In this document: piece by piece, positions 1-64,000 of the stretch
How positions within the stretch are numbered: the first letter of the stretch is position 1
Layout: every line of letters starts with the position of its first letter
Source of the DNA: Neoechinorhynchus agilis
Lineage: Eukaryota; Animalia; Acanthocephala
Assembly: GCA_051530055.1 (NCBI GenBank)
Contig: CM121341.1
Coordinates: 11,262,784-11,326,783 of the forward strand
DNA: 64,000 nt
Direction: 5' to 3'
Made by a program: the position numbers and the translations under genes
The notes under the pieces: generated by a model
What the model saw: only the letters and a program-made list of their open reading frames with translations
What the model was told of the DNA's origin: nothing
Databases searched by the model: none

Positions 1-706
1 GCTAAAAGTTAGTTGCTACCTAACCACTATTAAGATGTGATAATGAAAAGCGTAAAGATTATCTTAATCTTAAAACTAAGCGTGTGAAGAACTAGCGAAT
101 GTGTAGAAATAGAGATGCGTAGGGTTGATTGCAATTAAAGAAAAATATAAATTGAAAAGATTGAAGGTATCAACTTACGTTCAATCATTTCCATTTAATG
201 CAGTAAATTTTGAACAGTTCGGTTGTCATCTCAGTATACATGCATCTATATTTCGTCTTTACCAAGACAATAGAAAATATTATAGCAACTACGTTTAGCG
301 CATGACCTTCCCTGCTTTTTTTTGGAAGGTTAGTCAACCTGACAAGCATTGATTCTAAGACTTAAAAATGCCATTTTTATGACTGGGTCCAAATATTTTT
401 TTCAGCTTTAACTGGGTGACCTTGAGCAACTAGATGGTGAAAACGTATGCAAATCCGTGGATATATTCTGAGAAAATAAAACTGATTTGAAAATCAAGAA
501 TGGCCAAGTTTGTATTTTCAGGTTTTTCAATGAAAATGCTCCCTGTAGCATTTCGAAGCGTTGAATAAGAAAAATCGCATCAAAATCTTACAAATGCTTG
601 CTAGTGAGTTAATGACACATTCATACTAGCCGGTTGCTGCTAAGAAGCTATGTATTGGTGTCAAACCAGACGCAAAACTAAGACAATCCAAAAATGGACG
701 TCTGAT

Positions 707-1302
707 CTATTGACCTCCTGACATTGGTGAATCCCCAGACGGCCCAGTGTCAGTTGTAGTGTCACGACTTTCAAAGGCTCCTTTAAGCTCCATAAAGTAG
801 TACAGTGACATCCACAGTAGACTTGCGAATCCGAAGAACTAAAGGTTTGAAAATGCTTTAGGCGGGTTGATCTGAAGCAAAACTCACAGCAGTAGCGGCC
901 ATTGAGCCATCGTTAGCTCCTTCGGCAGCCGCAATGATTGAAGCGAACAAAATCATTGGCAATTGGATAATAAAAAAGAATAGAGACTAAAATACAGATC
1001 AATTTACCTAAAAAGAAAATAAAACCTTACCGCGCTTCTTGCAGAAAATCTTTCCAGTCGCCCGATTTTGAAATTGAATAGACAATAGAGAATCACACAC
1101 GAAATCAATTCATAGCAAAAGACACAGAGAATCATTCCTGCTACAGCGGTTCCCGTCCGTTGAGCAACAGCGGAACATATGACAGCCAATGCAGCAATTG
1201 CCTTAAACAAGAAAGATTATTAATGGCGATAAAAACGGAAAAACTTGCGCCATTGACAAACAAGAAAATTTGCCTGCTCTTCAATATTGCCGGAATCGCC
1301 AT
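707..1302 (-). CDS. Small four-TM membrane protein, MARVEL/CMTM-like (151 aa, 4 exons)
   Basis: Exons 1302-1249, 1201-1031, 986-888 and 838-707 join in frame (MAIPAILKSRQIFLFVNG|AIAALAVICSAVAQ...RSA|SLFFFIIQLPM...ATA|FFGFASLLWMSLYYF...GGQ*). Introns are 47 nt (GC-AG), 44 nt and 49 nt (GT-AG). Four hydrophobic segments are seen; the family assignment is inferred from topology only. Confidence 0.7.
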
Positions 1303-1789
1303 ATCTGAAAAGTTAAGGTATACAGGACGATTGAGCAGATATGAATTGTTACTGGTCGAATAAATAGCTGTGTAGCGAATCAAAATGCGCATACTTAGTC
1401 CTTGTCTGTCTATTTTAAAAAGGTGGCTAAATAATGTTCGTTTTTCACATTATTTTTAACAGAATTCAAGATTCAAAGATATAAAAATTGGTTTTAAAGA
1501 CCGGAACGTTGTCTTTCGTTTTCAGCAGTAAGCCATCGGAATGGATCTTATAAAACCGCATCATATGTGAACGATTGTGCTAAACAATAACCAAAAATAT
1601 GGTTGCAATAGCGTCACATTGCACACGCGGCAGTCGATGGGATTGAACGTATAAAAGCTGCAGAAAAAACCCAAGAAAATAAGCGCTTCTCGTGTTACGA
1701 TCGCAATCTTTGTCTGCATTGCGACACATACAATCATAAGAGTTTGTACCGTAAGGAAGCATGTACGCGATCGACGGTAGTTGTTGATA

Positions 1790-2690
1790 GATGACTTAAA
1801 ATCTTACCCGTTTGAATACTATACCGAATTGTTTCCCTGTTGGGAGCAACAGTGGTTGTATGCGAAGCCAAAGAGACACAATTGAAGAACACTGTTCTCT
1901 TCGAGTATAAACCAATTTCGGAATGCAGGACAACATTCCCGAGTAGTGATGAATTCATCATTCCACGATAAAAACTTGAGATGATACCTCTTTTCCGGGG
2001 TCACCTTTTTAGATTTCCTTTGTTCTTAGGAAGACTGCATAAAAGTTAGGGGGAAAGACACATTAACCTTAGAAGATTCACATCACTGCTAATGGGTTTT
2101 CGTAAACTATAACGTTGATGATAAAGTGAAGTATGTTTTCTTGAATTGCCATCCGCATATTCACTATGGTGGGAGTCTTCGAACGCTAGAAAATGAGAAG
2201 CCACTATTGTCCCAGATATACGTTTCCAAATAGTGACTTCATCTGAAGTTGTTTTAGTTGTTTACTGCTCAGCAAACCATCGTGAAGTTCAGAAGTGTTA
2301 ACCGCGGGACGACACCACGAACATGTTCTTAAGTATCGAAACCTTTGAGATCGCAAGTGTAAAAGTTCGAGATGCTCAAACCCGTCATCTTATATATATA
2401 CCCACGGGATGCCTTTTGTTTTGTAAATCGTTAGTTTTCGAATCGTCATTAAGAAAACACATAGAGTTTCAAAATGTAATAGAGAAGTAAATCTTTTTTA
2501 AAAATGAAATCATGAACAAGAAAATCAACGGCATTTTACTGGTTTTGAAGCATTTTAGAATGGAAATTCCTATTTTGTTGAAGAGACATACAATTCCGTT
2601 GCTTTCGAAGAACGCTGTTCTATTATTGTCATCACCGTTTATGAATGTGGCACATTCTCTTTCAATTACAAATGCACGAAGAGGAAGATG
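1790..2690 (+). CDS. Possible multi-exon orphan gene, unresolved
   Basis: Several short stop-free, protein-like segments on + (ILYRIVSLLGATVVVCEAKETQ..., VNYNVDDKVKYVFLNCHPH..., NGNSYFVEETYNSVAFEERCSIIVITVYECGTF...). No consistent splice model was found. Confidence 0.2.
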
Positions 2691-3397
2691 TAATCCCATC
2701 GAAAGCACATAACAATTCAGAGGACAAAGATGAGACACGGAAAGTACGTTTTAAATACATTTATTTAACCTAATGCCAAATTTAGTTTGTCACAATTACT
2801 CTAACAGAAGTGATAGTCACATTTTTTGAATAATGAACCTCCTACGCCCTTGACTCGGTCCTAAGTACCTTGGATGCCTCTAAGTGAATTTTTTAATTTC
2901 AACTATTTTTCCCAATAACTATAAATATTTGTGATATTGCATGTATTTAAGCGCAAAAATGTAAAAATTTATTCGAAAAAGGTTACGTGGCTTTGACGGT
3001 AATCTTAAAAATTCGCATTTTTTGAGATACTGAAATCTCGATGTATGAACGAAGGATAATGTTACTACCATTCAACAGTGAATATGAATTGAACGTATCG
3101 ATGTGCGAATAGATCCAGGTAAAACTTTTACAATATTCAGTGCATAACCAGATTGAAGACTTGGCATTTAGTACAAAAAACGGCTAATTAAGGTTTCAAT
3201 CCCATTCCAGGGTGTAGAAAAGAAACATAAATATTGAAACAATGACCGCCTGGTGCTATATTCTTGTTCATGGTTTCCAAACCTCGCGCTTGAAAGAATC
3301 AGTTTTCCCAAGCACGCAGTAGCACACGGGTTTCCATGGCACACCTGAATGTTTTGTGAATTCCTACCGCTGTTCGGGGAAACAAATCCACTCTTGA

Positions 3398-3877
3398 ATG
3401 TTGAACTTATTTCTATCGTTGTTCAACCCTGCCACGTTGCTTCTATTCGTCCACACGCTCTCGACGATCACTTTCAGCAATGAGCTCTTCGAATGCAAAT
3501 ACAGGTGCCGGTATGAAGCCAGGCACTCGCTAGGTGATCCCCCAAAGAGTTTGCTGGAGCTAAACGTCTACATGGAAATCTGTTATCAGAAATGTGATAG
3601 AAAGCATTTGTCTCCTTCTTTTCGCTATGTTGAAGAACCAAATTCGGCGACAGTGAAAAGTACCCAAATTGCGTCTTTAAATGAAACAAAAACTAAAGGC
3701 ACGTCCACATTGGAAACAAGTACAGATATGAATCACACGACTGAGAAGGAGGTGGTTAGAAATGACATGGATGATTACTTTGATTTAATCGACGATTCAG
3801 ATGAAGATGAGTTTTATGGATTTCCTTTTAATGAGAAGTTCTGGAAGCGTGAAAATTCTGTGAACTCAAAAACATAA
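3398..3877 (+). CDS. Secreted orphan protein with twin Cx3C motif and acidic tail (159 aa)
   Basis: Single ORF with a hydrophobic N-terminus, CKYRC...CYQKC, a T/S-rich linker, an acidic D/E stretch and a C-terminal KR. Confidence 0.6.
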   Translation: MLNLFLSLFNPATLLLFVHTLSTITFSNELFECKYRCRYEARHSLGDPPKSLLELNVYMEICYQKCDRKHLSPSFRYVEEPNSATVKSTQIASLNETKTKGTSTLETSTDMNHTTEKEVVRNDMDDYFDLIDDSDEDEFYGFPFNEKFWKRENSVNSKT

Positions 3878-5073
3878 TTTTTGTCTTGGACGTGGTTCTA
3901 AAAATGTAAAGCAGGGGATTTGTGGATCATTCAATATTTGAAATATAAGCTATCGGCACGTGATGGTTTACATGGAATATCAATGTAAAAAATATCATCG
4001 ATAGAAAATCCTTCGGGATAATCAAGTTAAAATTTTGGTGAACATAATCTCGGGCATGAAATATTTCACGAGGTAACCTCGCCTCTTCAGTCATTGTAAA
4101 TTAATCTAATTGACAACTCAAATATGTCGTGTCCGGGATCAAGCTCACCAAAATTATAAATAAAAATATTACATAAAAGTCTTGCCAATAGCACAAGCAT
4201 GTGCTTTACAGTAGTGAATAAATCTAATTATCGATTAACACTAAAAAATTTCAAGAGCCAAAAGATGGTCCTTGTCCAGTGTGATTAAACGAAAGATCAT
4301 TCCAAAATAATGAAACAAGAAAGTGAACCTTTTAATAATTTTTATACAATGGGAGAATCGGCAACACTTTGCTGCGGTACACTGCGATGACGACTCCTTT
4401 TTTTTTACAAAAAGAGATCCTAGAACGACGTATCATTTGTTTAAATTGTTTCATGAGATCGCTAAACATTCGGAAATATCACCCTATGGAACATTTAGAA
4501 GATGAAGCAGTCACTGAATGAAGACGTTGTAAAGTGTTGTAAATTTTCAATCTATGTGTTCAAATATAGATAGTTGAGCTTCAAGTCTCTACAGAGGAGT
4601 ATAATAACTAGGTGAAAGGAATTTTAGTTATTTCAGGTGAAAAATAACTGCTCTATGGGTTGAACAGTATACATTGCACCGGAAAGAGAAAATCCTTCCA
4701 TCTCGAGATGATAACCGTCCAACTGTAGATTTCTAAGGGAAGTAATTAAACACGTCTCAGTCTTGATTATCCCGACGGTTTTATCAAAGCGATCACTAAG
4801 TTGATTCTCGCGATCAGTTGAAATTTGATGATCCACCTTTAAAAATAAAGGAAAATTATTGCAGTTTTTTGTGCGTGAAGAACGTAAGATGCCTCCCTTA
4901 AATAAAAAATTTGCTCGATTCTCATTTTACCTTCTATATCTTATTCAAAATTCAGGATCTTATTAAACGAAGTTAACTTAGATGGCGGTACACACACAAC
5001 AATTATCAATTCGTTAAATCGTAAGTGACTCGTGTATCTGTGATTTGGACTAAGTTCTCAATGTTATTTTCTA

Positions 5074-5244
5074 TGTTTAGAAGTCTTCACCCGCGATAAA
5101 TGATTATTTCGATTAAAAACCTTCTGCGAACCTCGTCGAGTTCATCATCAGTTCTAAAATACAAAGAACTGACGATAAGCTCTACGAAGTTAGCAGAACG
5201 CTTTTAATCGAAATAATCATTTACCGGGTGAAGACTTCTAAACA
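5074..5244. mobile_element. ~170-bp foldback MITE-like palindrome (family A)
   Basis: TGTTTAGAAGTCTTCACCCG...TGATTATTTCGATTAAAA is mirrored by TTTTAATCGAAATAATCA...CGGGTGAAGACTTCTAAACA. Related copies lie at ~17811-17930 and ~11913-11936. Confidence 0.8.
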
Positions 5245-5492
5245 ATAATTCCAATCACATTCCCAGTTACTTGGCATATCGACATAATTTCTATGTATTG
5301 ACCAACACCATGAAATTGAGATGACAAAAACTAAAGTTTTGCATCGAAACTTAACAAAAACTCGGAATATCTAAAATTTCGATTAGAGTAGGTTTGATCG
5401 AAATGATGGTAGTTTTATTAATCGAAAAAGACCATTGACTCGTCGCTCGCACTCAACTACAAAGGAATCCTCGACAGTTGCGTGAGACGGAA

Positions 5493-8400
5493 TTAAGTGT
5501 ACCATGGCGGATGATCGAGATGCTGTCGACCGTCCGGCTGTTCATGGCGACCACTTGTTTCGGTGATATTGCCCATCAGACCCTGTTCATCATTATTTGT
5601 CACAACGAACGAATCTGGTAAGGCATCGTTTTGATTTGAAGTAACCGTTTGTCTGAATGGAAAAGGCAATCCGTCTGGAAAATATCGGTGAAGATCGGGA
5701 GGAGTGTAAGGTTGCTGCTGTTGCGGAGGCGGTTGCTGATGGTTGTGATGGTGAGGTTCGTAGTAACTTCGAATCGTATTGAACGCATTCGGAACTGATG
5801 CCGTGGACTGATCACTTGATCCTGATGAAGAAGCAGCAAAGATCGAAGGAGGATGAGGTGCTGACCCTCCGGATCCAATTAGAGCATTATAAGCAGCAGC
5901 AGCGGCAGCAGCTGCAGCAGCGACACATGAAGTAGGTTCATTTTGTGGGCAGAAGTTTCGCTCGTCAGTTGCACCAACCAGTGCAGCAGTTCGCATCCAA
6001 TGTTCTGGACGTATTGTTTCTTCTTGTATCTGAACGCCTAAAGGTCGTGTTGGAGAAGCAGTACGACTGTAATCAATCGATTGTGAAGGCGGTGGAACTA
6101 ATGTTGAATTAGATTGACCGGTTGTACTTGCGACGGCTACAACAGCAGCCGCAGCCGCAGCAGCCATCATATCTGGATTGTTCGAATAAGTTTGAGGAAG
6201 TGCTCGGCGGAGATAAGGCGCGTAGGGTTGCTCTCCAAGTACACTAGGTTGAGCATATGTGGAACGGCGCCGGTTTTCTGGAGCATCCAAACGAAGAGAT
6301 CTAAGACGACCGAGTATTCCGGACGAAAGTGAATTTTGTTGGTTAGGTGAGTGCTGTTGTGGTTGCTGCTGCGCCTGGATGTACTCAAACTCGGGCCCCT
6401 CTACTGCCGGGATCGATGATCCAGCAGCAGCAGCGGCGGCGGCCGATGTCGACCCGGTATGCATATGGTGGAAATGATGATGATGATGTAGATGATACTG
6501 ATTGGTAGCAGTTGGACCAATCGGTTGACTTTGAGGAATCGTCTGTTCCGTCTCTTCGAGGAAGGTGGCAATCGGTCGAACAGGTTGCTGTTGACGACGT
6601 TGAGCAACCTTTCGGTTGTATCCAGGCGCTTTCGCCATGTCAACTTCGCTCACAACTGAGCCCGAGAATGCTAGGTCGGATATTGGCACTCGTTTTGAAT
6701 CCTCCTCTTCTTGACCAAAGACGTCCTTGGCGGGTTCCGTGGTAATCGGCACGATTGGCGGTGGAATAATGTTTGAAGAAGAAACAGGCACACTGGAGGG
6801 CGCTTTCAATGGCTCCTTAGAACTATCCATTACAACGTGATGAGCTTGAACTGGAGTATTTATCGTCACCGACTGAGTCTTTTGCTTATTCCTTGAGAAA
6901 CTAGAATTTATCCAAGTGTTTGGTGCACCTCTGGATGGTTGCTTTCCGCCCTGTATAGGAGGTCGTGTTTGGTTCGTTCTAGTCAACGTATCGGTAACGG
7001 GTCGTAACTCCGGAAACACAGTTTTATCATCCATAGCTGGAGTATCCATCTCCTCCCCAACAACTTGTTTACTCGTTCGAGTATAAATATGTTGCCTTGG
7101 TTCAAACCGCTGTTGACTTGTTTGTGGTGTTTCTTCATAATTAACTCGTGGCTCTCCCCACCGTCTCCTCGTAAAAGTGGCACGAGATGATGGTCTAAAA
7201 GTAGATCGATGTACTGGTACCGACGGTCTACGAGGTGGTTGTTCAGCAATGGACGTTGATTGCGATTGTGTTGCTTGAGCTGATGGTTGCACTAATGGTA
7301 ATGGCGGTGGTGACTGTTGTCGTAGTGGTGGCGGAACAGATTGTTTTGTTTTAGGAGCTTCCACTTGTTCCGGGATGTGTCTCTTTGGGCCGGCTTCCTT
7401 CCATCCATCACTACTTGACGAATCATTTCCCTGAGGCTCAGGGGACGGAGTTCGAGATTTGTTCACAGGTACATGTTTTTCTACTTCAACTACCTGTTCA
7501 CATTCATCTTCATCTTCGTTCTCACTAGCTGCTTGCTTGGAGTAATCCTCGTCCACCTCTGTCCTTTTCTTCTTATTTCGTTTCTGCTTTCGCTTCTCCC
7601 TTCTTCTAATCGCGGCATCTCGTCTTGCTTTCTTTTTGTTCTCCTCACCTTCAATCATTTGCAACAACTCATTCGCGTTCTGGTCGGCCGTTAACGTTTG
7701 CTTTCTCTTCGCTGCCAATATAGCTTCCATCGCTTCGGTACATCGTTTCTCCATTGCTCTAAAGTCCGCCTCAGTAATCATCGAAGGCTGTTTCGTGCCG
7801 AAGGCGGTCGGGGGAACGGCTGCATTAGGCGCTGTTCCAGCGGACGAAGATGATATTTGCGACGCCATACTATGGTGGACCGAACTTAGGGACCTTGCTT
7901 GTGTCGAACGTGCGGGTGTTGATTTCAAATTAGCGATGAACTTCTTCATGTCCTGCTCTAATGGGTATTGTTTGACCTTACCAACCATCTCATTCACAAC
8001 AGCCGAGTGACCTTGCTGAAACGCTGCTTTAAGACATGAAACTTTTCTAACGTCCTCAGAATCAGGATCAGCGCGATGGCTCAAAAGACATTTTACAGTC
8101 TCGAGATGACCACCATTGCACGCCAACCACAACGGAGTTTGCCCACGCTTGTTCCGAGCTTCAATATTGGCACCTCGATTTACAAGAAGTTTGACAAACT
8201 GGTGGTGTCCGCGATCAGCCGCAATGGTGAGTGCTGTATCTCGTGATTGGGGAGGCGGTGCAATGTTCACATCAGCTCCATGTTCAATCAAATGGTTGCC
8301 AATATCGACGAAATTACCGGAAGCGGCTTCCATGAGTGGAGTAAGACCACTTTTTGAACGATGGTCTATGGTTGCTTTATGTTTGACCAGCACTTTGACC

Positions 8401-11360
8401 ACTTCAAACCTTCCTTGGTAGCATGCCAGGGTAAGAGCTGTGTTCCTATTGCTTTCAACATGAGCATTGATATCTGCACCGAGTTCCAACAGAAGTTGAA
8501 CAGCCAGTGCATGACCGTTCATGCTAGCCAACATCAACGGTGTTATTCCAAGCTTAGAGTTGGTTCGAGAGTCTATTTCCGCTTTGTGTTGAGCCAGTAG
8601 GTTTATGATGTCTACGTGTCCACTGGTGGCCGCAAGACACATAGGTGTGTAATCAGAACTATTTCGATGTTCACGGGAAGCTCCTTTAGCGAGCATAAGA
8701 CGAGCAAGGTCAAGGCGACCATGAGAGCAAGCGTAAGACAAGGGAGTGTCGCGAGTTTTATCGCACATACTGTCCACTTGAGCACCACCTTCAAGAAGAA
8801 CTTCAGCCACATGAAGGTTTCCTTCTATGGAAGCCACCATCAGAGGGGTTTGACCTGCTTTGTTACGTTGCTCAACGCCAGCACCGGCGGTCAAAAGAGC
8901 ACACACAATGTCCGGTTGACCGGCTCGTGCTGCCATTATAAGAGCAGTTTCCCCACTGGAACACATAGGAGCGTTGACGTGAGCTGCGAGAGGTCCAGCA
9001 CCTACTTCAGTCACGGGGGGTGTAATTCCAGTAGGCGGTTGAGCTTGCTTCTTTTGCGGAGTTCGTTTAGCAGAGGCTACCTTTTTACGTTGACATCCAC
9101 ATGGGGGTGATCGCAATTTTGGAGAGCGATGATCAGCCAGCCGACGACTACGACCTGTCGCTGATTTATTAGCCGTAGAGTAACTGCGATTGGCCAGTAA
9201 TTGGCATTGGCACGCGGGTGGATGATGCGTTGTAGGTTCTGAGTGGTATGTCATTGGAGGTGATCGTTTGGCCATCTCCCGTACCATCTCGATCCCCTTT
9301 CGAGGGTCAGTATTCACGGCTGTATGAGTGCCTAACTTATCATCAAAAAACCGACTATCTTCTTCGTCATCACTCACATTATAGGTCGAATTATCCGTGG
9401 TGCCTTCGTCGTCCTCATCTTCGTCCTCGTCGTCGTATTCATCTCCGCTGCTCATATCGTCAACAAGTGCGGAATTTGTTGCAGTTGCCACGTTAGCGAC
9501 CGCAGCAGCCATAACAGCAGCAGCATTGCTTGGATCTATTTTACAATTGGATAAGTGATTGACCCATCGATTGGCCAGATGTTCTTGTTCGCACAACAAT
9601 TTCAGATCGGCGATCGGTGCGGATTCCATTAGGCTTCGACGAGTCGTCCATAGATGTGGATCAAGTTCGGCGTTGTGTGCTGACGACAATACACCCCCTT
9701 GATCAAGCATTGTTTTCTTACAAAACTCGAAATACTGTTCAGCCCAAAGTTTGCCTGGACCATGCGGACCACATGATGCACATCCCGGTTCATTTTGAGC
9801 CATTCTATTGATTTGTTCGACCAAATGCATGCCGATGGCTCGGACGCGTTCGTCATTTTCCGCAGAAAGCGCCGGTTGAAAGCATGCGGGAGTCGGCGAA
9901 GGTGGTGTAACAGTCGGAGAGACCGATTGTGTCGATGCAGGACGGTCGTTGGGAAGCTTTGTACCTGAGTCTATCTTCAAATCCGCTTGACCATTTCTGC
10001 GTGCTACTTCACAGATGAGAAGTTTGGCTATCTCTAGATTGCCAGTTTTGCATGCCTCCATAAGGCAGTTTGCACCATCTCGCAACTTGATTTCAGGATC
10101 AGCTCCATTAGCCAACAGAAAGCGCACGACGCTCTGGTTTCCACGTGAAACCGCCAATGAAAGAGCTGAATGGTCTTCACCGGTCGAAAGATTGTCGATT
10201 TTAGCCCCTCGTCTGAGAAGTAGATCGCAAAGATCGACCCGATCTGCGACGACGGCTCTCATAAGTGGGGTAAGTCCACTTTCACAGTCAACGAGTTCAA
10301 TAAGAGCTCCATGGTCTAGGAGATATTGCACTATTTCCATATTTCCACGTTCAGCAGCGATGCCAAGTGGAGTGTCTGGTTTGTCTTGGGACACATTTAC
10401 GGGATGTCCACTTTCGACAAGAAGTTTCACGATATCTGACCGATTATTTTCGATGGCTTCAATCATTGGGTATCGATCTGTAAGGTTGGGATCAGCTCCT
10501 TTGTTTAATAGAAGAGCAATAAGCTCGGGTGGGCCTTGTCTACACGCAAGACTCAGTGCTGTGTGGTTGTGGTTTCTAATGGAGATGCTGTTTACGTCTG
10601 CTTTACAATCGAGCAAGTAGCTGACGATTTGAGTATTATTTAGACAAAGAGTTTTTTGCGGAGAAAAGCGGCACAAACCCTATATCCCCATTGCTAATAA
10701 TCACTAAATGCGCATACACACGCTTTGAATGAGAAACGAGGAGTATTTACAAGAGGGCAAAAATGTTGTTTGAAAACAGTACCACTAACACCGGTGATGC
10801 AAAAAGGTATCGATCACCCTTCACCGGCTCGTCTAACTCTTCATCTACTTCATACCTTGTCTGACCGCCTCCATCAATGGAGTATATCCATCTTCATTAA
10901 GCTCTTCGATATTAGCACCCTCGCTCACTAGCAAATCAACGAGATTCTTGTTTCCTCCGAGAGCTGCTAACATCACTGGAGTGTCTATCCGCTCCATTAT
11001 CTTATCAGGAGATAATCCCTTACGAAGTACGTATTTTGCCAACTCTACGCGGCCATCCATACATGCAGCCAAAAATGCTTTTTCAAGGCATTTTGTTCCT
11101 TCGCCGGTACCATGAACTCCACCGCCAGCACTTTGAAAAGAACGCAGAAAATTCTCAAATTCCTCCAACTGATCTTGAAATACTCGGTTTCCACCAACAA
11201 CAGATGACGACGAAGATCCAACTTGGGATTTCTTCTTTTTGTTGAAACGATGTGGCTGTTGTTGATGGCTGTGATTTGTGGAAAGTTGAGAAGACTGTTG
11301 CTTCTGAGAGGAAGAAGGTTGTGCCTTAACTTTCGAACCTTTATGACCTTTATGATTCAC
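5493..11360 (-). CDS. MASK/ANKHD1/ANKRD17-like multiple ankyrin repeat protein, no KH domain seen; 5' end unresolved
   Basis: ORFs 11360-10845 and 10676-5493 carry two ankyrin clusters (GYTPLMEAVRQG; NSKLGITPLMLASMNGH; RNTALTLACYQGR; SRDTALTIAADRGH) and the MASK-type coiled coil NANELLQMIEGEE...RRREKRKQKRNKKKR. The two ORFs join by removal of 10638-10853. An acceptor tttcag at ~11361 implies a further upstream exon. Confidence 0.85.
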
Positions 11361-11958
11361 TGAAATATAGAAGGGGCATATAGGTTGTTATGTGACCAAA
11401 ACTGACACTTTAATCACAAACGCACATTCGAAAAAGTTACAGATAAATTTTAGCATTCGAATTCCTGAAAACCACACAGTGTGAATGTGCTTGAAAGATT
11501 AGATTTTAAACAAAAAATTTTGAAATCCGATCAAAAAGCACATATACGACCATTTGACTCTAGTGACAGAAAGCAGGAAATCGTTTATTAATTGAAAGTC
11601 TTCAGGTGAAAATTGAAAAACAATATTATGCTAATAAAATATATAACCACTTCTAGATTAATGATCAATTGCCCGGCCAACCTGACTAAAGATAACGAAA
11701 AAGTAGCGCGGCATTCAGAATGTTGATAATTTAGTCGTTATCTGAAAACCGAGGTTATTTAGGTTCCCTCTGGTGGCCAAAAGTGGTGTACTTCACAACT
11801 CATCTTATTTACACGATCGAAAACAAAGCAAAAATCTGATGGATTTAAGATTTGTAGAAATTGTCGGTTCTTATATTTTCTAAATGTCGATTTGTGAGAG
11901 GAGGTACTGGAGAATTATTATTTAGAAGTCTTCATCCAATAAATAATTTTTTATTAAA

Positions 11959-12415
11959 GATGTTTCGAACCTTGAGTTTGTTAATAGATGATGAACACGA
12001 AGAGGTTAAAAACGTCTCTCCCGCTTTATTCAAACTCTCCATTTACAAGCTACTTCAGGTTTCAGAGCTTGTGTCAAAAAACGTATAATCTTGCCAAATA
12101 CTGAGAATTCGGGAAATGCGACCTGGTATACATGCCATCTCGATTCCTGGCCACCTTGGAATAAAGAAAAGACCAACGAATCTAAACTATACAATCTATT
12201 TAAAACTAGAAAAGAACTTACTATCCGGTATAGTCGCGAATCCATTCTTTGGTCACAGTACCTCTGATATCCATTATTTCATTACAAGTAGCAACCCGAC
12301 CCCTGTTGCTCGCAATTGTAGCAATTCTTGGATTCATTTAAGTACCGTGCACACAAACGCGCAGGAATTCCTAGCAGCTAGAAGTGCCTCCCCGGGTGAC
12401 TCTTCTGTGATATAA
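11959..12415 (+). CDS. Possible small hypothetical gene, unresolved
   Basis: MFRTLSLLIDDEHEE...YKLLQ is followed by a donor-like gtttcag and downstream open segments. The frame is not resolved. Confidence 0.2.
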
Positions 12416-12994
12416 AGACATGCTGTAATCCTTTTTGTTGGCTTTCATTGGCATATATACAGTGCACGGTCAACAAAGAAAGAAGATTTTTACACAAAAG
12501 GAGTAATAATGCACCACGAAGAAAATCTAGCTTGATATCTCAGGAAATTGTGCCTTCTGGCTATTTTTGTTTTAAATCGATGTAATATTCAAGTCAATGT
12601 ATGGTTTTTAATCAGAATAAATAAAGAAAAATGATTTGTGGGACTTCTTTAGAATTGCTAAAGTTTTTGTAAAGATGTTCTTCGAGACTGAAGAAGGCCT
12701 GTGCGAAAGCCGAACATTATCAAATAAATCAATTATTTGATAATTCGCTATAAAAAAATGCTAAAGTGCTTAATCCACACTTACTACGTAAAAGGCGAAA
12801 TATTAAATCATTTTTCTTTATCCCTGACCAAAAAACCTTAAAGCGGAAAATGAAGTTTATCCCTCCCTCATTTGCAACGGATGCACAACTAATCATCCTT
12901 TCCAGTGGTAGGAGTCGTTAGCAAACATATTCAAGGGAATTGAATTCTAAAAACGCAAACTTATCGTTCATTCTAACTTCGAACTATTCTGATG

Positions 12995-13510
12995 TTTGTT
13001 TATGGCGTAAAAATTAAAAGAATTTATTGGTTCCAATTGTTTTCGGAGCCACAATTTTATGTTGTTATTTCGGTCGCTTATGAACACCCGAGAGGAGGGA
13101 TCTTATTAAAGACAAATTCATATATTTCGTTGAATCACAGTCATTTTATTAATTCAATTGTTTTATCCGATTCGTCTTTAATGATCCCTTTCGGGTGTCG
13201 ATACCTAAATACCACAATACAATCCTGTGCCCCCATCAAGGTTGTTTGCAAGTGTAATAAAACCTTGATAAAGGCACAAGATTGTATTGTGGTATTTAGG
13301 TCTCGACACCCGAGAGGGATCATTGAATACGAATCGGAAAAAACACTTTAACAATTGATAAAATGACTCTGATTCAACGAAATTTAAAGAATCGTCTTTA
13401 ATAAGATCCATCCTCTCGGGTGTTCATGAGCGACCGAAATAACATCACAACATTGTGGCTCCGAAATATCTCAATTAATAAATTCTTTCAATTTTTACGC
13501 AATAAACAAA
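12995..13510. mobile_element. ~510-bp foldback element with ~245-bp inverted arms
   Basis: The left arm TTTGTTTATGGCGTAAAAATT...GGAGCCACAA...CACCCGAGAGG...CAAGGTT is mirrored by AACCTTG...CCTCTCGGGTG...TTGTGGCTCC...AATTTTTACGCAATAAACAAA. The loop centre is at ~13250. Confidence 0.85.
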
Positions 13511-14487
13511 CGATTCTAACCTTAAAAACACTGATTTAAAAATCAAAACTTTGAAAATAATACATAATAAGTGCGATGCAATCAAATGGCAAAACAAATA
13601 ATCCTTAAAAACCGACTTAAACGCCACAATGCATAATGAATTCATGAAGTGATCAAGAACTATTTGATTTTCTTAACTAAACTTTTTTCGAGATTGACTT
13701 TTATTTGTAGAACATAAAGTACAAAACGTGCAATCACCACCGTCAATAAAAAAATGGAGCTTCTCTCCTTCACTAAATTTTTGTTAAATACACAATCCGA
13801 CACACCAAATTCATATTGGATTTGATGATGTTCAATTTCGAATTCAACATGGACAAAAAATCGAAACCAAATTGAAACCGATCGTTTTCGTGAATGGACA
13901 GAATCTGCTATCAAAAGACTTTATACGTTGTTCACCGTAAACATCACAATGGAGAAATCACAATTCAAGACTTACGAATACTATTGAGTGTACTTCGTGC
14001 GTCTAAGATGTACCCGTCAAAAGGATTAAGACACGAGAACATCGTTCGATATTGGATCATCAAAGGTACGTCGTCGAACGCAAAAAGTGATTTCTTCCCG
14101 GCAAATTCTTTGGCGATGACGCAATAAAACGTTTTTCACGCAACCAAGTCCAAGATGGACCGACAGCTCGGTTATTTGTTCGATGTTTACAAGTGTATTT
14201 GCGAATAAAAGTCATTGGCATCGCACGTAAATGCATCTTGAACATCGTGTCAACAAACAAGGGACAAACGAATACTTATCAGTTGTCGTTATGGCACTGA
14301 TGGTTGTCAACAATTACACTAAAATTCAAAAGTTTCACACACTTTAATCAATATTCTTCTTCAAAAAGGGATGTAAGAGCCGCAATAGATTCTTCCGAAT
14401 TTTCAATTGAACCTTGGATCACGGCGGAAGCGAATTAGTGTGTTTAAAATAAGTGTTTGAACTGTTCATAAAGTGGTTGTTTTATGG

Positions 14488-14616
14488 CGCGCAGAAGAAT
14501 TAAAATGGACTTTTCAAAAATCCGATAAAGTGCGGATTTAACACTTTAATAGTCTTGTGATAAACCGAAAACAATCGGATTTTAAAAATAAAGTCCATTT
14601 TAATTTTTCTGAGTGC
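14488..14616. mobile_element. Degenerate ~130-bp inverted repeat
   Basis: GCAGAAGAATTAAAATGGACTTT...AAAATCCGAT pairs with ATCGGATTTT...AAAGTCCATTTTAATTTTTCTG. Confidence 0.6.
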
Positions 14617-15449
14617 CTTAAAATAAGTGTATGACGCGGAGAGTTAGTTGATGTCTTATTTTCAAAGACAAAGCTGTTGAACACAATGTTCCGGCACTTT
14701 TACATCGGTGTTGATTGGGTGAAACCAGGAATACCTCAATTGTATGAAGTAACGGCTCATTTCGCCCAACGACGCCTCCTCCCTAATGCCCAGAATTAGT
14801 ATTTTACCACTAAATGGCCATTGATGTTACCAGAAGACTTTTTTAAAGGGCCACTTTAAAGAACTTCGAATTTCGAATCACCGATCAATATATCTTAAAC
14901 TGCTTTCGCCGATACTGAATTGACAGAGTAACTGAACGAACATTTGCAAACTGAGGCTTATTCCATCGGAACAAGGAAAAGAAATTGTTCGAAAACAACA
15001 AAACTGGAAAAATCGCGCAATTTGTCAGAAGCGACTTTTGTGTGCGGGAAAATCAGACTTTGTGTTCGATCCCCCCCCCCGATTTCTAAAGAGAAATTCA
15101 GGTGCGGTCAGAATTTCGATGTTACCTATACGAAACGTGATCATATTATGAAATTTAAGCGATTTTGGCCGCATAATTTCGACAAGGGTCAACATTTCTC
15201 AGAGATAGTTTGACAACATTAAAGAACATGGTAAACAACTTCCACAGAACTTCGTTGAATTGACAAAGTTCAAGTAAATAAGTCGAATATGGAATTTCGT
15301 TTGATTAATAGCTCAAAAACAACCACTGAATTTTTTATTGCACTCGGCAGGTGATTTAGCCTAACTAATTTGCAAGATTCGGATAATTCAGTAGTCATGT
15401 GTAAACAAAAACGCGTTCCTTTCCATTTTGATAAACTAAATAAAATCAA

Positions 15450-15705
15450 ACTTTCTTTTTGCAGTTTTGCCACCCCATGAGGATTTAAGTTCACTAATTT
15501 ATTTACCCCATATTTCACCTCTCGGATAACTCTGAGATTTTCCCAAGGTTTGTCATTGCTTGCAAGTTTTGAACTTACATATTTCAAAACATACAAGCAA
15601 CGACAAACCTTGATAATGTCGGAATTATCCGATAAGTGAAATATCGGGGAAATAAATTAGTGAACTTAAATCCTCATGGGGTGGCAAAACTAAGAAAAAG
15701 AAAGT
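15450..15705. mobile_element. ~255-bp foldback MITE-like palindrome
   Basis: ACTTTCTTTTT...TTTTGCCACCCCATGAGGATTTAAGTTCACTAATTTATTT is mirrored by AAATAAATTAGTGAACTTAAATCCTCATGGGGTGGCAAAA...AAAAAGAAAGT. Confidence 0.85.
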
Positions 15706-16288
15706 ATCTTTTCCCCCGAAGATAATAATCCAAGACATAAATAAAATTCGTTTTTCTTTATGATCGAGATAATTAAGATCTAAATGAAAGTATCAAGGCA
15801 AAAGTTTGAAAATTGTGTCTTATTTTTTTTCAAAGGCATCATTTCTCTGTTAGAGCGAATATGAACATTTATTTGGAAGACTAATAATGGAGGGATGAAG
15901 GAATAATACAAGAAAGTTTATAGTGAAAGCACTCGCTACAAAAAAATTAACAGAAAGTGGATATTTCGAAGATTTTTCATAACGAGGATTTCGTGCTGAT
16001 TAAAAAGGAATGATAAGACACAAGCCCAATAAGCGGGAACTATGCAAAACGTTAGTAGATTACTAAGAGATGGAATATCGCGGATCCAAGTAAGCATGAT
16101 GGAATGCGAACTTGTAGAACAAAATTCATCACGAGGGCCCAGAGGTACATGGCTCCTCTTCTTAACAAAACGTGTTTATCTATCAAAATACGGATAATAG
16201 ATATTATGCAAGAAAAGCCAACAAACGAATTGGATTTGCGATTGACGATACCACCGGGCTTAATGCACATCCCTTGAAATCACCTTTA

Positions 16289-16815
16289 GTGATATAGAGA
16301 TTGATTTATTAGTTAACTTTGTGACATTATTTCGTCCGTATCAGTGGACTGGATCCTAATCTACCTTTTACAACCTAATGAAGTCCTACGAAACTGATGA
16401 AATATTGTCAAAAAAGGGAATAATCAATCTCTATATCACACCAAACAAAATACATCCATAAACAAATTCTTTACAGCAACTAAACAGATCCTTGGTTTAT
16501 CTCTTTATTAAAAAATCAAAATTATGGACTGACGATTTCCAGTGCGGATTAAACACTTTTACAACCTGAAGAAGTACTACGAAACGGACGAAATAATGTT
16601 ACAAAAGGAATTAATAAATCTCTAAATCAGACGAAACAAAATACATCCATGAACAAATTCTTTACAACAAAAAACAGATACTTGGTTTATCTGTTTATTA
16701 AAAAATCCAAATTCTGGACTGAGATTTCCAGTGCGAATTAAACACTTTTACAACCTGAAGAAGTCCTACAAAAGAAACTAATAAAATCTCTAAATCAGAC
16801 GAAATAAAACACATT
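16289..16815 (+). repeat. ~190-bp tandem repeat family (about 2.5 units) with an inverted left end
   Basis: The unit ACAACCTGAAGAAGT.CTACGAAACGGACGAAAT...CAGTGCG.ATTAAACACTTTT recurs. GTGATATAGAGATTGATT (16289) pairs with AATCAATCTCTATATCAC (16440). The same family occurs at 48655-49120. Confidence 0.8.
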
Positions 16816-17499
16816 CATGAAGATGAAGAACTTTAAATCTCCTTCTGGACTCCTTAGATGGAATCGAGGAAGAACTTTTCTGAATGAAGACTGACTTAAA
16901 AATGAAGTAGACACTGATTTAGGTTCAATCGTTCGTTAGAAGGCTTTTGTACCCAGAAAAGGATGTTTAAAAAGCTCCAACGAACTTTCTCTACTTATTC
17001 TACAACTCATAAATTCGTGCATGTGTGTATGCAAAAGGGAATGGGAAAGGAATGACGTGTAGCATAAAGACTCTGAATGTACATTGCGACGACGGCGCAA
17101 AGGATAATCGAGAGAATTTACGGATGAAAGCGAGGATTGAAAATGTATTTTGAGAAGAGATCCGATTGAATTTGTACGTCAGTGTGTGTTTTCGACAAAT
17201 AGTGCTCAGGTGTTGTTGTTTTTTCGGATCAATATTTACCACTAAACAGTTCAATCGTTCACAAATAAGAATCTTACTGTACACAATGATAAAAATATAT
17301 TAAAGCTGCTGAGGACCTTCCAATTATCCCTGGATTTCATCCCTCTCTTTTCGACTGGAGCGAGGTGGAAAAATGGATCGATTAATGTAATTGGCAGACT
17401 AAAATAGATCCTCTATAAACACGATCGTTGTTTTTAACTATGGTTGTTGAAGTGAAGAAGTGGTTTGAGATTAGGTTTTAAGCGTTCGCTGCTGAATTT

Positions 17500-17710
17500 G
17501 AGCACTTAGAGCACCGATCTGGGTAAGGGAAGCGATGGTCTGCACAAAATGCCCATGACCGTACTTCCCCGCCCGGATCCTCAGATACCTCCCGAGGAAG
17601 TGGGACTAATCAGTGAGTTTCCTGCGAATCTCAGCGGTAACGGATTTTGAACCCCCTTTGACCCTGAAACAATGATTAGGAGCTCTAGTCCACTGGAGCA
17701 CCTCGACACA
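17500..17710 (-). mobile_element. tRNA-derived SINE-like element
   Basis: The minus strand reads GGTGCTCCAGTGG (A-box-like) ~30 nt before GGTTCAAAATCC (B-box-like), followed by a GC-richer body. There is no complete cloverleaf or normal anticodon arm. Confidence 0.45.
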
Positions 17711-17810
17711 ACTATGGAATGTACAAACTTCGTCAACGTCCGTTTATGTACATGCTCATTTTTGAAGTCTTGCCAGCCGATAACTTTTTTTATTAAGTAT
17801 CTATGTGCGA

Positions 17811-17930
17811 AATTATTGTTTAGAAGTCTTCACCCGCGGTAAATGATTATTTCGATTAAAAAGACCTTCTGCGAACTTCACCGGCGGTTCATCGTGAGTT
17901 TGTTACCGGTTAATGACTTCTAAATAACAA
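17811..17930. mobile_element. Internally deleted copy of MITE family A
   Basis: AATTATTGTTTAGAAGTCTTCACCCGCGGTAAATGATTATTTCGATTAAAA matches the 5074 element. The right end is GACTTCTAAATAACAA. Confidence 0.75.
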
Positions 17931-18697
17931 TTTCAATCATTTACTGTGGTACGTCCTCACATATCGACATCTATGTGTGGCGTCACGGCTGATAATTTTC
18001 CTTTTAAGCACAAAGCCCGTCATTCTGGTTCAGTTAAGCGCATTCTTTTATGTTCAATCGCTCCACTTTTAGAATCAAATTTAAACTTCCTTCTGCGATT
18101 AATAGTTTCGTTGTTTTGCGCGTTTCCATTCTTATTCGTCTAGTTACAAACTTGGAAATATTAACATGCACATCAAAGCTTTTATGAGCCTTTTCTCGCT
18201 CCAACTTTAGATGATCGAAAATCTCCTCGTGATTATTTGTGTTTGTTCGTTCGATAAAATATTTTTTAAGATCCAAGAAAGCTGTGACTCTACTTTCGAT
18301 ATCCTTTTGCTGTAAATTTATTTCAGAATGTCTTTTAAATTTTGAGCTTACGGATATGATTTTATTAGTATACTGGAAAAACCTATAAATTGTTCCTAAA
18401 AATTCGAATCTATGGTAAACTGTTAGTTACATTGCTAATCGTAACTAGCGTTCGTTTGTGGAAGCTTTTGTCTATGTTTTGATTAACCTTTCCTTATTGA
18501 ATCCCATCAAAAAGGAAATTTATAGAATGGGAAATTATTTGCTTAAACAAGTCGATTGCACAATTTTCTTCGTGATTCGTGTTAGTTAAGGAGAAGAATT
18601 TCTTTGCGACTAGACGCAATTTGACCTTGCCGTTTATTTCCAAGGTGAAATATATTATATCATACTCTGTTATTTTCAGTTCATTAAATAAAAAGAT

Positions 18698-19712
18698 ATG
18701 TTGACCTTATTTGACTATCTTGTGTTCGCTCTTTCATGTGAATCCGTTATTGTAGGAGTATTTACGATTTCTTCGAACCAAGAATTGAACAAAATATCTT
18801 TTAATTCTTGGTTGAGGAATAATTGGCGTGCTCTTCGCAAATTAATTGGAATCGGACGCGGTGATCGCGATTTTGAATGTGGAATAAGTGATGTATTGCT
18901 AGAAGCTAACCTAATGAAAAATTCGAGAATCTACAAAGGCATGTCTTCAATATCATTGATTGTTCTGTGGTGTTATCGACAATCACTGGTGTAAATGGCA
19001 TTCGTGGCCTTGGATTGTGAGTATTGTTAATCGGCGTAATAGAAACGGTCCCAGAACTTGTGCAGGAAGCTTGATTGCTCCCAATACCGTTATCACCGCA
19101 GCGCATTGTGTTAGTGAACACACTGATGGATCCAGTACGATTCCAACTAAACCTCAATTTTTAATTGTTATTGCAGGGGCGCATACAATTATTGGAAAGA
19201 TGAATACAATGAATCACTATTCAGTTAGCAAAGTGTATACATATTGGGGATATTCACATTGCTGCTCGCGTGATATTGCTTTAATTAAATTAAGAGAGAA
19301 TCTTTTAAGATCAAAAAAGATCAACACCATTTGCTTGCCTGATTCGAATTTGCGATTTTTGGAAAACAAGAATGCAGTTATAGCGGGCTGGGGTATTAGC
19401 ACCGAAACTCGGAAATGGTACAGTAGCAACAGCGTTACATTGCACCATGGTTATGTACTAATATTGGATGAAAGGACTTGCAGTAACAGTTATTCCTATT
19501 ATGATCCCCATGACGAATTATGCGCTTTAAATCCACTGACTAAAACGGATACGAGACCCGGCGATAGCGGTGGACCGCTTATGATCTTGGAGAATGATAG
19601 GTGGATTCTAGTTGGTGTCGCTAGTCATGGAAATCCGTACAATTCATCCTTTCCCGGGTTTTATTCGAAAATCAACGGCAAATTGGATTTCATTGAGAAG
19701 TACATTAATTAG
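18698..19712 (+). CDS. Trypsin-family (S1A) serine protease zymogen
   Basis: Signal-like N-terminus, ECG...SR|IYKG activation site, HSWPW, TAAHC, DIALIKL and GDSGGP. The two ORFs are in different frames and join by removal of 18950-18992. Confidence 0.9.
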
Positions 19713-20329
19713 AACACGACAATCAAAGAACAGAATCGTGCATGCAAATGGATTATCTCATAGAAAGCATAAAGTCAAACATCAAACCTTCAGTTTATAT
19801 TTAAACGTTATTAAGACTAAAGATTAGTTTATCGGCTTCTTATTTTTCTTAAATAATGGATTTTTTCTATGGTAGGTGTCTTAAACATTTTTCTCAGTTG
19901 ATAAATGGAAAACCTAGACAGTGCCGATATCCTTGTCTCTATTTGTTTAAATTCCCAATTTCCCTTTGTTGACTACCTCGGGATCGTCACTTTTCGCACC
20001 GGTTTCTCAGTAAAATTAATGGCTACTTTTAGTTCATTATAATATTATTTGTAATTTTCGCAGCCGTATGAATTAATAAACTCAAAACGACACGATCATT
20101 CTAGTATCGTGAGATTTTTCCAACCTTGTGGAAAAAGTTGGCAATATCAAATTGGCCACTATACCCCAGAAAGTACCTCCATGTTAATGTCAAATTATAA
20201 ATGATCAATTGAGTAATTTGCAGTTGTGTTTTTATTGTACCAACAACAAAAACTTTTTTCATACTTTTTCCATTCTCGGGGTCGCACAAAAACTTGCAAT
20301 CCTAAGACTTCACACACCCCTATGCCCCG

Positions 20330-20985
20330 TTTTTAAACGTCGGTCCTCAGCCACAGAATCTTTCCATCGTTTTCTCAGCCTTCCACGTTCCCTTCGATTT
20401 TCATTTCCTCAACTTTTCGAATAAATCGATTCGGCTCTTCACCTTTCACCATATCGCTCCATTTGATACCCCGTTTCGCGATAACTTCCTTCACGTCCTC
20501 CACTTTGGTTGAGCCCCGGGCAGCATTATTTGGGATAATGTCTTGCCTGGTCACCCCACACATCGATGTGATTCGCATAGGTGTTCCATGTCTCCGCCCC
20601 ATATAACATGGCTGGTTTGATAGCCATCAACACCATGGACACTTTGCTATCACACAAGATCCCAGTTAGGCTTTTCCACTTCATCCATCCGCTATTTATT
20701 CTCGATGAAATCTCATCGGTGATATCGTTTTGCATTGACACTGTAGAGAGCCGCGGTACTTGAATTTGTCGAATTTCTGCAGCTGTCTCGTGAAGGGGAA
20801 TGCTTTCAGTGCCCACGTAGACTGATTTCTCCCTGGAAATTTTTAGATCTCCAGAACTTTCCTCCATTTCTCTAGGTCATTGTTGAGATCCTGGAGTCGG
20901 CGAAAAGCATGTTCCATGGCGCATCTTTATTTCATCCATAATGACCACAAACAAATATGGGCTCAAAGCTGAACTCATACGTTCA
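20330..20985 (-). mobile_element. Decayed RTE-clade non-LTR retrotransposon (RT core and C-terminus)
   Basis: Frameshifted fragments SALSPYLFVVIMDEI, PWNMLFAD, EISSRINSGWMKWKSLTGILCD, KPAMLYGAETW and MCGVTRQD match RTE-type RT motifs. Confidence 0.75.
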
Positions 20986-23900
20986 CCTAGAAGCTACCCG
21001 TATTACTAACTGGCGTCCTTATATTCGCTTTGCTCTGCCTCTACATGTTTTTATTGTACCAACATAGATTTAAATTTAAACACCTTCAAAGTATATATTT
21101 CTACTCCCACTTGAATCTGGAATAACGCAAATACTTTATAGCAAACTTATTTGAATAATATTGACATATATATTCGCTCAGTTAGTGACCAATGCTGAAC
21201 TTGATCGATTAAACTTAGCAGAATAAATGGGTGCGAACATTACAGTATTGTCAGTGATTTTAATTCGAATAATATTCATAGGTAGATGTAAAATATGTTT
21301 AGTATTTGAAAAAACAATGATTGATCGTAAATTACTGAGAAATAACGCGTTGATTTTACTTAATTGACATTCAGTTTGAACTAAATATAGACTACTTAAG
21401 TATCCAAAAATAGAATAACCAATTTCGATGATAAACAACTTTCACAATATCTCAGTGTATACCTACATTTTAAGGTCGCTACGGGTAAAATGCAAAGATC
21501 TCTACATCAGCCTTAATGAAATCATAATTTATAATTAGATTACAAAATGCCCGTTTAAATAATAGCCAGGAAATCTAAAGAAAATATTTAAATTTCTTTG
21601 AATTGCAAGCATTTGTAATCAATTCCTATAAGTTCGTCGAACAATTAAATTCATTAAAACAGAAGACAGCATTCAGAAATTGGTATTTTGCAACTTTTCG
21701 GTGATAAAGATGCTTTAACGAAAAAAAGAATGAACCTTAGTTCACTCTCATAACTTCATGACAACCAGCTTTGCAAATTTAACAATTTTGGCCACTTCTC
21801 ACTCCCTATAATTATCACCTTTCATGAATGCTAAGATTTTTTGTTCTCATAGCGAGACCTCGTGCATATTAACTACTATCTTTTATTGGAACAATCTTAG
21901 GTACAGCACCACAAAAAACTTACACCTTTTATCTTTCTAACGGAAGAGGGCAAACAACTTCCTGAGAACATGTGTAGTATTGCTCCTTTTTCTTGAAGTC
22001 CTTTTCACTTTTGACATTTAAATGGCGAAATAACAGCAATTTAAAAAGCATAAATGGTTTTACCAAGACAAAGTTAAGTAGTCTCAAGTAAGTTCTCTTA
22101 ATCATGCCGGGTTCAAATGTGGTTTAAACAAAAATTACTTTCCACGAGAAGGAATGTTGACTATTTTGTGTGTGAAAGTTTTAAACATCGTCTTTTATAA
22201 GATTCCGTCCCTTCTACCATGCGGATACAATAACGTGCGGGATCGAAAATCCTGGTAATTTTTGCAGTGTTGCATTATTCCTCAGGGAAATCAAAGTGTC
22301 CATTTTGTCACTTTAAAGCGAAATTCAATTAGAATTGCGACTTAAACAAGTTTTCATCCATTCATTCATAGAGCAGTTCGAATCTAGTAATCAGTATACC
22401 TTTTCGCCGAGACCAATAGTCTACACTCGTTTGAGGCATTAAGGTCAGTTAAGAAGGGGTACCTCAATACTGAAGGTTTCATCATTAAGATAGCTGGAAA
22501 TTCCTTGCAATATCACGTTCCATGTCAACCTTAGGACATCTTATCTAAAGTTATTGTTGAAGAGCGAGCTCTCTCATCATTTGCTTTATTTGCTCACAGA
22601 AATCTTCTCCTTACATAGCTTATTCTTCAATAAGTTCGAGACAATGAGGTGTGGATTTGCATAACAGACTAACAGTTAACTAACAGCAACTACATAAACC
22701 GGTGAATTTCATCAGTAGAATTTCCGGCTGGCAATCTTTCTGACAGTATAGTTAAGGCACTTGGGTACTTGATTAATTTTAACGATTATATCAAATTAAA
22801 TTGGATACCACAGGAATTGCATCAGTATAAGCAGAGAGGACTTATTGTTGCTTGTTCCGCCGATTGATTTTAATAAGGAAATTTTAGATCGAAAGGAAAT
22901 ATATCCAAAAATAGTAGACATTCTTAGATCAGGGAACAAGTACACAGAGCATTGCAATCAAATTGAAGATTAAACATTCCTACCATATTGAAATATAGAA
23001 AAGAGCCTGAGCTTTTGACCATCGGTTCGATTTTGACTTAAAAGTAAATCTCAAAGGGAAATTTTTTAATACAGTGAAATACTTATTTTTCAGCGACCAT
23101 TGTTGGTTCGGATTGTTGAGGATTTTTCGGACCAAAGGCGATTTCAGTGATTTCAATGAATAAAACTTATCACGACATTGAATCCTAAGGTTGGGTAACG
23201 CGGAAGCTTGTATGCAAGCAAATTGCTTCTAGCTCCACTGCTCTCGTTCATTTTCCATTTAAGTAAAAACTGATTGACCAAATATCTACTCGCCGTTAAA
23301 GTCTTCAGCATCGAAATCCAGGATATTTCATCCATTTATACGTAACATGTTGCTTTTATTTTTAAATTTTAACAAGCTGTGTAAATGAAAAGCCTTTGAG
23401 ATCGACATCGAATGGATAACAATAAGTAATTCGAGCGCCAATTTCGTTTCTGTGACTGAATGATCTCCTACGTCGCCACCACGTAGGAGATCCTCACCCT
23501 TCTCGTATGTCTTGGACGTCTTTAAAATCGTCTCGACAAACTCACCTCTTTTAGAGCATTCGCCACGAAGAACAATATTTTAAACAATGTAAGCAAGCTT
23601 CTTATAGTTGAGAGTTTTAGACCACGAAAACCGAAATGAAACTTTTTAGTTTGTTATCCACTGTAGCAAGAACATAATTATACAGTCTGAAGAAGACGGG
23701 ATATGAAATATATTTCCGTTATGACCCTTAGATGTGTCAGTCGGCCCTAAAATGTCAAATGATTCTACGGATGTTTTGAGAATTACCCTCTTCTCAACAA
23801 AATCATCTAGTTTTTTTGCGAAAACTGCTTGTGTAACTTTGAAATTTGGACAAACTCTCAATAATGCTTAAATTATTAAAAATAGATTTAGAGTCGAGTC

Positions 23901-25278
23901 AGCTTCGACCTTCTTATCTCCTTTTATTAGATGAGAAACACTGTAGTATGAAGAAACCTTTTAGTGCTTCAACTATAGTGACTGTTTTTTAAACTCATTG
24001 GGTGCCAGTAGGTATTTTGCGACATAAATATTCCAAATACAATAGGGACTTTTCACTTGAATATTCAACATATTTTTCCTCCAAACCACGACTAGTTTTC
24101 GGGTCAGATCTGGAACTTTATAATAGAACAAATCCACATCTTGAGGCATAGCTTTTCGGGCGTAAAATACCCGCATCTCCTCTATGTCTCTTGCTTCCAT
24201 AAACTCGATTCTCCAAACATCACGTTCTAAAAGTGCTGGAAGCGAAATCTAAAAGACTGCACTTCAAAGCTTGTTTCTCTTCATCCAATAAATGTTTCTC
24301 ATCTAATTTCCCCTTGCTCTTGTCTTCAATCTAGAATGTCACCAATGAAAAGTTGAAGGAGCCATTGCACAAAAATAACAGGAGAATTTGCGATTAATCT
24401 TTTTTCGTTCCCCGAGCAAATCTAAAGAGGACGATTTATGTTTGTCTTAATCCATTGCCCCATTGTTCCCAGGCCGTTAATGGTATCCATTAATTATAGT
24501 TTTTGTTTGAAAACATTTGTAAATCACCCTGTCCGCCGATGGAGTTGACCACCACACGTGCACTGTCCCAAGAGACGATTATCTAACCGTAAATCCATCA
24601 AGGATTCACTGTCCAGTAGACACCACTCATCTCGTATTTCGCTTGTTTTCACAGACCAAACCGATTCGCGTTCCTTTCACCACCAACAAAAGGAGTCTAG
24701 GGTGCAATTGAGAGCTACGGCATAGGACGGCCATTTCGGAACAGTTTGGACTCCTCAGGGATTGGATTGTGGCTTTTTACGGCGACTGCCGGCACCTCAT
24801 GTCACATGTTCGGCCTACTGCACTATCGACTGACGACAATGGTTATTACTGCAGTCGCGGCACCAGCAGGGAACGTACAGACAACCGCATGCTGCCATTC
24901 TGACGAAGTCTCTCTCCAATGTACGGACTTTCAATAGTGGTGGTGCTGGTGGTGGATCAGCGAAACTTGGAACGCTTAACGCAAAGAATCTACCTGTCCT
25001 TTTTTGCTAGACTGATCAGATAGGTTGCGAGAGGGAGCAGATTGCTACGCTTGAGATTCATGACACACTTGTTTCCCTACGCATCCCTGATTGCTAATGG
25101 AGACTTTCTAATCGTAAGAGCAGAACAAAAAGGCATAATCGCCCTTTTCCACTAAACTAGATATGCGAACTGCTTCTCATATAACGATAAACAGCCCCAA
25201 AAACACCAGCCTTATTTCGTTGCGCTGAAACGATCCACAAGTACCGCTTGAACGCTTTAAATAACTCCTTTTCAGATT

Positions 25279-27198
25279 ATGAACCCGACAGACCATTGCC
25301 GTGCTACCTACTATAATGGAAACAAAAATAAAGGAAATTTAAAGTGTTCATGGACGACTATTTTACTGGTTTTTCTGCTTTTCTCAAGCTCTGCACACGG
25401 ATTATCACGGCAACAAAATGCGCCTGCTTGCAGGCGACACATGCGGGCTCACTTCCTCGAATGCTCCGGAATTACGAGCCAAACCCAGTATGAAGACGCC
25501 CTCGGATCTGTAGAGACCGGAAGCGAACACTTTACGCGATTCACCGGTCTCTCGGTTCACGTTCATCCGTTCGTAGGTCACCTCACTAGTCGAGCGTTCT
25601 CCTTTGAACATTTTCATCGGAAAAAAAATCAACTCGTCAACTCAACCTTCCTCAACCTTGAAGTCCTGAGGCTAACGAACGGCCGTTTAGCCGATGTGGA
25701 TCCGGATGCCTTTTCTCATTTCTGCTCGAGTCTCATACAACTCGATCTTTCGCTAAATTCACTCGTCAACATTCCCAGTGTTCAGTGTACTAATGAAGTA
25801 ATTCTAGAGGATCTAAACCTCACCGGCAATTCCATTAGTAGAGTTGAAGAATGGTCTCTGAAACCACTATATAAGCTCAAAACAATCGATCTTTCAAACA
25901 ATTCTCTTCAATTCATTTCACCTCAAGGAGCATTTGTTCATTCTAAATTCCTGCAGTCAATTTATCTCCATCGGAACTATCTTATGACCATCTCAGAATC
26001 CGCATTTCTGCCTTCGCGGAGACGAATTGATCGACTGACCCTCACTTATAACCGTTTAAACTGTGACTGTTCGCTCAGATGGCTGGTGCGGTTTCTCAAT
26101 TCTAACGTAAACGTAACTGATGAGCCACTTTGTCAAAACCCACCCAGTAAACGTCATTACTCTTCACTTAAACTCATGGACCCGTCCGAGTTTATATGTG
26201 AACCTTTGATGACCGGTCGGGCAATTAGTGGACAGCAAGTAGATGTGAAACTTGGTTCTCAAAAGGTAGATCCACGTGCTCGACCACTTTCTCAAACCGG
26301 CGAAGAAATTCTCGTATTTGATGGGGATAGACTCGTCCTCGAATGTCAAGTGTTTTCTAATCCCCATTCTCATGTATGGTGGACATTCAGGGATAGAACA
26401 ACGATCGGTAAAACACTCGAAGACGGTGGGGGACGCCCAACACGGCATACTATAATCCCCCGACAAAGTCCAGACGGATTTAATGTAAGCCTATCACTTA
26501 TAATTGATCCAGTCCTAATAGAAGACTCCGGCGTTTACAAATGTGTATCTTTACTTCAACTCAATTCTCGATCTTTGCACCCAACAGCTGAATCTTCACA
26601 ATTTCTCATAGAACAGCCAACATTCTTGCCCAGTTCGCTTTCAGTTAACGAAACGTTTTTGTTATTTGAAGTAAAAGTCAAATTAAAAAACCTTGGACGC
26701 GCTTATAATGCTACCTTATGGCTACTACTTATGTTCACGACTTTGGCGTTTTTGGGCGTTCTTGTGTTTTTGTTTATCTACAGAAATCGATTGAATTGTT
26801 TCAATACTAAGCACGAACTCGATGGTTGTTGTGATCGAAATGAAAAATTATCCGAATGTTGTGGAACTCCACTACTGAACGGCATATCGAATGGAGCAAC
26901 TGAATCAAATTATCTGGATAATAGTGCTGGTTTAGACATTGCTCTTGGGCCGCCGATGTATCAGGGTATTTCGACCACACTCGCAACTTATCAGGCATCG
27001 TCTCGGGACATGATACCGGAGATCGATATGAGCGGATATGAAGAAGATTACAGATTTACGGACGACATCTACCGTCCTGATCAACCGATTGATCCACGGC
27101 GGAAGGGAGTTAGAGGAGTAGGAGGTAGTAATGAAAATGAAGCGATTGGATTGCCCACGCTGGGCAATATCCGCATGATGAGCGAAACTGAACTGTAG
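25279..27198 (+). CDS. Type-I membrane LRR + Ig-domain protein (LRIG/LRIT/kekkon-like architecture), single exon
   Basis: Signal peptide, LRRs (LIQLDLSLNSL, LKTIDLSNNSL), LRRCT (NRLNCDCSLRWL...CQNP), Ig (LVLECQV...WTF...DSGVYKC), TM (LWLLLMFTTLAFLGVLVFLFIY) and cytoplasmic tail. Confidence 0.9.
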   Translation: MNPTDHCRATYYNGNKNKGNLKCSWTTILLVFLLFSSSAHGLSRQQNAPACRRHMRAHFLECSGITSQTQYEDALGSVETGSEHFTRFTGLSVHVHPFVGHLTSRAFSFEHFHRKKNQLVNSTFLNLEVLRLTNGRLADVDPDAFSHFCSSLIQLDLSLNSLVNIPSVQCTNEVILEDLNLTGNSISRVEEWSLKPLYKLKTIDLSNNSLQFISPQGAFVHSKFLQSIYLHRNYLMTISESAFLPSRRRIDRLTLTYNRLNCDCSLRWLVRFLNSNVNVTDEPLCQNPPSKRHYSSLKLMDPSEFICEPLMTGRAISGQQVDVKLGSQKVDPRARPLSQTGEEILVFDGDRLVLECQVFSNPHSHVWWTFRDRTTIGKTLEDGGGRPTRHTIIPRQSPDGFNVSLSLIIDPVLIEDSGVYKCVSLLQLNSRSLHPTAESSQFLIEQPTFLPSSLSVNETFLLFEVKVKLKNLGRAYNATLWLLLMFTTLAFLGVLVFLFIYRNRLNCFNTKHELDGCCDRNEKLSECCGTPLLNGISNGATESNYLDNSAGLDIALGPPMYQGISTTLATYQASSRDMIPEIDMSGYEEDYRFTDDIYRPDQPIDPRRKGVRGVGGSNENEAIGLPTLGNIRMMSETEL

Positions 27199-27811
27199 CG
27201 ACGACAGCGATGTCGTTGTTGCCCATAACTTGAATGTGAAAGTATAAGTAACATGTTCATTGTACATTAAGGACTAATTTTTACAGAATGTTGGAAGGGC
27301 ATGCGCTGTTTAGTGAAAGAATCTTTTATATAATTAGTCTACGCTTTGAAAATCTGTTTGAGAAGCAATCAGAAAATCAGTATCCTTTGGCAATATTCCA
27401 AATTTCAGACTGAGTATTTAATTATGCAAAGATTTCCGGCTTATGTTGGAGTCTCTCACTCCAGCAGCTACAAGTTAATGCACAACAAACTTAAACATTG
27501 AATATCCCCTAGCTTAATTTTTTAGTTGAATCCAATGTAATTTGCTCATATCGTTTAAGGTCCACTTTAAGATCCGATGCGTTGAATAAGCCAATAGCAT
27601 CGCTGGGTAGCTAGATCTAACTTGGATAGCGAAATCACACTCAAGTTGGTCACATAAAACGGCTACACCCGACAACTATGACCTTCAAAATTTAAATGCA
27701 GTCATCGTCCGACTTCGGTGGTACTCTTTTTAACTGTCCGCTTTATCACAAAGTGAGTATCTCTGAAGAATAGAAGATAGCGGGATTGGAGTTGACAGAT
27801 ATCGCAGGTGT

Positions 27812-28615
27812 TTGGGGTATCCGAATCTCGAGGCACTTCGATTAATCAAGACAAAAGTTAGTCATAGATTTCTCAATGAATGCATAATCAGACCTCTTTT
27901 GCTCGTAATCAACAATTATCCGGACGAATTCTCGCTCAATATAGCCGAACTCATTCGAGGAAATGCTGTTCAGCCTAACACAACAATCGTAATTGATCAA
28001 GACAATAATCCTAATTTATTACTGAGCCGTCCAAGTCCATTAGCCGTAAACACGTTGAAGAATATATCTCTAATGTTAACGCTATCCAAATGCCCAACTT
28101 GTCGCGACCACGAATTTCATTGGTTGTTAGCGCTTGCCCAACAAAGTCCATTTTCTACGATAAGGTGCAAAAACGGTAGCATATTAGTGAATTTACCATT
28201 TGTAACTCCCGAGGCAACCACCAATTTATTAAGTTCGAATGCTACTCAGAATCTGTCCAATCAAGCGTATCGATTCATTGTGTCCGAAGGATGCCACGAA
28301 CCGATTCCCATTTGGGTCGTATTTTTCATGTTTTTCTACGATTTTGTTCTTCTTCTCATCTGCCTGGCTCTTATCGCCCGAATCCGATCGATCGATGAAA
28401 CACGTAAGCGACTTAGAAGATATCGAAAGGAAAATACTGGCGAAGTGCAGTCTTCCACGAGGCCGCATGAGTCGCACTTTGAAGAATTGATAGAAAACGA
28501 TAAGGACGACAATCCATCTATAGGTTTAGGTACGATTCCAAGAAGACGAATACTCAAATCTTCTTCAGGAAATTCCTTTGATGACCAGGATGAAACTGAG
28601 TTGTATCATTTCTAA
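27812..28615 (+). CDS. Single-pass membrane protein with LRRCT-like cysteine pattern; 5' end unresolved
   Basis: 267-codon ORF containing KCPTCRDHEFHWLL...IRCKNG...GC, a TM (IWVVFFMFFYDFVLLLICLALIA) and a basic stop-transfer segment. It has no ATG start, so upstream exon(s) at ~27600-27800 are likely. Confidence 0.65.
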   Translation: MGYPNLEALRLIKTKVSHRFLNECIIRPLLLVINNYPDEFSLNIAELIRGNAVQPNTTIVIDQDNNPNLLLSRPSPLAVNTLKNISLMLTLSKCPTCRDHEFHWLLALAQQSPFSTIRCKNGSILVNLPFVTPEATTNLLSSNATQNLSNQAYRFIVSEGCHEPIPIWVVFFMFFYDFVLLLICLALIARIRSIDETRKRLRRYRKENTGEVQSSTRPHESHFEELIENDKDDNPSIGLGTIPRRRILKSSSGNSFDDQDETELYHF

Positions 28616-29949
28616 TAAAAGACACGGGTTGCAAATCTTTGGTTCGCTAAAAATCATCAGTGAAATCAAATGTTTTACAGCCTGCGTGACTTTGGATATT
28701 TTTTGTTTTAATAATCTAATCCCTGCCCTTCTTAGTTAATTTATCAGATAGTCACAGTCCACAAATTGGGATTCGGTTAATTAATCCATAGGCGAAAAAC
28801 AAACGAGTTCATATGCAAGGTTTCAGAAATAAGTACTCTCCATTTAAGTGAGTGACACAAGACTACTAAGGAAGTAATTTTGACATCTATTGAGCGTGCC
28901 GGGATTATTAAAGGAAATATATTATGGCTTGTCGCCGTTAACATTATGTAAGTGAAACTGCACTTTGTATGCCTTTAACAACCCTCTTGAATGCATAATC
29001 ATAATCGGATTTAATAAAAAAATAGTCTTTTTTAATTGAATATAATAAGAACGCAATCAACATGTTGTGACTTTGATATAAAAAGCGAGGACAAAGGATT
29101 AGAGCATATAAAAATCCAAAATCTTTTTAGTATGCTTATTAAACAAGTTAGCTATATTTGCATGGTTTTCTCATGTGGAGGACAATTGGTATCCTATCGA
29201 GATTTGGAGTGCAAGGAATGAAGTAGGAAATATTCAGAATTTCATACAACGTTTTACGGAGTAGTCACTCTTGCATAAAAAATATATAGGCAATTCAAAT
29301 GAAAAAAGCGATGATTGACGTTAACGGACAAAAATTGTCAGCAACTTAAATTAGAAACTCCGAATTATGTCCTTTTGTGCAGAAACAATGCATCCTTAGT
29401 GAGTTATAGTCTCTAAGGATTTAGAAGGCTGATTCGCATTGCGTTCTTAAAATCGTTTCCTTGGTTCTCTTTCATTCGCACTCATTGCAAAGAGCTTTCT
29501 CAAAAGGCTTTTGCCCTATACTCATTACATGTAGGCTGCCTATGTATAAACTGGACACTAAGTAAATGATTGTATTCAACATAGGTTTGTATTTGTTATT
29601 TTCAAGGACAAAAATCAATCATAGATTTAGCCAATCGTATTTTTAACAGTGCAATGTACATAATCTTGTCTCAAGTGCAGAAAATATCGATATTTTACAT
29701 AGGGATTTTTCCCTATATTTTAGGATGTCATTCCCTTTGGGTACCCTAATTCTCCTATAATTCTAGCATCGATTAAGCCTCGAAAGCATAGGAACCATTG
29801 AATTGTATTGATCGCATTTAACCACCACTGCCTATAGGTAGACTAAATGCTAAAATAATTTAACTAGACAATCACAACGATTTAAAACACTTTATTATTG
29901 CTAATACTTATGCCCCACGACTTCTAAGCAATTTTAATTTTGCAACGAT

Positions 29950-30535
29950 GCAAAATAGCTGCCGGGAAGTTATTGGGAGTAATTCAAAATATTAACCCCA
30001 TCACTCAAAGTAGTTACAAATCCCTCATCTTTAATAATTCTTATGCTTAAACACTTTATTGGAGTTTAAACATTGTTAACTACGCAAAATAACTGCCTGG
30101 GAGCAGTTCCAAAAATTAATCCTATCGCTTAAAGTAGTTGCCAATCCTTTTTTTACAAATTCTTAGGCTTAAACACTTCATTGCAGTTTAAACACTGTTA
30201 AATACGAAAAATAACTGCCTGGGAGTAATGAAAAATACTAATCCCATCGCTCAAAGTAGTTGTAAATCCCTTATCTTTCAAATTCTTATGCATAAACACT
30301 TCATTGGAGTTTAAACATTTTCAGATACGCCAAATAACTGCCTGTAAGTAGTTCCAAAAATTAATCCCATCGATCAAAGTAGTTGCAAATCCCCTATCTT
30401 TCAAATTCTTATGCTTAAGCACTTTATTCGAGTTTAAACATTGGTAACTACGCCAAATAGCTGCCTGGGAGTAGTTCCAAAAATTAATCCTATCACTCAA
30501 AGTGGCTTTTTTACTAATACTTATTCCTCGGACTT
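29950..30535 (+). repeat. ~120-bp tandem repeat, ~4.5 diverged units
   Basis: Recurrent AATAACTGCCTGGGAGTAGTTCCAAAAATTAATCC...CAAAGTAGTTG.AAATCCC...TTAAACAC. Confidence 0.8.
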
Positions 30536-31841
30536 CTACGAAATACAAAAAGCGCGAAACTACTTGATGGGTACGATTTAGTAAATTAATTCTATCACAA
30601 AATGTTGCTACTAATTCGTCATCTTTTTCGATACTTACTGCTAAGACTTTTACGGAATAAAAAGTTAAAAAATGCGAAAACCTTACCCCAAGGCGAAAAT
30701 ACGTTGACTACTTTCCAACAATTTTATTTTTCTCGTCGAAATCTTTTTCGTCAAATTTAAATTTTTACAAATTACTACTGATTTTAATCAATGAGATTAA
30801 ATTATTATATTTTTAGATGTGGATTTTAGGAAAAACCTTGAATTTTTATTACGTTAAAGGAACTCAACTAACAAAAATATCTCAATTTCTAAATGTCCAA
30901 TAAATCATAATCAATACAAGACCATTCGTTCTTTACTTAAATCTCGGGGATTATATGGAGAACAACTGACTAAAGCGTACAGATTTACTTAAAAATTGAA
31001 TTGTTGTTTAAAGACCCTCTCCTTTCAAGTAATTCGATTTATGGAAGGGTGCCGGTATGCCTTACAGCCATCATTTGGATATAGACTATAACGAAAACCG
31101 GGGCACGCAGTTGTGAATTCACCCCCCATGATATTAATCTGATCAATAACATCACTATATTCTTTTCACGAAGTCTGAGCTACATTTGTTTCAAGAACAT
31201 CACTTGAGAACAAATCCTCTTAAAAAAACCACTTGTGCACTTCTATATCTCCTCGCTATCAACAGTCACTTTTGGTTTTGTGACATTAAATGCCTGGCGA
31301 TTTCGAAATCTTTGTAAAAAAACAGTGGAAACTAACTCTATTACGACGAAGAAAATAAAACCTCAATGTTTGAAAATTAACTTGTTTATATTGGTTGTTT
31401 TCGGACGGAGAAATTGAAATGATTTCATTTTAAAATCCGATATTTCGGCACAGTCTGGTGCCTTTATCAAGGTTGCTTGAAAGTTTTTAACCTTTATAAA
31501 GGTACAAGATTGTTTCGAAATGTCAGATTTTAAAATAAAATCATTTTATAAGTTTAATATTGCACTCTGACTACTTCTTTCAAAATTTCTCTCTAACTAT
31601 CGAACCTGTAATTCTTCGTTCAATTTAACATTCGAAAAATGTATCGGGTTACATGAACAAAACGGTCTAAATTCTTGAGTTTCTTATCTGCCCATATTAT
31701 TGATTTTGATCCGTGCATTTTTCGGTGTAGGGAATATCTTACTTGTCAACTCCCAATGTACCATAATTTGCACGAAACAACTCCTTTTCATCGTACTTTG
31801 AAACATACGACCTTTTATAATCCACCATCACTGTATCCATT

Positions 31842-33598
31842 ATGCTTTTAGAATCTGCTACGGCTCATCAAGCGACGTTGCCAACAACGGACTCTACAAC
31901 TTCAACTCATATCAATGTCTCACTTTTATGCTCACTCACCCAAGAGATTGGCATATTCTCGCACATAATCGGCCCATGCGCAATTATTTTCTCATCAATA
32001 TTCGGAATATTTACCGTCATTCTGGGAATCAATCTGTTCAATCGGAATCTTCATTATGTGGGACAATGCATAATAATCCTTGGAATCTGTAACATCAGCT
32101 TCACTCTAAGTGGAATTGTACCCTTGTATCTGTCTGATGCTTTACATTTACGAGTCAAAACAACAACAGTGTTCGCTTGTGCGACAATTAACTTCTTATT
32201 CGACGTGAGTCTCTAAATGTTCATCCTTCGGGGACGAGGTTGGGGAGTTGAACATCTTATTTTTTAAACGTGCCAAATTTGCCTACTAAATATTCATTTT
32301 CTACCATAAGCAGTACCATTTGACAGCCCTCCGAAATCATAAAGACCAACCTAGCGGTAAGAGGTAATTGATAGTCTTCATTGCGTTCCCGTCTGAGATT
32401 TCCTAGCCTTGAAGTTTGCTTTTGGTCGGGCGAAATAAAGAAAAACGATTTAATTTTAATTTGATATTTCGTGTCTTCGACGCGTGTGACTTTTCAGAAT
32501 TGTATGAAATATTTAGCGAGGAAGCCTCGCCTCATCAGTATGATTGATTTTCACAATAATAAAAGAATCTTGAACCGGAATTATTTTCACCACCATCAAA
32601 TATTTACCTTCACGGAGGGTCGTCTTGATATGTTTTCTTCAGAATTGTTTCCCAATTTAGTTTGTTCCACGTAGAGGACAAAATGTAAAATTAAATCATT
32701 TTTCTTTATTTCGACTGACCAAGAACTACAATTTCCCTAAGTAAACATTTAATTGCGCATTCAATAAAAATTGAAACTAAGCCCATAGGCAAACGGTGAA
32801 ATATTAAGAATAACGTTTATATCGATTGAAAGTGCTCGACACAATCTTAAACAAGATTTGTGGTTTAAGCCAAGAAAAAATAGACCAGCTTTAAACACCA
32901 TCCCCTAAGGCAACACCCACATGATTCACGTGATGTTTTTAACGATATCTCTCGAAGCTCTAATGATCACAATGAAGTCCGGATTCAATCGAACTGTCAA
33001 TCTAGTCCACGCTGTGGTGTTCGTCACTATTGTCCTAATCAACTGCCCGCATGTATTCTTTTCGGCCATAACTAACTGGCCTAGAAGGTACATCCATCCA
33101 AGTTATGATATTGAGAGTAACGAGAAATGCTACACTGGACATTTTGAGACCTGCTCGCAGGTAGGCATATTCTCTGTGGTTCGATGGGTGGTTCCAGCTA
33201 TTTTGTGTGGACTTTGTCCTCTGATAGCAATGCTAATTTATGTCATTCTCTTGATAATAAAGAACGCCTGGACTGTCCGATACTCAATCACTACTAAGAA
33301 ACTTCGACGACAGTTGAGATCCGTGTCGGCGTTGTCCATGCTTAACGGGCTCATTATTCTGTTCGGACTATATCCCGTCTACTTATTGGAGGCAATGGCC
33401 AATTCGAAAAGGTTCACTCCATCTACAAGGCTCAGTGTAGCAAAAGCTCTTCATTATGTGAGGTATTTCTCTTTTTCGACACCGACGATATCGTCTTTGG
33501 TACTCGTGTGTTCCGATACCCGCATGAAGAGGTCATCCATCAAAATGATTACCGGAAAAAGCCAAATACGTAAACAGAATCATGCAAATGACCGATAA
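31842..33598 (+). CDS. Divergent class-A GPCR-like 7-TM protein (2 exons)
   Basis: Exon 1 (31842-32206) has an N-terminal NVS sequon, TM1-2 and the ECL1 Cys. Exon 2 (from ~32909) has TM3 ending LEAL (ERY position) and TM4-7 with NCPH, LCPL and LYP prolines. The junction phase is irregular (see findings). Confidence 0.7.
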
Positions 33599-34769
33599 TT
33601 GACAAGCGGGCTCAAACGAACGAGATCCCCTCTCCTATAGTGAAGAACATTAAAAGATTTTAACTCTACGCTCGATCGGAATTGGGAGCAACTAAGATTT
33701 TATAGCAAAATTAGGAATTCTCTTTAGCGGAATGTGAACATTTTGATATGTAGGTCCTTTTCGAGTGTCTACTCGGAACACGTAGCGTCATGTCTCACAC
33801 ATTTGACTGTCCATCAATCCCGAAACGCTCGCAGTACAACGAGGCAATGCTGCTTGCTTATAGCTACAGCCGAGGAAGGAGAGAAGCTCCGATTTTGCGG
33901 ACGGTGGCGATTGCACGTTTTGTACTTTATTATGTTATGTATATTTAGTGATATGGAGATTAATTTATTAATTCCCATTCACACAATATTTCGTCCGTCT
34001 CGTCGGTCTTCTTCAGGTCTAAAAGTAACTCAGGATCGCTTTATTCTGTGTTTTAGCCTACAATCTACCTTAGTTGACTCGAATGTATTTCAATGGTTAA
34101 TGTGCACTGCTTCAACGATCACTTCGCACACTTAAAGAACATAGGTTTGATGAGCCGCCTAAATAATCTGTCAATATCGGGTCATTTGTATTTGATTTCC
34201 ACGATGCTTTACTATCAATTTACACCGTCCTTTATATATTTGAGCTTGATTGCCCCTATCGTTGGCGTTTCCCCGCCTTAAAACGTTTTTAGTAACAACC
34301 ACTAGTTGCCTAGATTTAAGATATTTTATTTAAATGGCTACTGTGAACATTGTACCTCCGTACCATAAAGTATTGAATATTAAAGTTGATAGATTTTGTT
34401 ATTTCCCTTTTTGGATAGTTGTTGCTTAAAGACTTTTATGTCTCTCTTCGTTTGAGTATTTAAGCGATATTGTGAGATGGGCCGAACGGCAGCAACCATA
34501 TCGATCACCAGGAACACATTAATTCCTTGAGTCAACAAATCATCTTGCGGTTTAGTCACGTTTTATTGATTTTTGTGTTTAAGAAATTAGACCTATGTAC
34601 CTTTGGGTCCTCATAAACACACAGATATTCTGTTTTTTGGTATGTCCCCGTTCGGATGGGAATGTCCGTTCGAGTGGAAATATCGGGTGGGAATACCAGG
34701 TCTTGTTATATCCGTTCTAGTGGGAATTGACGGATATTATTTGCAGGCGCGCTTGTAAGGTTGGTCTTT

Positions 34770-35680
34770 CCTCAGGTTCATTTCAGGTTATGATATCTGA
34801 GAAGATTGCGCAGCATGGAAAAAGGAGCGTAAGTATAGTGAGTTGCGAGGTCAAAGGAGGATGAAACGAATTAGGATTACGAATGTTGTTTCCGTGTGAA
34901 AAGGGAGCGATATGTGGAAGAAATTGTGGTGGTAGGGTTAATAGGCGTTTTGTTTAGTTTGTGAAAATAGTATCAAGGCATTCAGAGAGAGTGGAAAGTC
35001 AGCTTTGCAAATTTTAGATACTCTTTTATGAAGGATTTCAAGACGACGGATTTGAGATTTGTATAGGTTGCAGAAGACGGGATAACCGTAGGTGAGGGAA
35101 GGTAAAATAAGGCAGAAGTAAAATTTGGAACCATCAGGTGAAGGGATTCCTAAATGTCGGAGGCGTCTGAGGATATAAATTTTAAAGGTGTTGAGCTTGA
35201 GGGCGAGAGTGATGTGTGAGTCCTATTTCAAGTTTTATTGAAATTGGAGACCCAGAATTCTTAGGGAGGTTACTCGTAGGATGTCATTTAAAAGCTCGAG
35301 GTAGAATGTGGGGTTGTGGAAGATTGAAGGGATCATTTCGAAGCATTTAGAGAAATTTGAGTGGTGTTTGTGATTGGTGCAGAAATCTTTCATGTGTGTG
35401 ATTTCGCTAGAGGTTAAGGAGAGGGAGGTGGGGCGGTGATTGAGTGATGAGGGTGAGATCGTCGCCAGGCCGTTTAGGAAAATATTAAAGAGAAGTGGTG
35501 ACAACATATGCGCCTTTGGTGAGGAATAGGCTGATAAAGGAGGTAGAACGGTAGTGAATGTACTGTTTGCGATTGTGAAGATAAGTTTGAGCCAGCGGAT
35601 CTGAATCGACGTAGTCTTATTCCTTAAGTATAAAATTCGAATAAAAGACTGACGTACGTTCCTGACCCCCTGCTTCATAA
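34770..35680 (-). mobile_element. Decayed LINE reverse-transcriptase fragment
   Basis: MLSPLLFNIFLNGL and LRILGLQF...HI...ILRRLRHLG resemble non-LTR RT and thumb motifs. Multiple stops are present. Confidence 0.6.
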
Positions 35681-35783
35681 ATTTTTGCTTTATTTTTCAC
35701 AGTTATCCAATTGTGCCAGTACGCTCCTTAGAGAGATCAATTTGACTTCACAGGCAGGACCAAACATAGAGAAAAATTAGAAT

Positions 35784-38046
35784 TTATTTTTTCATTGGAT
35801 ACATCTCCATAAGTCGGCTCCATTCAACATTTCCGTTAACTGCATCGAGGAGGATTTTCGTAAGATCAGATAGCTTAACTCTAATCTGCTGCATGGTATC
35901 GCGCTGCCTGATTGTGCAGTCGCGTTGTTTGAGAGAATCAAAATCGATTGTTATACCGTACGGGATTCCGATTTCATCACATCTAGCATATCTTTTGCCG
36001 ATTGAAGCCGATGAAGATCGTTCAACTCGGTGAGCGATTCCTGATTTTTTCAACAAAGTCGATACCTCTTCACATAGTTCAAACAAAGAGTTTTGACCGC
36101 TAAGGGGCAAAACTGTACATATGTAAGGAGCTACTGTATTAGGAAGAGTAAAATACGGATGATCTCTTTTCCGTCAAAGTAACCCTCAAAGAGATCCTTC
36201 TTTAAACTCTTTGAACATCGTCAGGTCGGACCCGAATATTATGTTCCCATATGCAATACAGTATGCGACCAATTCCAAACGATGGTTCAATCACAGATGG
36301 AACAAATTCTTCGATTTCAATTCTACGCGTTCGTTTCGTCACGGTAATCATTTCCTTTTTTAGTTCAACTTCAGAATCTAAAAGGTTCAATTTTACCATT
36401 TCGCCTTCGTTCATTTCAAAGATTTCCTTGAGTCGGTTTTGCTTCATTCGAGACAGTAGACGACAAATCTCTTGCGCTTTGCTTTTAAATGCAATTCCAA
36501 TTGTTTTACGATCAAAATTGACATCGTAGACTTCCACGTCGCGTGGTGGATTAATGAATCGTTCGGCGACTAAGTCGGTTTCAGTAGCCTTCGAGTGTTG
36601 ATTGAGGTCGTAGCATGAACGATCTGCGCATCCAACACATTCTACCCAACCCTTAAAAGGTAAGAATGAGATTTATTGATGTTTAACGGTCTTGCAGGAT
36701 ACTATGGGATATTAGGAAAAGAGTGAACTTGCCTAGCTCGAAAAGCTTTCGTTGAAGAAGAGATCGTCATATGAATTACTCTCAAACACTTTTACTTTAA
36801 GGTTAGCAAATTTTTTAGAAGCCTGCCTTAATTTTTTCTTATCAACAGGTCACGATCAACGACTTCGATCACAAATAAGCTTACTGAATTTTTTCAGCCA
36901 TTAATCAAATACAAGTTACTGAATAGTGGTTAATATTGCTGAGTCTTAATGGGTAATTAGTGAAAATTAAGATAAATTGAACTTAGAAGCATCCCCGTCT
37001 TGGATAGTACAAGTACTTACGTAACTCGATAAGCACTCAGCGTCCCAACAATCACAGGCATAATGAGCCATTTCATTTGACAAATGCTGCCTGAATCTTA
37101 ATTTATCTGGATCTATTCCACATTTAGTAAGAAACATATCGATCCGAGTCATAAAGTAAGCTAATGTTTCATTGTCAATGCATTTCTGCGGACCGTAAAC
37201 AGCGTCCCGTACAGTCAGCCGTATAACCTTTGATCCGGATAGCTGTTCCGATCGTGGAAATAGTGTAAGGAGATGTTCAGCTATTTGGTCAAATTTCGGA
37301 TGCTTGGATTTTAAGCGTGGATCCACAAAGTGCTCGATTTCAGCCATTGGGAATTCTCTGACTCTTAAAAGACCTGACCTTGGTGCAATTTCATTTCTGA
37401 ACGAGTATCCGATTTGGGCGGCCGCAAAAGGCAGTCGGCCTTGGTTAAATGAGAGAAGTCTTTTGAAATTCACAAATATTCCTTGAGCAGTTTCAGGGCG
37501 CAAGTAGCATCTATGGAGACCTGTTGCACCGAGCATTGTACCGAACATTAGATTAAACTCAACAGGTTGACTAAGTGGGTTACCGGCAGGCGACAAAACT
37601 CCAAACTTCTCAATCATGTGAGCTAAATCATCTTTCTTTGCATCGTTCACTCTCAACAAGGCATTGTCAATGTCTTCAATTGATACTCCATTTTTCAACT
37701 TTCCAGTCTGCTTCATTTGTATCAAATGTTCTTCGATTAAATGATCAGCCCTAAAAAAATCTCCTTTGATACTATCATTGACCATATAATCACAGAAACG
37801 TTCAACGTGGCCACTGGCCTGCAAAACTGGCTCGGGTGTCAGCATCGATGTTTCAACTTCCAACATTTGTTCTTCAATAACAAAATGGTGGCGCCATTCG
37901 TCCAGGAGATTCGCTTTTGTCGAACATCCAATCGGACCGAAATCATAAAGACCACTGACTCCGCCGTACAACTCAAATGATTGGGCAACGAAAAATCGTC
38001 TCTTTAATGTGTCCTCTATCGTCTTTCGGTCAGGAATGCTTTGCAT
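35784..38046 (-). CDS. GARS1: Glycyl-tRNA synthetase (eukaryotic alpha2 type)
   Basis: LKRRFF...YGGVSGLYDFGP, LRPETAQGIF, FRNEIAPRSGLLRVREF, VIEPSFGIGRI and YARCDEIGIPYGITIDF. Exons 38046-37021, 36651-36204 and 36154-35784; the second interruption is non-canonical. No WHEP domain was found. Confidence 0.95.
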
Positions 38047-38251
38047 GCCCCGCTCCTTAAAGAGAATTTGTGTGAACTTTAATAAATTTAGTGGAATCGA
38101 TCATGTAAAGGTGAAAATGGTACTTTAAATCTAAAAAAGAACATGCAATAATCGAACTGTTAATTGAGCGATCGGTTTTAGAAAAAAGGTAAAACCGATC
38201 AATTTTGCCGATCGCTTCTATTGTAGTCGTCCAGTTCCGCTTATCCCATCA

Positions 38252-38835
38252 AACAAGTATCAAACTTTAACTACGGACGCCATATATCGAAGTGTATCTT
38301 TCATGAACTCTAATTTCTCAGAAATTGTAGGACTAACAAGAAGCGGCAAAGGTCCCGGAGGATCCTAGAATGAAGCAGAGGTATGTTTAAATTGCCACAA
38401 TGTCACCATCAATGCAACAATAGCCGAAAAAAGGTCAACGGTGGTAACTTGATGAGCCTAGGAGCCTCTGGAACTCATTTGCTTAAAGATTGCTGGGAAA
38501 CGGACGAATAGGACGGTGATATATTCAGAAAATGAACTTACAGTGTACTCCTTTGAACTCATAGATGTCCACTTCGATCCATTTTGAGCGAACGATAACT
38601 TTGCCATTCTTCTCAGTATCCTCAGAATCGTTTCGAAAGTACCGGTCTTCTCTGAAACCGAATTGTAAATAAGAAAAGAAAATATAACACGGATCCTAGA
38701 TAGCACGAGAGAATCGCTTTTATCATAATGAAGAGTAAATGGAATCGGTTCAGTGCGATGAGGGCGATCATCAGTTATTTCAAACTTATCTGAATGGCAA
38801 ATCTGGACTTTTGCAATGTCTATGTATGAGTTCAT
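38252..38835 (-). CDS. Small hypothetical spliced gene directly upstream of GlyRS
   Basis: An ATG-initiated ORF with a phase-0 gtaagt donor at ~38540 and a ttctag acceptor opening DPPGPLPLLVSPTISEKLEFMKDTLRYMASVVKV*. Alternative frames are also open. Confidence 0.35.
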
Positions 38836-39044
38836 TGGTTTTTTGACAGATCTTGCTTTGGCAAGAAATATTAAAACATTGCTTTAATGGCTTAATGAGC
38901 TGTTTATGGCTCAGAGATATGTATTGAAGTTAAAATTTAAGCGCTAAGCTCAAATACCGAAATTTTAGCTAAAAAGTTGACATTTAAGAATCTGCTAAAA
39001 TGGAGTTACACTTTATACTCAGTGGTATCGACATAAATTTCAAA

Positions 39045-42000
39045 GTCCACTAGCAACGTTGAGAAGGCGATGGGAGCAAGGTTGATACTCTCTCACCTAA
39101 AACGCTACTCTAATCCTCGCTATGGGCACTCAAAGTGAAGACAGTCCTGAAAAAGTGCTTGGATTTCGAAATTGCCCAACGACGATGATTCCGATGGTGA
39201 AAAGTAAGACCGGAGTGACGGATGACTGACCGTATACAAATCCTCAGAAATTGCAGATTCGAATTGTAATGCCGACCATCATAACCTCGAACAAGCGAGT
39301 TAAAATCAAGTCTATCTCCTGGAACAAAACGGGATGCAATCAGTTGGAAATCAACTTCCTGTGATGCAATGGATTAAGACTTAGCTTGATGAAGCAAAGC
39401 TTCGCGGACTCTACTCTAAACGGCTTTAACGAAAGGCTCCAAGATCTTCAATTTGGACGCTTAAACGTCCACTGGCAACGCTGCGAAGGCGATGGGAGCA
39501 ATACTGATACTCTCTCACCTAAAACGCTACTCCAATCCTCGCTATGGACACTCAAAGTGAAGACAGTCCTGAAAAAAGTGCTCGGATTTCGAAATTGCCC
39601 AACGACGATGATTCCAATGGTAAAAAGTAAGACCGGAGTGACGGATGACTGACCGTATACAAATCCTCAGAAATTGCAGATTCGAATTGTAATGCCGACC
39701 ATCATAACCTCGAACAAGCGAGTTAAAATCAAGTCTCTCTCCTGGAACAAAACGGGATGCAATCAGTTGGAAATCAACTTCCTGTGATGCAATGGATTAA
39801 GACTTAGCTTGATGAAGCAAAGCTTCGCGGACTCTACTCTAAACGGCTTTAACGAAAGGCTCCAAGATCTTCAATTTGGACGCTTAAACGTCCACTGGCA
39901 ACGCTGCGAAGGCGATGGGAGCAATACTGATACTCTCTCACCTAAAACGCTACTCCAATCCTCGCTATGGACACTCAAAGTGAAGACAGTCCTGAAAAAA
40001 GTGCTCGGATTTCGAAATTGCCCAACGACGATGATTCCAATGGTAAAAAGTAAGACCGAAGTGACGGATGACTGACCGTATACAAATCCTCAGAAATTGC
40101 AGATTCGAATTGTAATGCCGACCTTCATAACCTCGAACAAGCGAGTTAAAATCAAGTCTCTCTCCTGGAACAAAACGGGATGCAATCAGTTGGAAATCAA
40201 CTTCCTGTGATGCAATGGATTAAGACTTAGCTTGATGAAGCAAAGCTTCGCGGACTCTACTCTAAACGGCTTTAACGAAAGGCTCCAAGATCTTCAATTT
40301 GGACGCTTAAACGTCCACTGGCAACGCTGCGAAGGCGATGGGAGCAATACTGATACTCTCTCACCTAAAACGCTACTCCAATCCTCGCTATGGACACTCA
40401 AAGTGAAGACAGTCCTGAAAAAAGTGCTCGGATTTCGAAATTGCCCAACGACGATGATTCCAATGGTAAAAAGTAAGACCGAAGTGACGGATGACTGACC
40501 GTATACAAATCCTCAGAAATTGCAGGTTAGAATTCTCATGCCGACCTTCATAACCTCGAACAAGCGAGTTAAAATCAAGTCTCTCTCCTGGAACAAAACG
40601 GGATGCAATCAGTTGGAAATCAACTTCCTGTGATGCAATGGATTAAGACTTAGCTTGATGAAGCAAAGCTTCGCGGACTCTACTCTAAACGGCTTTAACG
40701 AAAGGCTCCAAGATCTTCAATTTGGACGCTTAAACGTCCACTGGCAACGCTGCGAAGGCGATGGGAGCAATACTGATACTCTCTCACCTAAAACGCTACT
40801 CCAATCCTCGCTATGGACACTCAAAGTGAAGACAGTCCTGAAAAAAGTGCTCGGATTTCGAAATTGCCCAACGACGATGATTCCAATGGTAAAAAGTAAG
40901 ACCGAAGTGACGGATGACTGACCGTATACAAATCCTCAGAAATTGCAGATTAGAATTCTAATGCCGACCTTCATAACCTCGAACAAGCGAGTTAAAATCA
41001 AGTCTCTCTCCTGGAACAAAACGGGATGCAATCAGTTGGAAATCAACTTCCTGTGATGCAATGGATTAAGACTTAGCTTGATGAACAAAGCTTCGCGATC
41101 TACTCTAAACGGCTTTAACGAAAGGCTCCAAGATCTTCAATTTGGACGCTTAAACGTCCACTGGCAACGCTGCGAAGGCGATGGGAGCAATACTGATACT
41201 CTCTCACCTAAAACGCTACTCCAATCCTCGCTATGGACACTCAAAGTGAAGACAGTCCTGAAAAAAGTGCTCGGATTTCGAAATTGCCCAACGACGATGA
41301 TTCCAATGGTAAAAAGTAAGACCGAAGTGACGGATGACTGACCGTATACAAATCCTCAGAAATTGCAGATTCGAATTGTAATGCCGACCATCATAAACTC
41401 GAACAAGCGAGTTAAAATCAAGTCTCTCTCCTGGAACAAAACGGGATGCAATCAGTTGGAAATCAACTTCCTGTGATGCAATGGATTAAGACTTAGCTTG
41501 ATGAAGCAAAGCTTCGCGGACTCTACTCTAAACGGCTTTAACGAAAGGCTCCAAGATCTTCAATTTGGACGCTTAAACGTCCACTGGCAACGCTGCGAAG
41601 GCGATGGGAGCAATACTGATACTCTCTCACCTAAAACGCTACTCCAATCCTCGCTATGGACACTCAAAGTGAAGACAGTCCTGAAAAAAGTGCTCGGATT
41701 TCGAAATTGCCCAACGACGATGATTCCAATGGTAAAAAGTAAGACCGAAGTGACGGATGACTGACCGTATACAAATCCTCAGAAATTGCAGATTAGAATT
41801 CTCATGCCGACCTTCATAACCTCGAACAAGCGAGTTAAAATCAAGTCTCTCTCCTGGAACAAAACGGGATGCAATCAGTTGGAAATCAACTTCCTGTGAT
41901 GCAATGGATTAAGACTTAGCTTGATGAAGCAAAGCTTCGCGGACTCTACTCTAAACGGCTTTAACGAAAGGCTCCAAGATCTTCAATTTGGACGCTTAAA

Positions 42001-43012
42001 CGTCCACTGGCAACGCTGCGAAGGCGATGGGAGCAATACTGATACTCTCTCACCTAAAACGCTACTCCAATCCTCGCTATGGACACTCAAAGTGAAGACA
42101 GTCCTGAAAAAAGTGCTCGGATTTCGAAATTGCCCAACGACGATGATTCCAATGGTAAAAAGTAAGACCGAAGTGACGGATGACTGACCGTATACAAATC
42201 CTCAGAAATTGCAGATTAGAATTCTAATGCCGACCATCATAAACTCGAACAAGCGAGTTAAAATCAAGTCTCTCTCCTGGAACAAAACGGGATGCAATCA
42301 GTTGGAAATCAACTTCCTGTGATGCAATGGATTAAGACTTAGCTTGATGAAGCAAAGCTTCGCGGACTCTACTCTAAACGGCTTTAACGAAAGGCTCCAA
42401 GATCTTCAATTTGGACGCTTAAACGTCCACTGGCAACGCTGCGAAGGCGATGGGAGCAAGACTGATACTCTCTCACCTAAAACGCTACTCCAATCCTCGC
42501 TATGGACACTCAAAGTGAAGACAGTCCTGAAAAAAGTGCTCGGATTTCGAAATTGCCCAACGACGATGATTCCAATGGTCAAAAGTAAGACCGAAGTGAC
42601 GGATGACTGACCGTATACAAATCCTCAGAAATTGCAGATTCGAATTGTAATGCCGACCATCATAAACTCGAACAAGCGAGTTAAAATCAAGTCTCTCTCC
42701 CGGAACAAAACGGGACGCAATCAGTTGGAAATCATCTTCCTATGATGCAATGGATTAAGACTTAGCTTGATGAAGCAAAGCTTCGCGGACTCTACTCTAA
42801 ACGGCTTTAACGAAAGGCTCCAAGATCTTCAATTTGGACGCTTAAACGTCCACTGGCAACGCTGCGAAGGCGATGGGAGCAAGACTGATACTCTCTCACC
42901 TAAAACACTACTCCAATCCTCGCTATGGACACTCAAAGTGAAGACAGTCCTGAAAAAAGTGCTCGGATTTCGAAATTGCCCAACGAGGATGATTCCAATG
43001 GTAAAAAGTAAG
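39045..43012 (+). repeat. Tandem array of a 423-bp unit, ~9.4 near-identical copies
   Basis: Identical 88-aa ORFs start at 39386, 39809, 40232, 40655, 41078, 41498, 41921, 42344 and 42767. Spacing is 423 bp, and 420 bp once. Confidence 0.97.
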
Positions 43013-43533
43013 ATCGAAATTTCTGTGTATCTTTGTCGTTTAAAAATAGTTACAATTCTTCATGTCTGTTACTAAAATCGTTCAGACGGTACTGTGTATG
43101 CGCATGAACATTTCTTATTGTCTAAATGTGACTCATTCTCTCAGTTTTTGTTCATTGACTGGTTTTTTTGCAGTAAATGCAGAATCTGCACCATCATTTT
43201 CCAATGCGTAACAATGAAGAACTACAGTTCTCCCACTTTTTACATTCTAATTTCACTAGGAAATTTTGGTTGTGCTATGAAGATATCCTCGAACGAGCTT
43301 TGGCGTAACGCGGTGCCAGTTAAATCGATTTAAGCGTTTACACGCATTCTTTAAGAATCAAAAGGATTGTTGCCTTTAATCCATAAATTTAAATTTAGCT
43401 TCCTCTTCCCTGATAGCAACATTCTAGATTTCCTCTAAAAGCTTAAATCATTATATTAACCCGCTATTTAAAAACGAATCTACCAAATAATAAATTTTAG
43501 CTTCTTTTTTAAAGCGAAGACTGCAATTTTCAG

Positions 43534-44081
43534 ATGAAGGCTAGCCTTGCTGTGAGGGAAGCGAGTGGCTTCGTTATATTCCGTCGTCCGTCCTGCCGGC
43601 GACCAGTCGAATATCTTCTTTTGAAAGCATCCTATAAGCCTTATCATTGGACGCCTCCAAAAGGTATAAAATTATCCATCATGACTCCATGCAGAATGCC
43701 CATTAACATGTTTTAGGCCACATTGATCCGGGTGAGACAGCTTACTTGGCTGCGATTAGAGAAACCAAAGAAGAAGCCGGAATCAGGGCCAGCGATATGA
43801 AACAGGATCCTAAATGGGAACCACTTCCAATCACAATCGAGTATACAACACCTACGAATGTGCTAAAGAAGGTGCATTACTACATCAGCGAGGTTGGCAA
43901 TCAAACGAAGGTCATCTTAAGCTCAGAGCATAGATAAAGAGGAGTAGCTGGGCGATTTCTTGGTAGATTCTTCTCTTATTGTACAGAGTATACTTGGCAG
44001 CCCTTAAGTGTTGCAATGGATATAGTGAATTTTCCAGAAATGCAGAAGGTGCTTGAGATTGTTAATGAGCGAGTGTGTTGA
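43534..44081 (+). CDS. NUDT2: Bis(5'-nucleosyl)-tetraphosphatase (asymmetrical Ap4A hydrolase), Nudix family
   Basis: ASGFVIFRR...EYLLLKASY..HWTPPK|GHIDPGETAYLAAIRETKEEAGI (Nudix box) and LSSEH|TEYTW...FPEMQKVL. Exons 43534-43663, 43717-43931 and 43983-44081; the second interruption is non-canonical. Confidence 0.92.
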
Positions 44082-44267
44082 TCAAAAATAATGAGAGCTT
44101 GGCGGATTTGCGAGTGCGTCTTGGTGTTCATATAAGTATCCCACTTTTCTCTACGTTACTGACTGCTTGAATTCGACTTTGAAGTTTATTTCTATATCCA
44201 ATATTACTGACACCTTCAGTATTCGGACTAAATAACGAACGCATAGGATAGCGAATTCATTGCCATT

Positions 44268-44360
44268 TGTCTTGTGAAATACTACTTGATTTTCCAGGAT
44301 AACATTTTCGAAATGTAATTATAAAGAAAAATCTTTTTTTCGAGCTTTCGCCATCTTATG
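44268..44360 (+). repeat. Dispersed repeat shared with ~50780-50900
   Basis: TCTTGTGAAATACTACTTGATTT.CCAG...TGTAAT.ATAAAGAA.ATCTTT...TTCGAGCTTTCGCC occurs at both sites. Confidence 0.65.
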
Positions 44361-45192
44361 GCTTCCTCATGAATCTACAAAGGCGCGTGGAGATGTGAAG
44401 TTTGTTAAAGTAGCGACATCGAAGCGGAAAGTTCGTCCCGTTTGTTGAGCTGTTCTAGGGCTCGTCTAGCTAATGTCCAGAACACTCCCTCGCATTGTCT
44501 GCGGAAACACCGCCCCTTGCTCTTCCAACCTCGGCGATATATATAGTTCCACGGGGTCCTTAACTACAAACCTAATTCGCGTGGAGGTTAACTAAAAGGA
44601 AATCGTGGCATATCTCTTCAATCTGAACGAGCGGTTTCAAAAGAAAAATTTTAATAACCATATTGCTGATGTTCTTTTATAATATCAATTTAGGTTGTAA
44701 CAATGAACAAAAAGACCGGCGGAAAATTTTTTGAGTACTGTGATTGATCATTGGAAAACTTTTTAAGCCTTCTCTTACGATTGCACATTTTTAAGTATAA
44801 CATTTTTCAAACATGTTGTTCTCTGAGGTTCGAAAAATTCCTGCAAATTAGAAATTCGGACTTTATCGCCGCTTGCCCATAATCAACATTCATATTATTC
44901 GGACTTTGTTCCGCAGTTGTAAATATTTATGGAACATTGCAATTACACTGTAGTTGCTTGAGACAAAGTAGTAATTTTTTAAAGCAATAGTCGGAATTTT
45001 TACATGAATTCAAATAAGATTAAATCGTACAACGATCCACGATTGGCGAATTCATGGTTTGATGGACAATTTCAATAGTTTAAAGTAATCACTTAAATTA
45101 GTGATGATTCTTGAAATCTGATGCAATTCTTATCCCAAACACTCAACTAGAAAGTTCGATATTTTTTATTTAAGATATAAAGCTACTGCTTA

Positions 45193-46963
45193 CTACACGC
45201 TATCTTCCCCTTTAACAACGTCCAGACTAATTGGGGAATCTACTAATTCGTCGTCGTTTTCACTCTTTTCATGCCCGTGTCTAATCCAAGGTTCAACATC
45301 GCCACTTCCAAGAATGAGAAAGAGCAATCCGCCGATGACCCAAATAACCGACGATATGATAAAGACTGTTCTCCATTGCCAAGCAACATCAAGTCCCTAA
45401 AATATATTACATAAAACGTTACAATCTTGATGCACTTACATTTCCTTCCTTTGTGAGAAATCCGGCGACGTGTGGCACAATTATGCCCGGAATCGTGGCC
45501 AGGGTGTTCGAAATCCCGAAAACTATTCCGGCAATTGGAGGTGCTAGGTCATTCGCATTCACCATGAACCCCGCTCCCCATGCAACACCACTAAATTAAA
45601 ATTTTAAATGAAATATTTAAGAAACCAAAGAGTCTTACTATAAGCCTTGACCGATTGTCAACAAAGCGACAGCTAAGAATTTGTTTTGGCAGTTCACAAA
45701 TCCGAGAGCAAAGAGACATATTGCGGGTATTATGGAACCTTTGATTTAATGTAGTGACAAAGAATTCGCTAGAACCTCAAACCTATCAAAACTGCCACTT
45801 TGCGTAGAAGGGTCCTGCTCTTGACCAGGTTTTTACTTAGCAATAGATCGGCCGAATAACTTGATACACAGATAACGATCCATACCGACAGATAGGGTAA
45901 GGATGATAAAAGTCCGTTCTAAAATATCTTTTCGGGTTTTATTCTTAAAAAAATCAACAAACCTTCTTTATATCAAAAAGTAGTTCTTCTTTCATGTAGG
46001 TCGGCGTTTGGGTTAGTAGAGTATAAAATCCCCAGTTCATGCAGGTATGACAAGAGAACATCCCCCAGCAGTGTTTGCTGGTGAAAATTGATTTCCATGG
46101 AACATTGGAATGGTCGTCTCCTCCAGCTCCTCCAGTAAATCTCGCAATGTAAAGCTTTTCCGCATTCCCAGTGAATTTGTTTTTTTCGGGAGTGTCTGAG
46201 AAAATGATTATCCATGCGAAGGTCCATACAAAGCCCAATATGGCAATGGTATAGAAAAGTCCGGGCCATCCCCACTTAGTCGTACACAAAAATCCTCCCA
46301 GAGGAAGAGTCATTATGGTGCCCAAATGAGCTCCGGATGTAGCTAAACTCACCAAGAAACTCCTTTCAGGTGTAGGAGCCCATTTGCTCCATATCTGAGA
46401 TACAGCCGGAAATAGACAGCCGCACCCGGTTCCAACTACCACCCTCAGGAAGATGAGTAGACCGTAGTGAATCCTGGCAGCTGAAGCGTAAAGAAGATTA
46501 CAAAGACAGTTGGTGAGTAGAGCGCCTGTCATAACCCATTTTGGGCCGTATTTAGAGGAAAGGATTCCGGCTGGGATTTCGCTGATTAAGTATCCATAAG
46601 GTTGAAATCGTCCATGCGATAAAGTGCTCTTCGCCCCATAGACGACTCCAACGCGTAAAAGAAAGCACTAAGTAGATGGGACCGTATTGTAGGTGACCAA
46701 TCAAATGTCTCCCTTTTGAATAGATCTTTCTTGGCGGTCTTTGTTTTACTGGAAGTGCCTAGTTCAGGACATAGTTGCATTGAGCGATTCGCTCGTTCGG
46801 TCATTTTTGTAACTTTACTCTTGGTATCTACCATACAAACCAAATTGACACTTAAATCTATTTTCTGGCAGTACTGCATGAACATTCCCAACATGGCCAG
46901 AATTGCTACTACTTGCCGCATATGACCGGCCTTTCTAGCCAACGGTTCCTCAGGGTTAGTCAT
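45193..46963 (-). CDS. SLC17 (sialin/VGLUT/NaPi-like) MFS anion transporter
   Basis: FDWS...LSAFFY|GYLISEIPAG, RVVVG...FPAVSQIWSKWAPTPERS, GWPGLFY, WGFYTLLTQTPTYM, GFMVNANDLAP..AG and WRTVF. It has four GT-AG introns (43-50 nt) plus a 59-nt non-canonical insert at 46598-46656. Confidence 0.92.
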
Positions 46964-48654
46964 TCTGAAGTGGATATTAATTTGTGAGTGAATGGCTCCA
47001 TTACAGTCAACGTGATGAGAGCGTTAGAAATACAGTTAAGCCATTATTTAAAAAAACCAAATACGGTTCATTAAAGTGCGTATTGATTAGCATCCTAAAG
47101 AGTCATAAAAACATCTTTTTATGAACATTTTGATAAATACCTTACCTCCATTATGCGTCGATAAGGATCCTGTCGAGTGGATAAAAATGTAGGCGTTTTA
47201 AGCAAAAAAAATTCGATTATAAGCAACTTTAATGGTTATGGGGATATTTTGTCGCGTTAACCAAAAGGGACCTTGGAGCTAGATTCCTCCGCTTATAATC
47301 CTATCGGTGGAGAGATCAAATCTGGCGTGTCTGGAGAAAATACTAGGACATAATGCCTTTTTCCTCCCGAATCTTCCTACGTCTTTCAGTTTGCTTTATC
47401 GCGAACGATGTCGAAGACTGCGCTTCAGAGGATTTATTCTGTATACATCTTGACGGGATGCAATCCTCCCGATATAAATAGTGAGCATTTCCCGCTATTC
47501 AATACCTTCTGAGAATGACGAAGAGAAATCGAACTGGGAGATCAAGATATACGCAAATGTGGGCGAGCGGGACGATTTCGAGATTGAATGAAATCGCAGG
47601 AGCTAAGGAGAAAGAGAATACTCATGACATTGACTGGAAAGACAGCGCACGCGATTCATGAAAAGAATCAAGAGATTGTAACAGGATTTGGATTAAGGGA
47701 AAGTTATACCATTTGATTTTTTGCGTTTCTTTGTGAATTAATAATGTATATTTTTCGTTCTTTACAGACAAAAGAACCTGTAATGAATTCACCCTATTGC
47801 AAAAATCCCAGTGGTCCGAAAAGGATGGCAATGTTCATTAAAAAATCGGTGCGGTATTAGGTGTTCTAAAGGCGGTAATTTCAAACCGTCAATTAGTGAA
47901 TGGAAAAAATGCGTAAATTGAACTGAATTCGTAGTGGAGTTAAGACTTGATTAGGTTTAAAACAAAAGAAATCTCTAATGCTTTTAGACATTTTATTTCA
48001 GTCGATCGTTTAAGCTTAACGGAAATAGACGACTGCGGAGATAAGCGGCGTGTAATATATATAGGAGATGATGATTCGGGGGTGGGAATCTGAGAACCTT
48101 GTTACCCGTCAGAGGGATGCAATGTCGTCGATCGAACCATCTTTGCTACTTTGGACTGCGGAGTAGCGTGGAAAGTCAGTACTCAAGCAGTGAAAATGTT
48201 TCGCTGGTGGACAAACAAGTGAATTTCAAAACACGAGTGATAAAATCTTTAAATACATGGCAAATAAAGGCAATATGTATTTTCAAAAAAATCTAATTAG
48301 GTTCACGAGCCACAATCCATAAATCAATGAGGATAATCTCTCGATTTTTTATATGAGGGTAACGAGAGCGTAAATTAGGGCGTGAAATAAGGGAAGCAAC
48401 AAATAAGGGGCTTTTCGTGAAAATTGGGAACTTGTGTTGCGTGATATTAATAAGAATTGATTAAGTGGAGTCTATTAGATAAAATATTCCTTAAAGGCTT
48501 TAAAAGTGAAGTTAAAAGATCATTTTTAACTTTAAGCGCAAATATTATAAGATTACGTCTATGTTTCTCAATTCACAGAAATGGGAAACGAATCGCAATA
48601 TATTTTTAGTGGATATTCCATTGAAGCATGTTGTGTTTGGTGGTTTAATCCGAA

Positions 48655-49120
48655 CAAAACCTGAAGAAGTCCGACGAAACGGACGAAATATTGTCACAAA
48701 GGAATTAATAAATCTCTAAATCAGACGAAATAAAATACATCCATGAACAAATTCTTTACAGCAACCAAACAAATCCTTGGTTTATCTCTTTATTAAAAAA
48801 TCAAAATTGTAAACTGAGATTCCAGTGCGAATTAAACACTTTTACAACCTGAAGAAGTTCTACGAAACGGACGAAATATTGTAAAAAAAGAATTAATAAA
48901 TCTCTAAACCAGACGAAATGAAATACATCCATAAACAAATTCTTTACAGCAACCAAACAAATCCTTGGTTTATCTCTTTATTAAAAAAAATCAAAATTCT
49001 GGACTGAGATCTTCAGTGCAGATTAAACACTTTTACAACCTAGAGAAGTCCTACGAAACGGACGAAATATTGTTACAAAAGGAATTAATAAATTAATCTC
49101 TATAGCACCAAACAAATTCT
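48655..49120 (+). repeat. ~190-bp tandem repeat family, second locus
   Basis: Same unit as at 16370-16815, about 2.5 copies. Confidence 0.8.
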
Positions 49121-49306
49121 TTACAACTATTGGATCAGCAGCAGCAAAAGTTCGGATGTACAAGATCTTGAGATACTAATTTCGATCACGAGGTTTTAAG
49201 GACGTGTTTGAAAATGTTCTGATGCTTATCTACTACCACCTCGACATTTCCATGACTCGATATCTTCACTAGACATACACGGCCACACACAAAACGTGAT
49301 TTTATT

Positions 49307-50011
49307 TCATCTAAAGTCTTCGTGTGTTTCACAATCCGGAAACTGTTTCTTCATCCATCGCACAATTGCAATGATCGTTTCTTCGTCCTCGGCACTAACG
49401 TATATGTATCCATTGAACCCAACAATTATCTCGTATTTTATTTCTTTAGCAAGCAAGAACAGCGATCTGGCATCTTGTTTAATGAGTGAGAGTGCACTCA
49501 TGGGCGACATTCTAATGAGAATTCCGTGTTCATGTAAAGGTCCCATACCATTGGCGGTTCCATCTCGCTCAACACAAGTCAACTCCGCCGGTCCGCTCTC
49601 GGCACTCTTACGAACCCGACAAAATACGAGGTCTCCAGGTGAAAGCTCCGGTTTGTTCCGATGAGTGGCTCGTTCGAATGAAAGTCGAGGCAAAAGGGCA
49701 TACTCGCAAGCGTTAATGCTCACTTTGTAGACCTCGGATGAGCGATTGGCGATTACTCCAACGACGTAGTCGCGAGGCACTGGAGTGTACAGCTTTGGTA
49801 AAGTATTCAAATGCACTCCGTTCACATGTCCGTTTTTATTGTACTCGAAAATCACTCGACCACATATTAACGATTTAAATGTATCCGTGGACAAACGTCG
49901 CAGGCCGTTACCAACGAGCGGAAATTCTATTGATTTTAGCTTTGGAGAAATTTTGAACTCGCATCCATGGAGAACAATTTCACCGTTTTCGACATTCAAA
50001 ATATCCGACAT
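49307..50011 (-). CDS. EXOSC3: Exosome complex component RRP40
   Basis: GNGLRR, YTPVPRDYVVGVI, ALLPRLSFERATHRNKPELSPGDLVFCRV, ELTC...GMGPL and EIIVGFNGYIYV match the RRP40 S1/KH pattern. Intronless. Confidence 0.92.
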   Translation of the reverse strand: MSDILNVENGEIVLHGCEFKISPKLKSIEFPLVGNGLRRLSTDTFKSLICGRVIFEYNKNGHVNGVHLNTLPKLYTPVPRDYVVGVIANRSSEVYKVSINACEYALLPRLSFERATHRNKPELSPGDLVFCRVRKSAESGPAELTCVERDGTANGMGPLHEHGILIRMSPMSALSLIKQDARSLFLLAKEIKYEIIVGFNGYIYVSAEDEETIIAIVRWMKKQFPDCETHEDFR

Positions 50012-50827
50012 CTAGAAAGTGAGGGAAACAAGCTCTTGGCAAGAATTCAATGGTTCTTTGATGAGTGCGGTAAAGCTGAATTTGCTTCTAGAAATGCGAG
50101 CTCCATGGAGGTAATTTGAAAGTCGTAAAAACAATCAACACCTTGAATGATATTTTTTGGTCCTCGAGGAAGACTTAGTGAAGAGAAAATGCGAAATATT
50201 TACCCTGCTGAATTAGTCTATTTAAAATCGAAACACAAGGTGACATTGAGTTGTAATGTTTCCGAATCTGTCATTACAACGGTTTTTGTTATTTAAACCT
50301 TTTTGTGTAATCACCGTTGTTTAGAAGGAAAATCAAATGAAAAGACGCGAAGATCATTTGATTAAGGACTTAAGAAACGAAAAGAAATTTTGCGAAAGTC
50401 GAAATATCTTCATAAGTGAATGATCATTTTTCGTTGTTAGTAATCATTGTCCGAGCAATGCTTTAATAATATCATCGAGAAAGAAAATCCTTCGGGATCA
50501 AACAGATTGAATTGTGGTGAAGACCATCCTATTAAAATGCGTTTTTTTTCGAGACTATCACTACGATTCAAATAAAAATCGATTTGCGCAGATGTAAACC
50601 CACTAAGATAGAGGAATACTGTTTATGGATCTCTAACAAATAAACAGTTTTCTGTCGCTAATTTAAGAATTAAATCGGTTGTTATGAGATCTAAAATCTT
50701 AGCGAATTTTTCATCGTTGACTAGCTTAATCTCATACAAAAGTTCGGCCTTTTTTATATTGCCCATTGTTTTTTAAATTTCTTGTGAAATACTACTTGAT
50801 TTCCCAGCTGCATGATTTTTACCAAGT

Positions 50828-51080
50828 TTTGTTTTTAAACTGACACTTGGACGGTATGTTGTAATGATAAAGAACATCTTTGTTTTCGAGCTTTCGCCGA
50901 TTTAAGGACAAAAACATCTTTGCTTAAGTACACAGCGATTATTTCGGCTGTCAATGAACCTGCGTACCGATTATCTCGCTTCCTGGAGATGGCGATTAGC
51001 CCACAGCTTCAGATGACGAATAACGATTTTCTTTTTTTATCATTACAACAGCCCGCCACAGTGTCAATTTAAAACAAACC
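50828..51080. mobile_element. ~250-bp element with ~45-bp terminal inverted repeats
   Basis: GTTTTTAAACTGACACTTGGACGGTATGTTGTAATGATAAAGAA pairs imperfectly with TTTTTTATCATTACAACAGCCCGCCACAGTGTCAATTTAAAAC. Confidence 0.6.
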
Positions 51081-51634
51081 TTTTTATGATTTGAAAGTTT
51101 TTTCGATTTAATTATACTCGCAACATCAATCACGACCCAGCTCGCCGCGGGCTGAGGTCGTGCCTATAATGTTGGCAGTGTTCCCTCGCTGGACAGTCAT
51201 TATTCTGATATTAAAGTCTTGCTTTTTAACTGATACCTTTATAAAACTGCAAAACGTTTATAGACCCAATTTTGTGGTTATTTTATCCAAGAAGTGATGA
51301 CATTTTTCATATTAATGAATAGAATTACTGACAAATCCCAAAACATCGCAAAGCAATGATAACTATTTCGCTCGACAGTGTGCAATACATTTCGAAGATT
51401 TTTTACTTTGGATATCCAAATTTATAAAAAGCATTATTCAAGATCTCCCAAGTATGTTCTTAAAAGATCTTAGACAACCTTGGTTTAATTGTAACATATT
51501 TACATATGCATAATTATTTCAATAAATTAAAAATAGATTCTCGAAATGTCCGTGTTCATTTATTGCATTCGAAAGGAATATACAAGTTAAAGATTCAAAC
51601 CTTAAAGTCCATGGTAAGCATAGATGCACTTTTT

Positions 51635-54349
51635 CTACTTCATTGTACTTGGATCTTCTCGTCGTCGCTTATTTTGAAGATGTGAATGCTTATTTCGGAT
51701 TTCCTTTCGTTTTCTTTTTTTTGAAGGTTCACACTCAGGCGCCTTCTCATTAGAACTTTTGTCACCTTCTGTCCTTGAAATCGATTGCTCATTCTCACCT
51801 CCATCACTTTTGGAACGTTTCGGACTATTTGCGGTTTCTCGAGTTTCTGGAGAAGAATCAATCACTTCAATCACTTCTGGTGGGGTTTTATCATCGATGA
51901 CAATAAATTCCCGCCTATCATATGACCCTTGAATGATGGGCATGGAGCATTTTATATCGAACGTAAGCTGCGGAGTAGGAGATACCGCTGGTGCCAAATT
52001 CATGGATTTCCGAATGACGCTTCCAATTTTGTTTAATGCTTCTTTGAACATGTCCTTACAATTAACGTTCTTTTCGTTCAGATTCATCTCTCTAAAAACT
52101 GGTAGGAGACCAGAGGATAAAATGTCGAAACATGTGAAGTCCTGAGCTGTTATTTCACTTAAGACGAGTCGTACCCAATCTTCATTCGTAACGGCATGCG
52201 TATAATCCAATCCAAACGAAAGTTTGAAACACAACTCTTGGAGCATTTCTAGTATCGTTGTATTTTCTGGTTCCGTTTTTTGTTCACTTTTCTTTGTCGG
52301 AATGCTCTCGGTGTCATCTTCAGGGCATGATCGCTTTTTACCTTTCACGCTGTCGTCTTCTTTAGGCTTCATCTCAGTTAACGATTCGCTGTTGGCTTCA
52401 TTTGATATTGTTGGGCGTTTGGCCTCGGTCGCTTCATGAATTGAATCAATCTTCCTCTTCAGACTCGTCTCATGCATTTCCTTCCCTCGTGGTGCCAGAT
52501 TTTCACCGGTTGGCAGATTTTTTTCTGGTTCCGTTTTTTGCTCACTTTTCTTTGTCGGAATGCTCTCGGTGTCATCTTCAGGGCATGATCGCTTTTTACC
52601 TTTCACGCTGTCGTCTTCTTTAGGCTTCATCTCAGTTAACGATTCGCTGTTGGCTTCATTTGATATTGTTGGGCGTTTGGCCTCGGTCGCTTCATGAATT
52701 GAATCAATCTTCCTCTTCAGACTCGTCTCATGCATTTCCTTCCCTCGTGGTGCCAGATTTTCACCGGTTGGCAGATTTTTTTCTGGTTCCGTTTTTTGCT
52801 CACTTTTCTTTGTCAGAATGCGGACGGTGTCATCTTCAGGGCATAATCGCTTTTTACCTTTCACGCTGTCGTCTTCTTTAGGCTTCATCTCAGTTAACGA
52901 TTTGCTGTTGGCTTCATTTGATATTGTTGGGCGTTTGGCCTCGGTCGCTTCATGAATTGAATCAATGTTCCTCTTCAGACTCGTCTCATGCATTTCCTTC
53001 CCTTGTGGTGCCAGATTTTCACCGGTTGGCGGATTTTTTTCTGGTTCCAATTTTTGTTCACTTTTCTTTGTCGGAATGCGGTCGGTGTCATCTTCAGGGC
53101 ATAATCGCTTTCTACCTTTCACGCTGTCGTCTTCTTTAGGCTTCATCTCAGTTAACGATTCGCTGTTGGCTTCATTTGATATTGTTGGGCGTTTGGCCTC
53201 GGTCGCTTCTTGAATTGAATAAATCTTCCTCTTCAGACGCGTCTCATGCATTTCCTTCCCTCGTGGTGCCAGATTTTCACCGGTTGGCAGATTTTTTTCT
53301 GGCTCCGTTTTTTGTTCACTTTTCTTTGTCGGAATGCTCTCGGTGTCATCTTCAGGGCATGATCGCTTTCTACCTTTCACGCTGTCGTCTTCTTTAGGCT
53401 TCATCTCAGTTAACGATTCGCTGTTGGCTTCATTTGATATTGTTGGGCGTTTGGCCTCGGTCGATTCTTGAATTGAATAAATCTTCCTCTTCAGACTCGT
53501 CTCATGCATTTCCTTCCCTTGTGGTGCCAGATTTTCACCGGTTGGCGGATTTTTTTCTGGCTCCGTTTTTTGTTCACTTTTCTTTGTCGGAATGCTCTCG
53601 GTGTCATCTTCAGGGCATGATCGCTTTCTACCTTTCACGCTGTCGTCTTCTTTAGGCTTCATCTCAGTTAACGATTCGCTGTTGGCTTCATTTGATATTG
53701 TTGGGCGTTTGGCCTCGGTCGATTCTTGAATTGAATAAATCTTCCTCTTCAGACGCGTCTCATGCATTTCCTTCCCTCGTGGTGCCGGATTTTCATCGGT
53801 TGGCAGATTTTTTTCTGGCTCCGTTTTTTGTTCACTTTTCTTTGTCGGAATGCTCTCGGTGTCATCTTCAGGGCATGATCGCTTTTTACCTTTCACGCTG
53901 TCGTCTTCTTTAGGCTTCATCTCAGTTAACGATTCGCTGTTGGCTTCATTTGATATTGTTGGGCGTTTGGCCTCGGTCGCTTCATGAATTGAATCAATCT
54001 TCCTCTTCGGACTCGTCTCATACATTTCCTTCCCTTGTGGTGCCAGATTTTCACCGGTTGGCAGATTTTTTTCTGGTTCCGTTTTTTGTTCACTTTTCTT
54101 TGTCAGAATGCGGACGGTGTCATCTTCAGGGCATGATCGCTTTTTACCTTTCACGCTGTCGTCTTCTTTAGGCTTCATCTCAGTTAACGATTCGCTGTTG
54201 GCTTCATTTGATATTGTTGGGCTTTTGGCCTCGGTCGCTTCATGAATTGAATCAATCTTCCTTTTCAGACTCGTCTCATGCATTTCCTTCCCGTCCGGTG
54301 CCGGATTTCCATCGGTTGGCAGATTTTTGATTTGCTGATTGCTAGTCAT
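51635..54349 (-). CDS. Charged repeat protein with eight 86-aa tandem units and a short globular C-terminal region
   Basis: Uninterrupted ORF with the first ATG at 54349 (MTSNQQ). The 258-bp unit is repeated 8 times without a frameshift and is rich in KRK/KKR motifs. Confidence 0.8.
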   Translation of the reverse strand: MTSNQQIKNLPTDGNPAPDGKEMHETSLKRKIDSIHEATEAKSPTISNEANSESLTEMKPKEDDSVKGKKRSCPEDDTVRILTKKSEQKTEPEKNLPTGENLAPQGKEMYETSPKRKIDSIHEATEAKRPTISNEANSESLTEMKPKEDDSVKGKKRSCPEDDTESIPTKKSEQKTEPEKNLPTDENPAPRGKEMHETRLKRKIYSIQESTEAKRPTISNEANSESLTEMKPKEDDSVKGRKRSCPEDDTESIPTKKSEQKTEPEKNPPTGENLAPQGKEMHETSLKRKIYSIQESTEAKRPTISNEANSESLTEMKPKEDDSVKGRKRSCPEDDTESIPTKKSEQKTEPEKNLPTGENLAPRGKEMHETRLKRKIYSIQEATEAKRPTISNEANSESLTEMKPKEDDSVKGRKRLCPEDDTDRIPTKKSEQKLEPEKNPPTGENLAPQGKEMHETSLKRNIDSIHEATEAKRPTISNEANSKSLTEMKPKEDDSVKGKKRLCPEDDTVRILTKKSEQKTEPEKNLPTGENLAPRGKEMHETSLKRKIDSIHEATEAKRPTISNEANSESLTEMKPKEDDSVKGKKRSCPEDDTESIPTKKSEQKTEPEKNLPTGENLAPRGKEMHETSLKRKIDSIHEATEAKRPTISNEANSESLTEMKPKEDDSVKGKKRSCPEDDTESIPTKKSEQKTEPENTTILEMLQELCFKLSFGLDYTHAVTNEDWVRLVLSEITAQDFTCFDILSSGLLPVFREMNLNEKNVNCKDMFKEALNKIGSVIRKSMNLAPAVSPTPQLTFDIKCSMPIIQGSYDRREFIVIDDKTPPEVIEVIDSSPETRETANSPKRSKSDGGENEQSISRTEGDKSSNEKAPECEPSKKRKRKEIRNKHSHLQNKRRREDPSTMK
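52255..54325 (-). repeat. 258-bp coding tandem repeat x8
   Basis: ISNEANS(E/K)SLTEMKPKEDDSVKG occurs 8 times. The recurring antisense 73-aa ORFs are spaced 258 bp apart. Confidence 0.95.
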
Positions 54350-56242
54350 AATCTCTTTGGTGATGGTTGAACGCAAGCGCGTGTTGTACTAGAGGTTATC
54401 TACTCGCTTAGCGAGATTGCTCTTGAACAACCGCAAATCAACCAACAATTACTTGTTTGCGAGCGTCGTTCAATATTTTTGTGTTTATTGTTGTCCAATT
54501 AAGCAGCAAACACCTATGAGCCAATCAATGAATAATGAAAAACATACGTCGAAACGTACCGGCATTTAGGATAATCACTTGTTCAAACGTCATATAACTT
54601 TGAAATACTCTTGTACTCGATTGAACATACCGTTTGAATATATAATTTAACGAAAAGGCAATGATAAGAGTTACTCAACTACTTCTAGTAGCGTTAACAA
54701 ATCTAAGATAAAATCGCCGACTGTGATCGCTATCGGCAAAATTTCTATTCTGACTTCTCATAACAATCACACGAGAAAAATATATGAATGATGGACTTAT
54801 TCGGGTTTTGATAGTGAGAAAAATCTTGATTAACTGTCTAAAATGCCTATAAAGCAACTATTTAATGTAACAATCAGACGCAACTGACCGAAAAATCAAT
54901 ATTAGAACTTCTGTCAATTACTGAAGCTCGAATGCGTTTAGTCAAAGCTATCAGGCCCGAATGAGAGTGAAAAAGCAACTTGTCTATTGCAGTTTTAGGA
55001 TCCATTGAAGTCGCGAAAAGGGCGGAAGATCGAAAAAAGGAGAAGTACAAATGCCTCCCTGAGTTGTCAAACAAGGCTAAAAAGTGGCACAGCGACGACG
55101 GACTCCCGTGAAACCAACTACTTTTATTAGAGAATCATCTGTGCGATTAAGAAAGGGAAATTTTTGAGGATAAAAGTGTCACTACGTTCCCATTAATTTA
55201 TATCAGAAAACATATAAATTCCATTGGTATTTAATCTGCAGTCAGCACAAATTCTTTGAAAAATTAGATGGCACAAAATGATATATTTTTAGCTTCCATT
55301 CAGATAGTAGCTATTTACTGGATGAAATCATTATTCCATAAACTTAATCTTTTAATTCCTAATGATAAACTTGGCAGAATTTTAAACTCAATATTCCGTT
55401 AAAAAATGCCGTCATATTTATTGCGAAAGAGAGAATTAGTCGTTTTTGTGCTTTGAACCGATTTGGAAAAAAGAACTATTGAGATCGAAAAAGCGAAAAC
55501 TTGTTTGTTCTTAGCGGATTTGGAAAATTCTTCTCTTTTGATTTCTAAACATTTCAAAAACCCACACTGTGTGCGAAGTTGATAAACGATCCAGTTTGAA
55601 AGTGCAGAATCGTGTCAAGATCGACTTTTAAGTATAGCGAACATGCTGATGCATTAGAATTTTGCCTGTTGTATTGAATTTTTTTCGTTACTGGAAGTGA
55701 AAACGGATGTAAAATGCGCCATATTTTCCAAACTGTTTAAATTTTTTTGAATGTTCACGGCGTAGATTTGAGCGTGGTCAAAAGGGTGTCGCCTCCAATA
55801 CGACGTGAAGTTAAGTCATTTCGGACGATTTACAGCTTCTTTTCTTACTGAAATGTATCGGTTTTTAGTGATAGATAAATTTAAATTCCTACTAAGACCA
55901 GATTGTCAAAAATCACTAAGCAAACAGAACTTCGGTATCTCATGTGAATCGCTGGATTACTTTATACCGTTTAGCGATAACTGCTAGTTTTACTACTAGC
56001 AAAAAAGGTTGCGGGTATTTGTGGTTCTGACCTGGTTAGGAATCTACACTGGCGTTCAATAGAATTTCTGGCCAAAAACTTTAGAAACAACTGAAACCTT
56101 TATTAATTTCAAAGAAGGATAAGTTCACAGAAGCAGTGTCTTTGATGAACTTATATCACGTTTCCTTTTCCAACACAGCGCCACATACGTGATAAAACGA
56201 GCATATATGACCAAGCAAATTTCGTTTTCGACTTTTTCATAA

Positions 56243-56639
56243 ATGCCATATCCGAGTTTTAGTAGCAAAATGAGCAATGATAGTTCCTACCAGGGTACAG
56301 GAAGTCATTCATTTCGGCAAAAGACCCCGATGGCTCTAATAATTGAAATGGACGACTACCGCCGGTCTCAACGGCTGAATCGAACTCATCGTGTAAGACA
56401 CAACGGAACAACAGCTATGCGATTACAGAAAACAACACGATTCTAGAACACTTAAAGAATCGCGTTCCATAAAAACAGGACGGGCGATCAGATCCATGAA
56501 ATACATAACAAAAACGACGAGTGCAACGGATGTGATGGTTTTTATCACGTCTCTCATCTCGCTCGTGATACTTGTGCTCACCATCTTCACACTTATTAAA
56601 GCAATCCAAATCAAAATAATGTTAAATTCAAAGAATTAA
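56243..56639 (+). CDS. Possible small tail-anchored membrane protein
   Basis: An ATG ORF (56243) and an overlapping second frame ending in VMVFITSLISLVILVLTIFTLIKAI...KN*. They can be joined only through a very short 22-nt gtaaga...aacag intron. Confidence 0.25.
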
Positions 56640-57460
56640 AGGTTCTTCTTTTTGGAGAGTTTCCTTGATCGTTGAGACAGCATGTGACCGTACATTGTTG
56701 GGAAGACTATTTTTTTAAAGTAGGTGAAATTGAGACATATATCAGTCGAAAGTAATACTAACGTAAGGCGTATATCCCAAACACCAACGGAAGGATGAAC
56801 GATGCGTCCAGTGAAATATTAAGGGAATTCGGGAGTTGATAGGATACGGAACGACACCATTGCTCTCCTTCTTTTGTCTTTAATACCAAGTAAAAAGATC
56901 GACCTATAACATTGAGTTCTGATAAGACACCGACGGGATAAAGAACCACGAATAAAGAGTATCTGAATGAGCAAGATTGATTTTTTTACCATTTACTAAT
57001 CGCAGACTCACCTTAGCCACTCGAGGAATCCAGGACATCGCTTAATCAATGTCATCGTGTAAAACAAATATCGACAAAGATCTGCCATCGTCCAGGTCAA
57101 CACTATTCCGCAGATTCCATAGCATTTCACAACCCATGTACAATGCATTATTTACGCCATTGGCACATTAGTAAAATCAATACCTCTTTTTCAATCAATG
57201 AATGGTTTAAACCACCCAAGAGACCACATGCAATAAAGTTTCGAGACAAAAGTTGAATTCCGGTTATTAAAGGTCTCGACGACGTAAATCGGAACACTGC
57301 ATGAGCGACCTTAGATGCAAGTGAGACAATTTTTAAGATCAATATATTTCTGTGTAATTAAGGAACTGACAAACCTCGACTAAGGCTACAAGCTGTGCCA
57401 TTTTGACCATTGAGCCAATTTCATCGTACATCCGGACATAGATTGGCTTGTAGTTTAATG
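56636..57460 (-). CDS. Very-long-chain 3-hydroxyacyl-CoA dehydratase (HACD/PTPLA family); 5' end unresolved
   Basis: YDEIGSMVKMAQLVALVE|VAHAVF...QLLSRNFI...LTWTMADLCRYLFY...EWLR|YSLFVVLYPVGVLSE...|FPTMYGHMLSQR. It has three GT-AG introns plus a non-AG interruption at ~57105-57172. Confidence 0.88.
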
Positions 57461-58659
57461 TTTGTGGTTGTTTAAAACTTAGAATTGCCTTGTAAAGAAT
57501 GTGGATGTGCCTGTTAAATTTAATATAAATGAGGTTACAGGCGACGTTTACGAATAAAGGCATCGAAATCGTTTCTGCATTTTGCTTTGAGAAGGTTAAG
57601 TTCATGTTGCGCTCAATGTTTTCGAACAAAAGATGCTTCAATTATTTTTAAAGAATGCGTCGACCAATTACGGTGTTTAAGAATCGATTCGCAAAAAATG
57701 GCGTTATTTTAGCTATTCAAAGTTGAACTTTATCCAAAAACCGGACATAGTCGAAACATCTACATCCATTTTACAATGGTTACCAATATAAAAAGGGAAA
57801 AATAACAGACGTAATCGAAAAGAGACGTCCCGCACCTTAAATTCTAGAAACTCTAAGATGGCACTTTTCTGTGAGTCATGTAAGTAAATTCATCACAAGA
57901 TGTAAAGCGCACATCAATACATTCGTAAGCGAACGAAAAAGTTTACGCTACTTTAAATTTATGTTTACTCCAAGATTTGCATCCATAGAATGGGGTTCGC
58001 TAATTATACATTTTGATTTCTACTTAAATGACAACGACTAAATTAAAGGCAAATAAAAAGAATAAAATCTGATGAAATTTGGCAATTTTTTGTTTTAATA
58101 AATTGGCGTGTTAATTCGTTTAGGTGATATTCATATTTAGCCTTCTGTACAATGAACATTTCTCGAATCGGCAACCACAACTTAAAACCTGGATTATAAT
58201 AACAAAAATTAAAAACTTGTAAAATCGTGAATGATTTTTTTCGATAGCAGAATAAACGGGCATAATTTAATGCTTAGAAGTGTACTATAATTTTAAAAAT
58301 AATTCGAAAAACACATACCATATCGACATCATCAAATTGTACCAAACTAAGTAAGTCTGAATTGTCCTTGATCTCGAGACCTTCATCGAATATGACACAC
58401 AAAAATATGCAATCTAGAAAAATTACAAAAGATACTAAATCGAAACGAAAAATTGTGCACTGAAGCCCAAGAGAATCAAAAACGTTCATGCTCAAAAAAC
58501 CAAAAAAGTACACCTTTTATGAATGACGTCAATACATAACCTAAAATGCTGTAAGGATATTCTAATCGATTTCAGCTTTTTCAAAAATCATCAACATTTC
58601 AAGGACGTCATTCATCCTCAAACTATAAGAAACCAGATACAACCGTCTGACCACAAAAA

Positions 58660-61600
58660 TGAATAAATTTTATATTGGCGATGAACGCAAACGGTAATAA
58701 ACGAATCTGAATAGATTAATATTTAAAATGACGTCACGAATGAATAAATCCCATATTGGCAATGATCTTAAGCCGTATTGATCGAATCTGAATAGAACAA
58801 TATTCAAGATGACGTTACGAATGAATAAATCCCCAATTGGCAATGATCTTAAGCCGTATTGAACGAATCTGAATAGAACAATATTTAAATTGACGTCAAG
58901 AATGAATAAATCCCGCATTGGCGACAAACATAAACGGCAATAAACGAATCTGAATAAAATAGTATTTAAAATGACGTCACGAATGAATAAATCTCCAATT
59001 GGCAATGATCGTAAGCCGCAATAAACGAATCTGAATAGAACAATATTTAAATTGAAGTCACGAATGAATAAATCCAGAATTGGCAATGATCTTAAGCCGT
59101 ATTGAACGAATCTGAATAGAACAATATTTAAATTGACGTCAAGAATGAATAAATCCTCAATTTGAGATAAACTCAAACAGTAATAAACGAATCTGAATAG
59201 AATAATATTAAACGTGACGTCACGAATGAATAAATCCCCAATTGGCGATGAACACAAACGGTAATAAACGAATCTGAATAGAATAATATTCAAGATGACT
59301 CCATGAAGGATTAAATCCCCAATTGGCAATGATCGTAAGCCGTAATAAACGAATCTGAATAGAACATTATTTAAATTGACGTCAGGAATGAATAAATCCC
59401 CAATTGGCAATGATCTGAAGCCGTATTGAACGAATCTGAATAGAACAATATTTAAATTGACGTCAAGAATGAATAAATCCCCAATTTGAGATAAACCCAA
59501 CAGTAATAAACGAATCTGAATAGAATAATATTAAACGTGACGTCACGAATGAATAAATCCCCAATTGGCGATGAACACAAACGGTAATAAACGAATCTGA
59601 ATAGAATAATATTCAAGATGACTCCATGAAGGATTAAATCCCCAATTGGCAATGATCGTAAGCCGTAATAATCGAATCTGAATAGAACAATATTTAAATT
59701 GACGTCACGAATGAATAAATCCCCAATTGGCAATGATCTTAAGCCGTATTGAACGAATCTGAATAGAACAATATTTAAATTGACGTCAAGAATGAATAAA
59801 TCCCCCATTGGCGACAAACATAAACGGCAATAAACAAATCTGAATAAAATAGTATTTAAAATGACGTCACGAATGAATAAATCAGAAATTGGCAATGATC
59901 GTAAGCCGTAATAAACGAATCTGAATAGAACAATATTAAACGTGACGTCACGAATAAATCCCCAATTTGAGATAAACTCAAACGACAACAAACGAGTCTG
60001 AATAGAATAATATTAAACGTGACGTCACGAATGAATAAATCCTAAATTGGCGATAAACTCAAACGGCAATAAACGAATCTGAATAGAATAATATTAAACG
60101 TGACGTCACGAATGAATAAATCAGAAATTGGCGATGAACTCAAACCGTAATAAAAACATATTTGAATGGAATAATATTTAAAATGACGTAACGAATGAAT
60201 AAATCCCATATTGGCAATGATCTTAAGCCGTATTGAACGAATCTGAATAGAATAATATTCAAGATGACGTTACGAACGAGTAAATCCCCAATTGGTGACA
60301 AACACAATCGATAATAAGCGAGTCTGAATAAGATAATATTCAACGTGACGTCACGAATGAATAAATCCTCAATTGGCGATGATCGTAAGCCGTAATGAAC
60401 AAATCTGAATAGAATAATATTAAATGACGAATAATCCCATTGACAAAAACGACGAATAGAATATTATAGTGACGTCACGAATGAATAAATCCTCAATTGG
60501 CGATAAACTCAAACGGCAATAAACGAATCTGAATAGAATAATATTAAACGTGACGTCACGAATGAATAAATCAGAAATTGGCGATGAACTCAAACCGTAA
60601 TAAAAACATATTTGAATGGAATAATATTTAAAATGACGTAACGAATGAATAAATCCCATATTGGCAATGATCTTAAGCCGTATTGAACGAATCTGAATAG
60701 AATAATATTCAAGATGACGTTACGAACGAGTAAATCCCCAATTGGTGACAAACACAATCGATAATACGCGAGTCTGAATAAGATAATATTCAACGTGACG
60801 TCACGAATGAATAAATCCTCAATTGGCGATGATCGTAAGCCGTAATGAACAAATCTGAATAGAATAATATTAAACGTGACGTCACGAATAAATCCCCAAT
60901 TTGAGATAAACTCAAACGACAACAAACGAGCCTGAATAGGATAATATTATACGTGACGTCACGAATGAATAAATACTAAATTGGCGATAAACTCAAACGG
61001 CAAAAAACGAATCTGAATAGAATAATATTAAACGTGACGTCACGAATGAATAAATCAGAAATTGGCAATGATCGTAAGCCGTAATAATCGAATCTGAATA
61101 GAACAATATTTAAATTGACGTCACGAATGAATAAATCCCCAATTGGCAATGATCTTAAGCCGTATTGAACGAATCTGAATAGAACAATATTTAAATTGAC
61201 GTCAAGAATGAATAAATCCCCCATTGGCGACAAACATAAACGGCAATAAACGAATCTGAATAAAATAGTATTTAAAATGACGTCACGAATGAATAAATCA
61301 GAAATTGGCGATGAACTCAAACCGTAATAAACATATTTGAATGGAATAATATTTAAAATGACGTAACGAATGAATACTCAAACCGTAATAAAACATATTT
61401 GAATGGAATAATATTTAAAATGACGTAACGAATGAATAAATCCCATATTGGCAATGATCTTAAGCCGTATTGAACGAATCTGAATAGAATAATATTCAAG
61501 ATGACGTTACGAACGAGTAAATCCCCAATTGGTGACAAACACAATCGATAATAAGCGAGTCTGAATAAGATAATATTCAACGTGACGTCACGAATGAATA

Positions 61601-62650
61601 AATCCTCAATTGGCGATGATCGTAAGCCGTAATGAACAAATCTGAATAGAATAATATTAAACGTGACGTCACGAATAAATCCCCAATTTGAGATAAACTC
61701 AAACGACAACAAACGAGCCTGAATAGGATAATATTATACGTGACGTCACGAATGAATAAATACTAAATTGGCGATAAACTCAAACGGCAAAAAACGAATC
61801 TGAATAGAATAATATTAAACGTGACGTCACGAATGAATAAATCAGAAATTGGCGATGAACTCAAACCGTAATAAAAACATATTTGAATGGAATAATATTT
61901 AAAATGACGTAACGAATGAATAAATCCCATATTGGCAATGATCTTAAGCCGTATTGAACGAATCTGAATAGAATAATATTCAAGATGACGTTACGAACGA
62001 GTAAATCCCCAATTGGTGACAAACACAATCGATAATAAGCGAGTCTGAATAAGATAATATTCAACGTGACGTCACGAATGAATAAATCCTCAATTGGCGA
62101 TGATCGTAAGCCGTAATGAACAAATCTGAATAGAATAATATTAAACGTGACGTCACGAATAAATCCCCAATTTGAGATAAACTCAAACGACAACAAACGA
62201 GCCTGAATAGGATAATATTATACGTGACGTCACGAATGAATAAATACTAAATTGGCGATAAACTCAAACGGAAAAAACGAATCTGAATAGAATAATATTA
62301 AACGTGACGTCACGAATGAATAAATCAGAAATTGGCGATGAACTCAAACCGTAATAAAAACATATTTGAATGGAATAATATTTAAAATGACGTAACGAAT
62401 GAATAAATCCCATATTGGCAATGATCTTAAGCCGTATTGAACGAATCTGAATAGAATAATATTCAAGATGACGTTACGAACGAGTAAATCCCCAATTGGT
62501 GACAAACACAATCGATAATAAGCGAGTCTGAATAAGATAATATTCAACGTGACGTCACGAATGAATAAATCCTCAATTGGCGATGATCGTAAGCCGTAAT
62601 GAACAAATCTGAATAGAATAATATTTAAAATAACGTCACGAATGAATAAA
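58660..62650. repeat. 81-bp satellite (~48 units) with higher-order structure
   Basis: Unit TGACGTCACGAATGAATAAATCCCCAATTGG-(variable ~25 nt)-AACGAATCTGAATAGAA.AATATT.AAA. A 483-bp six-unit superperiod is seen in the right half and a ~323-bp four-unit period in the left half. Confidence 0.97.
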
Positions 62651-63663
62651 TCAGAAATTTGCAATGGAGATTGTACACACACATTTGCGTAGACTTGAAC
62701 AACAGTTTACAAAAAATTGGTGTCGTCCATACCAACAATAATTGGTGTCGTACTTTGGGTGTGGAAATTGCTGTGAAATTCAAAAAAATTTAATTGAAAA
62801 AGTAACAATCTGAAACGAAGTACACTAATTTCCTTGTCGATCTCAGATTTCACAATATAAAGCGTTTAAATGTGCTTAATCCATTTGTTCTTTCATATAT
62901 TCAAGATCGATGACGTAACATTACTCAAAAGTATACGTTAGCGACGTCATTATCCGTTTCTTTTTGTGAGTATTTATTCTGCACCAAATCTGCTTGTGTA
63001 CATGCTGCAAAAATCCTCTTCATCACCGAATGTTTAATCACTACTTGCTAATGGATCAGCTGATTGACTAAACTCATCGATGGCGCAATTCAGAATCATT
63101 TGTTTTGAATTCGGGAAGAATTCCAATATTGCGTCTGTTTACGTCGTCCACATATTGTATCGTTTTACCATTTCTGCGGGCAAGGATTATGAAGTTTCAG
63201 CGTGCTAACAATCCGGTGGGTCCATTAGTATAATCCTTTTTATGGCGAATTATAATAATTGATTTATTAAGGCCTACGCGAAGACCAAAAATTATCAAAT
63301 TAATCAACTATTATAATTCGTTATAGAAAAGTAAATGATGAACATCTTTACAATATTGGCATAACGACGCACTGATTACAAAATGTTTATCAATTTCCTA
63401 ATGTTAACTGCGTACACCGTGAAAAACAAGTTAATTGTTTATGAATAAAGCAATTAATGTGGTGATAATTGCTGTCGACAAGAAAGAACATTCTTATGAT
63501 TATAATGTTGATTGTCTTGCGAATTAGCACTAGGGAGCTATTTCTCTGCTTAATTTTGTGTGCAAGTTTCGACTCTCTTTTAATTCTCCTTCCACATAAA
63601 CGCGTATTTTTTGTTTTAGGAAAAAAATTTACAGAATATACCATAAATATCAAAATAATTCGT

Positions 63664-63975
63664 TTTTGAGAAGTGTCTAACACATTTTAAAGAAGCGCTA
63701 GATCTTTACTTTAGTCTTAAGATTTCACTCCATTTTTTAATCGACCGATATTTCTTATGATTATGCAATCGATTTAGGATTTTATAAGCAACTTAAAACC
63801 CCATAATTTTCAAAACAATTTATTTTGAAAAGTGTCGGACACATTTTAGAGAAGCGCTAAATCTTTACTTAAGTCTTAAAATTTAACTCCATTTTTTAAT
63901 CGACCGATATTTTTAATGATTAAGCAATCGATTTAGGATTTTTTAGGCAACTTAAAACCCCATAATTTTCAAAAC
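63664..63975 (+). repeat. 159-bp tandem duplication
   Basis: AAGTGTC...ACACATTTTA.AGAAGCGCTA.ATCTTTACT...AATCGACCGATATTT...CTTAAAACCC occurs at 63671 and 63830. Confidence 0.85.
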
Positions 63976-64000
63976 TCACAAACTGTTATATGCCTTGCCG

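Follow-up and report, generated by a model that had tools for sequence, protein, structure and literature searches.

Short TA-bounded interruptions without GT-AG ends in conserved genes of the acanthocephalan Neoechinorhynchus agilis: probable nonconventional introns removed from RNA

The window analysed here, i.e., a stretch of 64,000 nucleotides of the genome of Neoechinorhynchus agilis (Acanthocephala; GCA_051530055.1, CM121341.1, about 11.26-11.33 Mb), raises the question of how conserved genes interrupted by short pieces that lack the ends of ordinary introns can still encode complete proteins. A preliminary description of this sequence had reported six such interruptions, and the boundary strings of all of them were found in the positions given there, each occurring only once (the vertical bar marks the junction):

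10638-10853, minus strand: ankyrin-repeat gene of the ANKHD1/ANKRD17 type, 216-nt interruption, T|A..T|A
18950-18992, plus strand: trypsin-like protease, 43-nt non-GT-AG interruption, A|A..T|A
36155-36203, minus strand: GlyRS (glycyl-tRNA synthetase), 49-nt non-GT-AG interruption, T|A..T|A
43932-43982, plus strand: NUDT2 (Ap4A hydrolase), 51-nt interruption with an in-frame stop, T|A..T|A
46598-46656, minus strand: SLC17, sialin-like transporter, 59-nt interruption, TT|A..TT|A, with a strong hairpin of 22 pairs
57105-57172, minus strand: HACD (3-hydroxyacyl-CoA dehydratase), 68-nt interruption, T|A..T|A

As had been proposed, all six can be written as N|A...T|A. When exactly 43, 49, 51, 59, 68 and 216 nt are excised, the homologues are matched with no gap, and the junctions of NUDT2 (1kt9/3u53), HACD (22of), SLC17 (8dwi) and the trypsin-like protease (plasmin, 1qrz) align without gaps to solved structures; these structures, together with the GlyRS profile and the SLC17 mRNA described below, bear out the idea that the proposed lengths fit the protein families best. 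The further claim that no GT/GC-AG pair is usable at the six sites held at five of them, since every in-frame pair in the trypsin-like, GlyRS, NUDT2, SLC17 and ankyrin genes loses or substitutes conserved residues, but not at HACD. About ten conserved genes are present in the 64 kb, and five of them (perhaps six) are interrupted; one paralogue located elsewhere in the genome has eight introns, all of them canonical. The sample consists of six sites within 64 kb, about 86 kb of the N. agilis genome having been examined overall. The interruptions are genuine and differ from the adjoining GT-AG introns. The host genes look functional, so the interruptions must somehow be removed, as the preliminary description had argued for GlyRS on the condition of functionality, for which the intact frames and the conservation of the genes speak. 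That removal occurs at all is suggested by this conservation and by the single annotated GlyRS.

The SLC17 piece is the best-supported member of the set. The removal of 59 nt scores best against an orthologous mRNA contig from a relative (L003), and the joined exons read TTCTTTTATGG, the same, base for base, as the mRNA of the relative, which runs uninterrupted across SAFFYGY and whose junction bases are identical to those of N. agilis. Every GT-AG or GC-AG option conflicts with this mRNA and with the sialin alignment; the spliced product can be aligned with sialin (8dwi) over its full length, and the public BRAKER model (P0121) is wrong at the interruption. At this junction, no intron exists in three homologues (those of Adineta, a Pomphorhynchus laevis paralogue and an N. 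agilis paralogue), and the piece looks like an intron gain.

For GlyRS, a profile HMM of 112 homologues ranked the removal of exactly 49 nt first among 1012 in-frame options, with registers from -4 to +1 differing by 1.4 bits or less. The nearest in-frame GT/GC-AG option (a GC-AG one) loses 14 residues, and the nearest GT-AG loses 15. The interruption carries an early in-frame stop, the protein collection contains only one N. agilis GlyRS copy, and in the BRAKER model (P0001) 18 conserved residues (YCIWEHNIRVRPDDVQRV) are missing at this point, with DHP instead. The piece is located in phase 0 at QR(T/V)|Y, and a canonical intron is found at the same codon boundary in Brachionus and in P. laevis; the probability that the piece coincides by chance with that position is about 2%, and the comparison indicates that it occupies an ancestral spliceosomal intron position. 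The term "inserts", used previously, might therefore suit SLC17, but not GlyRS.

The trypsin-like site is the only one without T|A at the 5' junction. Its excision gives R|IYKGMSSKWHSWPW, ungapped with respect to plasmin RVVGGCVAHPHSWPW, while each in-frame GT/GC-AG option loses the WPW region and AT-AC options are available; the piece is a single hairpin throughout (-10.7 kcal/mol). In NUDT2, the joined LSSEH|TEYTW is ungapped against both 1kt9 and 3u53, a second register of equal length (AT..AC) exists two bases rightward, and the public model is shortened to 116 aa; the stem comprises 19 pairs, including 7 G:U, and the antisense fold reaches merely -2.0 kcal/mol. The excision of the ankyrin piece, whose ends pair over about 13 bp in a stem, gives GYTPLMEAVRQG|NTQIVSYLL and restores the 33-residue repeat period in a gene flanked by Ank Pfam matches; the nearest GT-AG option loses four residues and breaks the repeat.

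HACD is the doubtful member, because an in-frame GTAAAT..AATAG intron (53 nt, five additional residues) exists as an alternative and is used by the public model (P0241). The excision of 68 nt regains the 29-residue SR..W spacing observed in C. elegans HPO-8 and shared by human HACD2. No terminal stem was found in this piece.

The duplication of TA at five sites, previously noticed, is well supported: scored within +-4 registers, a TA..TA direct repeat is present at 5/6 sites compared with 3.9% of random placements (binomial P = 5e-7). Concerning the formation of stems, five of the six pieces are closed end to end by a stem lying no more than 8 nt from either end (null 0.11-0.28), but HACD has no such stem and the folding energy is individually significant only in SLC17 (dinucleotide-shuffle z = -5.2); the other z values obtained were -1.9 (trypsin-like), -1.5 and -1.2 (two further pieces) and -0.6 (HACD). 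The sense fold is more stable than the antisense one in all six, by 2.7-19.8 kcal/mol. The sense folds contain 35 G:U pairs versus 1 A.C mismatch, a count taken from minimum-energy folds that themselves favour G:U, and G:U accounts for up to 37% of the stem pairs with pairing still kept. Part of this excess could reflect strand-biased mutation, given that non-coding palindromes lean likewise (4:1). G exceeds C in all six pieces, and the adjoining exons are little skewed. The pieces are unique sequences, not derived copies of their flanks, and neither a second copy of any of them nor a multi-copy MITE family was seen in about 86 kb. Palindromic elements are present in the non-coding DNA of N. 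agilis.

Nine canonical introns of the same genes were available for comparison:

36652-37020, minus strand: GlyRS intron, GTAAGT..TTTTAAG, at a position common to P. laevis
43664-43716, plus strand: NUDT2 intron, GTATAA..TTTTAG
45919-45962, 45739-45782, 45591-45638 and 45397-45439 (span 45397-45962), minus strand: four SLC17 GT-AG introns of 43-48 nt
57310-57374, 56963-57011 and 56707-56762 (span 56707-57374), minus strand: three HACD GT-AG introns

These are GT-AG introns of 43-369 nt, with 19-35% GC and almost unstructured, and the six pieces lack the GT-AG, the polypyrimidine tract, the AT-richness and the T-rich 3' ends of such neighbours; the contrast with AT-rich unstructured introns, already pointed out in the preliminary description, is thus confirmed.

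The reading that we prefer, with a probability of roughly 0.7, is that the six pieces are nonconventional introns taken out of the N. agilis pre-mRNA. In most pieces, an intramolecular helix rich in G:U would place one junction next to the other; cleavage of the transcript would then follow at the U|A step of both junctions, or within one base of it, and the exons would be joined, one copy of the TA repeat staying in the mRNA at five of the six sites. Removal at the RNA level had been favoured on the basis of the G:U pairs; it now appears to be supported, indirectly, by the sense-fold bias and by the ancestral intron position in GlyRS. The origin of the pieces is probably mixed, with old introns converted and others gained at TA sites from palindrome-forming insertions. 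As to the machinery, a U2-type spliceosome whose recognition of the ends is relaxed, as has been shown for the larvacean Fritillaria borealis, may be somewhat preferred to an endonuclease plus a ligase, because an old spliceosomal intron persists in the form of the GlyRS member and because all six pieces can be written as A...U, like the AG/AT class of Fritillaria. This animal also possesses many non-GT-AG introns, with a short TA-containing repeat (YAY/TAC) at both junctions, for which an origin from inverted-repeat elements has been suggested. However, about 95% of the Fritillaria introns are non-canonical, starting with AG and ending with YAY, and GT-AG is kept at conserved positions, whereas in N. 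agilis canonical introns are the majority, AG starts occur in 1/6 and YAY ends in 0/6, and one member lies at a conserved position. In Fritillaria, the duplication of U2AF and the dependence on the spliceosome have been shown.

Within the same reading, removal without the spliceosome is possible, although it has the smaller share: a structure-guided endonuclease, acting at the base of the helix, would cut behind the U of each U|A step, and an RtcB-like tRNA-type ligase would join the exons, a route that may also circularise the intron, as suspected for the nonconventional introns of euglenids. The pyrimidine|purine junctions, terminal pairing, short direct repeats and missing polypyrimidine tract correspond to the published description of those introns; moreover, the U|A steps are symmetrical between the two junctions, and the trypsin and SLC17 introns are nearly all paired, leaving scant room for a branch site. 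In Euglena gracilis and E. agilis, too, paired intron ends align the junctions, direct repeats make the boundary slidable, and conventional introns occur alongside. In contrast, the euglenid code N3-CAG...CTG-N5-6|R (CAG/CTG at +4..+6 / -8..-6) is missing from the six sequences, the repeat in N. agilis is specifically TA, and the host is an animal; removal, circular products and the mutational code were demonstrated experimentally in Euglena, while removal in N. agilis is deduced from the sequence. Furthermore, the folds show neither bulge-helix-bulge nor IRE1-type loop geometry, the GlyRS member derives from a spliceosomal intron position, and the sole animal precedent, Fritillaria, uses the U2 spliceosome. 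We know of no mRNA-wide endonuclease-plus-ligase pathway in animals.

The introners of Amoebophrya (Syndiniales) likewise form an inverted-repeat hairpin joining the exon borders (repeats of 8-20 nt), with direct repeats over the junctions and variable terminal dinucleotides; they differ in their protist host, in their direct repeats of 3-5 nt and variable sequence, and in belonging, in some cases, to repeated families, whereas the repeat of N. agilis is TA and its pieces are single-copy in about 86 kb.

It is improbable that the genes are spliced in the ordinary way at cryptic GT-AG, GC-AG or AT-AC sites, as annotated, so that the proteins would carry local deletions or insertions. RNA-seq hints did enter the BRAKER annotation, and in-frame options exist in HACD and, to a smaller extent, in NUDT2 (AT..AC, with length unchanged) and in the trypsin-like gene (AT..AC); yet the best option in GlyRS would cost 14-18 conserved residues of the catalytic core, those in SLC17 contradict the orthologous mRNA and sialin, that in ankyrin breaks the repeat, and the pieces lack the AT-richness and T-rich 3' ends of true GT-AG introns.

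Slightly less credible still is a programmed excision from somatic DNA, cut at the TA boundaries with one TA left, the assembly representing the germline form. A TA..TA with one TA kept, to which five of the six sites conform, is the hallmark of Paramecium IESs and of Tc1/mariner target duplications, and 43-216 bp falls inside the IES size range; IESs and Tc1/mariner-type (Stowaway-like) MITEs are also short, with imperfect terminal inverted repeats. Nevertheless, these act at the DNA level and have an end consensus (TAYAGYNR in IESs) and multi-copy families, whereas the N. agilis pieces have neither. Although the DNA was extracted from whole adult worms and pools, all six pieces were assembled. 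The strand-specific G:U-rich folding would be meaningless for DNA, and in GlyRS the piece stands in place of a spliceosomal intron, between the same two codons; both point to RNA. To our knowledge, DNA elimination has not been reported in Acanthocephala.

Equally hard to credit is that nothing is excised and that the genes are broken by recent or polymorphic insertions, are pseudogenes, or contain assembly errors. The known non-coding palindromes and the hybrid ONT/Illumina assembly leave some room for this; however, of the ten or so conserved genes in the 64 kb, five or six would have to be dead, the single annotated GlyRS among them, in spite of otherwise intact frames and end-to-end alignment with homologues. 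Moreover, the stems are old, having accumulated G:U with pairing kept, and the pieces are not copies of their flanks. Finally, translational bypassing, in which ribosomes hop over the pieces as in phage T4 gene 60 or the mitochondrial byp elements of Magnusiomyces, would suit short structured inserts and the early stops in GlyRS and NUDT2, but can be given almost no weight, as take-off and landing codons do not match, lengths reach 216 nt, several inserts lack a nearby stop, and the genes are nuclear, a setting for which we know of no precedent in animals.

Reading the pieces as nonconventional introns removed from RNA points to an animal with an abundant, hitherto unreported class of unconventional introns. 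The suggestion of a possibly new class stands insofar as no report of such introns in Acanthocephala was found in the literature, but must be tempered, since the introns of euglenids, Amoebophrya and Fritillaria are close analogues. The public BRAKER annotation has been misled by these pieces, at least in the GlyRS and SLC17 models, and BUSCO completeness is lower in the genome than in the transcriptome (metazoan set, 47% vs 55%; eukaryotic set, 58% vs 71%), as expected if gene finders stumble at such introns.

At six points of the window, a conserved frame that is otherwise open is interrupted, either by a shift of the frame or by a stop within it. The boundary strings proposed in the preliminary description for the corresponding pieces were each found once, where they had been placed:

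18950-18992, +, piece of 43 nt in a trypsin-like protease gene
36155-36203, -, piece of 49 nt in the GlyRS gene
43932-43982, +, piece of 51 nt in NUDT2
46598-46656, -, piece of 59 nt in an SLC17 gene
57105-57172, -, piece of 68 nt in HACD
10638-10853, -, piece of 216 nt in an ankyrin gene

All of them fit the form N|A...T|A (exon base, first and last base of the piece, first exon base). In GlyRS, the exact removal of 49 nt was the best of 1012 in-frame deletions scored with a profile of 112 homologues, and the registers sharing the TA repeat lay at most 0.5 bit below it. For SLC17, a comparison at the RNA level was possible: a 1761-nt Logan contig of run SRR6291294 (contig 17081, a full-length SLC17 mRNA) encodes an uninterrupted 504-residue orthologue with 68% protein identity and is, on this basis, evidently the mRNA of a relative. 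Its protein reads ...SHLLSAFFYGYL..., from the bases TTCTTTTATGG, and the N. agilis exons deprived of the 59 nt give exactly the same; transcripts of the other five genes are probably present in the same run. NUDT2, HACD, SLC17 and the trypsin-like protease give gap-free alignments to solved structures across the junctions, and joining the ankyrin exons brings back the 33-residue repeat. The search for HACD homologues returned only the N. agilis model itself. The six interruptions are real and their TA signature is strong; the strength of the hairpins is uneven across the pieces, and the HACD piece is a doubtful member of the set.

The ordinary introns of these genes are of another kind, as had been maintained. 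Nine of them, 43-369 nt long, start with GTAAGT, GTTTGT or similar, have a T-rich end in AG and a GC content of 19-35%, and fold only weakly (-0.03 to -0.15 kcal/mol per nt), whereas the pieces are structured, contain 37-51% GC and show neither the T-rich 3' end nor the AT-rich body of the canonical introns. Thus, two clearly different kinds of interruption lie side by side. The further claim that no usable GT/GC-AG pair exists was checked by enumerating all in-frame pairs: it stands for GlyRS, SLC17, ankyrin, trypsin and NUDT2, where conserved residues would otherwise be lost or replaced, and falls for HACD, in which a frame-keeping 53-nt GTAAAT..AATAG intron, used by the public model, adds five residues. 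A GT donor common to the pieces was rejected: one is possible only at GlyRS (GTTTAA, yielding QRPYF) and at ankyrin (G|GTATGA, yielding D for a conserved G), and AG is absent in both. NUDT2 has an equally long AT..AC register, in which one non-conserved residue is changed, and the same enumeration shows that AT-AC registers fail at GlyRS, SLC17, HACD and ankyrin. As regards U12-type introns (5' /ATATCCTT plus a TCCTTAAC branch site close to the AC end), only the trypsin piece starts with ATATCA, and it has no branch-site match; U12/AT-AC splicing was therefore rejected as a general rule. No match to the Rfam families (mirtron, miRNA, snoRNA and others) was found at gathering score anywhere in the window.

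The boundaries share a signature that is unlikely to arise by chance. At five of the six sites, a TA..TA repeat is found no more than 4 bases from the junction that homology defines, versus 3.9% of random placements in the window (P = 5e-7); T|A occurs at 11/12 junctions, the first exon base is A throughout, and the direct repeat measures 2 nt (3 nt at SLC17). The trypsin piece starts with ATATCA and the others with AAAGAA, AGATAA, ACGCGT, ACTAAT and ATGAAG, and their final triplets are TGT, CGT, TGT, CTT, AAT and AAT in the register originally proposed, or GTA, GTA, GTA, TTA, ATA and ATA if this is shifted by one. The pieces contain imperfect inverted repeats and had been described as hairpins; a closing stem is found within 8 nt of both ends in 5/6 (11-28% in length-matched random segments). 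The folding energies turned out to be weaker than implied, with SLC17 alone standing out from dinucleotide shuffles (z = -5.2; trypsin -1.9, GlyRS -1.5, NUDT2 -1.2, HACD -0.6). The pairing is strand-specific: the sense fold beats the antisense one in every piece, by 2.7-19.8 kcal/mol, the sense folds contain 35 G:U pairs versus one A.C mismatch, and G exceeds C in all the pieces, with little skew in the adjoining exons. When folded together with the flanks, the pieces form one long helix, with both junctions in the same internal loop at its foot.

Two wider searches were carried out. In an energy screen of 40,930 TA..TA segments (30-100 nt), the SLC17 piece alone ranked high, the other top folds being long non-coding palindromes or in-frame GC-rich stretches within the ankyrin exon; the class is therefore not findable by hairpin energy alone. 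A brute-force search for 25-300 nt deletions that fuse two open frames of 40 codons or more yielded, for one strand alone, about 1.5 million solutions and 174 loci; with no coding-potential model to filter the output, it was much too noisy and was dropped. Near-perfect, unique, non-coding palindromes with stems of 37-40 bp and few G:U pairs lie at 13203-13297, 5115-5205 and 15528-15626, and at about 10640-10870 of another N. agilis locus carrying an SLC17 paralogue (L005); one of them immediately follows the ankyrin gene on the sense strand, and another sits in a canonical intron of the SLC17 paralogue. These palindromes could be related to the exonic hairpins, at a younger stage, or could be the output of a palindrome-making process. 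The surroundings of the SLC17 paralogue in L005 contain no clear further case.

The origin of two pieces can be approached through the gene structure of related animals. At the QRT|Y codon boundary of GlyRS, Pomphorhynchus laevis has a canonical 4.2-kb GT-AG intron and the monogonont rotifer Brachionus plicatilis a 55-nt GTAAAT..AAAAAG intron, and the N. agilis piece may occupy this phase-0 position, given the ambiguity of its boundaries. The N. agilis GlyRS gene (35784-38046, -) retains two of the nine or more intron positions of P. laevis, both of them shared, and the chance of an independent hit on a shared position is about 2%. The GlyRS piece is best seen, from this comparison, as an old spliceosomal intron whose ends have changed. 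The few GlyRS introns retained, together with the shortness of the ordinary N. agilis introns (43-65 nt in most genes), fit a massive loss and shrinkage of introns in a 46-Mb genome. The SLC17 piece looks like a gain, its position being intronless in Adineta ricciae, in one P. laevis paralogue and in one N. agilis paralogue; the empty site in the mRNA of the relative (TTTTATGG) carries a TA at the very spot, in keeping with insertion at a TA. No further copy of any of the six sequences was seen in the window or in 22 kb of another chromosome (about 86 kb of genome compared), so that a repeated MITE family is not demonstrated.

To our knowledge, abundant non-GT-AG introns occur in very few lineages and, among animals, in Fritillaria only. 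A search of the literature on non-canonical introns in Acanthocephala found no report, and the word intron does not appear in the N. agilis genome paper.

The closest description is that of the nonconventional introns of euglenids: their junctions are pyrimidine|purine, their ends pair, direct repeats allow the boundary to slide, a pyrimidine tract is absent, and they leave the RNA as full-length circles after the conventional introns. The pieces share with them the non-GT-AG ends, T|A at nearly all the junctions, the terminal stem and the TA repeat in five cases each, and the purine as first exon base (A in 6/6). In euglenids, CAG at +4..+6 pairs with CTG at -8..-6, whereas the pieces carry TCA, GAA, TAA, CGT, AAT and AAG at +4..+6. 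The animal precedent, Fritillaria, has non-canonical introns that begin with AG, end in YAY and are preceded by a further YAY at the 5' splice site; only the NUDT2 piece starts with AG, and none ends in YAY in either register. Amoebophrya introners form repeated families with a terminal inverted repeat of 8-20 nt and a direct repeat of 3-5 nt; the pieces have inverted repeats too, but with the shorter direct repeat and no second copy in the sequence compared. Tc1/mariner-type MITEs are multi-copy families with a TA target duplication and terminal inverted repeats. The TA..TA ends (5/6) and the imperfect inverted repeats agree with this, no other copies were found in the sequence compared, and an insertion would not predict the old intron position of the GlyRS piece. 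Paramecium IESs have the TA in common with the pieces but not the TAYAGYNR consensus, the bases after TA being AAGAAG, GATAAA, CGCGTT, CTAATG and TGAAGT, without any consensus. Bulge-helix-bulge substrates (two 3-nt bulges 4 bp apart) and IRE1-type substrates (CNG|CNGN in twin-hairpin loops) were rejected, as the pieces form a single helix and their junctions are U|A and not G|C. To judge from these likenesses, the pieces would work like the euglenid, Amoebophrya and Fritillaria systems without belonging to them, since their specific sequence rules (CAG/CTG spacing, AG...YAY and, within the 86 kb compared, 3-5-nt repeats with families) do not fit. They would represent a variant of nonconventional introns new to the phylum and the second animal case after Fritillaria.

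Since these conserved genes show no other damage and only one N. agilis GlyRS is present in the protein collection, the pieces must, on the evidence of the genes themselves, undergo removal. RNA-level nonconventional splicing is the best explanation, with a probability of roughly 70%. The helix would bring both junctions together, and a cut at or beside the U|A step on each side would leave one UA behind. The enzyme might be a relaxed spliceosome, towards which we lean because of the history of GlyRS and because the A...U ends resemble those of the AG/AT class in Fritillaria, on which the U2 spliceosome has been shown to act. A somewhat less likely alternative, an endonuclease-ligase route in place of the spliceosome, draws on the almost full pairing of some members, the lack of branch-site and pyrimidine signals and the symmetry of the U|A junctions. 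Excision from DNA is much less likely. All six pieces are found in an assembly of whole-worm DNA, which, like the strand bias of the pairing and the continuity of one member with an old intron, speaks for removal from RNA. Cryptic canonical splicing, for which HACD offers a GT-AG pair, is much less likely as well, and so are broken genes and ribosomal bypassing. A bolder version of the preferred reading, which we regard as rather improbable, is an animal route acting at thousands of sites and guided, in place of GT-AG, by an RNA helix and the U|A step; it would take over ancestral spliceosomal introns (GlyRS) and tame new insertions (SLC17), and it would be a spliceosome-independent cut-and-ligate process of the euglenid kind or, less likely, an IES-like excision of DNA.

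The public annotation (BRAKER, on the assembly of whole-worm DNA) is wrong at GlyRS and SLC17 and suspect at NUDT2 and HACD; it deals with the pieces as follows:

35784-38835, -, GlyRS (P0001): forced GT-AG; 18 conserved residues YCIWEHNIRVRPDDVQRV gone, DHP in their place; about 100 unsupported N-terminal residues added
45193-46963, -, SLC17 (P0121): forced GT-AG; 16 residues replace the four conserved SAFF, net +12
43534-44081, +, NUDT2: called at 116 aa only
56636-57605, -, HACD (P0241): GT-AG pair, +5 aa

Over its full length, the GlyRS reconstructed from the window is matched at 97% by one public protein, ACOME3_002639 of the acanthocephalan N. agilis; the gene of this protein is on CM121341.1 of assembly GCA_051530055.1, which puts the window at about 11,262,784-11,326,783. 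The protein clusters of P0001 and P0121 have one member each. The BUSCO score of the N. agilis genome is below that of the transcriptome, and introns of this sort may account for part of the deficit. The errors would pass into any study based on the predicted proteome of N. agilis, for example one that infers losses in parasitic rotifers or screens for drug targets in aquaculture pests. If true, the nonconventional reading would provide a second, independent animal case in which two kinds of introns can be compared intron by intron in the same genes, and one member, apparently an old intron of changed kind, would bear on the evolution of splice-site recognition and on intron gain. As 74 RNA-seq libraries are already public, the question is testable at once.

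Other features of the window were also recorded:

49310-50011, -, intronless RRP40/EXOSC3 exosome component with S1 and KH domains (Pfam E = 9e-26), a conserved gene with neither kind of interruption
39045-43018, tandem array between GlyRS and NUDT2, 423-bp unit, 9.4 copies, 98% identical; each unit has open frames of 72-95 codons on both strands
51638-54388, -, open frame of 917 codons, mostly eight 258-bp (86-residue) tandem repeats at 52263-54328, 96% identical
58674-62666, 81-bp unit repeated in tandem over about 4 kb (75-81% identity), AT-rich, with a strong skew of A over T
20378-20876, -, and 34941-35696, -, partial reverse-transcriptase-like frames, apparently decayed copies, that bear motifs of non-LTR retroelements (LSPLLFNIFLNGL among them)
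25279-28615, +, LRR-Ig gene, in which a gap of about 600 nt (27196-27811) separates two long open frames
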